In this document: one piece after another, positions 1 through 64,000 of the stretch
How positions within the stretch are numbered: the first letter of the stretch is position 1
Layout of the letters: each line of letters opens with the position of its first letter
Sequence record: AP029160.1
DNA: 64,000 nucleotides
Source of the DNA: a plasmid
Strand: one strand, 5' to 3'
The notes under the pieces: generated by a model
What the model saw: the letters and a program-made list of their open reading frames with translations, nothing else
The model's database searches: none
Told to the model about the DNA's origin: nothing
Program-made: the position numbers and the translations under genes

Positions 1-279
1 CTGAGATCTTATCAATAGTCATGAATAAATTCAGTGGAACAAGAAATCTTTCATTAATATCTGCCCCTTGGGCTGAGAATGCAGCTATTTTTAAATTTTC
101 ATTTAGAAACCAGTTTCCCTTAGCCTTATCAGCATCCGCTTGGGAATTAAAACTATTTCCTTTAATTATATTCATAGTAGGCCACGTTAATTCTGAATCC
201 AAAAAAATAGGGCTTATAATTATGAATGGCGCATTTGATACATCACAGCTATGAGAAACCACCATGCTATATGAGTGAT

Positions 280-609
280 TTAAAGTCTGCGTTGTGATTC
301 CAGAACATTGAAACTTAACACATCCCCTTGGAACAAGTTCAAACCATTTTTAGGCGCAACTACCTTTGAAAAAGTTGTTACTGGATTGAGAACAGTACCC
401 CTTTTAAAAATCTCCCCAAATGGAGCTTGAGCTGGGACACCTCTTGTATCAGGATTTTCCGTTTTCCCATACATATCAGCAAGCATTGTCGCTGTATGAT
501 AAGACGAACTCGTTTTTTGTCCCATAATCATTAAAGGAAAAGAAGCTCCAGCTTTATCCAATTCATCTGTATAGTCTTTTAAACTCTTCAATTTATTCAT
601 ATTGAACAA
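280..609 (-). CDS. hypothetical protein (109 aa)
   Basis: ORF track. Abuts the upstream ORF 612..890 with a 2-nt gap, suggesting an operon. No recognisable motif. Confidence 0.35.
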   Translation of the reverse strand: MFNMNKLKSLKDYTDELDKAGASFPLMIMGQKTSSSYHTATMLADMYGKTENPDTRGVPAQAPFGEIFKRGTVLNPVTTFSKVVAPKNGLNLFQGDVLSFNVLESQRRL

Positions 610-611
610 TC

Positions 612-890
612 CTAATTTTCTTTTTTAATTAAAGTTTGATTAGGAAAATAATCGGCTATAGCTGCATCAACGTTAGCTTGCCATCCATGCTCTAAGGGAA
701 ACATGGTGATATAGCCGATAAGTGACATAGAACTAGTATCCTCATCATCTCCTTCCATAGGCACTCTTGCATCATGAAGTAGGCTTTTAACTTGTTTTGG
801 TTGTAATTTACCTTGATATTTCTTAGAGATATATCCTAAAACTTGATCTAACCGACGGAGTCTTTCCCCTTTCGGAGGCATTTCATTCAA
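612..890 (-). CDS. hypothetical protein (92 aa)
   Basis: ORF track. Co-oriented and adjacent to 280..609. No recognisable motif. Confidence 0.35.
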   Translation of the reverse strand: MNEMPPKGERLRRLDQVLGYISKKYQGKLQPKQVKSLLHDARVPMEGDDEDTSSMSLIGYITMFPLEHGWQANVDAAIADYFPNQTLIKKEN

Positions 891-1101
891 AGGTCTTTTT
901 TCCCATTCTAATATTGTCCTTTCAGAAACTAAAAATATTATTTTCCATTATGATTACATATTTTTTAAAAATTAGGAGCGACCCACCTCATACAAGAGAT
1001 ATGCTTATCTTAAGGAACAAACTAAAGTCGCATCGAGATTTTATGACAATAATATTTTTTAAAATCAATATTTTAAACGAGTAAATTTAAGACAAAAATC
1101 A

Positions 1102-1860
1102 TTATTTATGCAAATCCTTTATTTCTTTAAAAATGTCATTCTCTAAATCATCGAAAACAATCGGATGTGCAAAAGCGTTTAACATTAGGTCAAATATTTC
1201 AACAAGATTTTCCTTTAGTTTTTCGGGGTTGACTTCATTTATATAAGTCATTGGACTTGAAGGAGTACCAGTATAGCTAATTTTGGGATAATAACATTCA
1301 TGAATAGCTAAACGCATATCTTTCACAGAATAAATTAATCTATAATTCCAACAGGATTTTAAGTTCGAGTAATAATCTCTTTTTTTATCTAAAGATAATT
1401 CCTCAAAATTACTTAAAAATATTTCTTTTTCATAAGCGATTTGTTTTTTCTTATTAGTATCAAATACAAGAAATCCTTTTGAATCTTCATTTATCAGAAT
1501 TTCTTTTATTAATAAAAATAAATTAAAACTTCCTTTTTTCATATATATTTTTGCATGTTCTAATGTTGTGTAATTAAAAACCCGATTTTTATATTTTTGA
1601 ATTTCAGATATAGGAAGACCTACTGGTGTAAATGAATGTTTGTGCCACTCTACTAACTCATCTTTTGTGGGAAGAGAGCCATCTTCAAAACAAATGACGC
1701 TGTCTATACCACAATAAGGACATAAAGCGGTTTCATTATTATCAACATATTCTTTTATTTCAGAAGTTTCAAATGTCTCCAAGCAATAAAAACAGGAACA
1801 CTTCTTAACTTTTTCAAGTATTTTTCGATTCTTAAAAGAAAGTTGTCCTTGCAATGACAT
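1102..1860 (-). CDS. hypothetical protein with N-terminal zinc-ribbon (CxxC...CxxC)
   Basis: ORF track. N-terminus has CSCFYC...CPYCG, two CxxC pairs. The rest has no recognisable domain. Confidence 0.45.
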   Translation of the reverse strand: MSLQGQLSFKNRKILEKVKKCSCFYCLETFETSEIKEYVDNNETALCPYCGIDSVICFEDGSLPTKDELVEWHKHSFTPVGLPISEIQKYKNRVFNYTTLEHAKIYMKKGSFNLFLLIKEILINEDSKGFLVFDTNKKKQIAYEKEIFLSNFEELSLDKKRDYYSNLKSCWNYRLIYSVKDMRLAIHECYYPKISYTGTPSSPMTYINEVNPEKLKENLVEIFDLMLNAFAHPIVFDDLENDIFKEIKDLHK

Positions 1861-1960
1861 TTTTTTATACTCACTTATTTACTAATTAATCATTATTTAA
1901 TCAAATAATACTTGAATAAGTTCTATTTTTATCAACATATACCGCAAAATAGTAGATCAA

Positions 1961-2137
1961 TTACTCATCTACTTGATTAGAATTAGTAATAACTGCTAAT
2001 TCTTCTTCATGAACCGGAACAACCCTTGCACATGGGACACCATTTTTAGTTATAACAAAACTAAAATTTGCCAGGCATGCTTTTTCAACCATTTCTTCTA
2101 AATTTTCCATAGCATCTTCAAAAGTTACACTGAACAT
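1961..2137 (-). CDS. Phd/YefM-family antitoxin-like small protein (58 aa, possibly C-terminally truncated)
   Basis: Own translation (below the ORF-track size cutoff): MFSVTFEDAMENLEEMVEKACLANFSFVITKNGVPCARVVPVHEEELAVITNSNQVDE. AGGAG RBS 8 nt upstream. The ITKNGxPxAxVVP pattern matches the Phd/YefM fold. Confidence 0.4.
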   Translation of the reverse strand: MFSVTFEDAMENLEEMVEKACLANFSFVITKNGVPCARVVPVHEEELAVITNSNQVDE

Positions 2138-2189
2138 TAATAATACTCCTTATTTTTAGAAGTTAAATCAAATTAACTTCTTGTTCAAT

Positions 2190-2248
2190 GGGGTTCTGGG
2201 CGCTTTGAAGGGTGAGTAGATGGACCCCTTCAAAGCGCTCGGAACCCC
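2190..2248. promoter_or_regulatory. GC-rich near-perfect palindrome (23-bp arms, 12-nt loop)
   Basis: ggggttctgggcgctttgaaggg / ccccttcaaagcgctcggaacccc, with 2 mismatches. Lies between the Phd-like gene start and the first CRISPR repeat. Confidence 0.5.
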
Positions 2249-2254
2249 AGTATG

Positions 2255-4269
2255 GCTGAGACTTGCAGTGAATAAACGCTTTGATATGCTTTCTTCAACA
2301 AGTGATTTTACTAGTTCATTGCTGAGACTTGCAGTGAATAAACGCTTTGATATGCTTTTAGGGTCAAAAGTGGAGGAGCTAGGTCTGCTGAGACTTGCAG
2401 TGAATAAACGCTTTGATATGCTAAAACCTTGCAAAGCAAATGCAAAGGACATGCTGAGACTTGCAGTGAATAAACGCTTTGATATGCTAAAATTCGTTAC
2501 ATCAGCTCCAGCAGGAAAGCTGAGACTTGCAGTGAATAAACGCTTTGATATGCTATTTCAGTTGATTTCCAATATGGTTTTGTTGCTGAGACTTGCAGTG
2601 AATAAACGCTTTGATATGCTAGATACACTACCACCAATTGTATTGAGCGAGCTGAGACTTGCAGTGAATAAACGCTTTGATATGCTTGTTAGGAATTTAA
2701 ATACTTCACCTTTAATGCTGAGACTTGCAGTGAATAAACGCTTTGATATGCTATAATTTCAGGAATTAAATCCCCTTTTATTGCTGAGACTTGCAGTGAA
2801 TAAACGCTTTGATATGCTCAGAAGGCGATTTACCGGAGGGCGTTTCTAGCTGAGACTTGCAGTGAATAAACGCTTTGATATGCTAGATTGTACCGCTTGC
2901 AGGTAGCTTAATTTGCTGAGACTTGCAGTGAATAAACGCTTTGATATGCTATCTGTCGGATTCGTGTCCGACACTTTGTTGCTGAGACTTGCAGTGAATA
3001 AACGCTTTGATATGCTTTAATAGATATAGATAAAGTTACTTTATGGGCTGAGACTTGCAGTGAATAAACGCTTTGATATGCTAATACTTTTGAAATGGAA
3101 CCTCATATTTTAGCTGAGACTTGCAGTGAATAAACGCTTTGATATGCTTGATTATTTAAATTTAGATAATATAAATTAGCTGAGACTTGCAGTGAATAAA
3201 CGCTTTGATATGCTCGCATCGGATGATATAAAATCACCATCTGCGCTGAGACTTGCAGTGAATAAACGCTTTGATATGCTAAATTTTTTGAGTTTTTGTG
3301 GCCTACTATCGCTGAGACTTGCAGTGAATAAACGCTTTGATATGCTATATAGGCACGATTTCGAAAGAGCGGGATTGCTGAGACTTGCAGTGAATAAACG
3401 CTTTGATATGCTTCGTTGGACGCAAACATGGAATAGCAATTGGCTGAGACTTGCAGTGAATAAACGCTTTGATATGCTAATAGGATGTACTTATATATTC
3501 AGACATATGCTGAGACTTGCAGTGAATAAACGCTTTGATATGCTATTATTTATAGGAAATAGGACAACGTGTCCGCTGAGACTTGCAGTGAATAAACGCT
3601 TTGATATGCTTTTTTTCTTTTTTAATAAAGACAATTATGTGCTGAGACTTGCAGTGAATAAACGCTTTGATATGCTAAAGCTTCTTTAAAACATTTCTTA
3701 AAAGTGGCTGAGACTTGCAGTGAATAAACGCTTTGATATGCTTTCTAATTTTGTTGGCAAAAATGATTTGATGCTGAGACTTGCAGTGAATAAACGCTTT
3801 GATATGCTGCCACGTTATGATCGCCTGCACCAAGAGAGCTGAGACTTGCAGTAAATAAACGCTTTGATATGCTTAAAATTTTTAATTCAGTTCATAGTAT
3901 TCTGCTGAGACTTGCAGTGAATAAACGCTTTGATATGCTCAAACGTACCGTTAGAATTTATTGCTATTTGCTGAGACTTGCAGTGAATAAACGCTTTGAT
4001 ATGCTAAAACCAGCTTCTTTCAGACAAGAAAGAACGCTGAGACTTGCAGTGAATAAACGCTTTGATATGCTAGTGAGAGGCTAGGATCATTTTCCGCGAC
4101 AGCTGAGACTTGCAGTGAATAAACGCTTTGATATGCTTTCTTTACTGGATTCTACAAATTCGAATTCGCTGAGACTTGCAGTGAATAAACGCTTTGATAT
4201 GCTTAGAAATCATAAAATATTAAACATGATAATGCTGAGACTTGCAGTGAATAAACGCTTTGATATGCT
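2255..4269 (+). CRISPR. CRISPR array, 31 repeats of 36 nt (GCTGAGACTTGCAGTGAATAAACGCTTTGATATGCT), ~30 spacers of 29-31 nt
   Basis: Exact 66-bp periodicity. One variant repeat (G->A at ~3853). Adjacent to cas2. The repeat 3' part is complementary to the tracrRNA anti-repeat. Confidence 0.97.
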
Positions 4270-4274
4270 AGATC

Positions 4275-4310
4275 CTAATATAATTTCATAATTATATTAG
4301 GGTTTTTTGT
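4275..4310 (+). terminator. rho-independent terminator at the cas2-proximal end of the array
   Basis: Perfect 12-bp stem cctaatataatt/aattatattagg, followed by gttttttgtgatttt on the + strand. Confidence 0.5.
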
Positions 4311-4320
4311 GATTTTAGGC

Positions 4321-4674
4321 TCAAAAAAGTAGAATTTGAGGGAGTGGTTTTTCAATATTACCCTCGTTTTTTCCAAAAAAGACTTTTCGTTTTCCAAATT
4401 GTTTATCAGTAACCAATAATAATCTTACTTGTCCAGAAGGTGGAATTCTTTCTTGAATCATATTTTGTAAGCTTATGCTAGCTTCTTCACTTGAAAAATA
4501 GATAGCATAGACTGAAAATTGAAGCATTGTGAATCCTTTAGAAATCAGAAACTTTCTAAATTTAGTATATTCTTTCCGATCTATTTTTGTCACAACTGGT
4601 AAATCAAATAATGCAAATAGCCACACTGCGCTGTATGCTCCTGGTCCATTTATATTTTTATTATTTATTTTCAA
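4321..4674 (-). CDS. cas2: CRISPR-associated endoribonuclease Cas2
   Basis: 117 aa. Position after cas1. Cas2-like core LQFSVYAIY. Confidence 0.85.
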   Translation of the reverse strand: MKINNKNINGPGAYSAVWLFALFDLPVVTKIDRKEYTKFRKFLISKGFTMLQFSVYAIYFSSEEASISLQNMIQERIPPSGQVRLLLVTDKQFGKRKVFFGKNEGNIEKPLPQILLF

Positions 4675-4706
4675 ATAAACTCTTCTTTATAAAAATTTTC
4701 TAATTT

Positions 4707-5597
4707 CTATTTAAGAAGATTCGGTAAAATAATTTTAGGTTCTTGGGAAAGAAATGCATTAGAGAGACTTTGTGCTGATAGGGTAATTATATCCTGAAGC
4801 GGTCGTTCTTCCTTGTTGAAATTAAATTTTTTATACATAATTTCAATTAAACGTTTTTTGATTGATGTGTCTAAATTGAATGGACTCTGTAATTCTTCTG
4901 AAATTAAAAAAACTTCATTGTCAATAATTGGACGAAAAGGTTCCATAACATCATCCGCTAAGCAAAATGCATTGTACTTGCTTTTATGAAATATTCCTAT
5001 GGAAGGATTTAAGCCTGTAGCGCATAATGATCTTGCAACGACGGCCCTTAAAATAGCATACCCATAATTTAAAAATTTATTTTCGTCTTCAGCAGAAATA
5101 TCCCTTTTGAATTCTTTCATAGGATGTATATTTTTCCAATATATTCTGGCAGCCTGTGCTTCTAAATTTCCTTCGTCTCCACTTTTAACTTCTTTGCACA
5201 TTTTTAAAAGTCCAAAATGAGCACCTTTTTTTCTTAATAAAAGAGAGCCTTGAACTTCAATTTTTCGTGCAATAACCTTTTTCCAAAGTTGTTTTTTAAA
5301 TGGAATTGAAGAGAGAATCTGTTTTGCAAAACGCTGTGTTTGCGAAGAATGAGCATCAAGTGGTAAAAGCATTCCTATGGGCATGTGCCTTTCATCGCTA
5401 CAAACAAATATACTTCCATTTTCAGATAATTTTGAAAGTACTGCATGCGTGTATGTTACTGCTGGTGAAGAAACAATGAGAGCAGCAATATCAGAAAAAG
5501 GTAAGGTAACTCTATTTTCTCCTTCAATGACAAGGAGGTCATTGAAGGAGGAAAGACGCACTTTCTGAGTAGAAATATCAATAATTTTTTTTGTCAT
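4707..5597 (-). CDS. cas1: CRISPR-associated integrase Cas1 (type II)
   Basis: 296 aa. The start overlaps the cas9 stop (ATGA). Type II Cas1-like sequence. Confidence 0.9.
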   Translation of the reverse strand: MTKKIIDISTQKVRLSSFNDLLVIEGENRVTLPFSDIAALIVSSPAVTYTHAVLSKLSENGSIFVCSDERHMPIGMLLPLDAHSSQTQRFAKQILSSIPFKKQLWKKVIARKIEVQGSLLLRKKGAHFGLLKMCKEVKSGDEGNLEAQAARIYWKNIHPMKEFKRDISAEDENKFLNYGYAILRAVVARSLCATGLNPSIGIFHKSKYNAFCLADDVMEPFRPIIDNEVFLISEELQSPFNLDTSIKKRLIEIMYKKFNFNKEERPLQDIITLSAQSLSNAFLSQEPKIILPNLLK

Positions 5598-8500
5598 TCA
5601 TGACTTTCAAAAAGATCACCCAATGGGGAAACAATAATTTTTTTACATTTTAGAGCATATAATGAATTTGGTGAGACATTAGGAAAATCAGATGTCTTAA
5701 TTCTGTCACATTGAGGCCGAGCATCATGGGAAGGTGAATGGTAAATGCGGGAATCACTTGTAATAGATTTTACACTCCTTAATTTTACCTCTCCATTCTT
5801 ATCTGTTATTTCTATTATGTCTCCCTTCATTAGAGAGAATTTAAAATACCCCCCTTTTTCTTTTAGAGCATCTTTATCAATAACAGGACGATTATTCTTT
5901 TTTCTAGTCATCGCTTCTAGGCGTGAAACAACTATAGCTTCCCAGGTAACTTTTTTTCCTTTTGTAATTTCATAGTAAGCTATATGATGATTCTCATCTG
6001 CTTGAACATTTCTTTCTTGCAATCCCTTTCCAATTTGTAAAGGTGATGCTGTTCGTGCTTTTACACGCACCGACTTAATATATATTTTTTCTCCCTTTTG
6101 TTTTGCAAAAGGTCTTTTAAACTGTTCGTTATGTTTTACAATAAGGAAGGGAAGTGTTTTTTCATCGTCCAATTTGAAAGCTTTTTTTGGAATCTTAGTT
6201 CCAATTTCAGCTAATTTTCTCATAACACAATCTTTAATATTGGGATCAATTATATTTCCTAATTCTCTGTCAGTTAGTGAATCCAAAGGTTTTCGAATTG
6301 GGATATAATTTTCACCTAATTTGTCTTTGTTACTTTTACCATAGAATGTTTCCTTATGTAATGAACCATTAATTTTTCTGTCTACTCTAAAGGATATTTG
6401 AATTTTTGATACATGCTCTTGAGCTTGTTCTAATAAATTCTCCCAAATTTTATCTAATTTTCCAAATTTGCTTTTAGATTCCTTTTCCGCATTTTTTGCT
6501 GCTCGATTGAGTAAGTTTATAGATTTTTCAGATGTTAAAGCAATTACAAGTGCATCTACTGCATGATGTCTGTGGTCATTTCTTGATTTTATATTTTCTT
6601 TTGAAAGTATTGAATTTAATTTCCACATATTTCGTAAATAGGCAGTTATTTGACCAGTGCTTGCTCTTACTCGGAGATAATTGTTCCCATCAACTTCTCC
6701 TCCATAAAGAAGTCCTAGATAATTTTTTGCAAGTTTTGTTGCATAACGGGTATCATTTAACATTTGGCTAGCAAAATCTTGTTCACTTGTTGCATCTTTT
6801 TGCTTAAAAAGTTGTATTTTTTTATATTTCCCATTTCCTTTGAATTTTTCAACCCTTTTTAATATTTCTGAGTATTTTTCTGGACTGCCAATCCCATAAG
6901 CTTCATACGGGGTTTGGTTTTTTTTAACATTTCTATTTTCAAAATAATGGCAAAGAGTTTTATTTAAAAAAGAATCATCAAGACTTCTACTCAAAGGTAC
7001 AATATGTTCCACATCAAATTGAGGATTTTTCCCAAAGAGATCTTCCATGCTTATTATCTTTCCTGTATAGGGGCATTGATAATTGCATTCAACATATAAT
7101 AGATATTTTTCAATATCAGACTTACTTATTTTAAGGCTTGGTGAGTATTCTAATATTTTATTTTCTGCTTCTACTCTTTCGCTAGCACGACTTTTATTAG
7201 CCTTTAAAATATTTTCTCTAAACTCTTTTCCTTTTTTGAGTTCACGCGCAAGTTCTATTCGTATCTGTTTAGGTTTTCCGTACTTCTTGATTATGCTGTT
7301 TACAATTTTTCGAAGCTCAGACAAAGTTCTTGAAACTATCGGATTGCGTAAAGAAGGATCGACTTTACCATAAGATGGTAATAAATTAAAAATGTTTTTA
7401 TCGTTTTCATCTTTATAACCTGCATTTATTTTTGCTTCATAAAGATCCTTTCCTTCTCTTAAAAATGGAAGGATTTTTTCAACTGCGGTACTACTATATG
7501 CGAGGTAGCCTTCTTCTAAATTTATTTGAGAAAGTTTAGATGCTGTTTCTGAGTCTAATTTCCATTTTTCTTTAAAATGCTTTTCTAGTGCAATTTGTGA
7601 ATCAAAACTAATTAAAGCATTTACAATTTTTTCTTGATCAATTTTACTATGAGAGAAGAATCCACTGTAAACACTGAAAATTTTGCTAGAAGTGGTATCT
7701 CCTTTCACTTCATTTTCATCATATTTGAATTTTTCATCTTTTTCCAAGTTTAATATTTTTTTTAAGTAAGAAACTTTTATTTTATCTTTCTTTAAAAATT
7801 CATTGAAAATAATCTCTCTCTCATAAGGGGTCAATGATCTTTCTGTAGTAGTTGAAAAGCTATTTATAATCCGAAAATTATTTATCGTTTGTTTTGCTCT
7901 AAATTCTTGTGCATTTAAAAATGCAATTTTCATTCTTCTTTTGTCTTTTTCAAGTTTACAAAATCCAATAAATTTTTTAACAGATTTAAGAGGCCTTTGG
8001 TGAAAAATAGATTTATATATATTTTTTTTAACTTCGTTGTTTTCAAAAAAATGATTATTGCCTAATGAAATTTGTGAGCTTATAATTTTTTCATATTCTT
8101 CTTCATACATTTTTCGAGAAGTATATTTTTTTCTAATTCTAATTTTATCAGGTTCAAAAGTTGAAAAAAGTTCTCCTAAAGTTCTAAATTCACTTTCTTC
8201 CATGTTCTCATATAACTTTTTAATCCCTCCTAAAACATTGCCAGTTTCAGCACTTTTACCAGATTTCCTATTACTTAAAAATCCTCTTCTTTGGCCTAAA
8301 TGAAACAATGCCCTACCTATTTCAAAAGGCTCTAATTTTTCATCTAATGCAATTTTACGCAAAAAATAAGGAAACACATTTGGAAGAGTTTTTTTATAAA
8401 TTTTATATAAATGTGGTTTGTGAGGGAGTACGAGACTCCATTTTTTTAATAAATCTATATCTAAATCTCTAATTATTTCTTGTCGAACTTCAAGCATTCT

Positions 8501-8857
8501 GCGTCTTATTTCTTTTTTTTTGGCTTGATTTGATATATTTTCTTCAAATGGGGAATTTATTTTTCCTAGTTGTGATTTAGAGAAGTTTGGGAGCAGAGAT
8601 GATTCTTGTAAAATTTTAAATAATTTGTTCATGCGCATCATACGACGATCTCGTGCTCTACGTGTTAAACGTGCTTCTCTTCTTTGAGCATTTTTAGAAC
8701 TTTCTGTGCCGAATTGATCTCTATTTACACCCTCATCAAAAATACGTACCCCCATTTTTTCAATATTTTGTTTTTCTTCATTGATTAGGCTCCAACCAAT
8801 ACTAGATGTTCCAAGATCTAAGCCCAAGATTAATTCATTAGTAGTTAAAGAACTCAT
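5594..8857 (-). CDS. cas9: Cas9 (type II-C size class, 1087 aa)
   Basis: RuvC-I motif LGLDLGTSSIGWSL at the N-terminus, HNH motif DVEHIVPLSRSLDDSFLNKTL, RuvC-III HHAVDALVIALT. No csn2 or cas4 in the locus. Confidence 0.93.
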   Translation of the reverse strand: MSSLTTNELILGLDLGTSSIGWSLINEEKQNIEKMGVRIFDEGVNRDQFGTESSKNAQRREARLTRRARDRRMMRMNKLFKILQESSLLPNFSKSQLGKINSPFEENISNQAKKKEIRRRMLEVRQEIIRDLDIDLLKKWSLVLPHKPHLYKIYKKTLPNVFPYFLRKIALDEKLEPFEIGRALFHLGQRRGFLSNRKSGKSAETGNVLGGIKKLYENMEESEFRTLGELFSTFEPDKIRIRKKYTSRKMYEEEYEKIISSQISLGNNHFFENNEVKKNIYKSIFHQRPLKSVKKFIGFCKLEKDKRRMKIAFLNAQEFRAKQTINNFRIINSFSTTTERSLTPYEREIIFNEFLKKDKIKVSYLKKILNLEKDEKFKYDENEVKGDTTSSKIFSVYSGFFSHSKIDQEKIVNALISFDSQIALEKHFKEKWKLDSETASKLSQINLEEGYLAYSSTAVEKILPFLREGKDLYEAKINAGYKDENDKNIFNLLPSYGKVDPSLRNPIVSRTLSELRKIVNSIIKKYGKPKQIRIELARELKKGKEFRENILKANKSRASERVEAENKILEYSPSLKISKSDIEKYLLYVECNYQCPYTGKIISMEDLFGKNPQFDVEHIVPLSRSLDDSFLNKTLCHYFENRNVKKNQTPYEAYGIGSPEKYSEILKRVEKFKGNGKYKKIQLFKQKDATSEQDFASQMLNDTRYATKLAKNYLGLLYGGEVDGNNYLRVRASTGQITAYLRNMWKLNSILSKENIKSRNDHRHHAVDALVIALTSEKSINLLNRAAKNAEKESKSKFGKLDKIWENLLEQAQEHVSKIQISFRVDRKINGSLHKETFYGKSNKDKLGENYIPIRKPLDSLTDRELGNIIDPNIKDCVMRKLAEIGTKIPKKAFKLDDEKTLPFLIVKHNEQFKRPFAKQKGEKIYIKSVRVKARTASPLQIGKGLQERNVQADENHHIAYYEITKGKKVTWEAIVVSRLEAMTRKKNNRPVIDKDALKEKGGYFKFSLMKGDIIEITDKNGEVKLRSVKSITSDSRIYHSPSHDARPQCDRIKTSDFPNVSPNSLYALKCKKIIVSPLGDLFESHE

Positions 8858-8926
8858 TTTTAGTACTCATAATAAAAGGATAAGAAAAAATTGACTTTTC
8901 TAATAAAACAAATTATTTAAATTTGT

Positions 8927-9024
8927 AAAGCATATCAAAGCGGTTATTCCATTGCTTGCTTTAGCAAGGGTTTATGCCCGCAGCCTTAAAAAGCTAGAGG
9001 GGCTTTCGTGGCTCCTCTTTTTTT
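8927..9024 (+). ncRNA. tracrRNA: predicted tracrRNA
   Basis: The first 14 nt of AGCATATCAAAGCGGTTATTCC (8929..) equal the reverse complement of the repeat 3' end, 20/22 overall, and an imperfect match continues further. Then an AAGG...CCTT nexus-like segment, then a terminator hairpin GAGGGGC-tttcgtg-GCTCCTC plus T7. A TTGACT -35 lies at 8891-8896. Confidence 0.75.
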
Positions 9025-9375
9025 GTTCTGTTGCAAAGATTTCAAAGTAACAAAGAACCTTGGAATTGATTTTCAAAACGACTATTCCAGACGCAATTAT
9101 CCAGCGAGGGAGCTAAATTGCTCCCAAATAGGCAAATGACTTTTAAATTTGAATTGCCCTTTTCTGAGCATATGATGGAGTTCAATACCTGTTAAAGTAG
9201 CTTTCGCCAATTTCAATGAGAAGAAACCAAACATAAGCTTCACTTTCTTTTTTATAAATCGATGGTCTTGTTCTACAAGATTATTTAGAGATTTATTTTG
9301 TCTTATTAAGATCTTATCTTCAGATTTAAGATCTTTGTTGATAACATTTAAAACTGCAAATACAAAAAATAAGTG
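9025..9375 (-). mobile_element. 3' remnant of a divergent IS6-family element
   Basis: GTTCTGTTGCAAA inverted repeat at 9025 and a transposase C-terminal coding remnant (...IWEQF.SLAG). It differs from the main IS6 copies in the subterminal region. Confidence 0.65.
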
Positions 9376-9428
9376 AATTTAAATATTTTTTTATCATTAA
9401 TTTTTCATTTCGATTAAGATTCATAAGC

Positions 9429-10331
9429 TTATTTTACCGCACCACTATCAATCAATGAGTGTTCTTTATGAGCATTTAACATTTGTTCATCATCAATTTT
9501 TCTTTCTCTTGATTCTAAATTTTTATAAATATAATCATCTCCATTTGTCTTTTCAGTAAGATGAAAATGTTTTAGTTTTAGCTCTATGTTTTCACGTTTA
9601 AGGGCTTCTTCTTTTTTAATTGACTCTAATTTCTCTAATAAAACAGCTTTATCAATTTCAAGCTTTTGAATGCTAAGAGCATTTAGTTCTGCTTTTTTAA
9701 GCCTTTCTTCAAGTTCCATAATTTTTTTCTTAGCTTCAAATTCCCTCTCTTCATAAGCACTATTCAATTTATTTTTATCCTCAAGTTGCTTCTTTAAGAT
9801 TGCAAGATCGCTTAAAAGCTGATTCATTTTTGCTTCTTGATTTTCAATAATATCTCTTAAAGATAAAATTTCTTTTTCTTTTGCTTCAAGCTCAAATCTT
9901 TGCTTCTCTTTATTTTGCAATACAAGATCAGTAAATTTTGCTTCTAATTCTTGATTTTTGCGTTCAAATTCCTCTTGTAGTTTTCCTTCTAATCCCTTTT
10001 TATATTCTTCAAATTCCCCCCTCTCTCTATTGAGTTCTTGCAATTCTTTTTTAGCTTGTTCCTGCATTTCAAATGCAATCAAGAGTTGCGAGCGATTAAG
10101 CTGGTTCAATCGGTTTGTGAGAATATCCACTTCTGCCAATGCTTTTTTTTGCTCGCTTTCTTCAGGTAGTGTTTGCATTTTAAAGGCTTCAACAGCGGCT
10201 TTAAAATATTGTTGCGGTTTCATTCCAGAGCGGTTGATTTCATTTTGAAAAAATTCACGCTCCTCAATAGAACTACAACGAAATTGGATTCTTGGATCAA
10301 TTTTTGAGGTGTTTACTTCTTCTATTGTCAT
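9429..10331 (-). CDS. coiled-coil protein with MobC-like RHH N-terminus
   Basis: N-terminus RIQFRCSSIEEREFFQNEINRSGMKPQQYFKAAV resembles the MobC ribbon-helix-helix. The remainder is heptad-rich E/K coiled coil. Confidence 0.35.
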   Translation of the reverse strand: MTIEEVNTSKIDPRIQFRCSSIEEREFFQNEINRSGMKPQQYFKAAVEAFKMQTLPEESEQKKALAEVDILTNRLNQLNRSQLLIAFEMQEQAKKELQELNRERGEFEEYKKGLEGKLQEEFERKNQELEAKFTDLVLQNKEKQRFELEAKEKEILSLRDIIENQEAKMNQLLSDLAILKKQLEDKNKLNSAYEEREFEAKKKIMELEERLKKAELNALSIQKLEIDKAVLLEKLESIKKEEALKRENIELKLKHFHLTEKTNGDDYIYKNLESRERKIDDEQMLNAHKEHSLIDSGAVK

Positions 10332-10522
10332 TTAAATTTCCCTTTTCGATTGAATTATTTTTTTAAAGATAAATTCATTATTCCTATACTTATCAATACC
10401 TTCTATTTTAGCGAATTCAGTGTTTTTATTTATTGTGATTTGATTTTTTGGAATTTGGTCTGGAGCATCTCCCATGATTGTAGCTTCAGGAACATTATTT
10501 TTTTTATGTATAAAAGCACTTC

Positions 10523-10987
10523 TTAATTCATAATTTTTAAAAAAAAATCGACTCTAATACAATTATCAGAAATAATTTCATAAAAATGAAAACCACTTTT
10601 TATTTTAACATTATTAATTTTAATATCTTTTTCAAGAGCAACTATATTTTGATTTTTAAAAAAATTTAATTTTTGAATTTTATCACTTTTTTCAGGATTG
10701 AATATAGTATCCTGAACAGCATCAAAATTCATTATAAAGAGCGATTTTTGATCTTTTCCATGCTCTTTATTTTTTGAATATTCTTTAAAAAATGTATTTA
10801 ATCTTTTATCTAGTTTTTGTTTTATATAATATTTTTTTATTGTTGGACAAGCGAGAAATATAAGAGTACCAACGGTTCCTATTGCAGCAACCCATGTTCC
10901 TATTGCGGTTATAAAATACCATGCGGTATCCCAAGTCCATTTTGAATCAATAATATGTTTAAATTGACAAAAAATATAATCAAACAT
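10523..10987 (-). CDS. membrane protein (start trimmed to internal Met to avoid overlap with the integrase)
   Basis: Predicted TM segment WYFITAIGTWVAAIGTVGTLIFLA. Lies downstream of the integrase. Confidence 0.3.
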   Translation of the reverse strand: MFDYIFCQFKHIIDSKWTWDTAWYFITAIGTWVAAIGTVGTLIFLACPTIKKYYIKQKLDKRLNTFFKEYSKNKEHGKDQKSLFIMNFDAVQDTIFNPEKSDKIQKLNFFKNQNIVALEKDIKINNVKIKSGFHFYEIISDNCIRVDFFLKIMN

Positions 10988-12014
10988 TTTTATCTCCTCT
11001 TTCTTTTTGATATTTAACTTTTCTTGCTGCACTTTCTTTTTCTTCATCGGTTTTCCGGATGTACATCATGGTGGTCATCATACTTTTATGACCAAGGAGA
11101 TCTTGAATTTCAGACAAGGGAACCCCATTCCTGTGAAGATGACTTGCAACAGTGGCACGGCAGGAGTGCGGGCTAATTTCTTTTGTAATTCCATGCTCAC
11201 GCGCAATACTTGTCACCATGCGCGCAAGGTAATCCCGATTGATTGGTTTTTTTGAGAACGGTGTAAGAGCAAAGAGAAAATCCTCTTTTTTAGCAAGAGG
11301 TCTTAAAGTAACAATGTAGCTTTTAAGGAGTGCGGCTAATTCATCACTTATTAAGGGAGCATGAATTTCTCCGCCTTTGATTTTCAAATGCAGCCTAGGG
11401 TATTTTCCTGTCAGGTCCAGATCTTTAATTTTGAGGGAACACAATTCTGTTGCTCTCATCCCTACGTGTGAGAGCGTGCTAAAAACGATGAAGCGAAGCC
11501 ATGCCCGATAATCCTCTTTTACTTTAAGAGGGTTTGTTGCTTTCTTATAGGACTCTTCGAGCGACTCTAAAATGCGAGCAATCTCTGCTTCTGATAATGC
11601 CTCTGTTTTCCCTTTAGATTTCTGTACTTTAGGCAAGCGTATGGCAGCCCCAGCATTTCTATCCACCCATCCTTCTTGAAACGAAAATTTAAGGAAGGAC
11701 AAAAGCGGAGAAAGCTTTGCGCACACCGAAGACGGCGGGTATGTGGCCAAAAGATAGCGTTTGTACGCATCCACATGATCTCGTTGAATTTCAGCGAGGC
11801 TTGCAAACGCAACCCCTTTTTCTAAACAAAATGCAAAAAAATCCCTTAAATGACGGGCATAATTTTGTCGTGTGTTATCACTTACATAACTGCCTAAAAA
11901 TCGAGCTTGTTTTAAGGCGATTTCAGGGGGGGATTTTTCAAAGTTGGTACTAGGAGACCCCCCAATTGAAGTTGAAGGTTGCTCTATGGATTGGCAATAT
12001 TGAGTTTCAGGCAT
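10980..12014 (-). CDS. tyrosine site-specific recombinase/integrase
   Basis: C-terminal catalytic signature HSCRATVASHL...LLGHKSMMTTMMYI (R..HxxR..Y). Confidence 0.85.
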   Translation of the reverse strand: MPETQYCQSIEQPSTSIGGSPSTNFEKSPPEIALKQARFLGSYVSDNTRQNYARHLRDFFAFCLEKGVAFASLAEIQRDHVDAYKRYLLATYPPSSVCAKLSPLLSFLKFSFQEGWVDRNAGAAIRLPKVQKSKGKTEALSEAEIARILESLEESYKKATNPLKVKEDYRAWLRFIVFSTLSHVGMRATELCSLKIKDLDLTGKYPRLHLKIKGGEIHAPLISDELAALLKSYIVTLRPLAKKEDFLFALTPFSKKPINRDYLARMVTSIAREHGITKEISPHSCRATVASHLHRNGVPLSEIQDLLGHKSMMTTMMYIRKTDEEKESAARKVKYQKERGDKNV

Positions 12015-12338
12015 CCGTACCCTCCTCTAAATGTGCTTTTTAAGTCAATTTAAAATTTTTTGTCACACTCATGTATACAAAGTAAATTTAAACTTGTCCA
12101 TGTATCCAAAGCGTCACCTTTTTGTATCCAAGATTTTAAATGTCACCATAAAGGATACAAAATCGCATAATATACATTATGCGACAAGTAAAACCAAATT
12201 TTCGCCAAAAAACCATAGGAAGATTTTATTTCAGACTTTTAAAAATAAGAATAAGATTGAATTATAAAGCTTTAAAGATGGTTTATGATTCATAACCACA
12301 ACGAGTAGCGAAATAAGAAGGTCTCTGTTAGGCTCCCC

Positions 12339-12956
12339 ATGATTTCTTTCAAAGGAGAGAAAATGGAAAACCCAAAATCACCGTTTGCAATTGCTCACTA
12401 TATTTATAGCGAAATAAACAAAGGTAAATCCAGCCATACTCTTGAAAGAGAGCTTAAACTTAGTAAATACTATATAAATAAACATATTTGGCTCTGCACA
12501 TGGCCAAAAGAACTTGTTGATTCCTGTTTATTCTATCCTGATATTTTTACACCTCGCATTTTATTTTCCACATTTGCTTCAAGACAAAAATATTATTCAA
12601 AAAATGAATTTGAATACCTTAGAACAGAAATTGAAAAATTAATTCAAAAAGGTGCTAAACATAAGCCCAGGAAAGCAGTCAATTACCCCAAAATGAGGGC
12701 AGGCGGTTCTCTTATAACACAAAGAGTTAGAAAAGAAAATCTTAAAAAAATTGAAAAAGAATTAGCTATAAAAAAGAAAATAAATGAAGAATTGAAATTG
12801 AATTTAGAAGAACTTTTGTATTATCAACAGCAATTTAAAGAACTTCTTGGATTTCATGTTGTAGTACAATATTCTAAATCAAAACAAGAGGGAGAAATCA
12901 GAATCAACTTTAAAAATGAAAAAGATTTAGATTATTTACTCAGTAAAATGAACTAA
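12339..12956 (+). CDS. hypothetical protein (205 aa), possibly DNA-binding
   Basis: ORF track. Basic and lysine-rich. Located in the integrase islet. Confidence 0.35.
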   Translation: MISFKGEKMENPKSPFAIAHYIYSEINKGKSSHTLERELKLSKYYINKHIWLCTWPKELVDSCLFYPDIFTPRILFSTFASRQKYYSKNEFEYLRTEIEKLIQKGAKHKPRKAVNYPKMRAGGSLITQRVRKENLKKIEKELAIKKKINEELKLNLEELLYYQQQFKELLGFHVVVQYSKSKQEGEIRINFKNEKDLDYLLSKMN

Positions 12957-13014
12957 AAAATCAGGATAAAATTTGATGTATTTAAATACAAATGAAATTT
13001 ATAAGTAGAATCAT

Positions 13015-13650
13015 ATGCAAAATCAAGAAATATATCATTTCACACATAAAGATAATATTGTTTCTATTATTAAAAGTAATGGGATTTTTTCAACAAATAA
13101 TGGTAAAATAAATAAAATTGAATTTAAAGATGCTTCTTATCTTAATATTCAGGATCGAAGAAGTCGCGCTCTAGTCAATACAAAAATAAATGGTGTTTTA
13201 CATGATTATATACCTTTTTATTTTGCTCCTCGCTCTCCAATGTTATACGCCCACTATAAGAACAAAGTAACTTCTAAAATAAAACAGTCGGATTTGGTAT
13301 ACTTGGTATCTTCCATTGGTTCTGTGGTAAACGATAAATTAAATTATGCTTTTACTGACGGCCATGCTGCTCAAAACATATCTAGTTTTTTTGATGATTT
13401 AAAAGATCTCAATCAAATAGATTGGCCCCTGATGAAAGATAAAATGTGGAATAATACTTTGGAAGATACGGACAGGACAAGACGCAGGCAAGCTGAATTC
13501 CTGGTAAAAGATTTTTTTCCATTTCAATTAGTTCATAAAATTGGGGTCTTTGATGAAAGTAATAAAAAATACATTATATCCATTCTAAAAAATAATGATA
13601 AAGAAAATATGGTAAAACATGTTTTTATCGAACGTTATTGGTATTTTTAG
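13015..13650 (+). CDS. darT: DarT ssDNA ADP-ribosyltransferase toxin (DUF4433)
   Basis: YHFTH N-terminus, HDYIPFYFAPRSPMLY motif, RRQAEFLV catalytic-Glu motif. A macrodomain partner gene follows. Confidence 0.8.
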   Translation: MQNQEIYHFTHKDNIVSIIKSNGIFSTNNGKINKIEFKDASYLNIQDRRSRALVNTKINGVLHDYIPFYFAPRSPMLYAHYKNKVTSKIKQSDLVYLVSSIGSVVNDKLNYAFTDGHAAQNISSFFDDLKDLNQIDWPLMKDKMWNNTLEDTDRTRRRQAEFLVKDFFPFQLVHKIGVFDESNKKYIISILKNNDKENMVKHVFIERYWYF

Positions 13651-13659
13651 GGGGCAAAG

Positions 13660-14694
13660 ATGATTGAAAATAAATATGAAGATCTACTTGATAGCCAAAC
13701 TGAAGCTCTTGTAAATACTGTCAATTGCGTTGGGGTTATGGGGAAAGGGATTGCATTGCAATTTAAAAAAGCATGGCCAGATAATTTTAAAGCATACGCA
13801 AGTGCTTGTAAAAAAGGTGAAATACGCCCTGGAAAAATGTTTGTTTTTGAAACTAAAAACAAACTTATTATAAATTTCCCAACTAAAGTTCATTGGAAAG
13901 AAAAGTCAAAAATTGATTTTATTATAGAAGGTCTTGAAGACCTTGTTAAAGTTATTGAAAAATATAAAATTAAATCTATCGCTCTTCCTCCTCTTGGTTG
14001 CGGAAATGGAGGGCTGAATTGGAAAGATGTTCAGCCACTCATTACTAAAGCATTTAAATCATTTCCTGATGTTCAAGTTTTTTTATACCCCCCCGCTGAA
14101 AATCGAGTTGTAAAAAAAGTTTCTCTCCAGAAAGAAAATTTAAAAATGACTCCAGGGAGAGCAGCCTTATTATCATTAATGCATTTTTATCGTGGCGGAG
14201 CTTACCCACTGACTAAAATTGAAATTCAAAAGCTCGCTTATTTTTTACAGAACGCAGGTGAACCCTTGCGTTTAAAATATGAAAAACTCCACTTTGGACC
14301 TTATGCTGAGAATTTAAATCATGCTCTTCAAAATATGGAAGGTCACTTCATTCTTGGATTTGGGGATAGACAACAGCGTTCAGAGATTCGACCAGTAGCT
14401 CATGCTTTAGAAAAAGCTCATGAATTTCTTAGTGAGTATCCTGAAACTCGTGAAAGAATTCAAATTGTATCAAAATTAATTGAAGGATTTGAAGATTCAT
14501 TTGGTCTTGAACTTTTAGCAACAGTGCATTGGGTTCTGCAAAATGAACAAATATCACCTCAAACCATCGAAGAAACAACAAAACATATCCATCGTTGGAA
14601 TGAGCGCAAAAAATTAATTATAAAAGAATCACAAGTAGCTGTTGCTATGAAAAGATTAAGTGAACACAATTGGATCATTATTAATAAGAACTAA
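13660..14694 (+). CDS. darG: DarG antitoxin (N-terminal macrodomain)
   Basis: Macrodomain motifs NTVNCVGVMGKGIALQFK and ALPPLGCGNGGL. Begins 10 bp after darT. Confidence 0.8.
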   Translation: MIENKYEDLLDSQTEALVNTVNCVGVMGKGIALQFKKAWPDNFKAYASACKKGEIRPGKMFVFETKNKLIINFPTKVHWKEKSKIDFIIEGLEDLVKVIEKYKIKSIALPPLGCGNGGLNWKDVQPLITKAFKSFPDVQVFLYPPAENRVVKKVSLQKENLKMTPGRAALLSLMHFYRGGAYPLTKIEIQKLAYFLQNAGEPLRLKYEKLHFGPYAENLNHALQNMEGHFILGFGDRQQRSEIRPVAHALEKAHEFLSEYPETRERIQIVSKLIEGFEDSFGLELLATVHWVLQNEQISPQTIEETTKHIHRWNERKKLIIKESQVAVAMKRLSEHNWIIINKN

Positions 14695-15028
14695 AGTCTT
14701 ACACATATCATTTGACGTCATACGCAACAGCTCTTCAGAAATAGGTAGGCGGTAAGTAACTCTTCCAAATAGGGCGATATTGGTATTTAAATAATTATAA
14801 TTATTATTTAAACTAGAAAGTTTTTTTTTAATTCTGCCATTACTCAATTTAAAATGTATTTATTGGCAGTTTAATTTTGGCATGAGTTATGGCAGAGAAC
14901 TATCCGCTAAAACAGATGCAAAAACACCTCGAAGTTAATTATGCCAAAAACCTTGGTTTACGGCAGAAAATTTAAATAGATAGATGTAACGGCGCGCATT
15001 CCTAGGAGCATGGGCGCGCACTTATCCG

Positions 15029-15140
15029 AAAATTTGGGCGCAAATTAATTGAAATTATCGTTTTGCTTCGGCGCACATTAAATGAAAACGAGAGAATCTC
15101 GGCGCACGCTATTTGAAATCGGGCGCAAGATAATTGAATC
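15029..15140. repeat. GGCGCA-unit repeat element, copy 1 (4 units)
   Basis: Tandem units (G)GGCGCA(A/C)-AT-rich-TTGAA. A second copy at 46563..46648 lacks one unit. Confidence 0.5.
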
Positions 15141-15253
15141 TATAATAATTCTCATTGAAGCCTAAAATAACTCAAAAATGTATCTCAAATAAATCATTTG
15201 AATTATAAAAATTATTAATTTAGAATATAAAAAAATAAAGAAGGATTAAAATT

Positions 15254-15991
15254 ATGTTATTTTTAAAAATATTAATTTTGTTTCTATTTAATATATATTT
15301 TTCATTGAATATTTATTCAAATGATTTTTTAAAGGGTGGATGTGAATCAGATTTTCCACCTTATAATTTTTATGCGAATAATAAGCTAGTAGGTATAGAC
15401 ACAGAAATTATTAGTTTAGTATTAAATAAAATGGGTGTTCATTTTACTGTCGAAACATATCCTTGGTCAAGGGTTATTATATTGCTTCAAAAACAGGAAT
15501 TAGATTTTGCATGGCAATTTATTGATACTCCAGAGAGAAGAATGGATTTTAGTTTAGCAGGACCAATAAGAAGTGGTGAAACTGTTTTTTTTGTACCTAA
15601 AGACTCTAAAATAAAATCTTGGAATCAATTATCTGATTTTAAAAACCTTGTTATAGGAACTACAAGAGGTTATAAATATACTAATGAGTTTGATAATAAT
15701 AAAGATTTAAAAAAAGAGGAATCTAATAACAATCAAACACTGGTTTTAAAAACTATTGGTAAAAGAGTTGATTTATCTATTGGAGATAAAAACACCATCC
15801 TTTATATATTAAAAACAACAAATAATTTAAATAAAATCAGATTTTTAGAAAAACCATTAAAAATCGTACCAAGATTTGTTGGATTTTCTAAAAATCACTT
15901 TAAATTGTCTAAAAAATTCCAATTAACTTTAGAGAAGGTTATTAACAAAAAAGAATATAATGATATAATAAATAAATATATCAATGATTAA
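15254..15991 (+). CDS. family-3 solute-binding protein (SBP_bac_3-like)
   Basis: Signal peptide, then TEIISLVLNKMGVHFTVETYPWSRV, a periplasmic amino-acid-binding fold pattern. Confidence 0.55.
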   Translation: MLFLKILILFLFNIYFSLNIYSNDFLKGGCESDFPPYNFYANNKLVGIDTEIISLVLNKMGVHFTVETYPWSRVIILLQKQELDFAWQFIDTPERRMDFSLAGPIRSGETVFFVPKDSKIKSWNQLSDFKNLVIGTTRGYKYTNEFDNNKDLKKEESNNNQTLVLKTIGKRVDLSIGDKNTILYILKTTNNLNKIRFLEKPLKIVPRFVGFSKNHFKLSKKFQLTLEKVINKKEYNDIINKYIND

Positions 15992-16755
15992 TTACAATAT
16001 TTAATTAATTTATTTCCTATTATTTTATTGTAAACACCATTTTTTCTTATTTTTTGCAATGAATTATTGAATTTTTTAAGAATTATTTTTGAATTTTTAA
16101 ACTGTTTAGAAAATATAAGTCCATTATTATTTTTCTCTTCAAAGTCATTTATTAAGGATTTAAAATTTAAAATCTCTTTATTAAAATTTTCTTTTATGGA
16201 ATTTTCAAATACAAGTTCTTCTGCAATAGCTATATCAATTCGACCGGATTTTAATTTCCATAATAAACTATTATTATCATTTGATTCTTCAAAATTTATA
16301 TTATTTCTTTCAAGTGCATTTTTATAAGAAGCGCCTCTTAAAAAGCCAATAGTATATTTATTTAAATCAGAAATTTTATCAAATTTAAAATCTTTTCCAT
16401 TATTACTTTTTTTATAATAGAATAATTTACTTCTTCCACAAAAAATAGCTTCTGATAAAAAATATTTCTTTCGTCTTCCTGTGTTAAATCGATATGGAAA
16501 GGCAGCAAAAACAGTTCCAGACTCAACTAATTTTTCCGCTCTTACCCAAGGGTAAAAGTCAATTTTACAATCTATATCAGCCTCTTTACAAACTGCCATA
16601 ATTATCTCTGAATAAAATCCAAAATTATTTAACTTTTCTGAGACATAAGGAGGATATTCTCCAGTTACAAATGTAATAATCTCTTTAGAATAGACATTAA
16701 AATTAAATAATAAGACATTTGAAAATATTGCGATATAAATTATATGATTCTTCAT
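15988..16755 (-). CDS. family-3 solute-binding protein (SBP_bac_3-like)
   Basis: Signal peptide. ITFVTGEYPPY...YPWVRAEKL. Confidence 0.55.
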   Translation of the reverse strand: MKNHIIYIAIFSNVLLFNFNVYSKEIITFVTGEYPPYVSEKLNNFGFYSEIIMAVCKEADIDCKIDFYPWVRAEKLVESGTVFAAFPYRFNTGRRKKYFLSEAIFCGRSKLFYYKKSNNGKDFKFDKISDLNKYTIGFLRGASYKNALERNNINFEESNDNNSLLWKLKSGRIDIAIAEELVFENSIKENFNKEILNFKSLINDFEEKNNNGLIFSKQFKNSKIILKKFNNSLQKIRKNGVYNKIIGNKLIKYCN

Positions 16756-16789
16756 TTATATATCCTATATTTGAATTTAATATTGATTT

Positions 16790-17749
16790 CTAACTTATTC
16801 CTAATTTAAGAATTTCTTGATTGAATTCTTGAGCCTTAGAACCGACTAATTGACCTTTTAAAAACAATCTTAGCTCATTATTTTTTGAATTTAACAAATC
16901 GCATAAATATCTATTTGTGTATCCATTTCTAGCTAATTTTGCATCAAGGCCATTTATTTCAGGAACAAGAACAGACTGAACAATTTCTTTCGTAACAGGT
17001 TTAACACCTATCATGTATGCTTTTTGTAAAGAACTGCTCAAATACTTTATCACTTGTAATGGAGTTAAAAGACTTTCACCAGGTAATTCTATTGCATCTT
17101 GATTTAATATATCTTTTGGTTTGATATTTTCTGATACGGCTTGTTTTATTATCCATTCGCAATATTTCGCCTTGTTTTCAAGAACACTAAACATATGACT
17201 TCTTGCACCAATTTCTTCATTTTTGGGATGATTTAGTTCGTTGCTAAGCTTTGGTTGGCCTACAAGAATAAATGTAATTTTCCCTTCAGTATCTTTATCT
17301 AACTCTCGAATCTTTTTAAGTCCAATGAAGGTTTGTGTATTTAATTCATGTGCATCATCAATGAGTAAAACAAGATTTTTTTTGTGTTTGTTTAACAGCT
17401 CAATAAGCTTTCTTTCTTTTTTTTCAGCTTTCATGTAACTACCTATATTTTTTTCTTTTACAAGATCTGAAAAAAATGCGCTAAAAATAAGAGGAATTGA
17501 AACTGCTTGTTTTTCTGTGGAAAGAGAGCGACAAACAATTATATTCTTTTCTTCTTGTAATTTTTTTAAGGTTTTATCAAGCAAAGTCGTTTTACCAGAA
17601 CATGATAAGCCTGTAACAACAACAATTCCTCCTAATCTTATACTAAAATGTAAGTCATCCATTAGTTTTTTAGATTTTTCATTTTCAAAATAAGGGACAT
17701 CTGAAAATCTTTTTAATATTCCAAAGTGATTCATCACATCAACTTCCAT
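16790..17749 (-). CDS. TniB-like AAA+ ATPase (transposition helper), paralog
   Basis: Walker A GLSCSGKTT, Walker B LLIDDAHEL. Homologous to 36703..37686. Confidence 0.7.
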   Translation of the reverse strand: MEVDVMNHFGILKRFSDVPYFENEKSKKLMDDLHFSIRLGGIVVVTGLSCSGKTTLLDKTLKKLQEEKNIIVCRSLSTEKQAVSIPLIFSAFFSDLVKEKNIGSYMKAEKKERKLIELLNKHKKNLVLLIDDAHELNTQTFIGLKKIRELDKDTEGKITFILVGQPKLSNELNHPKNEEIGARSHMFSVLENKAKYCEWIIKQAVSENIKPKDILNQDAIELPGESLLTPLQVIKYLSSSLQKAYMIGVKPVTKEIVQSVLVPEINGLDAKLARNGYTNRYLCDLLNSKNNELRLFLKGQLVGSKAQEFNQEILKLGIS

Positions 17750-17766
17750 ATTGACCTCATTTATAT

Positions 17767-18470
17767 TTAATCATTCACACATGTTCTGATTGTAAAAAAC
17801 ATTTTAATCTTTTCCATAAGGATCTTTTTACATAAAGATTCTGAAATAAATTGCTCTATTTGGTTTATTTGATTATCCAATAAAATTGAGAGAGGCTTTC
17901 CTAAATACATAGATATTGCTATTTTTGCATCTATTGGGTCTTTAAAAAATAATTCACTTTCATCATATTCTTTAAATGGAATAAATTTATCTACATTTTC
18001 TTCAATAAAACCTGTCTTCTTTATTACATCTATTATTTCTTTATCTTCACAATTCATTGTCATTATTGCTCTAGGAATTTTAATACTTTTTACTAAAGAA
18101 CTTATTTCTTCATCTTGTTTTTCATTTTTTGTTTTTTTAAATGAGCGATAAGTTCCTAATGGAATAGGATCTTCTGACTTATAAAAAGGACCAAATTTTT
18201 CACCATTAAATTCAGCATAAACTTCATAATCAAAAACTCCTACTAAAATTGTTACTATTTCTCCAGCCATTTCTGGTAATAATTGATATTGAATTCCATC
18301 TAATTTAATTCTTGCATCTGAGCTGACTTTTCTCTCAACTGGTTCACGCGCCATTTGACAAAATTTCTCCCAAGAACACATTTTGCTGTAACCTTTTTCA
18401 GGTAAGTTTAATTTGGGGTTATTTGCAAGAATCCCCGAGATTGTATACCAAAGCTGACTTATTATTGAAA
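17767..18470 (-). pseudogene. TniA-like transposase, C-terminal fragment only
   Basis: Aligns to the C-terminal ~235 aa of 37697..38893 (MCSWEKF...REPVER...LDGIQY). The N-terminal DDE core is missing. The ORF 5' end beyond 18470 is unrelated. Confidence 0.6.
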
Positions 18471-18542
18471 ATAGAGGATATCTTTGTTTTTGACGAGTAT
18501 AAAATCCAAGTACCTGCGTGAGAATCATAACGATGATGATTC

Positions 18543-21500
18543 TCACAGTTTATTTTTTACATGCTTTGATATTTTGTCCAAGTTTAATTTTCCTTCTTTT
18601 TTAGTGAACTCGAAGCGACCAAATAAATTGATGTGCTGCCAAGCTACAGGAGACATGGATTTTATTATATCTTCATTCCATTTTCCGTGTGCCATTAAAT
18701 TTGAAAATATAGATTCATTATAATAAATAATACAAAGCGTAATAAAACGAGCACAAGCATCCCAGACTTGCTGTTCTTCTTCTGTTTTAAATTTTAATTT
18801 ACCAAAATTTGCATACCCAACCGCTCGCTTTAATTGATGATAGCTTTCAACTCTGTTTAAAGCTTTTTGTACACCTTGTCTGAGTTCTGACGAATCTAAA
18901 TAGTCAAGCAAATAGATGCTTTTTAGAATACGATTATATTCCCATAAAGCATTTTTTGTTTTACTTTTATGAGTATGCGAGCTTATCTTTGCTGTTATTA
19001 TGCTCTGTGTAGTTTTTTTTATGCCAAGAGAATCATAATTTTTTGAATATTTTCCCATTCTTCAATTATAATTCTTGTATTAAATCTCTTTTTTGGTCTT
19101 AAATTTAAATGACTATAATCGCTTATATTTTTAAAAGACCCTATGGAATCAGTAAAAACATCATAAAAATCTTTATATCGGGGAGCGAATTGGTACCCAA
19201 ATGTATACAAAATTGCAAAATTTACATCATTAGTTCCATGTGTATCTGTTGAAAAAACTTCAGGATGAACGTCGCTTTTATTGCTAGATATTATATCATA
19301 AACATGATGGCTTTCATGATCATTTGCGCTAATTATTTTTGAATTAGTAGGAAGGATATTACCAACCATTGAATATGAAACAATACCTTTTTTTCGACCA
19401 AAATATTTAGGTGAATGTCTTGCATTAATAGTTGATACTTTTACCTCAAACTTTTGACCATCTCCAGCAAAATGAGCTAGCGAATTAATATGATACTTAG
19501 AAAAAATTGGTGATTTATAAATTTCGTTTGTGATTTTATCACAAGCATCTTTCACTGTTTCTAAGCGAATAAAGTTTTTTAAAGATGAGTATAAATTATT
19601 GTAAGAAAGATCTGAAACATCAGAAATTTTTTTAATACCCATATTAGTAGCTATAGCAATAATACAAGCAGTTATTGATTTTATATCTGCTTCTTCCTTT
19701 GTAAATCGACATAAAATATGCTCGAAACAGTCCATAATATTTGCGTTTTTTATGGCAAAATATATAACATCAATAAGATCTATTTGCTCCAATGACTCAA
19801 ATAAGTATTGGTTTACATCCTCAGATGATGAAGGAGTTTTTACATTCCATCTTGATTTTTTTAATGTTTTATTTTGTTCAAAATATATATTTTCACCTTT
19901 TTCAATTTTATTGTTTACCGTTATTAATTTTTTTTCGTATATTTCTTTTAGTTCATTTAGATGCTTTTCTGGTTTTTTATTGAAATTCTTTAGACCTAAT
20001 TCATGTATAAAATTATCTTTATTTTCCCATTCTTTATTTGTAACTAATTCACTTGCTAGGCTTTTATATTTTACACTATCCGAACAGTAAATAGAACCTG
20101 ATTCTAAATTTTCACAAATAAGCATATAGATCAAATATTCACATCGATCATAGCTGACTTTATTGTCATTAATTATATATTTTAAAAATTTTTTCGGTAT
20201 AAAATTTTCCTTAAATTCAAATATATTATTTTTATCTAAGTTCTTTTTTGATATGTGATTTTTTAATATATTCAACGCTTCTATCAATTTTGAGTTTTTA
20301 GATAAAAATTCAAAATCTATATTCATAATAATTGGTCTTAAATTTTTTTTAATTTTTTGATTTATTATTTCTATATATTCCCATTCAAATTCACTTTTAT
20401 CAAAACTTGCTTTATTTTCAATATAATCAGCAACAACTGCTAAAAGATTTTCCCTCAATAACGTAAAGGCTCTACCTTTTGTTTTTAAAAAAGTTTCGCT
20501 TTCAGGTATTTTTTTATCTAAAAATATTTTTAATATTTTACCTGCTTTAGGTACGTATTCATTCCCTTCTATCTTGTATTCTAGTATCTTTTCATCTGCA
20601 TAAAGCTTATATTCCGCTTCAAATAAATTTAAATTATACTTTAAAGCATTAATCATGTTATCATTATATTTATGAAATCTATGAAATAAAAAACAAATTA
20701 TATATAATCTTACAATTTTTATATCTCGAATATTTAATCTATATACAGAGTAAAATTCAACTAAAGAAGCATAATATTTTATACTTTCATTTGAAATCAT
20801 AAGTCTTGGAATTAAATTTTTTATTTTTATATAAAATTTTCTTATTTTACTACCTCTTATTATTTCTTCTTTTATTTCACCATATTTGAAATCTTTTGGG
20901 CTATGTTTTAGTGATGTAATTTCATATGTTTTATCTTGTTTTAGTTGTATTAATTTATTTAACTCATTTGAAAATCCAATATCTATATTTTCTTCAATAA
21001 TATTTATCAATCTTGATTCTTCTGAAAGCAATATTTTGCTTATAAAATCTTGCATGTATGAATATCTTGGAATAATAATTTTATTTTCATCCAAGAAATT
21101 AAAAAGTTCTCGAAAAATGTATTTTTGTTTTGCACTTATTTTAACTAGATTTAGTGCCTTTTCCTCTAATATTTCTAAATCTTTTTTATCAAAGTATTTA
21201 TACTTGAAAATATCTAATATTGTTTTTTTATTTTCAGTTGATGTTATTTTACTTACATCTTGTATTTTTTTTATACTTAAAATACTATTCTTAAAATGTT
21301 TCTCAACAATAAATTTAATATCTTCTTCAACTTCATTTAATTTAAAAGAAAAAAATCTATATTTAAATTTGAAATATCCCAATTGTAAAATAAAATTAAT
21401 TTTTGAATTTAAAATTCTGAGTTTATTTAAAGCAATATTTTCCTTGTGTGATAAATCAAAATAGATTTCTCTTTCTTCATCTGAAAATAGTGGTCTTTCA

Positions 21501-21595
21501 TAAATTAATTTAATTTCATCAGGTTTAAGAATAGTGAGTCGATTTGAATGGTGCTCACTTTCTTCTTTGTATTCATCATCAATTTCCAAAAGCAA
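18543..21595 (-). pseudogene. tnpA: Tn3-family transposase TnpA, split by a frameshift (858 aa + 171 aa ORFs overlapping at 19019-19058)
   Basis: The C-terminal ORF carries the Tn3 DDE C-terminal signature (RVESYHQLKRAV...INLFGRFEF). The two ORFs are contiguous, total ~1030 aa. Confidence 0.7.
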
Positions 21596-21609
21596 ATTCC
21601 TTATTTATT

Positions 21610-21715
21610 TTCTTAAAAAGTGTACTTTATGAGACATGCCCATTGACGTGTCTCAATAAATGTCTCAAAATACAGTTCTCATAAAGTCAAAGACATTTCG
21701 AGACATATTGGGGGC
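21610..21715. promoter_or_regulatory. res site between divergent tnpA and tnpR
   Basis: Multiple TGAGACA / TGTCTCA inverted half-sites (tgagacatgcccattgacgtgtctca ...). Confidence 0.5.
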
Positions 21716-21719
21716 AAAA

Positions 21720-22274
21720 ATGAGCATGATTGGTTATGCAAGGGTAAGCTCCACAGGACAAAGTTTAGATATACAAATGGAAAAGCTAAAAAGTTGTCAT
21801 AAAATTTTTAAGGAAAAAATAAGTGCTTCTTCTACAAAACGGGAAAAACTTGAAGCCTGCCTTGAATATCTTAGAGAAGGAGACACTCTCGTTGTTACTA
21901 AGATTGATAGACTTGCTCGTTCGACATGGCATTTATGCCAAATTACGAATGAGTTAGTGCGAAAAAAGGTTAATCTCCAAGTTCTTGATCAAAATATTAA
22001 TACAAATGACTCTTCTGGACGCTTGCTTTTTAATATGCTTGGTGCAATTGCTCAGTTTGAAACTGAGATTCGTTTGGAAAGGCAGATCGATGGAATCAAT
22101 AGGGCAAAAAAAAATGGCGTGCATTTTGGCAGACAAAAAAAATTAAATCCAAAAATAATTTTAGAACTTCAAAGTAAAAGAATTCAGATGATAAAAATTA
22201 AAGACTTAATGAAAGAATATGGATTGTCAAAAGCTAGTATTTATCGATATCTTTCTATTGACTTAAATAATTAA
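21720..22274 (+). CDS. tnpR: serine recombinase/resolvase TnpR
   Basis: MSMIGYARVSSTGQ N-terminus (catalytic Ser motif). GGGGG RBS. Confidence 0.8.
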   Translation: MSMIGYARVSSTGQSLDIQMEKLKSCHKIFKEKISASSTKREKLEACLEYLREGDTLVVTKIDRLARSTWHLCQITNELVRKKVNLQVLDQNINTNDSSGRLLFNMLGAIAQFETEIRLERQIDGINRAKKNGVHFGRQKKLNPKIILELQSKRIQMIKIKDLMKEYGLSKASIYRYLSIDLNN

Positions 22275-22366
22275 AGATTTAGGTTTTTCAATTTATTTAT
22301 TAAAGATACTTTAGTTTTTTAATTAAATTAAAGAAACATTAAAATTAACCTAAAGAGGAATAGCTT

Positions 22367-22658
22367 ATGCCTGAAATTAAATATAGAGAGACTACGCTGG
22401 AAGATTCCGATCAAACGGCATTAATAATGAAAGAAAACTGGGGTGGTGAACCTCTAATAGTCAGGACTAGAAGTTATTTCCCTAGTAAATTAAACGGTAT
22501 TATTGCTCAATCAGGTGAAAAATGGATCGGATTTTTATTTTACGATATTCGAGGGGATGATTGTGAAATTATTGTCTTTGAAGTTTTCGAAAAGTTTAAG
22601 GGAATAGGAACAAAAATCTTAGAACAACTTATAACAATTGCTCAAAATAAACTCTGCA
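22367..22658 (+). pseudogene. GNAT N-acetyltransferase, N-terminal half (interrupted by IS6 copy A)
   Basis: GNAT beta-strand pattern ...CEIIVFEVFEKFKGIGTKILEQLI. The ORF runs into the IS. The C-terminal half lies at 49503..49698 on the other strand. Confidence 0.7.
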
Positions 22659-23478
22659 GGTTCTGTTGCAAAAAATATATAAGTGAGAGTGGAGTAACTT
22701 TTTTTTGGAGTTGTTTGAGGGGAGTGGCGATGGATTTCAAGTGGAAGCATACTGATCGTATGATTATCATAATGGCAATCCGTTGGTATGTAGGCTACTC
22801 CCTAAGTTATAGGCAAGTAGAAGAACTTTTAGCAGAGCGTGGTATTTTTGTAGATCACACGACCATTCATCGTTGGATTGTGGAATACAGTCCAAAATTA
22901 CTTAAGAAGTTTTATAAGCTTAGAAAGCGTATCTGTGGAAGTTGGCGAATGGATGAGACTTACATCAAAGTAAAAGGTGAATGGTGTTATCTCTATAGAG
23001 CCGTGGATAAGCATGGTCAAACGATTGATATTTACCTTTCAAAACGAAGAGATACAACAAGTGCCAAACGTTTTTTCCAAAAATGCTTTCGTTCTTCTGG
23101 AATCCCAGAAAAGGTAAATATTGATAAAAGTGGCTCTAATACGGCAGCATTAAAGGCTATCAACAAAGATCTTAAATCTGAAGATAAAGTTCTAATAAGA
23201 CAAAATAAATATTTAAATAACCTTGTAGAGCAAGACCATCGATTTATAAAAAAGAAAGTAAAGCCTATGCTTGGTTTCTTCTCATTGAAATCGGCGAGAG
23301 CTACTTTAGCAGGTATTGAACTCCATCATATGCTCAGAAAAGGGCAATTCAAATTTAAAAGTCATTTGCCTATTTGGGAGCAATTTTGCTCCCTCGCTGG
23401 ATAATTGCACCTACAGAGGACATTCTTGAAAAGTAACAACCCAATGTTTCGTGGCTTCTAATTATTTGCAACAGAACC
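22659..23478 (+). mobile_element. IS6-family (IS26-like) insertion sequence, copy A, 820 bp
   Basis: 14-bp inverted repeat GGTTCTGTTGCAAA at both ends. 8-bp left flank ACTCTGCA. Confidence 0.9.
22730..23404 (+). CDS. IS6-family DDE transposase
   Basis: MDFKWKHTDRMIIIMAIRWY...DETYIKVKGEW.YLYRAVD. Resembles the IS26 Tnp. Confidence 0.85.
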   Translation: MDFKWKHTDRMIIIMAIRWYVGYSLSYRQVEELLAERGIFVDHTTIHRWIVEYSPKLLKKFYKLRKRICGSWRMDETYIKVKGEWCYLYRAVDKHGQTIDIYLSKRRDTTSAKRFFQKCFRSSGIPEKVNIDKSGSNTAALKAINKDLKSEDKVLIRQNKYLNNLVEQDHRFIKKKVKPMLGFFSLKSARATLAGIELHHMLRKGQFKFKSHLPIWEQFCSLAG

Positions 23479-23660
23479 CTAGGGACACCCCTAATAGGGA
23501 TGCCCTTTTTTTTGAGATCGGAATATTACACAAAAACACACGATATATCATATTAATATTATTAAATAATTAAATTTATTTATACTTATTTTAAATTTTT
23601 ATATTTAAATAAAATTTTATTCCGATAGGAAAATGTTCTTATAAAAAAGGAGACTCTCAT

Positions 23661-24428
23661 ATGTCTAAAAGGATAATCTTATTTACTTTTCTTTCTTTTA
23701 TCGTTTTTAGCTGCTCAAAAGGTGAAGGTGGAAGCATTGATAAAAATTCGTCAGATGCAACGGCTAATAACGATCTTTGTAAAATTCATTCAACAGCAAT
23801 AAATTCTAACGAAAAAATATCATATCAATACAATGCAATTAATTCACAATGGGAACTACTTCCAAGCTATCAAATTACACCTGATACAACACAAGTAAGT
23901 GGCACACCAATTCAATTAAGTCCAAACTCTCCAGAAATGATTATTAGTGGAAATGTTGGGCAAATTCCAAATGTCAACAATTTTATATCTTATACTTTAA
24001 GTAATAGTAATTTTGTTTATTTAACTAAATTACCTTCAATACCAACTGATAAAAGTATCGTTCAAGTAAATACAAACTCTAATTACATAGCAACAATAGA
24101 TTCAACATTATTTGGTGGTAATTTAGCTGACCTTAAAGGAAATGCTGGTAATTTATTTATCCATCATAGTGTAATAACTTCTCCACTCTATTTCATATAT
24201 GATCAAGCTTCACAGTCTTGGAGCCTTGTAAATAGTGTTTTAAATTTAATGGCAGGAAGTATTGCTCAATTGAATGGGCAATTACCAAGTGGAAACTTTA
24301 GTGCAATTAATTTTAGTTTATCTGCATATAGCTTTGTAACACCAGTGTATTTACCTAAAAATCCAATTGATAAAATGAAAATTAATATAATTAATAATAC
24401 GAATCAAAATGCGAATATTTGTTACTAA
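23661..24428 (+). CDS. lipoprotein (255 aa)
   Basis: Lipobox FSC after the signal peptide. Ser/Asn/Thr-rich. Confidence 0.55.
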   Translation: MSKRIILFTFLSFIVFSCSKGEGGSIDKNSSDATANNDLCKIHSTAINSNEKISYQYNAINSQWELLPSYQITPDTTQVSGTPIQLSPNSPEMIISGNVGQIPNVNNFISYTLSNSNFVYLTKLPSIPTDKSIVQVNTNSNYIATIDSTLFGGNLADLKGNAGNLFIHHSVITSPLYFIYDQASQSWSLVNSVLNLMAGSIAQLNGQLPSGNFSAINFSLSAYSFVTPVYLPKNPIDKMKINIINNTNQNANICY

Positions 24429-24504
24429 ATTACAAATAAATTTTTGCAAATAATTAAGAGTTACGAATCAGAGGTGTGTTACTTTTCAATTAGGTTCCAT
24501 TTAG

Positions 24505-25324
24505 GGTTCTGTTGCAAAAAATATATAAGTGAGAGTGGAGTAACTTTTTTTTGGAGTTGTTTGAGGGGAGTGGCGATGGATTTCAAGTGGAAGCATACTG
24601 ATCGTATGATTATCATAATGGCAATCCGTTGGTATGTAGGCTACTCCCTAAGTTATAGGCAAGTAGAAGAACTTTTAGCAGAGCGTGGTATTTTTGTAGA
24701 TCACACGACCATTCATCGTTGGATTGTGGAATACAGTCCAAAATTACTTAAGAAGTTTTATAAGCTTAGAAAGCGTATTTGTGGAAGTTGGCGAATGGAT
24801 GAGACTTACATCAAAGTAAAAGGTGAATGGTGTTATCTCTATAGAGCCGTGGATAAGCATGGTCAAACGATTGATATTTATCTATCAAAACGAAGAGATA
24901 CAACGAATGCCAAACGTTTTTTCCAAAAATGCTTTCGTACTTCTGGAATCCCAGAAAAGGTAAATATTGATAAAAGTGGCTCTAATACGGCAGCATTAAA
25001 GGCTATCAACAAAGATCTTAAATCTGAAGATAAGATCTTAATAAGACAAAATAAATATTTAAATAACCTTGTGGAACAAGACCATCGATTTATAAAAAAG
25101 AAAGTGAAGCCTATGCTTGGTTTCTTCTCATTGAAATCGGCGAGAGCTACTTTAGCAGGTATTGAACTCCATCATATGCTCAGAAAAGGGCAATTCAAAT
25201 TTAAAAGTCATTTGCCTATTTGGGAGCAATTTTGCTCCCTCGCTGGATAATTGCACCTACAGAGGACATTCTTGAAAAGTAACAACCCAATGTTTCGTGG
25301 CTTCTAATTATTTGCAACAGAACC
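24505..25324 (+). mobile_element. IS6-family IS, copy B, 820 bp
   Basis: Same inverted repeats as copy A. Confidence 0.9.
24576..25250 (+). CDS. IS6-family DDE transposase
   Basis: Identical family to 22730..23404. Confidence 0.85.
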   Translation: MDFKWKHTDRMIIIMAIRWYVGYSLSYRQVEELLAERGIFVDHTTIHRWIVEYSPKLLKKFYKLRKRICGSWRMDETYIKVKGEWCYLYRAVDKHGQTIDIYLSKRRDTTNAKRFFQKCFRTSGIPEKVNIDKSGSNTAALKAINKDLKSEDKILIRQNKYLNNLVEQDHRFIKKKVKPMLGFFSLKSARATLAGIELHHMLRKGQFKFKSHLPIWEQFCSLAG

Positions 25325-26123
25325 CACTTATAAACCTAAAGATAAGGCCAAAGTAGAAGTCGGGGTACAAGTAGCACAACGCTGGATCCTTGCTAAACTC
25401 AGAAAACAATTATTTTACTCAATTCAAGACATTAATGAAGCCATCTCTCCATTACTTGAAGCTTTAAATCATAAAAAGATGAAACACTTAAATGTTTCTA
25501 GATATGAATTGTATGAGCAATATGAAAAAAACCAACTCAAACCCCTACCTAAAGAACACTTCGAATTATATGAGTGGCGAAAAGCAAAAGTAAATATAGA
25601 TTACCATGTCCAATTTGAGTGTAATTATTACAGCGTTCCTTGTCATTATGTACATAAAAATGTTGAAATACGAATAACAACTAATACAATTGAAATATAT
25701 TTATCTAATAAAATGATTGCCGTTCATAAAAGACTTTTTTTAGTTGGCAAATATTCAACATACAAAGAGCACATGCCTCAGTCTCATCAGAAACATGTTG
25801 AGTGGACTCCAGAAAGAATGTTGAAATGGGCCTCCAATATAGGAGTTTCAACAAAAACATGTTTTGAAATTATGATTTCCAGAACTCAACACCCAGAACA
25901 AGGATTTCGTTCTTGTCTAGGTATACTTCGCCTTGGCCAACAATATTCTAATCTAAGATTAGAAAACGCTTGTTTAAGAGCCCTAAATACCGACCAAGTG
26001 AGTTTCAAATCAGTGAAAAATATCTTAAAAAACAACTTAGATAAAATAATAATAACTGAAACAAAAAAGAATGTCATAAATATTGAACACGAAAATATAC
26101 GTGGTTCTGATTATTATAATTAA
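25325..26123 (+). pseudogene. istA: IS21-family IstA transposase, C-terminal fragment (5' end removed by IS6 copy B)
   Basis: The frame is open from the IS boundary (KPKDKAKVEVGVQVAQRWILAKLR...). The C-terminal region is IstA-like. Confidence 0.65.
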
Positions 26124-26149
26124 TGTAATTAAAAAAAAGGATAAATAGC

Positions 26150-26907
26150 ATGTTGAATGCACAGATTATAGAGCAATTAAAAAAATTAAATTTAAATATG
26201 TTTATGCAAGAATTAGAAGAGCAAGAAAAAAATAATGGCTATAAAGTTCTTTTTCTGATAGATTATCACTTCTGCTACAAAGAGAAATCCTTGAAAGAGA
26301 AAATAAAAATATTAAGCGAAAAATAACAAATGCAAAATTAAAGCAAAAAGCAAGTCTAGAAAATATTAAAACCAGCCTGGAACGTGGATTAGATAAAACA
26401 GCTTTACAATCACTAAGTACCTGTGAATGGTTAAAAAGAAAACAGAATATCATAATTACAGGAGCAACAGGTGTAGGAAAAAGTTTTTTAGCTTCAGCAT
26501 TAGCAGAAAAAGCATGCAGATCTGGATTTCAAGCTAGATATTTTCGCTATCAAAGTCTTTTATCTGAGCTTACGTTTTCAGTTGCTGATGGTTCATTTAA
26601 AAACTACTTACTAAAACTAGAAAAATTAAATTTAATCGTAATTGATGATTGGGCTTTGCATTCTATAACAGAAATAGAACAAAAATATTTATTCGAACTG
26701 ATTGAAGCTAGAAGTGAAAATTCTTCTACAATTTTTGTCAGCCAAACACCAATAGCAAGTTGGCATTCTCTCATGCCTAATTCTACCATTGCAGACGCTA
26801 TTCTGGATAGAATTGTTCACACTGCGATAAGAATTGAACTCAAGGGGGAATCCATGCGGAAAAAATCAGATCATAAAATTGACGAGGAGACTGCGATTAT
26901 GAAATAG
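26150..26907 (+). pseudogene. istB: IS21-family IstB ATPase, frameshifted
   Basis: The N-terminus MLNAQIIEQLKKLNL and the Walker A ITGATGVGKSFLASALA plus VIDDW are in different frames. Confidence 0.6.
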
Positions 26908-27445
26908 AATCTTTGAGCAGAATCATAGCCTCTACGGATGCCGCTTTCAATCGGAAACCCGTACCGAATTCGATTGGAATTCACCACCGCTTTCAGCGGA
27001 ATATGCAATAATAACTAAAAATAATAAACTATACCTAGGAGAAAGTAAATATCATCATGATAGATACTATTATCAGGATGATGTTTTAAATAAAAGCTAT
27101 TACATAAATGATCATTCATATTTTAAATCAGAGAATTTTTTTATTGATAAAGAAAATGAAAAAATAACACTAAAATATAAATATACCTCACCTGTTTGGA
27201 TTGAAGAAAATAAAGTAAATGATGTAATAATTCATAATATAGAAAGAAATAAAAAAATGGCTTTTTTTATAAATAACTTATTTAATTAATTTTTAGTTTA
27301 ATCTTATTTAAATACGCATTCTCAACTCTTAAATGGCATATATAGTTCATTGAAATTTCGAAATAAATAATTTAAATTTAAAAATATCTAGAAAAAGAAT
27401 GCACATTACTAATATTTTAAATATTCAAGTTTTACAATTAAGAAT

Positions 27446-28252
27446 TCATTTTAAAGTTTCAAGTATATGATTTCTAGCTTGCTTTTGTATTGTAAATGCA
27501 TCAAGAATTAAATTTGATGCCATATAACTTTCATATTTATTACTTTCAAAAAATAAATTAAATAGATTTAGAGAAGTATAATACTCCGTATTTACTTTAT
27601 TAAGTGATTTTGCTCTATACAATATATCTCTTCCTGTTTTTAGCGCCCTTTTGCAAAACCTATCCCATTTTAAGTTTGCATTATGAATTGCATATTCAAC
27701 TTCCTTAGATTCTAAATAGTTTTTTCCTATTTTATGATAAGGATACATTGGGGCCCAAGATGCTGAAGATCCCAAATGCATTGATGAAGGAGGATATCCG
27801 TTTGCATGCATAAATAAACTACAGCCCAAACATGATGCAAGTTTTGTAGTTTTCTTACCTACAGCAATTTCATATGGCTTTGATTCATTTCCTTGTGCTA
27901 AGCTAATATAAATTCCCTGAACCATGCCATGAGTATAACCAACTATATCAGTTTCTATATTACCATCTGAATAAACTACGGAAGCCATACCTTCGATGAG
28001 ATAATCTTTATCATTTAAATTTTTTATTGACAGGATTCCCCAAGGAAGATTGTCAGGATAATTTTTTCTTTTTTTTGGATTCCATCTTTCTCCTCTAGAA
28101 ATTTTATATTCTCTATACATATCACTTATGAAATAATAGTTATCCCTAGGAATAGTAGTCCTTATAGTCGATGAATAAGAAGTTCGACCATTTTTGTGCA
28201 GCACACAGCCAGTATAAGCACCAATACCTTGATATCCAAAACTTTCATCCAT
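27446..28252 (-). CDS. hypothetical protein (269 aa from internal Met MDESFGYQG)
   Basis: The ORF-track N-terminus comes from IS-derived sequence. The native start is probably 29 bp from the IS end. Confidence 0.4.
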   Translation of the reverse strand: MDESFGYQGIGAYTGCVLHKNGRTSYSSTIRTTIPRDNYYFISDMYREYKISRGERWNPKKRKNYPDNLPWGILSIKNLNDKDYLIEGMASVVYSDGNIETDIVGYTHGMVQGIYISLAQGNESKPYEIAVGKKTTKLASCLGCSLFMHANGYPPSSMHLGSSASWAPMYPYHKIGKNYLESKEVEYAIHNANLKWDRFCKRALKTGRDILYRAKSLNKVNTEYYTSLNLFNLFFESNKYESYMASNLILDAFTIQKQARNHILETLK

Positions 28253-28281
28253 AGCAATTTCAATTAAATCTCTAGAAGGTG

Positions 28282-29101
28282 GGTTCTGTTGCAAAAAATA
28301 TATAAGTGAGAGTAGAGTAACTTTTTTTTGGAGTTGTTTGAGGGGAGTGGCGATGGATTTCAAGTGGAAGCATACCGATCGTATGATTATCATAATGGCA
28401 ATCCGTTGGTATGTAAGCTACTCCCTAAGTTACAGGCAAGTAGAAGAACTCCTAGCAGAGCGTGGTATTTTTGTAGATCACACGACAATTCATCGTTGGA
28501 TTGTGGAATACGTTCCAAAATTACTTAAGAAGTTTTATAAGCTTAGAAAGCGTATCTGTGGAAGTTGGCGAATGGATGAGACTTACATCAAAGTAAAAGG
28601 TGAATGGTGTTATCTCTATAGAGCCGTGGATAAGCATGGTCAAACGATTGATATTTACCTTTCAAAACGAAGAGATACAACAAGTGCCAAACGTTTTTTC
28701 CAAAAATGCTTTCGTTCTTCTGGAATCCCAGAAAAGGTAAATATTGATAAAAGTGGCTCTAATACGGCAGCATTAAAGGCTATCAACAAAGATCTTAAAT
28801 CTGAAGATAAAGTTCTAATAAGACAAAATAAATATTTAAATAACCTTGTAGAGCAAGACCATCGATTTATAAAAAAGAAAGTAAAGCCTATGCTTGGTTT
28901 CTTCTCATTGAAATCGGCGAGAGCTACTTTAGCAGGTATTGAACTCCATCATATGCTCAGAAAAGGGCAATTCAAATTTAAAAGTCATTTGCCTATTTGG
29001 GAGCAATTTTGCTCCCTCGCTGGATAATTGCACCTACAGAGGACATTCTTGAAAAGTAACAACCCAATGTTTCGTGGCTTCTAATTATTTGCAACAGAAC
29101 C
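28282..29101 (+). mobile_element. IS6-family IS, copy C, 820 bp
   Basis: Inverted repeats GGTTCTGTTGCAAA. Confidence 0.9.
28353..29027 (+). CDS. IS6-family DDE transposase
   Basis: As above. Confidence 0.85.
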   Translation: MDFKWKHTDRMIIIMAIRWYVSYSLSYRQVEELLAERGIFVDHTTIHRWIVEYVPKLLKKFYKLRKRICGSWRMDETYIKVKGEWCYLYRAVDKHGQTIDIYLSKRRDTTSAKRFFQKCFRSSGIPEKVNIDKSGSNTAALKAINKDLKSEDKVLIRQNKYLNNLVEQDHRFIKKKVKPMLGFFSLKSARATLAGIELHHMLRKGQFKFKSHLPIWEQFCSLAG

Positions 29102-29167
29102 GTTATACTTAGTCCATTTATTTCAGGAACTATAGAACCATGGGAAAATATACAAATTTGTATAACA

Positions 29168-29794
29168 TTGCTGTGTTTAATGGAACAAAGCAGAATATTT
29201 GAGCCATGCTTTATAAGATATATTTCAAGTTTAGATAAGCCATATAGTTGTAGCGAAATAAGTCCAGAAAAGGCAATTCCTACATTACCAGTTTTATACA
29301 AGGATATAAATAGTCTTTTAAAAGAAATCCAAGCATTTCAAACAAAAAAAATTATGGATGATATGTCTGTACGATCCGCTTTTAGTTGGTTTCATCGATC
29401 ACTTAATGTCAATGATGACAACTTTAAATTTCTTTCAGCTTGGATTGCTTGCGAAACTATAACAAAATCTAAAGAAACTAATGTAAAAAAAATTGTAAGA
29501 TCTCTTCATGAACATTTAATAAATGATTCTAGTTTTTATCAATATAACAATGAAAAAGAAGCAAAAGAGTACCTTTTACTTGGTCGATTGCATGGCATTC
29601 GGGGCGCAATTACTCATACTGGAAATGAAAATATTATTAATAATCTCTTTATAACATATGTACAATTATTATTTGCTGAAATGGTCTTTGCTTATTATAA
29701 ATTACCACCAACGAAATTAATTTATTATTTTTTAAAGGATAATCGTTCAAATTTATGTTCACTTCTTCAGCAACATAAAGCGATTAAATGCTAA
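29168..29794 (+). CDS. hypothetical protein (208 aa)
   Basis: ORF track only. Confidence 0.35.
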   Translation: MLCLMEQSRIFEPCFIRYISSLDKPYSCSEISPEKAIPTLPVLYKDINSLLKEIQAFQTKKIMDDMSVRSAFSWFHRSLNVNDDNFKFLSAWIACETITKSKETNVKKIVRSLHEHLINDSSFYQYNNEKEAKEYLLLGRLHGIRGAITHTGNENIINNLFITYVQLLFAEMVFAYYKLPPTKLIYYFLKDNRSNLCSLLQQHKAIKC

Positions 29795-29843
29795 TGAAAA
29801 CTCTTAAATTGTATTATTCAATACTATAGCAGCATTCTCATAT

Positions 29844-30209
29844 TTAATCATTTCGAGAGAAAAAGGCAAAGAAGATCGGTACCTCACTTAGTCTAACCGA
29901 TTCTAGTCTCAAGGGCTTTGGGAATAGTCCAATTGTCTTTGGGAACTGACATACTGGTAATATAATTATTGCTAAAATAGCAATTAAAAGTGGGCATAGA
30001 TAAAAAGATGAATTATGAAGTTTCTCAATTTGACAAATTTTTTTATCAATATCTAAGCCAGAAAATATTATTAGAAAAAATTTCCAGTTAACAACTATAA
30101 AAAAAATAGAATAGTTAATAACTAATTTATTAGTAAGTCTTTCATCAATGATTTTTTTTGCAATATCTGTTAATTCAACTTTAGAATTTAACTCCATAGC
30201 TATCCTCAT
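29844..30209 (-). CDS. small membrane protein
   Basis: Two hydrophobic segments. Confidence 0.3.
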   Translation of the reverse strand: MRIAMELNSKVELTDIAKKIIDERLTNKLVINYSIFFIVVNWKFFLIIFSGLDIDKKICQIEKLHNSSFYLCPLLIAILAIIILPVCQFPKTIGLFPKPLRLESVRLSEVPIFFAFFSRND

Positions 30210-30763
30210 AATTTAATATTATTTATTAAATTATGATTATATTAAAAAAATATTGATTTTATCGTCAAAATATTTCTGAGTACTTGTTTAAAAAATCTTA
30301 AGTTGCAAATTAAATTTTTAGTATGAGTTAGCAGTCAATTGACTGCTAAGAAATTTGATTTTTTAGCTCTTCTGAAATATTTTAAAGACTTACTGAACTA
30401 GGCTTGTGGTCTAAAAATAAAATTTAGATTGTGAACAAGTTAAAGCTTCTTGAAACGCTCGTCTCTAGCATTAGGGGTAATCTGCAACAAGGGTACTTCT
30501 ATGTAAGTATTTTTTTTGATAGCTCATCTGCCAAGTGCGGGGGTTCCTGAATATTCAGGCCAAAAGTCTAACAAAGAAAAAGTTATCATTGCATTTCAAT
30601 GGTAACTCTTAAAAACCGAAAAAACATTATCCTACTTTTTCCCTTTTTCGTTCCAACCACTTTTTAGCCCTCCTTGTGCAAAAAATTTTTCTAACATAGA
30701 ATGCATACCATTGTAATTGTTACAAAATAGAAAATTTTTTTTGCACACAAAAGGAGGAATTTT

Positions 30764-31171
30764 GTGAGATCAATTGTGAAGTTAATCGCAGTTTGCTCAA
30801 CATTAGCTTTGAGTCATCCAATATTTGCAAATACCAATATTGGTATTAATGTTGGTAATCATTACTTTGGTATAAGTCATTATCATAGTAATGGTGATCA
30901 TTATTATGGTGGTGGTGTCTACTTTGGAGGAAAATACTATGATGCGGTAGGTGGATATTACTTTAATGGTATTTATTATGATGCCTACGGCGGATATTAC
31001 TATAATGGTGGTTACTATACTTCTTCAGGAGTTTTCTTTGGAGGTATTGGTGGATATTATAAAGGAGGTCTCTTCTTCGATATTTATGGTGGATATTATA
31101 GTGTAGAAGGCTACTATTATGTCCCATATGGTGGTTATTACGATCAATATGGTATTTACCATGCTAGTTAA
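30764..31171 (+). CDS. secreted Gly/Tyr-repeat protein (135 aa)
   Basis: Signal peptide, then repeated GGYY / YYDAxGGYY units. GGAGG RBS. Confidence 0.5.
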   Translation: MRSIVKLIAVCSTLALSHPIFANTNIGINVGNHYFGISHYHSNGDHYYGGGVYFGGKYYDAVGGYYFNGIYYDAYGGYYYNGGYYTSSGVFFGGIGGYYKGGLFFDIYGGYYSVEGYYYVPYGGYYDQYGIYHAS

Positions 31172-31285
31172 TTCTGTTCTATTGCAAATAATTAAGAGTT
31201 ATTTTTAATTACAATGAAAACTCTTCTTTTGCTAGAATTTTGATCAGTATATCTGAAAAGCCCCAAATGTAGAAAGAGAAAAGCC

Positions 31286-31312
31286 CCACTCTAAGAATGG
31301 GGCTTTTTTATT
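31286..31312. terminator. bidirectional rho-independent terminator
   Basis: aaaagcccca-ctctaagaa-tggggctttttt. Confidence 0.6.
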
Positions 31313-31427
31313 TGTCTTGTAAATTTTGGAAAGTTTGACAGTCAATTGACTGTCATGAGGTTTGAGTTTTCCCTTTAAAGTTAAAAAAAAGCCCCAACAA
31401 AGCTGAGACTTTGTGAACTGCTCGACC

Positions 31428-32792
31428 CTAAAGGGAGCGAGCTTCTGAAGTCATAGGAATCAGCGGATTAGATTGCTCTAATCTCGTCTTACATATTCCT
31501 CGTCCAGCTTTACTTCGGCTAATTCCTAGCCTAGTTCTCGTCTTAGCTTTCGGCTTTGACAAAAGAAATTGAACACCTCTTTTTGCTATTATTTTTGCTG
31601 CATTGATATCAGCATTGTCATGATTTCCGCATAATAGACATAAGAAATTATCTTGTGTTTTTCTATTATCGGCGTGAGTGTGGCCACAATTGGCACATTC
31701 TTGACTAGAATAATGAGGTGAAACTTTTATAACTAATTTCCCATATTTTTTAGCTTTATATTCTAAAAATTCTATTGTTTTTGCTAATCCTTTAGAGAGT
31801 AATTCTCTATTTAACCCCGCCTTGGCCTTTCTCATATTTGGCAAATAATTTCCATTTTCATCTTGCTTTGGCTTAGGAGATTTTGTCATATTTTTTAGTT
31901 TTAAATCTTCTACTGCAAATATTTTTGCCTCAGAATTTGCAATAGAATGTGAGACTTTATGACAAAAATCATGTCTTATATTACTTATTTTAGAATGAAT
32001 TTTGGCAATTCTATTTTTTGTTTTATTTCTACTTGTAGATCCTTTTTTCTGACGTGCTAATTTTCTTTGGTATTTTTTTAACTTTTTTTGCTTAAGTTTA
32101 ATTTGATTTTTTAACTTATCATCGAAATCATAACAAGATTGATTGCTAGTTTGAAATGGAATTACGATACCTCGATCAATTCCAACGGTTAGAGTATTTA
32201 GTGATGTTTCATCTAAATTGGAATACTCATCCAATAATTCTTGCTCTGATTTTCCTGTATCTTCTACTTCATAACAGAAAGATACATACCATTTTTTATT
32301 TTTCTTACCAATTACAATTTGTTGAGGATTTCCAAATTCTCTATGCGCTTTAAATTTTAAAACACCCAAACTATTTTTCTTAGTACCAATTATAAGATTT
32401 TTTAAAACAACTCCATCATCGCTTATTTCATCTTTAAATTTAAATAATTCACTTGTAAGCAATACAGTATCTTTTATTCCTTTTTTCTTTTTGCGTGGAT
32501 TATTAGCTATTCCTTTAAAGAAACGTTGTTTTGCTGTATACCAAATAGAAGATGCATTACGCAAAACTTGAGAAGGACATTGATTTAACCACTCTCTTTC
32601 ATCATTTTTAAAATGAGAATAGGCTTGATTAATAGATATTTTATCGCCAGTACTTTTAAAAATGTTATAATTTTGATTATCTTCTGACACTTTGCAATTA
32701 TAAATTACTCTAGCACAACCTATCCATTGAGAAAGTATGTGAACTTGCTCAGCGGTTGGATATGCTCTAAATTTTACACCACAATTTGCCAT
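31428..32792 (-). CDS. tnpB: TnpB (RuvC-like RNA-guided nuclease, IS605 OrfB family)
   Basis: N-terminus MANCGVKFRAYPT, C-terminal zinc finger CANCGH...CLLCG. The 3' end overlaps the RE hairpin. Confidence 0.85.
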   Translation of the reverse strand: MANCGVKFRAYPTAEQVHILSQWIGCARVIYNCKVSEDNQNYNIFKSTGDKISINQAYSHFKNDEREWLNQCPSQVLRNASSIWYTAKQRFFKGIANNPRKKKKGIKDTVLLTSELFKFKDEISDDGVVLKNLIIGTKKNSLGVLKFKAHREFGNPQQIVIGKKNKKWYVSFCYEVEDTGKSEQELLDEYSNLDETSLNTLTVGIDRGIVIPFQTSNQSCYDFDDKLKNQIKLKQKKLKKYQRKLARQKKGSTSRNKTKNRIAKIHSKISNIRHDFCHKVSHSIANSEAKIFAVEDLKLKNMTKSPKPKQDENGNYLPNMRKAKAGLNRELLSKGLAKTIEFLEYKAKKYGKLVIKVSPHYSSQECANCGHTHADNRKTQDNFLCLLCGNHDNADINAAKIIAKRGVQFLLSKPKAKTRTRLGISRSKAGRGICKTRLEQSNPLIPMTSEARSL

Positions 32793-32839
32793 AAGTTCTC
32801 CTTAATGCTAATCTAGCATTCGTTTATTTTGGAGTCAAT

Positions 32840-33316
32840 ATGGATCATAAAAATTACGAGTGGAGAACAGGAAGAAGCCAAATATATAAGCATTATTATC
32901 ATTTAGTATTTGTTACAAAATACAGACGTAATGTTTTCACAAATGAAATACTTGAAAGAGTTAAAGTCATTTTTAAAGAAACATGTGAGCAAATTGATTG
33001 TGAGCTAATTGAATTTAATGGTGAAGATGATCATATACATATTCTTATCAGCATTCCTCCAAAACACTCTGTTGCAGTTGTTGTTAGTAAATTAAAAGGA
33101 AAATCATCATACTTTATTAGAAAAGAATTCTGGGATCATATTAAGAAAAAACTATGGGGAGAGCACTTCTGGAGCCCTAGTTATTGCTCTGTTACTTGTG
33201 GAGGAGCTCCTCTAGACGTCATAAAAAAATACATTGATGACCAAAGAAAGCCATCTTCTGAAAAAGGGGTCGCTCAATCAATTCGTGAAAGAAAAGTACG
33301 TTTGCGAGCGGACTAA
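32840..33316 (+). CDS. tnpA: IS200-type HUH transposase TnpA
   Basis: HxH motif DHIHILISIPP. Catalytic Tyr region WSPSYCSVTCGG. Confidence 0.85.
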   Translation: MDHKNYEWRTGRSQIYKHYYHLVFVTKYRRNVFTNEILERVKVIFKETCEQIDCELIEFNGEDDHIHILISIPPKHSVAVVVSKLKGKSSYFIRKEFWDHIKKKLWGEHFWSPSYCSVTCGGAPLDVIKKYIDDQRKPSSEKGVAQSIRERKVRLRAD

Positions 33317-33430
33317 TAGGTTTAAAAAAAAGCACTGATGTGTTTTTTTAAACCTCCGTTCACTACGCCGACAACAGTTCAAACGGCCTTGACTCGCCCC
33401 TAAAGGAGCGAGAATGCGGCCTTGTTTTAT

Positions 33431-33742
33431 TCAATCCGTAAAAACAATATGTGCTTTTTTCCCATTACAATAAGCAATATGTGCAATGGTTTCTAACGTA
33501 AGATTACCTGAGCCTTTGAGGATTTTTGAGGCCATGGATAAACTCAAATCGTGCTCTTTGGCAAAACTTCTAAACCCAAGATTATTTTCAGCCATCACTT
33601 TTGAAACGAATTTAGAGATATCTTCTTGAAGAAGCCTTAACGTTTCCAATTCTTGCTCTGCTTCTTTGTCTGCTGCGGCCATTTCTTCTTCTGAAAGAAA
33701 CTCTTTAAAGACATCATCCACATTTTTAAGTCGTATAGTCAT
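33431..33742 (-). CDS. HigA-like HTH (XRE) antitoxin
   Basis: Downstream of, and overlapping, the HigB-like gene. The HTH region is LSLSMASKILKGSGNLTLETIAHIA. Confidence 0.55.
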   Translation of the reverse strand: MTIRLKNVDDVFKEFLSEEEMAAADKEAEQELETLRLLQEDISKFVSKVMAENNLGFRSFAKEHDLSLSMASKILKGSGNLTLETIAHIAYCNGKKAHIVFTD

Positions 33743-34130
33743 GAATGCCCTCCTTTAATAATTTATTCCTTCGAGCTTTTGCTCGCTCGATATCTGCTTT
33801 TTGCGTGGATTTATCACCTACAATTAAGATCACCGTTAAGGTGTTATCGATAAATGTGTAATAAATCCGAAACCCACTGCTTAAGTCCCTGAGTTCGTAA
33901 ACCCCTTCCCCTAAAAATTTAGAGGCAGGAGAACCGAGTTCTCTTCCTTGTAGCTGCAACATTCTGATAAGTTTTCTGATTTTTTTAGCATCGTTTTTAT
34001 CTTTCAAGCTTTTTAAAAACTCAGATAAAACATCTTGTTTGCCGTCCTCGCAATATGCTTTCACTTCAATTTCCACAGCAACCACTCCTTGTTGTTCGGC
34101 ATAAGAGAATGATACTTTATAAAGAATCAC
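33726..34130 (-). CDS. HigB-like (Gp49/RelE-ParE superfamily) toxin
   Basis: LGEGVYELRDLSSGFRIYYTF...ILIVGDKSTQKADIERA. Confidence 0.6.
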   Translation of the reverse strand: MILYKVSFSYAEQQGVVAVEIEVKAYCEDGKQDVLSEFLKSLKDKNDAKKIRKLIRMLQLQGRELGSPASKFLGEGVYELRDLSSGFRIYYTFIDNTLTVILIVGDKSTQKADIERAKARRNKLLKEGIHDYTT

Positions 34131-34499
34131 TTGTCAAAGGGTTTTCGCTGAAAGTGTTGCTATTATATCAACAATTCCCCTAATTTAAATGTACAAAAAA
34201 CACTTAAAACTTCCACGCTCCCCACACAACATAATGGGAGTTATCATAACTGACTTGGTAAATGCTCTATTTTTAGGCGGTTACTCTGCCAGTATAGTAG
34301 CAAGATTGAAATTTTTTTAGGCCAGAACTTGATGGTTTGATAGCAAACAAAACGGATTGACTGATACAATATATTATACTACTATAAAGTATATCAGGAG
34401 GATGTCGATGTGATAGAGGAATAGGAACTCACGTTTTGGTCAGAAGGAGAAAGTTCTCCGCCCGTACAAGAATGGCTCGATGATTTAACTCAGGAACAG

Positions 34500-34745
34500 T
34501 TGAAAGCAATTTCAAAAGAGCTGATGCTTTTAAAAAAAGCTGGGAATAAATTACGTATTCCTCATAGTAAACCTATAGATACTAGTTTGTTTGAATTGAG
34601 AGAGCGGCGTTTTGGCTACAGAGTTTATTATACCTTCGACAAAGGGAAGATTATCATACTCATTGCTGCTGGGGATAAGAGTTCTCAAAAAAGAGACATC
34701 AAAATAGCTCGTGAACGTCTCGCAAAATTAAAAGGCGGTAAGTAA
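34500..34745 (+). CDS. HigB-like toxin paralog, N-terminally degraded (TTG start; an upstream ATG is out of frame)
   Basis: FELRERRFGYRVYYTF...ILIAAGDKSSQKRDIKIA. Homologous to 33726..34130. RBS+ATG at 34402 hits a stop after 3 codons. Confidence 0.45.
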   Translation: MKAISKELMLLKKAGNKLRIPHSKPIDTSLFELRERRFGYRVYYTFDKGKIIILIAAGDKSSQKRDIKIARERLAKLKGGK

Positions 34746-34747
34746 AC

Positions 34748-35110
34748 ATGAAAGTAAAAAATTTTAATGACTATCTCAAAACAAGACTTAACGAATCTGA
34801 AATTGCTGAAATTGAAGCTCAAGCAGAAAGAGAGTTTCAAGCATTAAAAGCACTACAACAAGGTGTTGCACAGGCTATCAATGCTTACATGAAAAAAGAA
34901 AACATCGGATTTAATGACATGGTTAGAAAACTTGATATTAGTCCTTCAAAACTCTCTAAAATTCAAAAAGGAGAAGCGAATCTGACTCTTGCGAGTATTG
35001 CTCACATTGCAGCATTGCTAAAACAAAAACCTATTGTTAATTTTAAAGATGATGAAAAAGAAAATGATTTTCAAATCTACGAATCAAAATTTCACGGTAA
35101 AACATTTTAG
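34748..35110 (+). CDS. HigA-like HTH antitoxin paralog
   Basis: LSKIQKGEANLTLASIAHIA. Starts 3 bp after the toxin paralog. Confidence 0.55.
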   Translation: MKVKNFNDYLKTRLNESEIAEIEAQAEREFQALKALQQGVAQAINAYMKKENIGFNDMVRKLDISPSKLSKIQKGEANLTLASIAHIAALLKQKPIVNFKDDEKENDFQIYESKFHGKTF

Positions 35111-35166
35111 AGAGGTGAGCTAAGTAAGGCTGGAATTCAGTGACAAGGGCTCCATCTACTTGCCCT

Positions 35167-35664
35167 TTAAAATCCCCAATCCCCTATTGAATTAATGTAA
35201 ATAAAAGAATCAGATTGATTATCTACTTTAATAAGTTTATCAGCTTCAATTCTTTTGTCTTCAATTAATTTATCAACATGAATTTGATTTAATTTAAATG
35301 CACTAAACATATTTTGTTTTTGATCTACATAACAAGAATGTCCTCCAGTGGCAGGTCCATTACGTTTAATGGAAATGCTTTCGTATCTAGGAGTTCCTCC
35401 ACAAATTTCAATACAAATTTTATCTAAGGATTCAAATATTTTATGCCTAGCCTCCCTATCTTTAAAACTTCCTCTACAAATCATTTGGTGTTCTTGTTCA
35501 TCATAATTAACTCCTGAAGCTTCCGAACCTATTAAACTATCTGATGTATTTAAACAAGAATTTATCCATTCTGCGGAGCATTTTGAAAGTTCTGCATTTG
35601 CTATAATTGGAGTAAAAAAAGAAGATAAAAGAGCTGTTGCATTGAATAATAATTTAACTTTCAT
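35167..35664 (-). CDS. secreted Cys-containing hypothetical protein
   Basis: Signal peptide ...IANA. Seven Cys. Confidence 0.35.
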   Translation of the reverse strand: MKVKLLFNATALLSSFFTPIIANAELSKCSAEWINSCLNTSDSLIGSEASGVNYDEQEHQMICRGSFKDREARHKIFESLDKICIEICGGTPRYESISIKRNGPATGGHSCYVDQKQNMFSAFKLNQIHVDKLIEDKRIEADKLIKVDNQSDSFIYINSIGDWGF

Positions 35665-35943
35665 TGATTCCTCTTTATAAGAAAAAATACATATAATTTC
35701 TAAATTTTACTTTTTCAGTAAAGATCGTAAGTATTTTTTTATTATGGCAATAAATTAAATAGGTTCAATCCAAAAAAATAAATTGCTTTTACTTTTAAAA
35801 GAATACTTTCTTAACCTAAAAAGCTTTCGATCGATATCATATAAAAATATAATTTTCAAATTAATCACAGTTATTTAATTATAAAAATTATATTTTAAAA
35901 TAAAATTAAAAATATTAATTAAAATAGAAGTTGTCCAACATAA

Positions 35944-36459
35944 TTATGCTACCAAGTAATCATTATGAATATTGAATTTCTTGATAAATATTAAGCAATG
36001 TGCCATCCAAATAAAATCCTCAAATAGTTTAGGATTTCTTTCATATCGAACATTGACCTTTCGATAATTTTTTAAATGTGCATTTGTTCTTTCCACTATA
36101 TATCGTTTTTTTAACCTTCGTGCTTCTCGACCATCTTGGGTTATGTTTTTACGATTTAGTTTATGATAAGCAACAAGGGTTACTCCCATCTTTTTACACT
36201 TCATATCTAACTTATCTGAGTCATATGCTCGATCACCCAAAATATATTTAGGCATTGTGTGTGAAATAGAATTTTTTAAAGTTTTTATTAGCAATTGAGA
36301 TTCATGAGGATTAGCAGAGTCAATGTGAAGAGAAATCAATAAACCCTCTTTATCTACCATTTGCATGACTTTTGTGCCTTTTCCTACTTTAGTATTTCCA
36401 ATCTTACTGCCACTCATTGCAGCTTTTACAAAAGTTCCATCTACTACAAAAGTATTCAA
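35944..36459 (-). pseudogene. IS5-family (IS427/IS1031 group) transposase, C-terminal half; 5' half lost at the Tn insertion
   Basis: GDRAYDSDKL...YIVERTNAHLKNYRKVNVRYERNPKLFEDFIWMAHCLIFIKK. The frame stays open into the transposon TIR. Confidence 0.65.
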
Positions 36460-36702
36460 ATTTTCATTGAAATTCTTGGTATATATTTCAAAAAGTATCT
36501 GATAGGTATCTGTTACGGCTCACGAACATCGGAGGGTCTGGATCGCAATCAAAGACAAATTGGGCTCAAATTAAATGCGAATACAAAACTCTTCAAACTC
36601 ACTTTAAATGCGAATGAGCTCATTCGCAAAGCACTCGGGATCGCAATCATCAACTTTGACTCACTTTAAATGCGAATGAAAAATTGCTTTAAAAGCAAAT
36701 TA

Positions 36703-37686
36703 TTATCTTGTTGCTCCAATTGTAATACCAAGATGCGTTAGCTCTTCATCAATTTCATGAGCTCTTCCAGCTGGTAATCTTCCTTTTTGATAATCTTTTA
36801 TTTCTGAAACAGATACTCCAATACTTTCTGATAGTCGACCTATTGGATAACCTTGTCGTGTTAATCGTGATTCTAAAGAATCAAAGTTTTTTCCAATTAC
36901 ATCACAAACCGTATTTTCTGAAATAGGTTTTTCAGCAGTTAAATATCCTTCTGATAAAACCCTCCATGTGTAACATTCCATTTCTAAAGGTGTTTTAAGC
37001 TTTGAAATAAGAGCTTTTCTAGCTCCAGCAGTGAAGATATCTGAGATTTTAACATTTGGTTCAAGACAAGAAGAAAGCATCCAATCAAAAAACTTTTCCT
37101 CACATCCATCAATTCCCTTCATAATAACATGCTGGGTTCGCATTCCTATTTCTTGCATAGATGCTCTGTGGAGTTCAAATTTTAATCTAGGATGCCCTAC
37201 AAGGACAATGGCAAGCCTTCCTCCAGCTTTGGAAATAAGTTCCATTAATCTTTTGAGTTCTATAAGTGTCTGCATTGGAAGATCATGTTCTTCGTCTATA
37301 AATATTGCTACGGGCACGTTACGTCTTGTAATCAACTTTTGTATTTGCCTCATTCTGAGCTCAGTACGCTTATGAAGAGTAATAGTGTCTTCATCTGCCA
37401 GATCTGCAACCATGGCATCGATTAAGGTATTTAAATTAACTTTATTTTTATCAATTGAAAGACTAGATACAACAAGGATGTTCCCCTCTTTCTCTAAATC
37501 GATCATTATTCTGTGTAGTGAGCTTGTTTTTCCCACCCCAATCGGACCTGTTAAAGCAATGAGATCTCCTGATGGCATATATTTTTTAAGATCTTCAAAC
37601 ATTGGACCATAGCTTTCATCCACAAAATATCCTGCATTTTTAAGTTCTTTTGTTAAGCCGTAGTATTGCATCATTTCAATTATCAT
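36703..37686 (-). CDS. tniB: TniB-like AAA+ ATPase
   Basis: Walker A GPIGVGKTS, Walker B IFIDEEHDL. Confidence 0.75.
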   Translation of the reverse strand: MIIEMMQYYGLTKELKNAGYFVDESYGPMFEDLKKYMPSGDLIALTGPIGVGKTSSLHRIMIDLEKEGNILVVSSLSIDKNKVNLNTLIDAMVADLADEDTITLHKRTELRMRQIQKLITRRNVPVAIFIDEEHDLPMQTLIELKRLMELISKAGGRLAIVLVGHPRLKFELHRASMQEIGMRTQHVIMKGIDGCEEKFFDWMLSSCLEPNVKISDIFTAGARKALISKLKTPLEMECYTWRVLSEGYLTAEKPISENTVCDVIGKNFDSLESRLTRQGYPIGRLSESIGVSVSEIKDYQKGRLPAGRAHEIDEELTHLGITIGATR

Positions 37687-37696
37687 TTTTACATCC

Positions 37697-38893
37697 TTAT
37701 GAACTTTCTTGCCTAAGATTTAGTTCCTGTTGAATCCATTCGAGGATTTTGTCTTTTTCTAAGGTCTTTGACAAGAAGCTATGAAGATCATTTAATTTTT
37801 CTAGAGATAGTTTTCCTAGTGGTATACCTATAGTGTGAGCAATGAACTTTCTTGCGGCATATTCTGAAGGGAATCGAATTTCGTTAAATGGGTCAGGATC
37901 AACAAAAGGACGCATACGGATGGTTTCTGAAGGTAAACTTTTATTTTCATTGTTTGCAGGAAGATGAATTGTATCCATAGTTTCTCTTGGTATAGATAGT
38001 TCGTTCGCTATTTTTTCTATTTTATCAATTCTTCTTTCAGCTTCTGTTTTTTTATAAGATCTGTATTTATTTAATTGCAACGGGTAGCCTGTTTGCTGGA
38101 AAGGGCCGTATTTTGCTCCTTCAAATTCTATAAAAATGTCCGTTTCTAATAAACCATTCCAAACAATTACTGTTTTTCCCATTAACTCATGATCAACGGA
38201 ATAAATAATACCATCAAGAGAAATAGTACAATCAGAATTCACTGTTCTTTCAACTGGTTCTCTAACAAGAGAAGAAAAGCGCTCCCATGAGCACATTTGT
38301 CGAATTCCTTCTTCAGGGATATTTTTAATCCAATCCTCAATTCGAGAGCATTCTTGGCTACGATGAGGCATCTGTGAATAGCGAATTAAAAACGGGAAAA
38401 GCCATTTATTAGCTTCTTTTTCATCTTTTGGTTTATGGAAATGGTATAAAGTTTCATGAAGCTCTTTGACAGTACGAAATGGTCTTTCAACTTTTCCCTT
38501 TGATCTTGCGGTAATTCTTCTACCATCCGAATTTCTAGGCATATGGCATCTCAATTCGATTCCTAAATTTTGCATCGCTCGTTGAAAAATCGCACTTTTT
38601 GCGATGGGTCCATTATCCATATAAATAACCTTTGGGATGCCTTGAAAAGGAAAATTCTCATTCTCTTTTTTTGACATAGCATTAAATAAAAACATTAATG
38701 CTGCAATAACATCTTCTCCATAAACAACATGATATTCTTGATAAGAAACTCCACTCCTGTCATCAACAACACTGTAAAGCATTAGTATTGCTTTACCATG
38801 CTTAGGATCCACCCATTCTGGCATTATTTCTATATATTTAAGTAGTTTTCGTAGATTAATTAAGGCTTCTTGTGGAATTAGTTTCCGATTCAT
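37697..38893 (-). CDS. tniA: TniA/MuA-like DDE transposase
   Basis: rve core VIYMDNGPI ... GKVERPFRTVK. Confidence 0.8.
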   Translation of the reverse strand: MNRKLIPQEALINLRKLLKYIEIMPEWVDPKHGKAILMLYSVVDDRSGVSYQEYHVVYGEDVIAALMFLFNAMSKKENENFPFQGIPKVIYMDNGPIAKSAIFQRAMQNLGIELRCHMPRNSDGRRITARSKGKVERPFRTVKELHETLYHFHKPKDEKEANKWLFPFLIRYSQMPHRSQECSRIEDWIKNIPEEGIRQMCSWERFSSLVREPVERTVNSDCTISLDGIIYSVDHELMGKTVIVWNGLLETDIFIEFEGAKYGPFQQTGYPLQLNKYRSYKKTEAERRIDKIEKIANELSIPRETMDTIHLPANNENKSLPSETIRMRPFVDPDPFNEIRFPSEYAARKFIAHTIGIPLGKLSLEKLNDLHSFLSKTLEKDKILEWIQQELNLRQESS

Positions 38894-39501
38894 GAAAACC
38901 CCACTAAATTTTTATTTAAAGCTTTAAAAGAAGAATAATTTTTCATTATATCATAATAAGTGCTTCTGGATATCCGAAATTTCTTGCAAAGATCGCTAAC
39001 TGTTCTTTCCCCTTTACAGGACTCAACTATCAAAGAGCTAATATCTAGTTCTCCCAATGCTTTAGGACGCCCCCTTCCTTTCATTTTTCCTTGTGCTTTT
39101 GCAATTGCAACACCTTCTCTTACCCTTTCGCAAATGATATCTCTTTCTAACTGAGCAAATACAGCCATGATTCCTACCATTGCTTGGCTAAAATGATCGT
39201 CTTTTGTGGAATCAATGGCTGGTTCAGAGAGCGATTTATAAGCTATTTTTCTTTGTGAAAGATCTTCTAGAGTCTTCATAATCCCAGAAAGCGTTCTTCC
39301 TAATCTATCAAGCCGATAGACAAAAAGAGTATCTCCTTTTTGTAACTTTGCTAAAAGGGACTTAAGTTGGGGCCTTTCCATGCTTTTTCCCGTAGCGACT
39401 TCTGATATGATTTCTTGGGCCCCAGCTGCTTTTAAGGCTTTAATTTGTAAAGATAAATTTTGATCTGAAGTTGAAATCCGAGCATAACCATAAATTCCCA
39501 T
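38890..39501 (-). CDS. serine recombinase/resolvase (start placed at MGIYGYARIS)
   Basis: GYARISTSDQ catalytic motif. C-terminal HTH. Confidence 0.75.
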   Translation of the reverse strand: MGIYGYARISTSDQNLSLQIKALKAAGAQEIISEVATGKSMERPQLKSLLAKLQKGDTLFVYRLDRLGRTLSGIMKTLEDLSQRKIAYKSLSEPAIDSTKDDHFSQAMVGIMAVFAQLERDIICERVREGVAIAKAQGKMKGRGRPKALGELDISSLIVESCKGERTVSDLCKKFRISRSTYYDIMKNYSSFKALNKNLVGFS

Positions 39502-39687
39502 TTTGGCCTCATTTTTTGGACAGGGTTTTTCGGACATAAAAAATCTAGTAAATTCAATACATGAAAACAAGTACTCTTGGTTGTAGTCAAAGATACCTCA
39601 TATTTTTTGAAATTGTTTCGAATATTTCTAATATTGCATTTATTTCGTTTATGTGGTAGAATATGCTGTGAGTTAAGAAAGGATATT

Positions 39688-40164
39688 ATGAAAATAAGCA
39701 CTCTAACATTGATAGAAGAATATACACCAACAGTTGAGGATACTAAAAAAGCTGAAATTGTAATTAAAGATATTTCTAATTTCAGTGAAAAGAAAAAGAT
39801 TAAAAATCTTGAGCTTGCGTTAAACTTCCAAGGTAATATAAAGAATTTACAACTTCCATTAAGTATTATGCCATTTTTAATGGATATATTAAATGAAGTT
39901 GCTCATGGAAATTCAGTTACTATTGTGCCATTTAATAAGGAATTTACAACGCAAGAAGCAGCGGATATTTTAAACGTATCACGCCCATTTATTATTAAAA
40001 TTCTTGAGTCAGGACAAATACCATTTCATAAAGTTGGTGCACACAGAAGAATCAAAGCAAAAGATATTATGGCATTCAAGAAAAAAATGAATAAAAAAAG
40101 TAAAGATGCACTTGAAAAATTGGCAAAAATTTCTCAAGAAGATAAACTTGGTTATGAAGACTAA
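39688..40164 (+). CDS. HTH (excisionase/MerR-like) DNA-binding protein, putative antitoxin
   Basis: FTTQEAADILNVSRPFIIKILESGQIPFHKVGAHRRI. Start at MKISTL with RBS. Begins 3 bp before the PIN gene. Confidence 0.5.
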   Translation: MKISTLTLIEEYTPTVEDTKKAEIVIKDISNFSEKKKIKNLELALNFQGNIKNLQLPLSIMPFLMDILNEVAHGNSVTIVPFNKEFTTQEAADILNVSRPFIIKILESGQIPFHKVGAHRRIKAKDIMAFKKKMNKKSKDALEKLAKISQEDKLGYED

Positions 40165-40166
40165 AA

Positions 40167-40745
40167 ATGAACAGTAATAATTTTGTTGTTATTTATGACG
40201 CCTGTATTTTATATCCAGCAAATTTAAGAGATTTTTTACTCCATTTGGCTTTAACAAATCAATTTAAAGCTAAATGGAGTGATGATATACATGAAGAATG
40301 GATTAATAATTTACTAAAGAATAGACCTGATTTGAAAATAGAAAGGTTAAATAAGACAAGAGAGCTGATGGAATTGGCTGTGCCTGATGCTAATATTCCA
40401 AAATTAAGGTACCAAGAAATATTAACATCAATTTCTTTACCAGATCCTGACGATAAGCATGTATTAGCAGCAGCAATTGTATGTCAAGCTCAATATATTG
40501 TAACTTTTAATTTGAAAGATTTTCCTAAGAAAATATTAAGTAAATATGAAATTGAAGCAATTCACCCTGATGACTTTATTTGTCATTTAATAAATCTTTC
40601 TCCTGAAAATGTACTTGATTCTATTTCTAATCAATTAAATAGCTTGAAAAACCCTCCAATAAAAATGAATGATTTGATAAAAATCCATAAAAAAAGCGGT
40701 CTTCACAAGAGTATGCAACAAATAGAAACCATGCTTGATATTTAA
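40167..40745 (+). CDS. PIN-domain protein, putative toxin
   Basis: N-terminus VVIYDACILYPANLRDFLL (PIN acidic motif 1), later HPDDF. Confidence 0.6.
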   Translation: MNSNNFVVIYDACILYPANLRDFLLHLALTNQFKAKWSDDIHEEWINNLLKNRPDLKIERLNKTRELMELAVPDANIPKLRYQEILTSISLPDPDDKHVLAAAIVCQAQYIVTFNLKDFPKKILSKYEIEAIHPDDFICHLINLSPENVLDSISNQLNSLKNPPIKMNDLIKIHKKSGLHKSMQQIETMLDI

Positions 40746-41449
40746 ATTTGAAATGATTTACTAAATTTTTTCTTCTGATGATATAAAAATCATTCATCAG
40801 CGATTTTTCATTCGCATTTAATCTGAGCCCATGTTTATGATTGCGATCCCAAGTGCATTGCGAATGAGCCCAATCGCATTTAAAGTGAGTTTGGAGAGTT
40901 TCATATTCGCATTTAATTTGATCCCAATTTGTCTTTGATTGCGATCCAGACCCTCCGATGTTCGTGAGCCGTAACAGTTAACGGTTATTATACAAATATA
41001 TTTTTACCGGATGGGAAAGGAGAGGAAATTAAATTATTAGAAGAGAAATGTAGAAAAGAGGTGAGCAAATATAATAAAAAATATTTATATGCCCAACCAA
41101 TTTTTTATTACTTTGGTTTAATTCCATCTAGTTATTCATTATTTGGAACAAATATCAAGAATACTATTTCATTATCAAATGGATACTTGCCTAAAAAAAT
41201 AGATTATGATTATATGAATAGTTTTATAATAGTACCAAAACGTTCTATTAAATCTCTTAATTAGAATATTTCAAAATCAAATTGGAATAAAGAAAAACTT
41301 AGGCTTTTAAGTTTAATTAACTTAAATAGAGTTTAAAATTAATTTACCACAAAAATCTGAAAAAGATGTATTAGAGGATTTAAAAATAAAGCTCAAAAAT
41401 AAAAAAGAGTTAATAGAAACTGCGAATCTCATAAAGAATAGAAATTATT

Positions 41450-42658
41450 CTATTTTAAGTTCAACGTTACAACAAATTTTGTATTTAAAGAATTTTCATC
41501 ATAAATAATTGTACCTTTATGAGATTCTATAATACCCTTTGCAACACATAATCCAAGCCCTTTTGGAAAATTAAAAGCTTCCTTTGCTGATATAAATGGT
41601 TCCATAATTCTTTTAATAAATTCTTTATCTTCAATTTTTCTACCGCTATCAATAAAATTAATAACTATATGAGTATCTTTTTCTATACATTCTATATCTA
41701 TATATTTATTTCCATCATTAATTTTGCATAAACTTTCATAAGAATTTAAAATTATATTATAAAAAGCGATAGATAAATTAACTAATTTACATTTTATTAA
41801 TAAATTTTCATTAATATTTAATTTAATATGGATATTTTCCCTTTCTATAGACTTTTGAAGAAAAAATAATGATGTTTTAATTACATCTAAAATTTTATTT
41901 TCAGTTATAATTTCATCTTCATCTGAATTAGCAAATTTCCGAAGAGAAGAAACAATTTTATGTATTCTTTTTAAACTTAATTCTAAAGCATTAAAGTCGG
42001 ATTGAAGATTTAGTTGTTTGTAATTTTTTAAATTTTCTTTTATTTTTTTATCTATCAGATATATTTTTCCATTGATTATAGCAAGAGGATTATTTATTTC
42101 GTGAGCAATACCAGATGAAAGATTTAAAATTGAACTAAGTCTTTCTTTTTTTATTAACTCTTTATGAACTTTTTCTAGTTCAATATTTTTTTTGTATATT
42201 TCAAAGTAATTAATAATTTGTTTTGATAAATTTTTTAATATATCAATTTGAAACTTATTAAGTTTTTTTTCTTTCCTATCTATAACGCACAATGTGCCAA
42301 TATTATACCCATTTTTTGATTTTAAGGGCTGTCCTGCATAAAATCTTATATTTGGATTTCCTTGAACTAAAGGATCATCTTTAAATCTACCATCACTTAT
42401 TGCATCTTCTACTATAAATATATCGTCGTGTCCAATTGCGTGTGTACAGAATGAAATATTCCTAGGTGTTTCATCTGCTTCTAAACCTATTTTTGACTTA
42501 AACCACTGTCTGTTCTCGTCTACAAGAGAAATTAAAGCTATCGGTGTTTCACAAACTAAAGAAGCGATTTTAGTTATTTCATCAAGGTCTATATCTTTTG
42601 GTGTATCTAACATTAAATAACTTCTAAGTTCCTCAATCCTTTTAGATTCTAAATCCAT
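41450..42658 (-). CDS. GAF-domain sensor histidine kinase
   Basis: His-box region SGIAHEINNPL. HATPase G-box GLGLCVAKGII. Confidence 0.7.
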   Translation of the reverse strand: MDLESKRIEELRSYLMLDTPKDIDLDEITKIASLVCETPIALISLVDENRQWFKSKIGLEADETPRNISFCTHAIGHDDIFIVEDAISDGRFKDDPLVQGNPNIRFYAGQPLKSKNGYNIGTLCVIDRKEKKLNKFQIDILKNLSKQIINYFEIYKKNIELEKVHKELIKKERLSSILNLSSGIAHEINNPLAIINGKIYLIDKKIKENLKNYKQLNLQSDFNALELSLKRIHKIVSSLRKFANSDEDEIITENKILDVIKTSLFFLQKSIERENIHIKLNINENLLIKCKLVNLSIAFYNIILNSYESLCKINDGNKYIDIECIEKDTHIVINFIDSGRKIEDKEFIKRIMEPFISAKEAFNFPKGLGLCVAKGIIESHKGTIIYDENSLNTKFVVTLNLK

Positions 42659-42917
42659 TTAATAACCTTATAGTAAAAATATTTATTTTGCTCTTAGCCA
42701 AGATATAGTAACAGAGTCTTTTTTAGTAAAGCCTGCATTTTTTGCACATGTTTAATATTTTGTTTTTATAGGTCTTTACTTTTATTCGCTTGCTTTTGAA
42801 ATTTGAATTTCTTTTTTAGGCTACAAGGCTAGCTCAATAGGACTTTTTTTAAAGAGTTTCAATTTGATTTAAAATATGATAAGATAGAATAAAATATTTA
42901 ATTTAAATTTAAAATCT

Positions 42918-43766
42918 ATGAATTTTGATTACTATAGGAGAAATATGGATTTATTAAAAATACAAAAATTATACAAAATTACTTTTGTATTTTTTATATT
43001 TTTTATACTTAAAAAAGTAGCATTTGCCGATGATCTGTGCCCAGCTCCTTGGAAAATTGGAATTTATGATAACCCACCTTTTCAAACATTAATAAATGAA
43101 AAGGAAAGTGGCCTAGATATAGATATTATTACGGAAGTAGTAAAAAGACTGAATTGTAAAGTTTTATTAATTAAAATTCCATGGAGCAGACAATTTTATG
43201 AAGCCAAAACAGGAAAACTCGATATCATAATGGGAGCGGGAAAAAGAAAAGATAGAGAAGAATATTTATATTATTTAACACCTTATAAAAATCTTCCTTC
43301 AGTTATTGCATTCATGAATAGTTCTAAAACTCCTAAATCATTTAATTTAAGTAATTTAAAAAATATGGATATTACTATTGGAGCTTTAATAGGCGCAGTT
43401 TATAGTGACGAATATGAAAATTTAATAAAAGATCCGGAATTTTCCTCAAAAATTGAACTTTCTTCTAAAACTGAATTAATTATTAATAAATTAAGGCTAG
43501 GAAGAATAGAGGGTGCCTTTTTCACTGGGATTTTAGAGGTAAAAAATCTGATGCCTAAAGAGTACAAAAACAATGAATTAATTATTTATCCAATATCTTC
43601 AGTTGACTATGGATATTTTGCATACAGCAAAAAAACTTTTGACCTTATAAAGGCAAAAAAGATAGATAAAGTCATTCAAGACATGAACTCTGATGGAACT
43701 ATAAAAAAACTAATGAAGAAATATTTCAATCAAAATGAAATTAAAAGCATATCTGTATCTTCTTAA
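42918..43766 (+). CDS. family-3 solute-binding protein
   Basis: Signal peptide, then APWKIGIYDNPPFQ. Confidence 0.55.
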   Translation: MNFDYYRRNMDLLKIQKLYKITFVFFIFFILKKVAFADDLCPAPWKIGIYDNPPFQTLINEKESGLDIDIITEVVKRLNCKVLLIKIPWSRQFYEAKTGKLDIIMGAGKRKDREEYLYYLTPYKNLPSVIAFMNSSKTPKSFNLSNLKNMDITIGALIGAVYSDEYENLIKDPEFSSKIELSSKTELIINKLRLGRIEGAFFTGILEVKNLMPKEYKNNELIIYPISSVDYGYFAYSKKTFDLIKAKKIDKVIQDMNSDGTIKKLMKKYFNQNEIKSISVSS

Positions 43767-44378
43767 AAATTGGCACTGAATATCTTTTAAAGGAAATTTA
43801 ACTCTTCTATAGTCAAAAAATAAAACACCAATGAATCAATTAAAATCATTTAATTAACCTGATTTTGAAAAATTCAAAAAATCGCCTAAATAATAATCAA
43901 CTATAAACTAATCTCTTGTTTGCAAATTTAAAACATCATCCAAATTGGAGAAAATTACAAAAGCTATATTTGAAGAACAAATTTACAAAGAAATATATAA
44001 AAAACCCCTCACAAGAGGGGTTGTCTCGAGGAGTGAGACAGGATCTTGGAAATCCCGCTTCCAGTTTAGCAAATTTTTTTTGAAAAAAAAGAGATTTTCA
44101 AATTAAATCGAAATTATATTTAAAATTAAACGAAATTAATTACAACAGATTTGAAATACCTTTTGTTATTAATCAGAAAGACATCAATTCTTTTCTTATC
44201 AGCAGAAAACTGTCTTAATAAAAACTTTGGTACATAATGATGCTTACGTTCTTGAGCCATAGGAATCTCCAGTTAGTATTTCCTTGCTGAATTTTTCTTG
44301 TGATGTTATTTTATTTTTAGTTAATGCCTCGATTTACAATCTGTGTTTTTATAAAAATGTTTTTGTAATAAATATAAA

Positions 44379-44987
44379 TTAATTCAAACAATGCCCATTT
44401 TGTAATTTTTTTATCTTTTGATTAAATTCATCGAAACTTATTTTGTAGGCAATTTCATCTTTTTGTGGCCATACTTTCATTACATATGTAATTATATTTT
44501 GGTGGCGTATAATTTGTTCTTTCCCCACTATCCAACTTTCAACATTCATTTCTTTTATTTTTGGATACATTAACCTATAGTAATCTTCCATTGCAGCTTG
44601 ATTATCTGCGTTTTCAGCAAAAATTAACAGCGCAACAATCTGATTGCATTTTAAACAAGGCAAAATTTTACTTGGAATTTTATGATAATTAGGCATTATA
44701 TTTTGTTGGAAATGATGAGAATCTGTTTCTTTCATTTTTGATTGAGTTGATTTTTCAATTTCAGCAATCATTGATTTTGTTATTGGTTCAAGTATTTCTA
44801 AGCGTCTTTTTGTCGTAGGATCTTGTGGATCTCCGACTACTTCACTTGAGAAATGACACATTCCTTTTTTTTCGCTTACAACAATTCTTCCCAGATCTCC
44901 TAAATTTTCATGTCGAATGATATAGGCAACTGAATTTTGAATGATTTCTTTTCGACAAGAAATTCCTTTTGGTAATGTGTAATTCAT
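44379..44987 (-). CDS. hypothetical protein (202 aa)
   Basis: ORF track. 13-bp gap to the upstream gene. Confidence 0.4.
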   Translation of the reverse strand: MNYTLPKGISCRKEIIQNSVAYIIRHENLGDLGRIVVSEKKGMCHFSSEVVGDPQDPTTKRRLEILEPITKSMIAEIEKSTQSKMKETDSHHFQQNIMPNYHKIPSKILPCLKCNQIVALLIFAENADNQAAMEDYYRLMYPKIKEMNVESWIVGKEQIIRHQNIITYVMKVWPQKDEIAYKISFDEFNQKIKKLQNGHCLN

Positions 44988-45000
44988 TTAATTATCCTTT

Positions 45001-46128
45001 TTAATCTTCATTGACTTCTTGAATATTTGTGGGGAGATTTAACTCCCATTGTTTTCCTTTTTTTATCAGGGTTCCCTGGCATACGATTGGAACTTTTTTG
45101 TCATGAGCTACCACAAATTTAGAATCATCATCATCAGCAGCACGAATAATTATCGAAGAAAGTTTACCGTCAATTTGAGTTTTAACTGTAACTTTACCTT
45201 CAGATTGATTTGCATCTCGTTGTAATTTTACAATCAATCCAAATATTTTTTCGTCTGGACGAGGTTCTTGATTCGTAAAACGTTTGGCAGCTTCTTCAAG
45301 AATACCGCTCCAACGTCCATAAAAATGTTGCCTGTAGATGGGTTTATTTGAGGGCCTAGAGTTGGCCCATGTGATACTTAATTCTACTTTCTCGGATAAT
45401 TTAGTTAAATTAGATAGAGCTTGGCAGATATTCGCATTTACCCCATGTTCTATCCTTGATGAAAATACATCAAAATCCTGACTTGTTTCAGAAATGGTAA
45501 GTGCTTTATGTGTTGCTTCTAGAGCTTCACATAATTTTAATGTTACCTTTCTTTCAAAAGGCTCATCTTCTAAGGAAATCTCATCTCTATTCTTTGAAAA
45601 TGAAGGATTTACGGGTGAAAGGAGTGTAAAAATAAAACTTCCTCTTTCCGTGTGGCCTAGTTTGAGTTTTGAAATATAGTTTGCAACTTGGTCTGGCTTC
45701 TTCCCTAAATAAGCCGCTCGCGGCTCTAAAGCAGAGCATGCAGAGGCGTTTGTAAGCTCGTAAATACTCTTTATGGCATCGACTCCTTGCGTTGCAGGAA
45801 CCCCCTCTGTTGCGCTATTTTCTGTAATGCGCACTCGAATGACATCGACTTCCGATTTTTTTAATGCTGAGATAATCTCAATTTGAGAACGTTTTTCTTG
45901 TTTTTCCAATACACTGACAAGATCTCTTATCCTAAATGCATAATCTCCAAATTCTGTTTTAAGTGGACAGAGGACTTCATATGTTTCATTATCTACTTCT
46001 TTTTCCCAGATATTTGCTTTGCCTGGTATGGATTTAGCTGGTCGCCATCCATTAGAGGAAAGATATGAAGAAATATTGTTAGGAGTGATTTGAGAAAAAG
46101 TTTCAGAATCTTTTATATCAACCTTCAT
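45001..46128 (-). CDS. hypothetical protein (375 aa)
   Basis: ORF track. No recognisable motif. Locally GC-richer by eye. Confidence 0.4.
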   Translation of the reverse strand: MKVDIKDSETFSQITPNNISSYLSSNGWRPAKSIPGKANIWEKEVDNETYEVLCPLKTEFGDYAFRIRDLVSVLEKQEKRSQIEIISALKKSEVDVIRVRITENSATEGVPATQGVDAIKSIYELTNASACSALEPRAAYLGKKPDQVANYISKLKLGHTERGSFIFTLLSPVNPSFSKNRDEISLEDEPFERKVTLKLCEALEATHKALTISETSQDFDVFSSRIEHGVNANICQALSNLTKLSEKVELSITWANSRPSNKPIYRQHFYGRWSGILEEAAKRFTNQEPRPDEKIFGLIVKLQRDANQSEGKVTVKTQIDGKLSSIIIRAADDDDSKFVVAHDKKVPIVCQGTLIKKGKQWELNLPTNIQEVNED

Positions 46129-46220
46129 ATTTTCTCATCCTCATGTAGTTTTTTAAAAAGCAGATCAAGTTGTTCTTTATTAAATATATTTGGTTTTGGA
46201 CCGTCTAATAGGGACACCCC

Positions 46221-46562
46221 ATAGAGATAACACCATTCACCTTTTACTTTGATGTAAGTCTCATCCATTCGCCAACTTCCACAGATACGCTTTCTAAGCT
46301 TATAAAACTTCTTAAGTAATTTTGGACTGTATTCCACACTCCAACGATGAATGGTCGTGTGATCTACAAAAATACCACGCTCTGCTAAAAGTTCTTCTAC
46401 TTGCCTGTAACTTAGGGAGTAGCTTACATACCAACGTATTGCCATTATTATAATCATACGATCAGATCAGAATGCTTCCACTTGAAATCCATCGCCACTC
46501 CCTCAAACAACTCAAAAAGAAAGTTACTATACTCTCACTTCTATATTTTTTGCAACAGAACC
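46221..46562 (-). mobile_element. IS6-family IS, 3'-truncated partial copy (inverted repeat at 46549-46562)
   Basis: IR TTTGCAACAGAACC at 46549-46562. The transposase ORF is intact only to ...GEWCYLY. Confidence 0.8.
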
Positions 46563-46648
46563 AAAATTTGGGCGCAAATTAATTGAAATTATCGTTTTGC
46601 TTTGGCGCACGCTATTTGAAATCGGGCGCACAATAATTGAATTTATAC
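46563..46648. repeat. GGCGCA-unit repeat element, copy 2 (3 units)
   Basis: Matches 15029..15140 minus one unit. Abuts the IS fragment. Confidence 0.5.
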
Positions 46649-46725
46649 AAAAATACAATTTTTTTAATTAATTTATAAATGAATTTTCTTATTTTTATTA
46701 TTTATTTAGAAAGCTTAATTTTTAT

Positions 46726-47595
46726 CTATTTTGAATTTTTTGTACCTGAATCAATATTAGCGGGTTCAATTTTAAAATCCCTTGTTAGAGGAACAAGAGA
46801 ATCGGGACCAAACCATTTATTAAAAATTTCTTTTGCTCTTCCTGATTTCTCCATATCTTCTAAAGTATCATTAATGAGTTTTAATAAATCATCTGAATTT
46901 TTCCTTACACCAATTCCATAAGGCTCCGAAGAAATATCAAAGTTTGTTATTTGAAAATCAGATTTACTTTTCATATTTGAAAGAATCCCAGCTAGAACTG
47001 ATTCATCTGTTGTAATTGCAAAAATTTTCTCAAGGTAAAGTGCGTGCGCTGCTTGGGAATAATCTTCTAATCCTAGAACAGTTGCTTTAGGAAGATATTT
47101 TTTGGTATTTGTTTCAGCTGTTGAACCTTTTGAAGTAATAATTATTTTACCATCTAAATCTTTTAATTCATTGACAGTACCTTTATGAACTAAAAATTTC
47201 TGTTTTGAAACAAAATATTGATGACTAAAGTCAATTTCTTCTTTTCTTTTACTAGTTATTGTCATTGTACATATTAAAATATCTACTTCTTTTTTTATTA
47301 ACAATGGGATTCTTGTAGATGAAGTAACTGCTTTAAAAACAGGCTTGACATTTAGCCTATTTGCAATCTCATTAGCAAAATCTATATCATACCCTTCTAA
47401 TATTCTTGTTTTTTTATCGATTTTCTTTAAATATCCAAATGGAATTACGTTGTCTTTTATACCAAAAATAATCTCATTTTTCTTTTTAATTTCTGGAATA
47501 ATATCTGCATAAGATAATTGATTATAAGATATGAATTGGCATATAAAAGCAAAGAATATAATAAATTTTATAATAAAATAACTTAATTTAGTCAT
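46726..47595 (-). CDS. family-3 solute-binding protein
   Basis: Signal peptide. The MCP gene stop overlaps the start (ATGA). Confidence 0.55.
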   Translation of the reverse strand: MTKLSYFIIKFIIFFAFICQFISYNQLSYADIIPEIKKKNEIIFGIKDNVIPFGYLKKIDKKTRILEGYDIDFANEIANRLNVKPVFKAVTSSTRIPLLIKKEVDILICTMTITSKRKEEIDFSHQYFVSKQKFLVHKGTVNELKDLDGKIIITSKGSTAETNTKKYLPKATVLGLEDYSQAAHALYLEKIFAITTDESVLAGILSNMKSKSDFQITNFDISSEPYGIGVRKNSDDLLKLINDTLEDMEKSGRAKEIFNKWFGPDSLVPLTRDFKIEPANIDSGTKNSK

Positions 47596-49082
47596 AAATC
47601 TCCTTTAATTAATATTTCAATTTCTTTTGCTGTTTTGTCTAATTTAGTGCTTTCATCTACTAATTTAATTGCAGAATTTGAGTTAGTTTCAGCCGCCCCC
47701 TTACAGTATTGAGTAGTTTTATCAATATCTCCCATTGATGAAGCAATTTGTCTTACACCAACCTCTTGCTCTTGCGTAGCCTCAGATATATGTGAAATAG
47801 TATTTGTCATAGTTGAAATATCTTCTGCAATTTTTTGGAAAGCATTTTGAGCTTCTGTCGTTACTAATTTTCCTTCATCAATTCTTTCTTTTGTTATTCC
47901 AAGAATCTTATTTACTTGTTCCTGACTTTTTGTAATTAATTCTTGAATTTCATTTGCTGATTTACCACTTATTTTTGCCAATGCCCCAACTTCTTCTGCA
48001 ACAACAGCAAATCCTTTACCGTGTTCTCCTGCCCTTGCAGATTCTATTGAAGCGTTTAAGGATAATAACTCAGTCTTTGCAACAATCTCATTAATTACAG
48101 TTGTTTTAGAGTTTATTTGTGAAATAATTTCAGCAATTTCTTGTAATTTATTATTTGATTCTTGGATATTTTGCATCGCAAATACAAGTTTCCGCATTAT
48201 TGCCTGGCCTTCATTTGCTTTTGAAGTCGCACTTTCTGCAATTTTTCTAGATTCATTTGAGTTTTCAGACGTTCTATTTACCATACTTGTAATCTGATTG
48301 ACCGCAGCCCCCGTTTTTAAAACAGCTTCTCCTTGTTCAATAACTGTTTGAGACAATGAATTTGCATCTTTTTTTAAAAGCATAGCAATATCATTTGTTG
48401 AAATACTTTGTTTCTTTAAATTTTCGATCCCATGAATAATAGAACTTGTTGAGATATTTACAATTCTAAAGATTATAATTGAAATAATTAAACTTAGTGT
48501 AAATATTATAATCATTCCAATAATGGTTATTTTAGTAAAGTAAGCCCCTTTTCTAGTAGAATTAAGTGCTCCTTTATAATTAATATCAGCAATTTCAAAA
48601 AAACTCGATTCTGCTTTTTTCATAAGAGGTAATGCTTTTGTTTTAATTAAATTAAGAGCTCCTTTTTCATCATTTTTTTCTGTGTTTTTAAAAATTTCAT
48701 TTACCAAAGAGCGAATTTCATCCCATATTGGTAAAAATTTTTGCAATTCAGCACGCTCTTCTTTCTCTGTGATTTCTGTTTCATATATGGTAATTAAGGC
48801 ATTTATTGACTTTATTGTGTCATTTATTACAGCTAATTGATCTTGATATTCATCTTTATCTGAAATGGTTAAAAGTTCAAATTGAAGCGACTTTAATAAT
48901 ATAATTCTTGCAACAATGCGTTGAGCAGTATCAACGCTTGGTAACCAGCTTAGACCTGTTTCATCAGCAAATTTATTTGTTGTGATAATCATTGAAATTG
49001 TATAAATTGAAGTAATAAATATTAAACTAAGTAAGATAAATATTGAAGTATAAAGTTTAAATGGTAAGCTTTTCTTTTTCAT
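47592..49082 (-). CDS. methyl-accepting chemotaxis protein
   Basis: TM, then the highly conserved MCP signalling domain LSLNASIESARAGEHGKGFAVVAEEV. Confidence 0.8.
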   Translation of the reverse strand: MKKKSLPFKLYTSIFILLSLIFITSIYTISMIITTNKFADETGLSWLPSVDTAQRIVARIILLKSLQFELLTISDKDEYQDQLAVINDTIKSINALITIYETEITEKEERAELQKFLPIWDEIRSLVNEIFKNTEKNDEKGALNLIKTKALPLMKKAESSFFEIADINYKGALNSTRKGAYFTKITIIGMIIIFTLSLIISIIIFRIVNISTSSIIHGIENLKKQSISTNDIAMLLKKDANSLSQTVIEQGEAVLKTGAAVNQITSMVNRTSENSNESRKIAESATSKANEGQAIMRKLVFAMQNIQESNNKLQEIAEIISQINSKTTVINEIVAKTELLSLNASIESARAGEHGKGFAVVAEEVGALAKISGKSANEIQELITKSQEQVNKILGITKERIDEGKLVTTEAQNAFQKIAEDISTMTNTISHISEATQEQEVGVRQIASSMGDIDKTTQYCKGAAETNSNSAIKLVDESTKLDKTAKEIEILIKGDL

Positions 49083-49502
49083 TTTATTTCTCTTTATAAA
49101 AATTGTTAGTATTTATATTTTATATTAATTAAGTGTTAAATCATGTCAAATTTTTTCTATTCTCTATTAGTGATAATAAAATTACAAAATAAATGATGGT
49201 AACAGAATATTAAAACATTATTGGAATTTAAAAAACTCTAAAAATGTATGCCTAACTATTTTGCAATTCGAAGAAAACGATGGTTTATTTGATGCTTTTT
49301 TTATTTCAAATACTACGATTAGATAGTATTTGCTAAACCGCCTTTTTTCCGTTCCAGCCGCTCGGTACCCCTACTAGGGGTTATTTGCAAGAATCCCCGA
49401 GATTATATACCAAGATGAACTTATTCTTTAATATGAAGAATATCTTTTCTTTTTGAGTGGATCTAATAACAATCAGATTTAAGAATATCTAATGTAAGCC
49501 CC

Positions 49503-49698
49503 TTAAAGTATCAACTCTAAATCAATTTCATCCCTAATAGGAATGCCATAATCTCCTATTTCTGGGCATGGCTTTATTTTTCTGGCAATTTCCATTGAGT
49601 TAATATGTATACAGCAAATATGAAAACCTCTTCTTTGATAGAATCTTAATGCATCAAGATTATCATTATGCGTCATAAGATAGAGCCTCTTGCAGAGT
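49503..49698 (-). pseudogene. GNAT N-acetyltransferase, C-terminal half
   Basis: Translation LCKRLYLMTHNDNLDALRFYQRRGFHICCIH... It continues the 22367..22658 frame through the duplicated LC codons. Confidence 0.65.
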
Positions 49699-50518
49699 GG
49701 TTCTGTTGCAAATAATTAGAAGCCACGAAACATTGGGTTGTTACTTTTCAAGAATGTCCTCTGTAGGTGCAATTATCCAGCGAGGGAGCAAAATTGCTCC
49801 CAAATAGGCAAATGACTTTTAAATTTGAATTGCCCTTTTCTGAGCATATGATGGAGTTCAATACCTGCTAAAGTAGCTCTCGCCGATTTCAATGAGAAGA
49901 AACCAAGCATAGGCTTTACTTTCTTTTTTATAAATCGATGGTCTTGCTCTACAAGGTTATTTAAATATTTATTTTGTCTTATTAGAACTTTATCTTCAGA
50001 TTTAAGATCTTTGTTGATAGCCTTTAATGCTGCCGTATTAGAGCCACTTTTATCAATATTTACCTTTTCTGGGATTCCAGAAGAACGAAAGCATTTTTGG
50101 AAAAAACGTTTGGCACTTGTTGTATCTCTTCGTTTTGAAAGGTAAATATCAATCGTTTGACCATGCTTATCCACGGCTCTATAGAGATAACACCATTCAC
50201 CTTTTACTTTGATGTAAGTCTCATCCATTCGCCAACTTCCACAGATACGCTTTCTAAGCTTATAAAACTTCTTAAGTAATTTTGGACTGTATTCCACAAT
50301 CCAACGATGAATGGTCGTGTGATCTACAAAAATACCACGCTCTGCTAAAAGTTCTTCTACTTGCCTATAACTTAGGGAGTAGCCTACATACCAACGGATT
50401 GCCATTATGATAATCATACGATCAGTATGCTTCCACTTGAAATCCATCGCCACTCCCCTCAAACAACTCCAAAAAAAAGTTACTCCACTCTCACTTATAT
50501 ATTTTTTGCAACAGAACC
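49699..50518 (-). mobile_element. IS6-family IS, copy E, 820 bp
   Basis: Inverted repeats. Low-coordinate flank TGCAGAGT, the reverse complement of ACTCTGCA. Confidence 0.9.
49773..50447 (-). CDS. IS6-family DDE transposase
   Basis: As above. Confidence 0.85.
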   Translation of the reverse strand: MDFKWKHTDRMIIIMAIRWYVGYSLSYRQVEELLAERGIFVDHTTIHRWIVEYSPKLLKKFYKLRKRICGSWRMDETYIKVKGEWCYLYRAVDKHGQTIDIYLSKRRDTTSAKRFFQKCFRSSGIPEKVNIDKSGSNTAALKAINKDLKSEDKVLIRQNKYLNNLVEQDHRFIKKKVKPMLGFFSLKSARATLAGIELHHMLRKGQFKFKSHLPIWEQFCSLAG

Positions 50519-51061
50519 TGCTAATGAACCTCTTAAAGAAAGATTACTTACAAACAACTGGGAGGAAATGCAAAGATTTGCTGCTTCTGTGAAGTTTGGA
50601 TATATTCCTGCATCATTATTAATGACAAGAGTTCTTGCTTATACAAAAAGAAACATGGTTACAAAAGCACTGTAGAACATGGGAAATGTATAAGAACTTT
50701 ACATTCAATGCGTTGCATGAATGACATAAACCACAGAAGGGATATGCAAAAGCAGCTAAATAAAGGTGAGAATGTAAACAATTTAAGAGGATTTTTACGC
50801 TTTGGAAACTCTGGTAAAATGAGAAAATCTCAGGAAGAAAGTCAGGATTGTCAGGCTGCTTGTATTACGTTGCTCACCAACTTAGTCATCATATGGAATA
50901 CAAAATACATTGAAATTGTTATTAATGAATTAAAAAAATCAGGAAAAGTCATTCGTGACAAGGATATTCAATATATTACTCCATGTAGATTTGGACATAT
51001 TAATAAATATGGAAAATACAATTTAGATTTGGAAAATGGTTTAAGAAAATGGTCAATTTAG
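50519..51061 (+). pseudogene. Tn3-family TnpA C-terminal remnant, frameshifted, truncated by IS copy E
   Basis: NKGENVNNLRGFLRFGN...IIWNTKYIE...GHINKYGKY parallels the Tn3 TnpA C-terminus (compare 18543..19058). Confidence 0.55.
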
Positions 51062-51239
51062 AAGGATAAAGATTGATTAAATTTTTTCTTAATGCTAGTA
51101 TGTAGGCCTTCTGCAGAGAATTTTTAAAATGAATGAATAAATTCTTACATTTTTGAATGTTTTACATTCAAAAAAAATCAAGCTATTTAGAATAAAGAAA
51201 AATATAAATTTATTATATTTTTCTTTTTTTGGAGTATCT

Positions 51240-51641
51240 ATGAAATTTTGTGGAAAAGTACTTTTAATTTTGAATATCATTAATTTTAATCCAATTTTTG
51301 CGGGTGGTTTGTTTAGTAAAGAAAATGAAGAAAGATCTATAATTGAATTTAATGACGAGGTTATTAAAATTAATGAATATATTGAAAGAATTAAATATTT
51401 TGAAAGAGAAGGAGAAAAAGAATTAAATATACCTTATCAACACTCAAAAAAAAACAATGAATTTCATGATTTAGCAGTCAATAATCTTGAAAAAATCAAA
51501 CAATATAAGATACAAGCCGAAAATGCATTTAATTCAAGTAATCAATTATATTTTTATGAAAAAATTTTGGAAGATGTTAAACTAAATTTTTGGGATTTAA
51601 AGCAGAATGTAGAAAAATCTTTAAGAGGTATTTCTTACTAA
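51240..51641 (+). CDS. secreted hypothetical protein (start at MKFCGK)
   Basis: A signal peptide follows the internal Met. Confidence 0.35.
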   Translation: MKFCGKVLLILNIINFNPIFAGGLFSKENEERSIIEFNDEVIKINEYIERIKYFEREGEKELNIPYQHSKKNNEFHDLAVNNLEKIKQYKIQAENAFNSSNQLYFYEKILEDVKLNFWDLKQNVEKSLRGISY

Positions 51642-51692
51642 TCACTAGTTGCAATTAATATAATTTTCTCACAATACAAATACGAGGATTGA

Positions 51693-52940
51693 ATGTTTAA
51701 AAGAATATTTATATTATTAATTATTATCTTTATTTACAATAAAAGCTTTGCTAATAATGTTCCATTTCAAGCTTCTATTTTATATCCTATAATTAAAGAT
51801 ATGGAAAATAAATATGTGTTAGATATTTTTGAAAATTATAATTGTGGAGGTGTTGCAGATTCAGTAGAAGAATTTTATTTTAATTGGAGTGATGAGAGAA
51901 CTGTGAGAGAAAACTTAGACAATCTCAGCGAAGCGGTTTTTAGTATAAAAGAATATCAAGAAAATCCTTTCGAACTAAATAAGGTTCAATCTAATAGCAG
52001 GCTTAAGAGGTTTGCTTTTCCGAAATTACATATTCCAACAAGCAAAAGTATTAGAAATTTTCATAAATTAAGCCATACTGGAAAAGGTATTATTTGCAAG
52101 ATAATTAGGAAAAAATCCCTAATTATCTACAATGAAATAAATATTAAAAAAAATAATATTCCTGATAATTTACAAGAATACATTAAAGAATTCCATCCAA
52201 TACCAGAAAGTTATCATGATGGATTTATACAAACTTTAAATAATACTGGCGATGAAGTTTCTATAATAACTTCTATTATAAATAAATTTTTATTTGCTGT
52301 TCCTGGAAAAATTGTATATGATGTTGGATCAGGATTTGGAATAAATACTAAACGAGCATTAGAGAAAGGCGCTAAGCAAGTTGTTGCTATAGACTTTTCA
52401 ACAGAACAACTACAAACAGTTATAACTAGATCTCCTAGAGATAAAGTTGACAATTTATTTATTTTAAAAGGGAAAATTCCTGAAATTTTTGAAAATAATA
52501 TTGAAAATCAAGCTGATATAATTTTATTATCACATGTATTGCATTACTTGAATCCTACGGAAGCAGAGTATGCGTTAATTGGAATAAACAAAATACTTAA
52601 AAAAGGAGGAACGCTTTATATTCAGGCTCTAACATATAAAGCAGCTCCATATACTGAAAATTATAACAAAAATAAAATGCTTCTTTACTTAGAATTGTTT
52701 AAAAGACAAGACGAATATGAAAAATCGGTAGCAAGTGGTAACAAGTATAATACTTGGCCTACATATATAGATTCAGCTAATGATTCACTCACTATGATCC
52801 ATCCACAATATCTTCCAGCGCTCATTGAAGCTTGTAAAAGAAATGGTTTTAAAATATTGGAAACTGAAACCTATAATTTAATAAATGGTCAGAAAAATGA
52901 ATCTGGCGACGCTATTGGTATCATAGCTATAAAAGAATAA
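51693..52940 (+). CDS. secreted protein with C-terminal class-I SAM-dependent methyltransferase domain
   Basis: Motif I VYDVGSGFGINT. Acidic AIDFS. Motif post-II ILLSHVLHYL. Confidence 0.55.
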   Translation: MFKRIFILLIIIFIYNKSFANNVPFQASILYPIIKDMENKYVLDIFENYNCGGVADSVEEFYFNWSDERTVRENLDNLSEAVFSIKEYQENPFELNKVQSNSRLKRFAFPKLHIPTSKSIRNFHKLSHTGKGIICKIIRKKSLIIYNEINIKKNNIPDNLQEYIKEFHPIPESYHDGFIQTLNNTGDEVSIITSIINKFLFAVPGKIVYDVGSGFGINTKRALEKGAKQVVAIDFSTEQLQTVITRSPRDKVDNLFILKGKIPEIFENNIENQADIILLSHVLHYLNPTEAEYALIGINKILKKGGTLYIQALTYKAAPYTENYNKNKMLLYLELFKRQDEYEKSVASGNKYNTWPTYIDSANDSLTMIHPQYLPALIEACKRNGFKILETETYNLINGQKNESGDAIGIIAIKE

Positions 52941-52988
52941 AAAATTTTCTAAATTTATTAAGATATTGAGCGTTCTGTTGGGGAAGTT

Positions 52989-53192
52989 GTGACAACTATC
53001 GACTGCATTATTGCATCAGGGGTTCAATTTATAGCGATAAAGGAAAGCATCAAAATCAAAGATAGACAGGATTTACATACAAAAGTCATGATTACCATGT
53101 TTAGCTTATTCGCAGAAGTTGAACGGGAGCTTAACTCTCTACGCACAAAAGAGGCTTTGGCATCCCTCAAAGCAGAGGGAATAAAGTTAGGA
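52989..53192 (+). pseudogene. serine recombinase C-terminal fragment, truncated by IS
   Basis: FAEVERELNSLRTKEALASLKAEGIKLGG. Confidence 0.4.
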
Positions 53193-54012
53193 GGTTCTGT
53201 TGCAAAAAATATATAAGTGAGAGTGGAGTAACTTTTTTTTGGAGTTGTTTGAGGGGAGTGGCGATGGATTTCAAGTGGAAGCATACTGATCGTATGATTA
53301 TCATAATGGCAATCCGTTGGTATGTAGGCTACTCCCTAAGTTATAGGCAAGTAGAAGAACTTTTAGCAGAGCGTGGTATTTTTGTAGATCACACGACCAT
53401 TCATCGTTGGATTGTGGAATACAGTCCAAAATTACTTAAGAAGTTTTATAAGCTTAGAAAGCGTATCTGTGGAAGTTGGCGAATGGATGAGACTTACATC
53501 AAAGTAAAAGGTGAATGGTGTTATCTCTATAGAGCCGTGGATAAGCATGGTCAAACGATTGATATTTACCTTTCAAAACGAAGAGATACAACAAGTGCCA
53601 AACGTTTTTTCCAAAAATGCTTTCGTTCTTCTGGAATCCCAGAAAAGGTAAATATTGATAAAAGTGGCTCTAATACGGCAGCATTAAAGGCTATCAACAA
53701 AGATCTTAAATCTGAAGATAAAGTTCTAATAAGACAAAATAAATATTTAAATAACCTTGTAGAGCAAGACCATCGATTTATAAAAAAGAAAGTAAAGCCT
53801 ATGCTTGGTTTCTTCTCATTGAAATCGGCGAGAGCTACTTTAGCAGGTATTGAACTCCATCATATGCTCAGAAAAGGGCAATTCAAATTTAAAAGTCATT
53901 TGCCTATTTGGGAGCAATTTTGCTCCCTCGCTGGATAATTGCACCTACAGAGGACATTCTTGAAAAGTAACAACCCAATGTTTCGTGGCTTCTAATTATT
54001 TGCAACAGAACC
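53193..54012 (+). mobile_element. IS6-family IS, 820 bp
   Basis: Inverted repeats. Confidence 0.9.
53264..53938 (+). CDS. IS6-family DDE transposase
   Basis: As above. Confidence 0.85.
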   Translation: MDFKWKHTDRMIIIMAIRWYVGYSLSYRQVEELLAERGIFVDHTTIHRWIVEYSPKLLKKFYKLRKRICGSWRMDETYIKVKGEWCYLYRAVDKHGQTIDIYLSKRRDTTSAKRFFQKCFRSSGIPEKVNIDKSGSNTAALKAINKDLKSEDKVLIRQNKYLNNLVEQDHRFIKKKVKPMLGFFSLKSARATLAGIELHHMLRKGQFKFKSHLPIWEQFCSLAG

Positions 54013-54194
54013 CTAGGGACACCCCTAATAGGGATGCCCTTTTTTTTGAGATCGGAATATTACACAAAAACACACGATATATCATATTAATATTATTAAA
54101 TAATTAAATTTATTTATACTTATTTTAAATTTTTATATTTAAATAAAATTTTATTCCGATAGGAAAATGTTCTTATAAAAAAGGAGACTCTCAT

Positions 54195-54962
54195 ATGTCT
54201 AAAAGGATAATCTTATTTACTTTTCTTTCTTTTATCGTTTTTAGCTGCTCAAAAGGTGAAGGTGGAAGCATTGATAAAAATTCGTCAGATGCAACGGCTA
54301 ATAACGATCTTTGTAAAATTCATTCAACAGCAATAAATTCTAACGAAAAAATATCATATCAATACAATGCAATTAATTCACAATGGGAACTACTTCCAAG
54401 CTATCAAATTACACCTGATACAACACAAGTAAGTGGCACACCAATTCAATTAAGTCCAAACTCTCCAGAAATGATTATTAGTGGAAATGTTGGGCAAATT
54501 CCAAATGTCAACAATTTTATATCTTATACTTTAAGTAATAGTAATTTTGTTTATTTAACTAAATTACCTTCAATACCAACTGATAAAAGTATCGTTCAAG
54601 TAAATACAAACTCTAATTACATAGCAACAATAGATTCAACATTATTTGGTGGTAATTTAGCTGACCTTAAAGGAAATGCTGGTAATTTATTTATCCATCA
54701 TAGTGTAATAACTTCTCCACTCTATTTCATATATGATCAAGCTTCACAGTCTTGGAGCCTTGTAAATAGTGTTTTAAATTTAATGGCAGGAAGTATTGCT
54801 CAATTGAATGGGCAATTACCAAGTGGAAACTTTAGTGCAATTAATTTTAGTTTATCTGCATATAGCTTTGTAACACCAGTGTATTTACCTAAAAATCCAA
54901 TTGATAAAATGAAAATTAATATAATTAATAATACGAATCAAAATGCGAATATTTGTTACTAA
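54195..54962 (+). CDS. lipoprotein, identical duplicate of 23661..24428
   Basis: Identical protein in the ORF track. Confidence 0.55.
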   Translation: MSKRIILFTFLSFIVFSCSKGEGGSIDKNSSDATANNDLCKIHSTAINSNEKISYQYNAINSQWELLPSYQITPDTTQVSGTPIQLSPNSPEMIISGNVGQIPNVNNFISYTLSNSNFVYLTKLPSIPTDKSIVQVNTNSNYIATIDSTLFGGNLADLKGNAGNLFIHHSVITSPLYFIYDQASQSWSLVNSVLNLMAGSIAQLNGQLPSGNFSAINFSLSAYSFVTPVYLPKNPIDKMKINIINNTNQNANICY

Positions 54963-55038
54963 ATTACAAATAAATTTTTGCAAATAATTAAGAGTTACGA
55001 ATCAGAGGTGTGTTACTTTTCAATTAGGTTCCATTTAG

Positions 55039-55858
55039 GGTTCTGTTGCAAAAAATATATAAGTGAGAGTGGAGTAACTTTTTTTTGGAGTTGTTTGAGG
55101 GGAGTGGCGATGGATTTCAAGTGGAAGCATACTGATCGTATGATTATCATAATGGCAATCCGTTGGTATGTAGGCTACTCCCTAAGTTATAGGCAAGTAG
55201 AAGAACTTTTAGCAGAGCGTGGTATTTTTGTAGATCACACGACCATTCATCGTTGGATTGTGGAATACAGTCCAAAATTACTTAAGAAGTTTTATAAGCT
55301 TAGAAAGCGTATTTGTGGAAGTTGGCGAATGGATGAGACTTACATCAAAGTAAAAGGTGAATGGTGTTATCTCTATAGAGCCGTGGATAAGCATGGTCAA
55401 ACGATTGATATTTATCTATCAAAACGAAGAGATACAACGAATGCCAAACGTTTTTTCCAAAAATGCTTTCGTACTTCTGGAATCCCAGAAAAGGTAAATA
55501 TTGATAAAAGTGGCTCTAATACGGCAGCATTAAAGGCTATCAACAAAGATCTTAAATCTGAAGATAAGATCTTAATAAGACAAAATAAATATTTAAATAA
55601 CCTTGTGGAACAAGACCATCGATTTATAAAAAAGAAAGTGAAGCCTATGCTTGGTTTCTTCTCATTGAAATCGGCGAGAGCTACTTTAGCAGGTATTGAA
55701 CTCCATCATATGCTCAGAAAAGGGCAATTCAAATTTAAAAGTCATTTGCCTATTTGGGAGCAATTTTGCTCCCTCGCTGGATAATTGCACCTACAGAGGA
55801 CATTCTTGAAAAGTAACAACCCAATGTTTCGTGGCTTCTAATTATTTGCAACAGAACC
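55039..55858 (+). mobile_element. IS6-family IS, 820 bp
   Basis: Inverted repeats. Confidence 0.9.
55110..55784 (+). CDS. IS6-family DDE transposase
   Basis: As above. Confidence 0.85.
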   Translation: MDFKWKHTDRMIIIMAIRWYVGYSLSYRQVEELLAERGIFVDHTTIHRWIVEYSPKLLKKFYKLRKRICGSWRMDETYIKVKGEWCYLYRAVDKHGQTIDIYLSKRRDTTNAKRFFQKCFRTSGIPEKVNIDKSGSNTAALKAINKDLKSEDKILIRQNKYLNNLVEQDHRFIKKKVKPMLGFFSLKSARATLAGIELHHMLRKGQFKFKSHLPIWEQFCSLAG

Positions 55859-56587
55859 CACTGATCGTATGATTATCATAATGGCAATCCGTTGGTATGT
55901 AGGCTACTCCCTAAGTTATAGGCAAGTAGAAGAACTTTTAGCAGAGCGTGGTATTTTTGTAGATCACACGACCATTCATCGTTGGATTGTGGAATACAGT
56001 CCAAAATTACTTAAGAAGTTTTATAAGCTTAGAAAGCGTATTTGTGGAAGTTGGCGAATGGATGAGACTTACATCAAAGTAAAAGGTGAATGGTGTTATC
56101 TCTATAGAGCCGTGGATAAGCATGGTCAAACGATTGATATTTATCTATCAAAACGAAGAGATACAACGAATGCCAAACGTTTTTTCCAAAAATGCTTTCG
56201 TTCTTCTGGAATCCCAGAAAAGGTAAATATGGATAAAAGTGGCTCTAATACGGCAGCATTAAAGGCTATCAATAAAGATCTTAAATCTGAAGATAAGATC
56301 TTAAAAAGACAAAATAAATATCTAAATAACCTTGTAGAGCAAGACCATCGATTTATAAAAAAGAAAGTGAAGCCTATGCTTGGTTTCTTCTCCTTGAAAT
56401 CAGCGAGAGCTACTTTAGCAGGTATTGAACTCCATCATATGCTCAGAAAAGGGCAGTTCAAATTTAAAAGTCATTTACCTATTTGGGAGCAATTTGGCTC
56501 CCTCGCTGGATAATTGCGCCTAGAGGGAACCTACTTGAAAAGCAACAACCCAATGTTTCGTGGCTCCTAATTATTTGCAACAGAACC
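55859..56587 (+). mobile_element. IS6-family IS, 5'-truncated diverged partial copy directly abutting the previous copy
   Basis: Starts at IS-internal position ~110. Several substitutions relative to the other copies. Right IR at 56574-56587. Confidence 0.8.
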
Positions 56588-56709
56588 CTTTAGATAGTAT
56601 TTGTCAAACCCCCGTTTTTCTCTCAAAACAGGTCGATACCCCAACTTGTCAAGTAACTGCATAGATATTTCAATTTTTCAGGGACGACTAATTTAAAATT
56701 GAAGTGTTC

Positions 56710-58053
56710 TTAATAAATAGCAATTCCAGAAGGAAGGTGAATTGCTGATGCAGCTATTTTGCAATCTGTGAAAGTACCACTATTCCCAATAGAACAGGAA
56801 TATATTCCTTTGTTATTAGGACTTGTCACATAAGCATGGTTATCATGGATAACAATTCTATGGGGTGAATGAAATCCTGATGCGACTATTTTACAATCCT
56901 TTAATAAACCATCTGTTTGGTGGAGGCAGGAACTGACGCTATTGTTGTTGATATTAGCAATATAAACATAATCTTTATGAGTAGTAATACCATATGGCCC
57001 ATTAAACTGAGAGTCGTTTGTGGCTTTTTTACAATCTTTTAAGGAGCCGTCAGGTTGAAGAAGGCATGAACTTACGCTGTCGCTATTTCTATTAGTCACA
57101 TAAATATGACTATTATTTATAGTGATTCCTTGGGGATAACCAAATTGATACTCAACTTGTTTGCAATCCGCTAAGCCACCATCCAATTGAATATTGCAGT
57201 AGCTGACACTGTTTTTATTTCTATTTATCACATAGGCATGTTTTTTGTGGATGGCAATTGCTTGAGGAAAATTAAATTCAGAAGTGTTTTTTTTGCAATC
57301 CTTTATGTCACCATTTGGTTCAAGAAAACAGGAATTGATATTGTTGTCGTAAGGATCAGTAATATAAACATGATTTCCATTGATAATGATTTCAAAAGGA
57401 GAGCGAATTTCTGATGTGGCTAGTTTGCAATCTGTCAACGTTCCATTTGGTTTAACAATACATAAACTAATCATATTGTTGTTAATATTAGTTAAAAAAG
57501 CATAAGTAAACTTTTTATAAGGTCCATCTATTTCTGTAATAACGGCATTATCCATAAGATAAAGCTCCAATAATCCTTGCGAAGTACTAAAACCTATTCC
57601 TTTTTTATTAAAAGTATTCATAGGGTAATCAGAGTATTGCCCAATAATCATGCTTTTATCAATAAACTTCTTATACTTTTCATAGAATAAAACTAGTTTT
57701 TTGTTTTCTACTGATTTTAATTCAACCTTTGAGTTGTTCTCATCAGTTATGGAGAAACTTTCAAAAATAATTCTACAATCTTTTTCATTTTCTATTGGAA
57801 TTCTAGGGTCTTTTTCCGTTAAAGTATATTCAGCATCTGAACCGCAATTTACAGTTACTTTAATAGAATAATTTTTGACAGTATTTATAGACTTATCATT
57901 AACTCTCGTGTTATTTGAATTGAAATATACTGTAATAAAATGCTCTGATTCATTTGTATTAAATAAAATATTATTTCCATAATTACAACTTGTAAAAAGT
58001 AAAGTAGTAATATATAGAATTATAATGAAATAAAATTTTTTATGATATGACAT
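56710..58053 (-). CDS. lipoprotein with YVTN-type beta-propeller repeats
   Basis: Lipobox FTSC. ~45-aa repeats ...SVSSCxLQxDGxLKDCK...GI.I....YV.N.N. Confidence 0.5.
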   Translation of the reverse strand: MSYHKKFYFIIILYITTLLFTSCNYGNNILFNTNESEHFITVYFNSNNTRVNDKSINTVKNYSIKVTVNCGSDAEYTLTEKDPRIPIENEKDCRIIFESFSITDENNSKVELKSVENKKLVLFYEKYKKFIDKSMIIGQYSDYPMNTFNKKGIGFSTSQGLLELYLMDNAVITEIDGPYKKFTYAFLTNINNNMISLCIVKPNGTLTDCKLATSEIRSPFEIIINGNHVYITDPYDNNINSCFLEPNGDIKDCKKNTSEFNFPQAIAIHKKHAYVINRNKNSVSYCNIQLDGGLADCKQVEYQFGYPQGITINNSHIYVTNRNSDSVSSCLLQPDGSLKDCKKATNDSQFNGPYGITTHKDYVYIANINNNSVSSCLHQTDGLLKDCKIVASGFHSPHRIVIHDNHAYVTSPNNKGIYSCSIGNSGTFTDCKIAASAIHLPSGIAIY

Positions 58054-58185
58054 GTGCTAACCTTAAAAATTTTCAACCATTCTTTTTACATTTCTTTTCT
58101 TAATTTTCGAGATCTATAATTAAGAAAAGATTATTTTTTTAAAATTATTTAAGCTTAAAAATTGTTGTTAAGTGTTTAAATATCT

Positions 58186-59193
58186 TTAATGTCCTTCGTT
58201 TACCATTCCAACACTGTAGGTAGCTGCTTCTCCTTTGGGTGCTGAATTTTTGAGAATGATAAATTGTTTGCTTTTGCTAAATCCGTTCCAATTGCCAGTT
58301 TGTCCTAAAGTTACAACTGAGCAGTTTTTAGCGTGAGTCGAGTTGAATGCTTTTTCTAGTTCTAGATCTGTTAAATTTGGCATTAAAATTTTATTTCCAT
58401 TTTTAAAATATTCAATTACTTTTGTGAAAATATTCTCAGAATTTTCTTCAGAAATAATTTTGCAAGAGGAGTTATCTGACCAAACCATATTGAAAATTTT
58501 TATCTTGTCCTCATGAATTTTTAGAGGATTGTTATTAATTGAAATTGTGAAATTTTTAGCATATTCATCATTAATAAGCACAAGTTCATCCTTAACAATT
58601 AAAGGAAGAAACTCATGTCTTGACAAATTAAAAAGTAGAGCATTCATATTGGAGATAACATCAACTTTTACACTTTGATTTGCAATAATATTATCGTCTG
58701 TTATATATATTTCAAGTTTGTTTACTTTAGTAAGACCATTCACTTTTTTACTTAAAGAATTGTCAGGGTTTGAATATTTTCCATCTTCTATGCTTTTATT
58801 AATACTTTTACTAGAATTATTGTATTGCAAATTTAATTTTTTTATTGGATTTAATTCTAATTTATTATCTTGTCGAGTTAACGTAAATTTTTCAAAAATA
58901 AAACTACAGTCTTTGCCATTTTCTATTGGTATTCTTGGATCTTTTTCAGTTACATAATGTTTTACATTATGTAGACCACAATTCACATTTACTTCAATTC
59001 TATATTCTTCTATCTCATTTAAAGTCTTATTATTTAGCCAATTAGAATCTGAATTTAAACCAACCTTAATATATGATAGTTGCTTATCTGAATCACCCCT
59101 ATTTGATGATGGTGTTTTACTGGGACCGCAACTATAAAAGGTTGACATGGATAGTCCAAATAAACTTATAAACAACGTCTTATTACAAAACAT
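58186..59193 (-). CDS. lipoprotein, N-terminal domain paralogous to 56710..58053
   Basis: Shared VTEKDPRIPIENGKDC block. Confidence 0.45.
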   Translation of the reverse strand: MFCNKTLFISLFGLSMSTFYSCGPSKTPSSNRGDSDKQLSYIKVGLNSDSNWLNNKTLNEIEEYRIEVNVNCGLHNVKHYVTEKDPRIPIENGKDCSFIFEKFTLTRQDNKLELNPIKKLNLQYNNSSKSINKSIEDGKYSNPDNSLSKKVNGLTKVNKLEIYITDDNIIANQSVKVDVISNMNALLFNLSRHEFLPLIVKDELVLINDEYAKNFTISINNNPLKIHEDKIKIFNMVWSDNSSCKIISEENSENIFTKVIEYFKNGNKILMPNLTDLELEKAFNSTHAKNCSVVTLGQTGNWNGFSKSKQFIILKNSAPKGEAATYSVGMVNEGH

Positions 59194-59373
59194 ACCTACT
59201 CCATAAATTTAAGTATTTCTAAATATATAATTTAAATTTTTCTAAAAAAATTCTTATATTTATCTTTTATTAAAAAGATAAATATATATGCTAGTTTAAC
59301 AATTATTCATTCGGTTAAGATATTAGAGCCAGTTAAATATAATGAGGAGGTACAAATGTAAGAAATGTTACTT

Positions 59374-59661
59374 TTAAAGAAGGTTCCCTAGATAACACCA
59401 AACACCTTTTACTTTGATGTAAGTCTCATTCATTCTCCAACATCTCCAGATAGACCTCCTAAGCTTATAAAACTTCTTAAGTAATTTAGGGCGGTACTCT
59501 ACAATCCATCGATGAATGGTCGCGCGATCTACTTCTTCTAAAAGCTCTCCTACTTGTCTGTAACTCAGATAGTAACTTACATACCAGCTATTATTATATT
59601 TTTTTGCAATAAAACCATCATAATCTCTTCCAATAAAAATTGTTTTTAAATATAAAAACAA
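59374..59661 (-). pseudogene. degenerate IS6 transposase fragment
   Basis: YLSYRQVGELLEE...IHRWIVEY.PKLLKKFYKLR with substitutions and deletions. Confidence 0.6.
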
Positions 59662-60231
59662 TTTTTATTTAATTTTTAAATTAAAAAAAAGCAACATTCT
59701 TTTAAATTTAAAAAGTATTATTAATAACTTAGTGCGAATATAAAAAGTATATAAATTTTTTAGTGAATATTTCCAATGTATAGTTATTTGGCTATAACAA
59801 TATTTTTGGAAAATATCTAAATATAATTTATCTAATATGAATATTTAATCTTTTCAAATGTCTTTAATTTATTAACCCAAAAAATTTTTTTACTGTGATT
59901 GAAGTGAACTGCATTATTTGCTTTTGCTTGAGTAAGTAGCTGAGTGTCATTTTCAGGAGTGTTCTTCACTGTCAACTACAGCCTGTGCACTCAACCCTTG
60001 TAGATGACATTTCCTTTCCTCTTCAAATACAATTTTTTTAGATAATATAATTGATAATATTCATTTTATTTAATACTATGCGATTAATTAAAAGCCCAAA
60101 TAGTGGGTACTAAAGTAGATAATTTAAAAATATCACCTTCCATGTTGCAGTAAAATGCTTCAATTATTTACTACAGCGCCACTATTCATAGCAAAAAATA
60201 TTTGTCTGCAATTATCAAATGAGAACTGTCT

Positions 60232-61436
60232 ATGAAAATATCGATTCTTAAATTTTGCATTCTATTTGCTTTCTATTTTCTTCTAGTTCTAAATTTTCCA
60301 CTAATCACTGGATACTTAGAAATAGAAAAATTAATACACTTCAAAGACTACTTAGAATTCATATTGGTTTTATTTAATATTTTTTTTATACTATTCATAG
60401 CATTATTTTTAATAAGTTTTATTTATTTAACAAAAATATTCTTAACTATTTTACTTTTTCTTTCATCATTAAGTTTTTATGCAATCACTAATTACAATGT
60501 TGATTTAAATAACGCAGATTTAGTCCGAAGTTTTTTTCAACAACATTTGTAGAGGCCTATTCATTTCTAACATTTAAATTTTTTGGTACAATTTTCCTAA
60601 CTTTCATTATACCTGCAATATTTATTATTAACTCAAAAATTATTTATCCTAAAATGCATAAATTTCTGCTGCAAAAAATTATTCTTGTTATTTTAATATC
60701 TTGTTTTACACTAAGCACATTCTTGAATCATCAAATTTATGCATCTTTTGCTGCGCAAACAAAAACTTCAGATATAATTGTAAAAAATTTTATACCTCTG
60801 AATTATTTGCACTGATTAAAAAGATTCATTAAAATTTCACTTAAGAAAAATAATAAAGAAGAATTTATAACATTTAATTCAAGCAGAATCGATTTCCCAA
60901 AAAAAGAAAATAAGAAAACTATTTTTATCTTTATTTTGGGAGAATCAGCTCGAGCAAAAAATTTTTCATTAAATAGCTATGAAAGAGAGACTAATCCACT
61001 CTTAAAAACACAAAATATTTTTAACTTCGATAATTTTTATTCTTGTGGAACAATTACAAATATTTCAATACCTTGCATGTTTTCTAGCTATGAGAGAAAA
61101 AACTATTCTTTAAATAAATATGATCATACAGAAAACTTGCTAGAAACTATTGCAAAAAATAACTTTAAAGTTGAATGGTATGACAATGGAATGGGTAGTC
61201 AAGGCGTGACCAGAAATGTAAAAGAAATAGTTTTAGGAGATTTTTATTCCTCAAATTATGATGAAGTTCTACTTAAATCTATACCAACAAGACAGCAATT
61301 AGAAAATGATAAAAACGATTTATTTCTTGTTTTACATCAAAGAGGAAGTCATGGGCCGGACTATAACAATCGCTATCCTAAAGAGTTTCAAAAATTTTTA
61401 CCCGTATGCAACAATTTGACTTTAAAGGCCATTTGA
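60232..61436 (+). pseudogene. phosphoethanolamine-lipid A transferase (EptA/MCR family), frameshifted and 3'-truncated
   Basis: The TM N-terminal ORF, then frame breaks. The sulfatase-domain fragment GESARAKNFSLNSYERETNP...CGTITNISIPCMFS...HQRGSHGPDYNNRYP matches EptA. Confidence 0.6.
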
Positions 61437-61778
61437 GCACGCAACTGTTATCAAAGGACATTCATGGTATAAAGTTCGTTTTTTCAAAGTAGGGAGAGAA
61501 TTTGAGGATTATTTTGACTTATTTTCCTTCAGAAAAGCAAATTTAAGAATCAGAAAACTATAAAAAGTTCGCACTCTGACTATTCTGCGAACTTTTTTTT
61601 TAATCGACAGTCATTAAAGTTATCCTTTATTTTCATAAATATCTTGAGAAATGACGTCTAGTAACAGTTGCGGGCTCAAATAGCCTTATAAAGCTGCTAT
61701 TAAGGAGCATTTTAAGGATTTATTATCCTAAAAACCTTTAAGAAGAAAAAATGTTAAAAAACATAGCAAATCCATCAT

Positions 61779-64000: not shown

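Follow-up and report, generated by a model that had tools for sequence, protein, structure and literature searches.

In the plasmid-borne stretch of Pigmentibacter ruber GTC16762 analysed here (AP029160.1; the window, 64 kb in its entirety), a gene encoding a GNAT acetyltransferase lies in two halves on opposite strands, each half abutting one of two identical, oppositely oriented copies of an IS6-family insertion sequence (IS), and the 26,220 bp between them are inverted relative to the N-terminal half and its left flank. The inversion was probably produced by a single intramolecular replicative transposition in trans by this IS6/IS26-family element. A very close P. ruber relative (run DRR420811) retains the uninterrupted gene on one contig, L004, and serves as the exact empty-site reference.

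The split GNAT gene and its empty site

The features that define the inversion are the following.

22367..22658, plus strand: N-terminal part of the GNAT acetyltransferase gene (codons 1-97 plus 1 nt), identical to L004
22651..22658, plus strand: first copy of the target-site duplication, ACTCTGCA, against the IRL of IS copy A
22659..23478, plus strand: IS6-family IS copy A, 820 bp, with its transposase gene at 22730-23404 (224 aa)
23479..49698: inverted block, 26,220 bp
46726..49082, minus strand: genes for a solute-binding protein (289 aa) and a methyl-accepting chemotaxis protein (MCP; 496 aa), assigned by Pfam and collinear with GNAT in L004
49503..49698, minus strand: C-terminal part of the GNAT gene (codons 98-159 plus stop, with the duplicated 8 bp ahead of them)
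49691..49698, minus strand: second copy of the duplication, ACTCTGCA on this strand, against the IRR of IS copy E
49699..50518, minus strand: IS6-family IS copy E, inverted, identical to A at 820/820 positions
50519..51061, plus strand: 3'-terminal remnant of another Tn3-family transposase gene, cut by the IRL of E (DDE_Tnp_Tn3 positions 223-389)

The left flank of IS A ends with ...AATAAACTCTGCA, the 8-mer occupying 22651-22658, and the plus-strand flank to the left of IS E is TGCAGAGT (49691-49698), the reverse complement of ACTCTGCA. The 8-mer occurs twice in the window, each time against an IS end, and when all 8-bp IS flanks across the window were compared in direct and inverted sense, no matching pair was found besides that of A and E. 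With 22367-22658 joined to the reverse-complemented 49503-49690, a single 159-aa open reading frame results, and in it the Pfam domain Acetyltransf_1 (PF00583; 47 bits against a cutoff of 20.7, E 3e-12) spans residues 43-120 and crosses the junction at residues 97/98. The joined protein has 4027 homologues, many with 95-100% coverage, and a 159-aa protein from public assemblies (P0001) is 100% identical to it over 100% of its length. The sequence-only reading had described halves on opposite strands, a shared 8-bp duplication and a seamless frame, with coordinates and sequences that all prove correct to the base.

In contig L004 the gene order is Tn3-type tnpA, resolvase, intact 159-aa GNAT, MCP and solute-binding protein, and position 22658 is joined straight to 49690, with homology continuing down to 46573. 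After reversal in silico (the IS and one 8-mer removed, the right-hand piece flipped), window positions 18385-22658 followed by the reverse complement of 46573-49690 reproduce L004 at 7392/7392 bases. L004 has the 8-mer a single time, against two occurrences in the window (at the junctions of A and of E), so that the target duplication is demonstrated directly. The uninverted arrangement, for which a search among related genomes had been suggested, thus exists in a near-identical relative that keeps GNAT uninterrupted and collinear with its neighbours. Taken together, these sequence comparisons establish that GNAT was formerly intact and was then split by an element of the IS6 family, which duplicated 8 bp of target, and that the MCP and solute-binding protein genes, as judged from L004, originally lay directly downstream of the transposon that carries GNAT. 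The GNAT gene is destroyed: the frame of its N-terminal half continues into IS A as an in-frame fusion to the transposase reading frame, a chimeric ORF of 345 aa (22367-23404). The inversion accounts for the two annotated GNAT fragments and the chimeric GNAT-transposase ORF in this genome.

The DRR420811 strain differs from the window by 3 SNPs over the 19.3 kb of contig sequence compared. Its GNAT gene contains no IS, and an IS oriented like the donor flanks the 51426-53192 segment on the same side (L018). This IS abuts 51426, not 50519, and the spacer gene described below was looked for in this strain and not found, which makes it a sister genome, not the literal ancestor. In a second strain (CM133241.1) segments homologous to the window are chromosomal, with an additional rearrangement within the block. 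No relatives were found in PLSDB, and scans of GTDB representative genomes with the GNAT protein and then with the MCP protein returned no match.

The IS6-family element and its copies

Further copies of the element, and a unit in which two of them take part, are present in the window.

23479..25324, plus strand: spacer and IS B, the 1026-bp spacer containing a 255-aa ORF (23661-24428)
24505-25324, plus strand: IS copy B, B-type, 13 differences from A
28282..29101, plus strand: IS copy C, 9 differences from A, without matching 8-bp flanks
46221..46562, minus strand: IS fragment D, IS positions 1-338, 95% identical to the A-type; old, also present in strain CM133241.1
53193..55858, plus strand: second IS-spacer-IS copy (F, spacer, G), 100% identical to A-spacer-B
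53193-54012, plus strand: IS copy F, A-type, identical to A and E
55039-55858, plus strand: IS copy G, B-type
55859..56587, plus strand: older IS variant H, truncated (IS positions about 91-820), with G directly against it; full-length in CM133241.1

All six complete copies in the window are 820 bp long, within the range of about 700-890 bp given for the IS6 family (PMC7986276), and the terminal inverted repeat GGTTCTGTTGCAAA is identical at both ends (14/14). The 224-aa transposase, of a length inside the family's span of 213-254 aa, scores 256.3 bits with NF033587 (transpos_IS6; cutoff 125) and 154 bits with PF13610 (DDE_Tnp_IS240; cutoff 27, E 3e-45). On all these sequence features the element is a member of the IS6 family, probably an unnamed one. 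A and E agree at 820/820 positions; from 9 to more than 24 differences separate them from B/G, C, H and D. The identity of A and E is by itself weak evidence, because F is identical too. Mosaics of A-type and B-type sequence, a trace of homologous crossover, were sought among the window copies and none were found; the last 213 bp (26% of the IS length) are the same in both types, and a crossover within identical terminal parts would leave no hybrid copy.

A, the spacer and B form an IS-spacer-IS unit of 2666 bp. In each of its two copies the left-hand IS is A-type and the right-hand IS B-type, and neither copy has target duplications. Many further IS events have affected the region, the duplication of this unit among them. 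Within the protein collection, the spacer ORF was found in this genome only, and its gene occurs at least three times in the GTC16762 genome. The 214-aa ORF to the right of IS B was looked up and nothing was on record.

The Tn3-family carrier of GNAT

The sequence to the left of GNAT and that just beyond its C-terminal half, as far as 49377, belong to a transposon with the following parts.

18415..18493: left terminal inverted repeat, beginning GGGGTTATTTGCAAGAATCCCCGAGATT
18543..21595, minus strand: Tn3-family transposase gene tnpA, in two overlapping ORFs (171 aa, 18543-19058; 858 aa, 19019-21595)
21660..22274, plus strand: serine resolvase gene tnpR, 204 aa (Pfam Resolvase, 3e-38)
49377..49456: right terminal inverted repeat, outer end at 49377

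The terminal repeats, of about 80 bp, are 85% identical left against right, with a perfect match over the first 28 nt. The 858-aa ORF of tnpA contains Pfam DUF4158 and DDE_Tnp_Tn3 positions 1-244, the 171-aa ORF supplies positions 245-389, and the gene is split likewise in L004; the larger piece scores 433 bits with NF033527, below the cutoff of 500. GGGG-initiated inverted repeats, a tnpA with DUF4158 and DDE_Tnp_Tn3 and a serine resolvase are features of the family, and on this sequence evidence the carrier is a Tn3-family transposon of 4.56 kb with GNAT as its passenger gene. Several contexts unrelated to one another contain it, one of them a plasmid backbone with a TrwC relaxase, and tnpR adjoins GNAT in every public context. 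Other metagenomic contexts diverge at 49377, and in L007 and L008 5 bp further, at 49372. A 5-bp target duplication of the carrier is absent in L004 and in the window alike (flanks AATTT and TAGTA), so that the flanks of this copy do not derive from one simple insertion. One contig (L011) was considered as an empty site of the carrier and rejected, since homology begins 5 bp past the inverted repeat and the left flank is unrelated, so that it is not clean.

Extent and contents of the inverted block

The claim that everything from about 23479 to about 49698 had been inverted holds when the GNAT flanks are taken as reference; the block itself is no undisturbed unit, as it includes the spacer and B of the IS-spacer-IS unit together with extra IS material (two further IS copies and one IS fragment in all, with unmatched flanks). 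The gene content proposed for its interior is broadly right: an IS200/IS605 element, a HigB/RelE-like toxin and HTH partners, a TniA/TniB-like pair with a resolvase, and the MCP and solute-binding protein genes. The proposed search for a GC-skew discontinuity gave no usable signal at A or E, and the test is uninformative here because GC and AT skew follow the local coding strand in a mosaic of about 30% GC.

A type II CRISPR-Cas9 locus adjoins this mobile-element-rich region. When the spacers of the neighbouring CRISPR array were compared with the mobile elements of the window, the best match was 17/30 nt, with no self-targeting.

Mechanism of the inversion

We infer that insertion and inversion were one event, and likewise which copy was the donor. 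In the proposed course of events, the donor IS would have been oriented on the minus strand, its IRL adjoining the truncated second Tn3-type transposase gene (now starting at 50519), presumably the old donor flank, and its IRR adjoining the sequence that now starts at 23479. The two 3'-OH ends of the IS would have attacked the 8-bp target ACTCTGCA on opposite strands, at a site about 26 kb away on the same molecule, within the GNAT gene of the Tn3-family transposon. Replication through the IS would then have produced the identical, inverted copies A and E with the 26.2 kb between them inverted, and the 8 bp would have been duplicated in inverted orientation, outside the block at the IRL of A and inside it at the IRR of E. 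The geometry predicted for transposition in trans follows from the Shapiro model, and in IS6/IS26-family elements such an event combines insertion, IS duplication and inversion (He et al. 2015, PMC4471558; Varani et al. 2021, PMC7986276). The window has the arrangement that the replicative in-trans model predicts: oppositely oriented copies bracket the segment, A (plus) at the N-terminal half of GNAT and E (minus) at the C-terminal half, and ACTCTGCA precedes the IRL of A outside the segment and follows the IRR of E, in E's own orientation, inside it. The presumed old donor flanks, CTAGGGAC at the IRR of A and CATTAGCA at the IRL of E, do not form a direct repeat, and no clean insertion of the donor itself can be recovered from them.

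The sequence-only reading had put a single insertion first and recombination between inverted IS copies second. The insertion with its 8-bp duplication and the inverted arrangement stand; the order of two events is unnecessary, because the pattern is the published signature of one in-trans event (PMC4471558, PMC7986276). A two-step course is unlikely, though it deserves serious weight: a simple insertion of the IS in GNAT, flanked by direct 8-bp repeats, would have been followed by RecA-dependent recombination with a pre-existing inverted copy next to 50519, flipping the 26 kb in between. It would yield exactly the observed junctions, the 820-bp identical inverted repeats would be good RecA substrates, many IS copies in the region could recombine, and the close relative already has an inverted IS beside the 51426-53192 segment (L018). 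However, in the IS6 family the insertion itself proceeds through cointegrate formation and resolution, so that three events (cointegrate, resolution, inversion) would be needed where one is enough, and the intermediate is absent among the public contigs compared. Direct 8-bp repeats, as left by a simple insertion, are found at none of the six complete IS copies in the window (0/6), which suggests that this IS, like IS26, rarely ends as a simple insertion and lowers the prior for the two-step course; for the same pattern, the IS26 literature favours the one-step route (PMC4471558). Both routes yield identical sequence, and one-step transposition in trans is judged the more likely and the more parsimonious.

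It is improbable that the inversion came about through the IS-spacer-IS unit, either by insertion of A-spacer-B in GNAT as a pseudo-compound transposon and a crossover between B and an inverted copy, or by arrival beside A, earlier or later than the inversion, of a translocatable unit made up of the spacer and a B-type IS. Such a path is favoured by the two 100% identical copies of the unit, both lacking target duplications, by a spacer gene repeated in this genome and not found in the close relative, and by the fact that a crossover in the shared last 213 bp would leave no hybrid. Against it, the 8-bp duplication lies at the IRL of A and the IRR of E, the ends of single IS copies, the outer flank of B, CACTTATA, is without the 8-mer, and more steps would be required, with the crossover confined to 26% of the IS length. 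Inversion mediated by the Tn3 family through a second carrier copy next to E was rejected, as no DNA or tblastn similarity to the carrier tnpA was found there.

Support for the junctions and the assembly

The GTC16762 genome is a hybrid assembly of ONT and short reads with Unicycler bridging (PMC11385108). Short-read contigs of the strain itself (DRR523861) agree with the window base for base at four junctions, namely GNAT-N to IS (L015), IS to GNAT-C (L012), IS to 50519 (L024) and IS-spacer-IS (L022), and the four IS junctions are real in this strain. The long-range order across identical IS copies rests on the published ONT-bridged assembly. The 345-aa fusion ORF was looked up for linkage across IS A, with nothing on record. 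An assembly artefact, in which IS copies were wrongly bridged and the real genome is uninverted, or a mixed population with both orientations, is very improbable: the set of junctions (GNAT-N/IRL, IRR/GNAT-C, IRR/spacer, IRL/50519) is the same in either arrangement, so that the short-read confirmation is no proof of long-range order, and the short-read graph of the strain branches without explanation at 51401-51430, but the ONT reads (216x, mean length 8.3 kb, N50 13 kb; PMC11385108) far exceed the 0.82-kb IS and the 2.67-kb unit, and in CM133241.1 the MCP segment has, compared with the window, the opposite orientation relative to the 55859-62971 segment, as would follow if the inverted arrangement of the window is the derived one.

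Significance and comparison with known systems

For P. ruber, a recently described species that causes human sepsis, the case documents how an active IS6-family element reshapes a region rich in mobile elements, and the IS26-type signature of one-step inversion proves readable in a distant phylum; the value of the case is modest and chiefly practical. A tentative further reading, less probable than its opposite, takes the inversion as micro-evolution of very recent date within a clinical clone of a human pathogen now emerging, driven by a current burst of an IS6-family element. This reading draws on the three 100%-identical A-type copies, the thrice-copied IS-spacer-IS unit unique to the isolate, and a sister isolate about 1 SNP per 6 kb apart yet separated by at least two IS events. 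If it is true, GTC16762 and the DRR420811 strain would show, as a pair found in nature, the states before and after one-step in-trans transposition in a host belonging to neither Enterobacteriaceae nor Firmicutes. Recombination between A and E may also still be able to flip the 26-kb block.

The case is a fresh instance of a known, textbook IS6/IS26-type mechanism and reveals no new one. In-trans inversions by IS26 have been described in pKPN-068, pKPC-727, pENT-576 and pKpQIL-234 (He et al. 2015, PMC4471558), and as in those cases, opposite IS6-family copies stand beside the two parts of a disrupted gene, an identical 8-bp sequence flanks them in inverted orientation and tens of kb between them are flipped. 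The comparison of pKpQIL-10 with pKpQIL-234 is paralleled by a "before" relative that lacks one IS and keeps its target intact. Unlike the IS26 cases, the host is P. ruber (Silvanigrellaceae), not a member of the Enterobacteriaceae, and no resistance genes are involved. The element is also a different family member, with the terminal inverted repeat GGTTCTGTTGCAAA, as compared with GGCACTGTTGCAAA in IS26. It shares with IS26, IS257/IS431, IS1216 and IS240 (PMC7986276) the perfect 14-bp inverted repeats, a single DDE transposase (here of 224 aa), the 8-bp duplication, the IS-bounded units with direct IS repeats and the predominance of copies without direct target repeats. RecA-mediated inversion between inverted repeats has an end product that is indistinguishable here; alone, it creates no new IS copy or target duplication, so that a prior insertion in GNAT would be needed. 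The carrier resembles Tn3-family transposons with passenger genes in its GGGG-initiated inverted repeats, tnpA and tnpR, and, unlike in the intramolecular inversion by Tn4401 (He et al. 2015), the Tn3 element is here the victim, not the agent.

Copies of an IS6-family element

A repeated element of 820 bp with perfect 14-bp terminal inverted repeats (GGTTCTGTTGCAAA; IRL and IRR for the left and right ends) is present in the window in the complete and fragmentary copies listed below. The product of its 224-aa ORF scores 256 bits with the NCBIfam IS6-family model, above the cutoff of 125, and also matches Pfam DDE_Tnp_IS240; the element probably lacks an existing name.

Copies and fragments of the IS6-family element (coordinates, strand where assigned, description)
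9093-9351, fragment just upstream of cas9
22659-23478, +, complete copy A
24505-25324, +, complete copy B
28282-29101, +, complete copy C
46221-46562, -, fragment D
49699-50518, -, complete copy E
53193-54012, +, complete copy F
55039-55858, +, complete copy G
55859-56587, fragment H

Copies A, E and F share one sequence throughout. B and G share another, which departs from that of A at 13 sites; in C the number of such sites is 9, and H and D diverge more. None of the complete copies in the window is flanked by direct repeats. At 55039-56587, copy G runs directly into the variant H, which it meets at about H position 91. Tandem IS-IS junctions of this sort typically arise from IS26-type targeted events or from adjacent deletions. 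A second Pigmentibacter ruber strain, CM133241.1, has H in full.

A split acetyltransferase gene and its intact counterpart

The octamer ACTCTGCA (22651-22658) lies immediately left of the IRL of copy A, and the octamer at the IRR of copy E reads TGCAGAGT on the + strand (49691-49698); apart from these two sites it is absent from the 64 kb. Comparison of IS flanks within the window, in both the direct and the inverted sense, yielded no other matching pair. When 22367-22658 is joined to the reverse complement of 49503-49690, a single ORF of 159 aa results, the GNAT domain of which (Acetyltransf_1, aa 43-120) crosses the junction. This joined ORF has a full-length, 100% identical counterpart in the database protein P0001, whose contigs include L004 (7392 bp) from sequencing run DRR420811, where a Tn3-type transposase, a resolvase, the intact GNAT, a methyl-accepting chemotaxis protein (MCP, 496 aa) and a solute-binding protein (289 aa) follow one another. 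The pre-event sequence was rebuilt from 18385-22658 and the reverse complement of 46573-49690, with the IS and one octamer copy removed, and matches L004 at 7392/7392 bases. Thus, the GNAT gene was formerly uninterrupted, exactly 8 bp were duplicated, and the DNA that now runs from 49690 down to 46573 once directly followed 22658 on the same strand. The sequence-only reading had placed the junctions, the octamer and the split gene exactly so, and the octamer, the joined ORF and L004 bear out the structure that it proposed.

At 22367-23404, the N-terminal half of GNAT continues in frame across the left end of copy A into the transposase, giving a chimeric ORF of 345 aa (97 aa of GNAT, a 24-aa linker and the 224-aa transposase). 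The chimera is probably accidental; it could put translation of the transposase under the tnpR-GNAT expression signals.

Support from the assembly

Exact protein matches assign the window to Pigmentibacter ruber GTC16762, a blood isolate. Its genome is a Unicycler assembly that combines short reads at 293x (DRR523861) with ONT reads at 216x (N50 13 kb, DRR523860) (PMC11385108). Logan contigs of DRR523861 agree exactly with the window over four junctions.

Junctions matched exactly by contigs of the window strain
GNAT-N/IS, contig L015
IS/GNAT-C, contig L012
IS/50519, contig L024
IS/spacer/IS, contig L022

An uninverted simple insertion would have these junctions as well, so that it is the ONT bridging of the published assembly that carries the long-range order; a contig running through copy A was sought and not found. 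Short-read contigs of the window strain stop at 51401-51430, and a contig of the ONT run continues straight through (L018, L019, L024).

The Tn3-family transposon carrying GNAT

The GNAT gene is a passenger of a 4558-bp Tn3-family transposon, which also carries a serine resolvase and leaves the MCP and solute-binding protein genes outside.

Terminal repeats of the transposon, starting with GGGGTTATTTGCAAGAATCCCCGAGATT
18415-18493
49377-49456

Its tnpA is split into ORFs of 858 and 171 aa, a split shared by the window strain and DRR420811, and the element lacks a 5-bp target duplication. The tnpR-GNAT-IR module (18415-22658 and 49377-49698) recurs in many unrelated metagenomic settings (L001-L010, L013-L017) with an identity of 99.7-100%; homology stops at the outer end of the IR (49377) or, in L007 and L008, 5 bp farther out. 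In several of them (L001-L003, L013, L014) the module stands beside a TrwC relaxase and T4SS backbone, and its left boundary at 21610, just upstream of tnpR, suggests an exchange at the res site.

Comparison with relatives

The genome behind DRR420811 is, judged by sequence, a distinct but very close relative: 6435 bp of segment 56558-62992 contain 3 dispersed SNPs, and a further 12.9 kb of compared sequence contains none. For CM133241.1, a 7.1-kb alignment that overlaps most of this segment (55859-62971) shows 36 mismatches. In DRR420811 the IS is present on the donor side and absent from GNAT. There its IRL adjoins window position 51426 instead of 50519, and 50519-51425 is missing (L018, L019, L024), consistent with a 907-bp IS-adjacent deletion in that strain.

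The corresponding 21.5-kb locus of CM133241.1 (L011, 563993-585483) was compared with window segments 30451-31363, 46281-49372 and 55859-62971. The order of the shared segments differs there from that in the window, a Fic-domain gene stands at the place of the GNAT transposon, and the sole IS variant is the older H-type, which is 94% identical to the A-type; the A-type seems to have expanded in the GTC16762 lineage specifically. Relative to 55859-62971, the MCP segment is oriented opposite to that of the window, which fits a derived state of the window. Segment 30451-31363 also differs in relative orientation, so the interior of the block was further rearranged in one lineage or the other.

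Further rearrangement and other genes

The units A-spacer-B (22659-25324) and F-spacer-G (53193-55858), 2666 bp each, are 100% identical, so that the inner flank of A is not unique. In each, a 1026-bp spacer is enclosed by an A-type IS (left) and a B-type IS (right), with no target duplication at either unit. The 255-aa ORF of the spacer occurs in the protein collection in this genome only, in at least three copies (BFD33548, BFD33588, BFD33609), with no relatives at 90% identity or more elsewhere in the collection; DRR420811 yielded no copy of it. The distribution points to a putative translocatable unit that may have spread next to existing IS copies. The 12-mer TAGGGACACCCC with a CTAATAGGGA-like sequence is found at the spacer start at copy A (23479-23500) and at 46205-46220, the point where fragment D is cut off; these sites may represent the end of another mobile element. 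The inversion is one readable event within a heavily reworked region.

Other genes include a type II CRISPR-Cas locus (2255-8857), whose spacers do not match the mobile elements of the window (best 17/30 nt), and mobile and defence-type genes within the inverted block (31428-40745).

Other features of the window
2255-4269, CRISPR array of 31 repeats (36-bp repeat GCTGAGACTTGCAGTGAATAAACGCTTTGATATGCT, 29-30-bp spacers)
4707-5597, -, cas1
5594-8857, -, cas9 (1087 aa)
33726-34130, RelE/HigB-like toxin with small partner
35944-36459, IS5-family transposase fragment
36703-37686, TniB-like AAA ATPase
within 31428-40745, IS200/IS605 element (TnpB 454 aa, Y1 TnpA 158 aa)
within 31428-40745, truncated TniA-like DDE protein (398 aa vs 550 aa in relatives) with serine resolvase
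within 31428-40745, PIN-domain protein

Mechanism of the inversion

The flank linkages were traced through the replicative (Shapiro) pathway. Opposite-strand intramolecular attack would generate a - IRL[IS]IRR - (inverted segment) - IRR[IS]IRL - d, with the octamer predicted at the inner IRR of one copy and, inverted, at the outer IRL of the other, and the window read on its reverse strand has exactly this form. The old flanks of the donor IS would be the sequences starting at 50519, a truncated Tn3-type transposase unrelated to that of the GNAT transposon, and at 23479. The identity of A and E, the lack of direct repeats at every complete copy, and the close relative with an IS on the donor side and none in GNAT argue for one-step intramolecular replicative transposition, which we consider the somewhat more probable course. 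The order of events in the sequence-only reading, a simple insertion into GNAT followed by recombination between two inverted IS copies, here taken as a RecA inversion, yields the same sequence and is given a distinctly lower, tentative weight.

One-step transposition also has a precedent in the inversions described for IS26 by He et al. 2015 (PMC4471558), where a gene is split between oppositely oriented copies with identical, mutually inverted 8-bp flanks, and where a single step is favored over insertion plus recombination; the scheme in a review of the IS6 family (PMC7986276) agrees with this. The pattern in the window is the same, and the A/E inversion, unsurprising to specialists, extends the well-documented behaviour of the IS6/IS26 family to a further case from a new host.

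Follow-up and report, generated by a model that had tools for sequence, protein, structure and literature searches.

Two copies of an IS-bounded block

The DNA analysed here (the window, a stretch of 64,000 nucleotides from the plasmid record AP029160.1) belongs to the clinical Pigmentibacter ruber isolate GTC16762, for which a hybrid assembly was made from ONT reads (DRR523860) and DNBSEQ short reads (DRR523861). At two loci about 30.5 kb apart it carries the same block, named here unit A and unit B (Table 1), which consists of an 820-bp insertion sequence (IS), a 1026-bp interior and another 820-bp IS, both ISs of a unit having the same orientation (+ strand). A preliminary description had claimed an exact 2.67-kb duplication, and the pairwise comparison of positions 22659-25324 with 53193-55858 bears this out: 2666 of 2666 nucleotides are identical, with no mismatch, and the divergence inside the unit that was named there as the sign against such a reading amounts to 0 differences. 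The length of this exact repeat puts chance far out of reach. Also as described, the copies lie 30.5 kb apart between different outer flanks: identity ends at the outer IS termini, the match continuing for just 1 nt leftward and 4 nt (CACT) rightward, and further out the flanks are unrelated, so that two identical blocks have four distinct outer flanks.

The interior holds, in agreement with the same description, a hairpin followed by a T-run (61-nt stretch 23470-23530; MFE -14.5 kcal/mol, z -1.9) and a gene for a 255-aa protein whose signal peptide and lipobox, MSKRIILFTFLSFIVFSC, were read by eye. A search of 1.84e9 representative proteins with this cargo protein returned the protein itself and one match at E=3.5e-4. 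Its profile match to PF20944 (StcE_b-sandwich) is weak (29.1 bits, cutoff 27), the comparison with the N-terminal region of CpaA gave E=2e-10, and the AlphaFold2 single-sequence model is uninformative (mean pLDDT 32). These matches weakly suggest a β-sandwich of the StcE/CpaA type in this orphan lipoprotein, whose gene is not a resistance gene. The motif GGGGTGTCCCTA occurs where the cargo begins and again at 46209-46220; a reading as a Tn3-type terminal repeat was considered and set aside, since the Tn3 ends recognised in the window lack it.

Throughout the 64-kb window, remnants of Tn3, IS21, IS200/605 and IS6 elements form a mosaic, and many genes near the units are truncated by ISs: B2 abuts copy E at its position 93, A2 abuts the interior of istA, and D abuts a tnpA fragment. 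The DNA duplicated within these 64 kb comprises the IS copies and the cargo, and nothing else. Megablast against the PLSDB plasmids, with the whole unit as query, gave no match, and exact-protein look-ups found neither of the two transposase forms on record, nor the truncated transposase of E, the IstA and IstB fragments or orf208.

Table 1. Features of the two units and of the related IS copies, with positions and strands in the window.
Feature	Position	Strand	Remark
Target ACTCTGCA, 8 bp, at A1 left end	22651..22658	+	Flank comparison
Second ACTCTGCA copy, at D right end	49691..49698	-	Reverse complement on + strand; single copy in L041
GNAT acetyltransferase gene, 5' part, split by the IS	22367..22658	+	Profile match and rejoining
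GNAT gene, 3' part	49503..49698	-	Includes the 8-bp duplicate
IS copy A1, variant 1, 820 bp	22659..23478	+	Identical to B1 and D; tnp ORF 22730-23404, 224 aa from ATG
Cargo segment, unit A, 1026 bp	23479..24504	+	Sole other match in the window is 54013-55038
Terminator-like interrupted 10-bp hairpin, then T8	23481..23513	+	Directly after the IS right end
Orphan lipoprotein gene, 255 aa	23661..24428	+	RBS AAGGAG; lipobox VFSC
Remnant F, about IS positions 753-820 (right end), of an older, ~80% related IS6 element	24437..24504	-	Inverted, cut off by A2
IS copy A2, variant 2	24505..25324	+	Right end adjoins interior of IS21-family istA
IS copy C3, variant 3	28282..29101	+	9 differences, positions 33-232; outside any unit
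IS copy D, identical to A1 and B1	49699..50518	-	Partner of A1 in the inversion; adjoins tnpA fragment
Segment Z, between left ends of inverted D and B1	50519..53192		Tn3-type tnpA C-terminal fragment, orf162, methyltransferase, resolvase fragment
IS copy B1, identical to A1	53193..54012	+	Left end truncates resolvase fragment 52989-53192
Cargo segment, unit B, including lipoprotein gene 54195-54962	54013..55038	+	Identical to unit A segment
IS copy B2, identical to A2	55039..55858	+	Sequence comparison
IS copy E, truncated (IS positions 93-820)	55860..56587	+	Adjoins B2 right end; adjacent-deletion-type junction; B2/E junction AACAGAACCCACTGATCG

The IS6-family element and a 26.2-kb inversion

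The IS is an intact, previously unnamed member of the IS6 family. Its transposase matches the profiles PF13610 (DDE_Tnp_IS240; E=3.4e-45) and NF033587 (transpos_IS6; 256 bits, cutoff 125), and the claim that directly repeated IS6 copies bracket the 1026 bp is thereby upheld. The translation contains MDETY, NIDKSG and VEQDH, which, by comparison with Tnp26, we take to be the catalytic triad motifs of an IS6-type DDE transposase. With 820 bp and a single 224-aa ORF at IS positions 72-746, the element lies within the length range of the family, 789-880 bp (PMC7986276). Both of its ends carry the 14-bp inverted repeat GGTTCTGTTGCAAA (14/14, perfect), which fits the pattern GG...CTGTT...CAAA and so the description of IS6 terminal repeats as having GG at the tips and the motifs cTGTt and caaa (PMC7986276). 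A longer inverted repeat of 826 nt, taking in 6 nt beyond the IS, was rejected, just 5 of the 6 positions of the extension matching.

In all, the window contains six complete copies, a truncated one and four remnants. The ISs that bound one unit are not identical: variant 1 (A1, B1 and D) and variant 2 (A2 and B2) differ at 13 nt, all at IS positions 275-602, and at 3 amino acids, and are identical over positions 1-274 and 603-820, that is, over the terminal 274 and 218 bp. This pattern is common to units A and B. The nearest matches found for the IS were in a Silvanigrella MAG (71-94%, in partial alignments that lie at the ends of contigs), among Legionella/Yersinia/ISEas1-type elements (54-59%) and among Bacillus cereus-group IS6 copies (~37-56%). 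At the protein level the transposase shares at most 59% identity with plasmid-borne IS6 relatives, and a contig scan of one representative genome per species gave no P. ruber locus for this IS.

A near-identical relative, the short-read sample DRR420811, records the state before one of the insertions. Its contig L041 matches, at 100% identity, window positions 18385-22658 fused to the reverse-complemented stretch 49698-46573, and has an uninterrupted GNAT acetyltransferase gene, the un-inverted arrangement and the 8-bp target ACTCTGCA present once; in GTC16762 the same 8 bp stand at the left of A1 and at the right of D. When the two halves of the split gene are rejoined, they give a 159-aa ORF that is 100% identical to a database protein (P0003) and gains a full Acetyltransf_1 match. 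The 8-bp target duplication and the empty site in the relative document recent movement of the IS in the GTC16762 lineage. A1 arose as a second copy of the IS now named D, placed inside the GNAT gene at a time when the right end of D lay next to the cargo, and the 26.2 kb between the two (23479-49698) were inverted. Since A1 and D share their target, and the relative has an uninterrupted GNAT gene and the un-inverted order, one unit was moved off by this IS-mediated inversion. An inversion between A1 and D with targets in reverse-complement relation is the predicted product of intramolecular transposition, and it is this single-step route that we infer; the same end structure would result if the IS had first simply inserted and had then recombined homologously with a copy in inverted orientation.

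The other flanks were compared in the same way. Among all 8-bp cross-pairs of IS flanks, A1 left against D right is the sole 8/8 match; those of A2 right with B2 right (6/8; CACTTATA and CACTGATC) and of D left with B1 left (5/8) were taken as chance. Intramolecular inversion in which the entire IS-cargo-IS block behaves like a single long IS was also rejected, as neither of the predicted flank pairs (A2 right equal to B1 left, or B2 right equal to D left) is present. The flank comparison found no direct 8-bp duplication around unit A or unit B. The reading of the preliminary description is refined accordingly: the units have no flanking 8-bp duplication, the ISs bounding them are two variants, and their present direct arrangement at 30.5 kb is secondary to the inversion.

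DRR420811 has the same junction of resolvase fragment and IS as that at 53192/53193, on the left of unit B, and an inverted IS at the left of segment Z. For this sample there is no record of a cargo gene, and the cargo protein is recorded solely from GTC16762; this absence could reflect loss by recombination between ISs and not the ancestral state.

Routes to the two-copy arrangement

In each unit two direct IS copies (A1/A2 and B1/B2, all on the + strand) stand 1026 bp apart around the cargo, as in a pseudo-compound transposon, and the closest relative sharing the neighbouring backbone has no cargo gene on record. Because the same block occupies two loci with four different flanks, its relocation is demonstrated, and its route we infer from the structure alone. 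The preliminary description had seen here the structure expected of an IS26-type pseudo-compound transposon or translocatable unit (TU); the membership of the IS in the IS6 family, its direct copies, the breakpoints at IS tips, its recent movement and a cargo found nowhere else all support that view. We think it rather probable that this is a genuine two-copy structure resembling a pseudo-compound transposon, built by an active IS6/IS26-type IS, in which a TU made of IS and cargo joined IS copies that were already present.

Before the inversion, the order would have been A2(-) cargo(-) IS(-) Z IS(+) cargo(+) B2(+): the 2.67-kb segment Z would have been flanked by two identical ISs in inverted orientation, beyond whose outward-facing right ends the units mirrored each other, and the inner IS junctions of this order are those already found in DRR420811. 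In the most economical history, a TU of 1846 bp, made up of the 1026-bp cargo and a single IS of variant 2, would have been incorporated beside each resident variant-1 IS, and an exchange placed in the identical right-terminal 218 bp would yield variant 1, cargo and variant 2 both times, without a new target duplication. Incorporation may have occurred by IS26-style targeted conservative cointegration, carried out by the transposase, or by RecA recombination of a circle into the IS; the sequence fits either. As an outcome, an orphan surface-lipoprotein gene would be present twice, each time with its own upstream region and with a terminator-like hairpin that would shield it from read-through out of the IS.

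Several features bear on this TU pathway, with which the lack of flanking duplications, the non-identical bounding ISs and their 274- and 218-bp identical ends appear consistent. Untargeted copy-in of a one-IS TU gives, for IS26, two identical ISs and a target duplication (PMC8722046); that the bounding ISs here are different variants argues against it and for incorporation at pre-existing ISs. The identity of the variants over positions 1-274 and 603-820 provides the identical ends that the targeted reaction requires (PMC7885326). In the IS26 experiments that reaction needed identical transposases, the pairs tested being merely 84-93% identical (PMC7885326), and targeted conservative activity has been shown for just a few members of the IS26 family (PMC8722046). 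As a counterpoint, the transposases of variants 1 and 2 differ at 3 residues. The resident ISs themselves lack target duplications, and earlier deletions or inversions must therefore be assumed.

Whole-block movement would be the classical route of a pseudo-compound transposon, as given in PMC7986276: the entire IS-cargo-IS block moves when one of its bounding ISs forms a copy-in cointegrate at a new target, the cointegrate is resolved by homologous recombination between ISs, and the 8-bp duplication is later erased by further deletion or inversion through ISs. The 8-bp duplication and the inversion seen here are copy-in-type behaviour of this very IS, and erasure of the unit flanks is plausible in a region so rich in IS-truncated genes. 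However, not one matching flank pair is left at either unit, the resolving crossover must fall outside IS positions 275-602 if all 13 variant sites are to be kept, and the left junction of unit B is present in the relative with no cargo gene on record, from which it follows that this junction predates the cargo there, unless the cargo was lost. We consider this route unlikely.

The remaining explanations dispense with movement of the cargo as a small unit, or with its second copy. IS6 elements fuse replicons (PMC7986276), and a dimer or cointegrate of sister or related plasmids with one unit each, trimmed by later deletions, would suit the mosaic character of the window; yet nothing beyond IS copies and cargo is duplicated in the 64 kb, and all four sides end exactly at IS tips, to which later deletions would have needed to cut back every further duplicated stretch without error, which makes such a replicon-level event very improbable. 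Only a slim chance is left to an artefact of assembly or population, with one cargo copy per molecule and either a repeat node threaded twice or the structural isomers of a mixed culture merged. Unicycler, with which the genome was assembled (ONT N50 13 kb, 216x; PMC11385108), builds from short-read graph nodes; as it uses one node per repeat, copies are identical by construction and the perfect identity of the two units is partly a product of the method. Inverted IS copies are moreover able to flip segments within a culture, and in the short-read assembly the cargo is collapsed into a single contig of 1055 bp. Against this, the four outer junctions differ from one another and all look like ordinary junctions of an IS, the assembly could place IS variants only a few SNPs apart at their particular positions, and at the stated depth the ONT reads, with an N50 far longer than the 2.67-kb unit, cover it and its flanks many times.

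Beyond the joining of an IS-cargo TU to resident ISs, it is conceivable, though quite doubtful, that the 1846-bp IS and cargo form an actively amplifying TU, which would raise the dosage of a surface lipoprotein with a putative mucinase-type (StcE/CpaA-like) β-sandwich domain in a blood-invasive isolate. If so, IS26-style amplification would be acting on a host-interaction gene instead of a resistance gene, and the targeted conservative reaction would work in an IS6 lineage distant from IS26. To our knowledge, IS26-style gene amplification has never been examined in the phylum of GTC16762.

Significance and relation to known systems

GTC16762 and DRR420811 form a natural before/after pair, the latter having the empty target, a backbone without the inversion and no recorded cargo gene, and such pairs serve to date and order IS-mediated events. 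IS26-style shuffling, with pseudo-compound transposons, probably replicative inversions and adjacent deletions, is seen in the Silvanigrellaceae, whose members are emerging as human pathogens, and on non-resistance cargo. Being strain-specific, without detectable homologues and now present in two copies, the cargo is a candidate for a recently acquired surface factor of this necrotizing-fasciitis isolate.

Like the classical compound transposons Tn5, Tn10 and Tn9, the units hold their cargo between two IS copies. In those elements, however, the transposase works at the outermost termini of the composite and a target duplication is left around it, whereas unit A and unit B have none; we know of no IS6-family element that moves in this manner. 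Our IS, with 820 bp, also resembles IS257/IS431, IS1216 and ISS1, the IS26-family elements of Gram-positive bacteria, which are about 0.8 kb long and encode a single DDE transposase; the start of the terminal repeat, GGTTCTGTTGCAAA, is presumably the same in them.

The closest parallel is with the IS26 pseudo-compound transposons of the Tn4352 type (Harmer, Moran and Hall 2014; Harmer, Pong and Hall 2020, via PMC8722046). The two share direct IS6/IS26-type copies around a short cargo, a whole block that recurs with breakpoints at IS tips, and neighbouring genes cut by adjacent-deletion-type junctions; a TU that joins an existing IS26-type IS creates no target duplication. The units described here differ in carrying a gene for an orphan lipoprotein, not for resistance, in belonging to a host from the Silvanigrellaceae (Bdellovibrionota), and in being bounded by two IS variants; their transposase shares at most 59% identity with those of plasmid-borne IS6 relatives, and a targeted conservative reaction of the present IS is putative. 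The A1/D pair corresponds in form to the intramolecular replicative inversion of IS26 (PMC7986276), with identical inverted ISs around an inverted segment, a single target copy at either new junction, one being the reverse complement of the other, and the empty site preserved in a relative. Our knowledge of how IS6-family elements work is unchanged by these findings, and the structure is one of ordinary IS26-type gene shuffling, in an unusual host and with a non-resistance cargo.

A duplicated block bounded by two IS variants

The preliminary description had claimed an exact 2.67-kb duplication and named divergence inside the unit as what would refute it. On pairwise comparison, 22659-25324 (unit A: IS copy A1, cargo, IS copy A2) and 53193-55858 (unit B: B1, cargo, B2), 2666 nt each, are the same at every position; since Unicycler reuses one graph node per repeat, these zero differences are weaker evidence than they appear. 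Identity continues for 1 nt leftward and 4 nt (CACT) rightward, after which the flanks are unrelated, as had been stated for the second copy. A repeat search resolved each block into the expected pair of directly oriented repeats, 820 bp long with 1026 bp between them, which differ from one another at 13 sites (IS positions 275-602) in a pattern common to both blocks. The duplicated block is a real feature, correctly described and interpreted: the reading as an IS26-type pseudo-compound transposon or translocatable unit (TU; one IS plus cargo) with non-resistance cargo is supported.

The 820-bp element is an unnamed member of the IS6 family, because of its transposase matches, its termini and its distant closest relatives. 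It has perfect 14-bp terminal inverted repeats (GGTTCTGTTGCAAA) and a single ORF of 224 aa (ATG at IS position 72), whose matches to PF13610 (DDE_Tnp_IS240, E=3e-45) and NCBIfam NF033587, "IS6 family transposase" (256 bits, cutoff 125), bear out the family proposed for the bracketing copies. Its GG tips, its CTGTT motif and its CAAA motif agree with the published description of IS6 elements (PMC7986276). The nearest plasmid-borne transposases (Legionella, Yersinia, ISEas1) are just 54-59% identical; in one-genome-per-species data the sole close relatives are partial matches of 71-94%, located at contig ends of a Silvanigrella MAG, and no locus was returned from the P. ruber representative genome. 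The terminal repeat presumably resembles that of IS257/IS1216. Six full copies are present in the window, plus a truncated copy (E) and older remnants; A1, B1 and D are identical in sequence, as are A2 and B2, and the variants are mosaics of one another. A solo terminal-repeat remnant shares 20 identical nt with remnant F in the cargo, a match that points to an earlier IS6 lineage (~80% related) in the replicon.

Features of the window; 8-bp flanks are in the own orientation of each IS
Feature	Coordinates	Strand	Description	Left flank	Right flank
A1	22659-23478	+	variant 1	ACTCTGCA	cargo
A2	24505-25324	+	variant 2	cargo	CACTTATA
C3	28282-29101	+	variant 3	AGAAGGTG	GTTATACT
D	49699-50518	-	variant 1	CATTAGCA	ACTCTGCA
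B1	53193-54012	+	variant 1	AGTTAGGA	cargo
B2	55039-55858	+	variant 2	cargo	CACTGATC
E	55860-56587		IS positions 93-820	truncated	CTTTAGAT
Older IS remnants	9025-9357, 46221-46562, 59390-59586				
Remnant F	24437-24504		68 bp, within cargo		
Solo remnant	31171-31201		IS6-type terminal repeat, ~31 bp		
Hairpin	23481-23513		interrupted, 10 bp, then T8; start of cargo		
Lipoprotein ORF	23661-24428		255 aa; signal peptide and lipobox (…IVFSC), read by eye		
Motif TAGGGACACCCC	23480-23491, 54014-54025, 46209-46220		12 nt		
CRISPR-Cas locus	2255-8857		type II-C-like		
CRISPR array	2255-4270		~31 repeats, 36 nt each, period 66		
cas2 (probable)	4321-4674	-	from size and position only		
cas1 (probable)	4707-5597	-	from size and position only		
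cas9	5594-8857	-	1087 aa; RuvC_III, HNH, Cas9_a domains		
Tyrosine integrase	10980-12014				
ParB-like gene	12339-12956				
DarT/DarG-like pair	13015-14694		DarT (PF14487, E=3e-56), macro-domain gene		
Direct repeat	15032-15076, 46564-46610		~45 nt, one mismatch		
Tn3-family transposon	18414-22658, 49377-49698		tnpA, tnpR, GNAT passenger gene		
Its terminal repeats	18414-18493, 49377-49456		~80 bp, 85% identical		
Its tnpA	18543-21595		frameshifted		
IS200/IS605-type pair	31428-33316		tnpB (454 aa, - strand, OrfB_IS605 and Cas12f-like TNB domain); Y1 tnpA (158 aa, + strand)		
Transposon (probable)	36507-40980		182-bp inverted repeats, 91% identical; AAA_22 ATPase, Mu-type transposase-like, serine resolvase, HTH and PIN protein genes		

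Among the other elements, the DarT/DarG-like pair forms a toxin-antitoxin or defence module of the kind that ADP-ribosylates DNA, and it adjoins the ParB-like and integrase genes. Several unrelated metagenome contigs, among loci L038-L047, share the tnpR-GNAT-end module of the Tn3-family transposon (99.7-100% identical); three of them (L038-L040) also carry TrwC-type relaxase genes, with conjugation-type genes downstream in L038. Both ~45-nt direct repeats lie 150-200 nt from SBP_bac_3 genes; the second borders IS remnant G on the left, and contig L041 of a near-identical relative (run DRR420811) ends inside it.

The cargo and its lipoprotein

The hairpin with its T-run and the 255-aa lipoprotein gene were seen in the interior as described, with an AT-rich spacer and then an AAGGAG ribosome-binding site between them. 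Eight bases past the stop codon comes remnant F, an older IS6 element in inverted orientation of which a degenerate end survives; A2 cuts it off. A word-indexed search of 5.8 billion proteins returned the lipoprotein itself alone (a hypothetical protein of Pigmentibacter ruber GTC16762), and an exhaustive HMMER scan of 1.84 billion representatives added one match (E=3.5e-4); the protein hit is 809 aa long and combines a reprolysin domain with six beta-sandwich repeats of the StcE type. The match to Pfam StcE_b-sandwich is marginal (29.1 bits, cutoff 27), that to the N-terminal repeat region of CpaA (NCBIfam) is weak (E=2e-10), and a single-sequence structure model was uninformative (pLDDT 32). 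We read the cargo protein as a putative stand-alone surface lipoprotein, with a beta-sandwich of the mucinase-accessory type and without a catalytic domain.

The motif TAGGGACACCCC opens the cargo in both units. Its third copy adjoins the break point (IS position 338) of remnant G, and the corresponding DRR420811 contig ends exactly before it; the motif could be a hairpin hotspot or the terminus of some other element.

An IS insertion in the GNAT gene and an inversion

Comparison of the flanks revealed no direct 8-bp duplication around unit A or unit B; the sole 8/8 pair among the IS copies joins the left of A1 to the right of D. These copies split the GNAT gene: when 22367-22658 is continued by 49690-49503 in reverse complement, a 159-aa ORF is regained, whose product has a complete Acetyltransf_1 match and equals database protein P0003 (100% over full length). 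P0003 is carried by L041, whose first 4274 nt are 100% identical to 18385-22658 and whose remainder is 100% identical to the reverse complement of 49698-46573, the 8-bp overlap (ACTCTGCA) occurring once. L041 is the empty site with the un-inverted gene order (tnpA, tnpR, GNAT, MCP, SBP), and it therefore establishes that in GTC16762 a further IS copy arose inside GNAT, duplicating 8 bp, and that the stretch from A1 to D (26,220 bp) changed orientation. Intramolecular replicative transposition in its inversion mode has this arrangement as its textbook outcome (PMC7986276); if a simple insertion had later recombined with an inverted IS copy, the result would be the same, but at the cost of one more step.

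By whichever route, the right end of the IS now at D lay against cargo before the inversion. Undoing it gives GNAT … istA' – A2(-) – cargo(-) – IS(-) – Z – B1(+) – cargo(+) – B2(+) – E, where Z is 50519-53192; the units therefore mirrored each other, each lying on the outer side, at the right end, of one of two identical ISs in inverted orientation. DRR420811 (0 mismatches to GTC16762 over 7.4 kb, 3 over 6.4 kb; contigs L041, L048, L050 and L052 of the relative's replicon, GNAT intact) shares the identical resolvase-fragment|IS junction (53192/53193) and the DNA right of E. Left of Z, its inverted IS borders 51426 rather than 50519 and the tnpA fragment is missing, which looks like a further 907-bp adjacent deletion. 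In the protein database searches the cargo protein is on record solely from GTC16762, with none recorded for DRR420811, and the simplest reading is that the inner ISs are older than the cargo at both sites. At their right ends, A2 adjoins internal sequence of an istA gene (IS21-type) and B2 adjoins IS position 93 of E; B1 cuts the resolvase fragment and D a Tn3-type tnpA fragment, and all four junctions look like IS-mediated adjacent deletions.

Formation of the units and comparison with known systems

Untargeted copy-in of a one-IS TU predicts identical bounding ISs and an 8-bp duplication, and both predictions fail. We consider it fairly probable that a TU entered at a resident IS, and leave the catalyst uncommitted. 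A circle of variant-2 IS plus cargo (1846 bp) would incorporate at a resident variant-1 IS, where exchange in the identical right-terminal 218 bp would yield exactly variant 1, cargo, variant 2, the resident flanks being kept without new duplication. For IS26 and a few relatives this incorporation is catalysed by the transposase and needs identical DNA at the reacting end (PMC7885326, PMC8722046); variants 1 and 2 do share such ends, the leftmost 274 bp and the rightmost 218 bp being identical. The bounding variants encode transposases with three residue differences. Excision and re-integration by RecA could also lead to this product, provided that neither crossover lay within the variable core, for which the lengths of the identical end segments give a rough estimate of about one case in five.

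If the entire block had moved through a cointegrate and its resolution, a duplication would likewise be left, and crossovers outside positions 275-602 would be needed in addition; such transposition with later erasure of the flanks is unlikely. Replicon-level duplication is very unlikely, and that the two-copy structure is an artefact seems to us about as improbable. GTC16762 was isolated from blood in a case of necrotizing fasciitis. Its Unicycler assembly, a chromosome and three plasmids, drew on ONT (N50 13 kb, 216x) and DNBSEQ (293x) reads (PMC11385108), and false duplication is unlikely because N50 13-kb reads easily span the 2.67-kb unit. In the Logan short-read assembly the cargo collapsed into one 1055-bp contig with IS sequence at its ends, as expected if all cargo copies are IS-bounded. 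The GTC16762 short-read graph (DRR523861, contigs L049 and L055) also breaks at a 30-mer (51401-51430) that occurs once in the window, 25 nt from the relative's IS junction at 51426; the cause may be that the culture contains a minor structural variant, or that the 30-mer is repeated in another part of the genome.

The structure is of an already known type and will not surprise a mobile-element specialist; what is added is a natural comparison with an empty site and with the order before inversion, together with an orphan lipoprotein gene that is strain-specific and duplicated and belongs to an invasive isolate. All testable features match the pseudo-compound transposons and TU biology of the IS26 family. 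However, the present case differs from those known in that (i) the host phylum is different, (ii) the type of cargo is different, (iii) the transposase is distant from characterised members, and (iv) two IS variants are used.

Follow-up and report, generated by a model that had tools for sequence, protein, structure and literature searches.

A probably transposase-defective copy of a Tn552-like transposon with a candidate toxin-antitoxin cargo on a plasmid of Pigmentibacter ruber

The window analysed here, a stretch of 64,000 nucleotides from a plasmid of Pigmentibacter ruber GTC16762 (AP029160.1), carries an element of 4,466 bp with TGT...ACA termini, which alignment of its inverted repeats places at 36511..40976, with the transposition genes on the minus strand. 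It is very probably (roughly 0.85) a copy of a replicative transposon of the Silvanigrellaceae that belongs to a Tn552-like ('TnsBC plus serine resolvase') family, and the state that best fits its sequence is that of a non-autonomous, transposase-defective copy. Members of this family are laid out as a long multi-repeat end with a TGT tip, variable cargo, res, the genes for a serine resolvase, a DDE transposase of ~550 aa and an AAA+ ATPase of ~325 aa, and a second long end. Positions 36535-40952 match an independent Logan contig at 100% identity, and, one deletion aside, four intact sibling loci (L049, L057, L058 and L059) are 97-99% identical to the window element at the DNA level.

Counted from the TGT, the first 54 nt of the element (36511-36564) match the reverse complement of its last 54 (40976-40923) without a mismatch. 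A perfect repeat of 55 bp had been claimed in the first-pass annotation; the repeat is real, but its 55th pair is the flanking C/G pair at 36510/40977, which is excluded from the element because the corresponding base is part of the target in relatives. The full inverted repeat extends over 182 nt at 91% identity (36507-36688 / 40799-40980), and a 26-nt terminal probe found two sites in the window, both at the element ends, with none expected. Both terminal inverted repeats, on the ATPase side at the left end (36511..36688) and on the cargo side at the right end (40799..40976), hold the same five sub-repeats at matching offsets, namely three copies of TTAAATGCGAAT at 60, 93 and 155 from both tips, with TTAAATGCGATT as the variant reading in one copy, and two copies of GGATCGCAATCA at 29 and 127. 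Tips starting with TGT and subterminal repeats at both ends, as already annotated, are thus seen in the alignment, and the five sub-repeats of each end are presumed to be transposase-binding sites.

The ATPase gene (36703-37686, minus strand; BFD33566.1) encodes 327 aa with the Walker motifs GPIGVGKT (A) and FIDEEH (B) and matches Pfam AAA_22 at 2.4e-13. Its product is identical to that of L049 at 326 of 327 residues, with 11 synonymous differences and 1 non-synonymous difference between the genes. Foldseek searches with its AlphaFold model (pLDDT 83) returned Cdc6/ORC, type I-B TnsC (3.7e-7), MuB and Tn7 TnsC; the best of these matches are to Cdc6/ORC and not to a transposon regulator, and a role in regulating target DNA is presumed by analogy with TnsC, MuB and p271. 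The serine resolvase (38890-39501, minus strand; BFD33568.1) has 203 aa, of which 198 are identical in L049, with the active-site motif YARISTSDQ and a C-terminal HTH (Pfam Resolvase at 5.5e-36, and HTH_28), and the stop codon of its gene overlaps the start of the DDE gene (ATGA). The conserved 98 bp upstream of the resolvase gene (39502..39599) carry a TGTCCGAAAAA / TGTCCAAAAAA repeat and are a candidate res site and promoter, judging by analogy. Exactly at 39599 the siblings L052, L053 and L063, whose cargo is different, become homologous to the window, and the homology continues into the resolvase gene.

The same architecture recurs among relatives. Inverted repeats of roughly 120-250 nt were found at most of those of 44 genomic loci that have a complete DDE gene; the DDE gene is followed by the ATPase gene and usually preceded by a resolvase gene, and the ends of relatives hold iterated sub-repeats of their own. 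The plasmid relatives L001-L003 show this organization too. At E<=1e-10, 3,310 proteins match. The family occurs mainly in cyanobacteria, Pseudomonadota and Bdellovibrionota, and it is common on plasmids, with relatives in 721-902 plasmid records. The fold predicted for the DDE protein matches ShCAST TnsB (1.9e-16), IstA (1.7e-14), Tn7 TnsB and MuA, the model being of moderate quality (pLDDT 74, pTM 0.48).

Tn552 is the staphylococcal beta-lactamase transposon, with the BinL resolvase, the p480 DDE transposase and the ATP-binding protein p271. In pMW2, its cargo, res, resolvase, DDE and ATPase genes stand in the identical order and orientation, reading outward, between long terminal inverted repeats with TGT...ACA tips, and its duplication likewise exceeds 5 bp (7 bp, against 6 bp in the family of the window). 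By hhalign, the family profile matches p480 with 95.1% probability (E 3e-8) over 323 columns that include the HTH, the catalytic core and the barrel, and the WQFD, DNGP and GKVERPF motifs align to WQADHT, TDHGS and GKIERFF of p480. The two differ in that the ATPases (327 aa against 271 aa for p271) are only weakly similar (hhalign 15.8%), that the window copy is transposase-defective, and that Tn552 is borne by Staphylococcus whereas the family of the window is found mainly elsewhere. The distance to Tn552 is too great for tblastn to bridge: Staphylococcus is absent from the leading organisms of its 721-902 hit records. A broader frame is provided by the TnsBC transposons, which combine a TnsB-type transposase with a TnsC-type AAA+ regulator in the absence of TnsA and TniQ, which are thought to be replicative like Mu, and which include two-ended members that have a serine recombinase and for which 5-bp duplications were reported (Hsieh and Peters, bioRxiv 10.1101/2024.11.13.623437). 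The folds of the window family match TnsB and TnsC/MuB, and TniQ is absent, but the duplication is of 6 bp rather than 5 bp; sequence profiles of the family searched against the PDB did not reach TnsB or TnsC.

A different classification, under which the element counts as a long IS481-family member and the ATPase, the resolvase and the toxin-antitoxin pair as acquired passenger genes, is possible but a good deal less probable, and it bears on classification only. The window protein and most of its relatives are labelled 'IS481 family transposase' by NCBI, and a pSLT gene of the window's family was described as a tnpA of the IS481 family (PMC11047700); with 40 bits, however, the window protein falls far short of the cut-off (224) of the NCBIfam IS481 model. 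The window termini, TGTTACGG / TGTAGCGG, resemble the TGTTGCGG tips of ISRe46, the 6-bp duplication with a palindromic core resembles the NCTAGN of IS481 (PMC6794481), and a GKVER-type motif with the catalytic Glu is shared as well. The family profile also aligns to ISRe46 (hhalign 71%) over the catalytic core, but its match to p480 of Tn552 is the stronger one and covers the full length. Published IS481 members, for example ISRe46/TnRErm46 (PMC6794481), consist of a single ORF of ~330 aa between inverted repeats of ~20 nt, whereas in the family of the window the transposase has ~550 aa, additional domains at its N terminus and a C-terminal barrel of the Mu type, and the ends are multi-repeat arrays of 150-250 nt. 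Unlike this family, in which the ATPase gene is conserved and often translationally coupled, IS481 members have neither an ATPase nor a resolvase partner.

Within the Tn552-like family, the window copy is distinguished by its DDE gene (37697-38893, minus strand; BFD33567.1), which encodes 398 aa instead of the 550 found in siblings. Nucleotide alignments to L049 and L058 place an in-frame deletion of 456 bp at a joint (38841/38842) with 2-nt microhomology, and L049, L057, L058 and L059 each have the extra 456 bp, so that the word 'intact' in the first-pass annotation does not apply. Residues 18-169 of the 550-aa protein, 152 in all, are missing: both N-terminal HTH (DNA-binding) domains and the beta-strand with the WQFD motif and the first catalytic Asp, the lost peptide ending in ...YSNECWQFDLSQSD. 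W161, D164, D245 and E288 are invariant among 54 aligned DDE homologues, and D93 and E136 are still present in the 398-aa protein. That protein is matched by the rve profile at 66-102 only and by the IS481 profile at 139-274 only, and a 550-aa relative (P0001) is 99% identical to it. A transposase with neither its N-terminal HTH domains nor the first catalytic Asp should leave this copy unable to move itself. The kept part differs from L049 by 11 synonymous and 5 non-synonymous substitutions, counts that do not show relaxed selection.

Truncated transposases of other elements can act as inhibitors or regulators. Retention of the 398-aa protein as a trans-acting inhibitor or regulator, at a locus whose resolvase, ATPase and toxin-antitoxin functions are the reason for its maintenance, is nonetheless improbable here. 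The deletion is exactly in frame, as a third of random deletions would be anyway; the start codon, still in ATGA overlap with the stop of the resolvase gene, is kept, as are the C-terminal two thirds, where an ATPase interface could plausibly sit, and every other gene of the element looks intact. Against this, the short form is not conserved among the 120 homologues listed, and the deleted allele, although also present in an independent assembly, is known from P. ruber-type sequence only: in the 90%-identity cluster, the 398-aa form is the sole protein named as P. ruber, and the remaining full-length or near-full-length members (six of 550 aa and one of 516 aa) retain the segment. The copy is moreover 99% identical to intact siblings, and the deletion event is therefore recent.

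The Tn5053/Tn402 group, to which the element had first been assigned, duplicates 5 bp of target. An intact, autonomous member of that group (tniA, tniB, tniR), inserted into IS5 with an accompanying deletion, would account for the TGT termini, the several sub-terminal repeats, the DDE, P-loop ATPase and serine resolvase genes and the IS5 reading frame that is indeed broken by the left tip, but it is very unlikely, given the loss of 152 transposase residues, the first catalytic Asp among them, the lack of a TniQ gene (relatives of 3.7-3.8 kb fit three genes only), the 6-bp duplications of relatives, a Pfam search in which the window ATPase does not match the TniB family PF05621 and a genuine TniB on L052 does, a 4.3% hhalign probability for the family profile against Tn402 TniA, and the single-strand order tniA-tniB-tniQ-tniR of Tn402 in R751, in which the resolvase comes last and which is opposite to that of the window element. 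The 456-bp deletion by itself refutes an 'intact' element of this kind. The outward order resolvase, DDE gene, AAA+ ATPase gene was correctly read; the names tniA and tniB are not supported. A comparison with Tn5053/Tn402 is reasonable as far as the class of mechanism is concerned (DDE transposase, AAA+ regulator and resolvase, multi-repeat TGT ends; replicative, with cointegrate resolution).

To the left, a 3' remnant of a transposase gene of the IS5 family (35944..36510, minus strand; ~residues 76-255 of a 255-aa homologue; Pfam DDE_Tnp_1 at 1.1e-17, NCBIfam IS5_3) is fused to the transposon tip, its frame open right up to the tip as had been noted, and the missing ~75 N-terminal codons are absent from the right flank and the rest of the window. 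There is no 5-bp duplication, again as noted, nor one of 6 bp: the flanks, GGTATC and GTTAAC, both conform to NNTANN, the target of the family, yet differ. Among 19 relatives with defined tips, a perfect 6-bp duplication is present in 7, far above chance expectation, and absent in 12, and most flanks, not all, have TA at the two central positions. With 12 of 19 relatives devoid of a duplication, its absence here therefore diagnoses no single event. The mismatched flanks most likely stem from intramolecular transposition or recombination: the element may have made an adjacent deletion or inversion, precise to its end, by intramolecular replicative transposition, or the junction may have arisen by recombination between two element copies, and this rearrangement would have preceded the loss of the transposase. 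The window and sibling L063 share a Gp49/HTH module close to the ATPase-side end, which suggests that this neighbourhood predates the IS5 junction.

The cargo slot (39600..40798, plus strand) holds genes for a putative antitoxin of the HTH_17/excisionase type (39688-40164, plus strand; 158 aa; Pfam, NCBIfam) and a putative toxin of the PIN_3/VapC50_C type (40167-40745, plus strand; 192 aa; Pfam, NCBIfam, precomputed PF26343). Both lie between the inverted repeats (39688-40745), as claimed, and are adjacent, with 2 nt and not 3 between the HTH stop and the PIN ATG. They form a candidate VapBC-like type II toxin-antitoxin system; in VapBC50-type pairs, too, an HTH_17/excisionase-type gene directly precedes a PIN_3 gene that has a VapC50_C region, but with 132 bits the window PIN protein stays below the cut-off (170) of the NCBIfam RSP_2648 PIN model. 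The same cargo is found in L049, L057 and L058, whereas the equivalent slot holds a hybrid histidine kinase and a response regulator in L052/L053 and other, different cargo in L063. On either side of the slot, homology to siblings with other cargo breaks off, at 39599 and at the inner boundary of the inverted repeat; the slot is exchangeable across the element family.

No transposition assay for any member of this family was found in the literature. In an intact member, the DDE protein, with its predicted TnsB/IstA/MuA-like fold, would bind the iterated sub-repeats, pair the ends and nick the TGT/ACA tips, and its Cdc6/TnsC/MuB-like AAA+ partner may present the target DNA. By analogy, strand transfer at NNTANN sites, staggered by 6 bp, would yield a cointegrate, which the resolvase would resolve at a res site just upstream of its own gene. 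Plasmids with a relative include ~390 from Salmonella, and the family is carried by Salmonella virulence plasmids too. With its two ends, resolvase and ATPase apparently undamaged, the copy in P. ruber could at best be mobilized in trans by an intact relative.

The feature at 36511-40976 is a real but defective transposon of Tn552-like (TnsBC-type) organization, and not the Tn5053/Tn402-like element proposed in the first-pass annotation, whose observation is thus confirmed and whose interpretation is partly supported. Its two tips are perfectly repeated, 36511-36564 being the exact reverse complement of 40976-40923 over 54 nt from the TGT (tip sequence TGTTACGGCTCACGAACATCGGAGGG). The identity of these repeats was confirmed by realignment over 54 nt; the length of 55 bp initially given for them is reached only by counting the flanking C/G pair at 36510/40977. 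The whole inverted repeat extends over 182 nt with 91% identity. As previously noted, sub-terminal repeats accompany the TGT tips at both ends. There are five of them per end, at equal offsets from the tip: TTAAATGCGAAT, of which one copy reads TTAAATGCGATT, at 60, 93 and 155, and GGATCGCAATCA at 29 and 127. The combination of TGT tips and sub-terminal motifs is also found in Tn7, Mu, Tn552 and IS481, and it is hence not discriminating. Within the window, a 26-nt tip probe detected the two end sites only, with 0 expected by chance, and no match to a degenerate 25-nt end motif was returned by a scan of metagenomes. In one intact sibling (L049, 4495-4585), the ATPase-side end is shortened: it contains a single TTAAATGCGAAT repeat, and its tip differs, reading TGTAGCAGCTCAC. 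This might reflect either recombination between sub-repeats spaced by 95-98 bp or the collapse of a short-read assembly.

Five ORFs are found in the element. On the minus strand, a serine resolvase of 203 aa (38890-39501), a DDE protein of 398 aa (37697-38893) and an AAA_22 ATPase of 327 aa (36703-37686) succeed one another outward, which agrees with the order described earlier as resolvase, tniA and tniB, except that the genes are not of the TniA/TniB type. On the plus strand, an HTH_17/excisionase-type protein (39688-40164; HTH_17, 1.7e-12) is followed by a PIN_3 protein (40167-40745; PIN_3, 1.3e-9). Their coordinates place both within the inverted repeats, as had been stated, and their order stands, but the distance from the HTH stop to the PIN start is 2 nt rather than 3 bp. 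All five proteins are identical to entries of Pigmentibacter ruber (BFD33566-BFD33570, strain GTC16762), a member of Silvanigrellaceae, Bdellovibrionota; the GenBank record labels the 398-aa protein 'IS481 family transposase'. A PADLOC search yielded a generic HTH match (mad1) and a weak AAA match, and nothing more.

The element had been called intact, a description that is contradicted by a 456-bp in-frame deletion in its transposase gene, which removes the HTH domains and the first catalytic Asp. In the 398-aa protein, the match to the Pfam rve model is limited to the last third of the model (positions 66-102) and that to the NCBIfam IS481 model to its positions 139-274. The DDE proteins of plasmid-borne relatives at ~50% identity have 540-556 aa, and the 398-aa protein aligned with them over the first ~17 residues and then from ~residue 170. 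A database search retrieved a 550-aa sibling transposase (P0001, from locus L049) that is 99% identical to that of the window, and four intact siblings (L049, L057, L058 and L059), 97-99% identical to the window element at the DNA level, all have the extra 456 bp. In terms of the sibling gene, nucleotides 52-507 (152 codons) are lost. The joint is at window position 38841/38842, with a 2-nt microhomology, and the lost peptide ends with ...YSNECWQFDLSQSD. Residues W161, D164, D245 and E288 are invariant in an alignment of 54 sequences, and in a profile alignment the WQFD, DNGP and GKVERPF motifs are matched with WQADHT, TDHGS and GKIERFF of p480, the Tn552 transposase. Given this invariance and the motif register with p480, D164 is the leading Asp of the DDE triad, and it is missing from the window transposase. 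Mapped onto an AlphaFold model of the intact sibling protein, the missing residues comprise the helices of both DNA-binding domains at the N terminus as well as the first β strand of the catalytic core. The deleted allele is also present in an independent Logan assembly, and the sole protein named as that of P. ruber in the 90%-identity cluster is the 398-aa form. The break of the Logan contig at the inverted repeats was considered as a sign of several copies; this was rejected, as the perfect 54-nt repeat alone breaks the k-mer graph. Both ends of the element are complete, and the genes other than the transposase look sound, as judged from comparison with L049, in which the resolvase is identical at 198 of 203 residues and the ATPase at 326 of 327 (11 synonymous differences and a single non-synonymous one). 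The window copy is thus devoid of a functional, autonomous transposase and represents a recent, non-autonomous derivative.

Tn552 fits the element much better than Tn5053/Tn402 does. In the Tn552 copy of pMW2, binL (7180-7773), the p480 ORFs (5765-7304) and p271 (4957-5772) share one strand and are directed toward a long TGT end at 4872, which is the layout of the window element; the bla cargo of Tn552 is located on the far side of binL. When the family DDE alignment (A6) was compared by hhalign with p480, rejoined for this purpose from two frameshifted ORFs of pMW2, the two matched over 323 aligned columns (95.1% probability, E 3.2e-8) and their DDE motifs coincided, so that the two proteins are homologous, albeit remotely. 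The match of the family ATPase alignment (A7) with p271 is weak (15.8% probability, E 1.6e-3, 199 columns). Both have terminal inverted repeats of more than 100 nt with TGT/ACA tips: the window repeat is 182 nt, and the Tn552 ends in pMW2 are ~110 nt, given as IR segments of 50 nt and 47 nt. The duplication is likewise of 6-7 bp, 7 bp (TAATTGT) for Tn552 in pMW2 and 6 bp in the relatives; the window copy has none.

Searches of the PDB by sequence and profile with the DDE protein and the ATPase gave weak matches to retroviral integrases and generic P-loop proteins and did not reach TnsB or TnsC. As the two proteins could not be placed in this manner, a fold search was needed. The best match of the DDE protein was ShCAST TnsB (1.9e-16), together with IstA (1.7e-14), Tn7 TnsB and MuA, and the ATPase matched Cdc6/ORC first and then TnsC and MuB. 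The TnsBC transposons have been defined as having TnsB and TnsC without TnsA or TniQ and as being replicative like Mu, and some of their two-ended members carry a serine recombinase (10.1101/2024.11.13.623437). No TnsA or TniQ ORF is found among the five of the window element. At the level of predicted folds only, the composition of the family matches the TnsBC definition; its duplication of 6 bp differs from the 5 bp of two-ended TnsBC members (10.1101/2024.11.13.623437).

The NCBIfam IS481 model (NF033577) scored 40.3 bits against a cut-off of 224, over profile positions 139-274 only, and hhalign with ISRe46, a member of IS481, gave 71% for the catalytic core only. The tips are alike, TGTTACGG in the window and TGTTGCGG in ISRe46 (PMC6794481). 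A 6-bp duplication with a palindromic core also characterizes both the family and ISRe46, the core being NCTAGN in IS481 and ISRe46 (PMC6794481). On the other hand, IS481 is a simple IS with one ORF and short inverted repeats, while the family has a three-gene core and multi-repeat ends of 150-250 nt.

The assignment to Tn5053/Tn402 is not supported, as a domain search identified TniQ in none of the five ORFs, the ATPase matched AAA_22 only and not the TniB family PF05621, its hhalign match with Tn402 TniB was 48.5% over 47 columns around Walker B, and the family DDE profile had a 4.3% probability against Tn402 TniA. The gene order is also opposite: in the annotation of R751, tniA, tniB and tniQ follow one another on a single strand and the tniR recombinase comes last, whereas in the window the resolvase comes first and is followed outward by the DDE protein and the ATPase. 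Tn5053/Tn402 elements duplicate 5 bp of their target, in contrast with the 6-bp duplications of the relatives. The flanks consist of the IS5 fragment and non-coding DNA, and no occupied plasmid res site, as in the res hunting of Tn5053/Tn402, is evident there. Genuine TniQ (PF06527) and TniB (PF05621) genes are found on a Fluviispira sanaruensis plasmid (L052, AP019369; 20243-21653), ~8 kb from a sibling element; true Tn5053-type genes thus coexist with it in Silvanigrellaceae and are clearly distinguishable.

The homology of the window element to differently loaded siblings starts at 39599, 98 bp upstream of the resolvase start, and is found again from the inner edge of the right inverted repeat onward. 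These limits therefore define 39600-40798 as an exchangeable cargo slot beside the presumed res site. In L049, L057 and L058, as in the window, the slot contains the HTH/PIN pair; in L052 and L053 it has genes for a VOMI-domain protein, a hybrid histidine kinase and a response regulator, and in L063, a metagenome contig, another gene. The HTH/PIN pair has a type II toxin-antitoxin gene organization and a VapC50_C signature, with a small gene for a putative DNA-binding antitoxin directly upstream of that for the putative PIN toxin, as in VapBC-like pairs; the addiction module proposed in the first-pass annotation is a plausible candidate. Just beyond the right inverted repeat, the DNA of a histidine-kinase gene (41450-42658, minus strand) is ~66% similar to L052 6455-8500, which encodes the hybrid kinase carried as cargo in the F. 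sanaruensis sibling; this likeness could stem from paralogy alone or from a past exchange of cargo.

As first noted, the left inverted repeat interrupts an IS5-family frame (35944-36510, minus strand), which is open up to the transposon tip. This fragment is devoid of ~75 N-terminal codons, and the missing 5' half was found neither on the right flank nor anywhere in the window. The reported absence of a 5-bp duplication is also borne out, as no direct repeat is present, the flanks being GGTATC before the TGT and GTTAAC after the ACA. Taken singly, both flanks fit NNTANN, and they differ at two of the six positions. Given such differences next to 54-nt tips that match perfectly, it is most likely that each end occupies a different target site; a decayed duplication is less likely. 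The flanks of L049 and L052 were compared with those of the window as possible shared insertion sites, which was rejected because the similarity is too short and too weak.

Beyond the left end lie two Gp49 (RelE-like)/HTH toxin-antitoxin pairs, at 33431-34130 (minus strand) and 34500-35110 (plus strand). The second shares 75% nucleotide and 70-81% amino-acid identity with L063 5607-6294. In L063, the Gp49/HTH module is found ~0.8 kb past the same, ATPase-side end, and in the window it is ~1.4 kb from the end with the IS5 fragment in between, so that the transposon and the module are syntenic in two organisms. The simplest history that can be proposed from these arrangements would have four steps. 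The element would already have been in its present neighborhood when an IS5 inserted nearby, and an end-precise event mediated by the still active transposon might then have brought its tip into contact with internal IS5 sequence, by an adjacent deletion or inversion via intramolecular replicative transposition, or by recombination with a second copy. The deletion in the transposase gene would have come later. The region is an IS-dense accessory segment rich in mobile elements, with three IS6-family (DDE_Tnp_IS240) genes (24444-25250, 28338-29027 and 49773-50462) and a fragment of another (46125-46457), as well as IS200/IS605 tnpA (32840-33316) and tnpB (31428-32792). The GC content of the window is 30.5%, and exact look-ups of two flanking proteins gave no match.

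In the wider family, the long inverted repeats have their own iterated sub-repeats and measure about 120-250 nt in most loci. They enclose, in this order, an optional cargo and the genes for a serine resolvase, a DDE protein of ~550 aa and an ATPase of ~325 aa, the last of which is directed toward the end. In relatives of 3.7-3.8 kb there are three genes and no more, and the resolvase gene, present in most relatives, is missing from some forms of 3.3-3.9 kb. The tips read TGTAGCG or TGTAACG. The tips could be defined in 19 relatives. Exact duplications of 6 bp flank seven of these (ACTAAG, ACTATC, GGTACT, TATAGT, CATAGT, ACTATC and ATTATC) and duplications of 5 bp none; most flanks have TA at the two central positions, for a consensus of NNTANN. 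The remaining 12 have no target duplication, as expected if end-precise rearrangements are common in the family. Similarly, two loci of Okeania sp. KiyG1 (L022 and L025) have a common right flank and different left flanks, which, together with the proportion of 12/19, suggests that end-precise rearrangements, or recombination between copies, are frequent. In another locus (L034, 5681-10918), an insertion of ~3.6 kb, bordered by perfect 172-nt inverted repeats (6420-6591 and 9837-10008), is nested in a DDE gene of the family and divides it in two.

The family is very widespread: 3,310 proteins match at E ≤ 1e-10, and a relative is present in some 700-900 plasmid records. The trio is present on ~390 Salmonella plasmids in PLSDB (H38-H49 among the matches), including virulence plasmids of the pSLT type, where its genes are labeled as recombinase, 'IS481 family' DDE and 'ExeA family' ATPase. 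The DDE gene of these pSLT-type plasmids is called rlgA/PSLT044 in the literature, and it coincides with an 'IS481-family tnpA' (PMC11047700). In a scan of genome contigs, the best matches were ~50-56% identical, without any close relative, and the host genome was not among the contigs found. No formal description of the family was found in the literature on rlgA/pSLT, ExeA, IS481 and AAA+, and a paper on ISPa40 proved unrelated. That the family might be as yet formally undescribed, joining IS481-type tips and targets with the ATPase-assisted replicative transposition of Tn552, TnsB-TnsC and Mu, is a tentative proposal that we consider rather doubtful; if so, the in-frame truncated transposase could also act as a natural dominant-negative regulator.

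For the window, the outcome is mainly a correction, in that a real element, already annotated piecemeal in GenBank and dead as an autonomous transposon, had been placed in the wrong family. The main value of the analysis is a clean definition of a coherent, very widespread Tn552-like family, whose parts bear the separate database labels 'recombinase', 'IS481 family transposase' and 'ExeA/AAA ATPase', and characterized by its three-gene core, its end structure, its 6-bp NNTANN duplication and an exchangeable cargo slot beside res. Its members are found on Salmonella virulence plasmids and on many cyanobacterial plasmids. The 99%-identical intact siblings of the L058 type and the window copy constitute a natural pair of active and defective alleles, which bears on how an IS481-like/TnsB-like transposase works with an AAA+ partner without TniQ.
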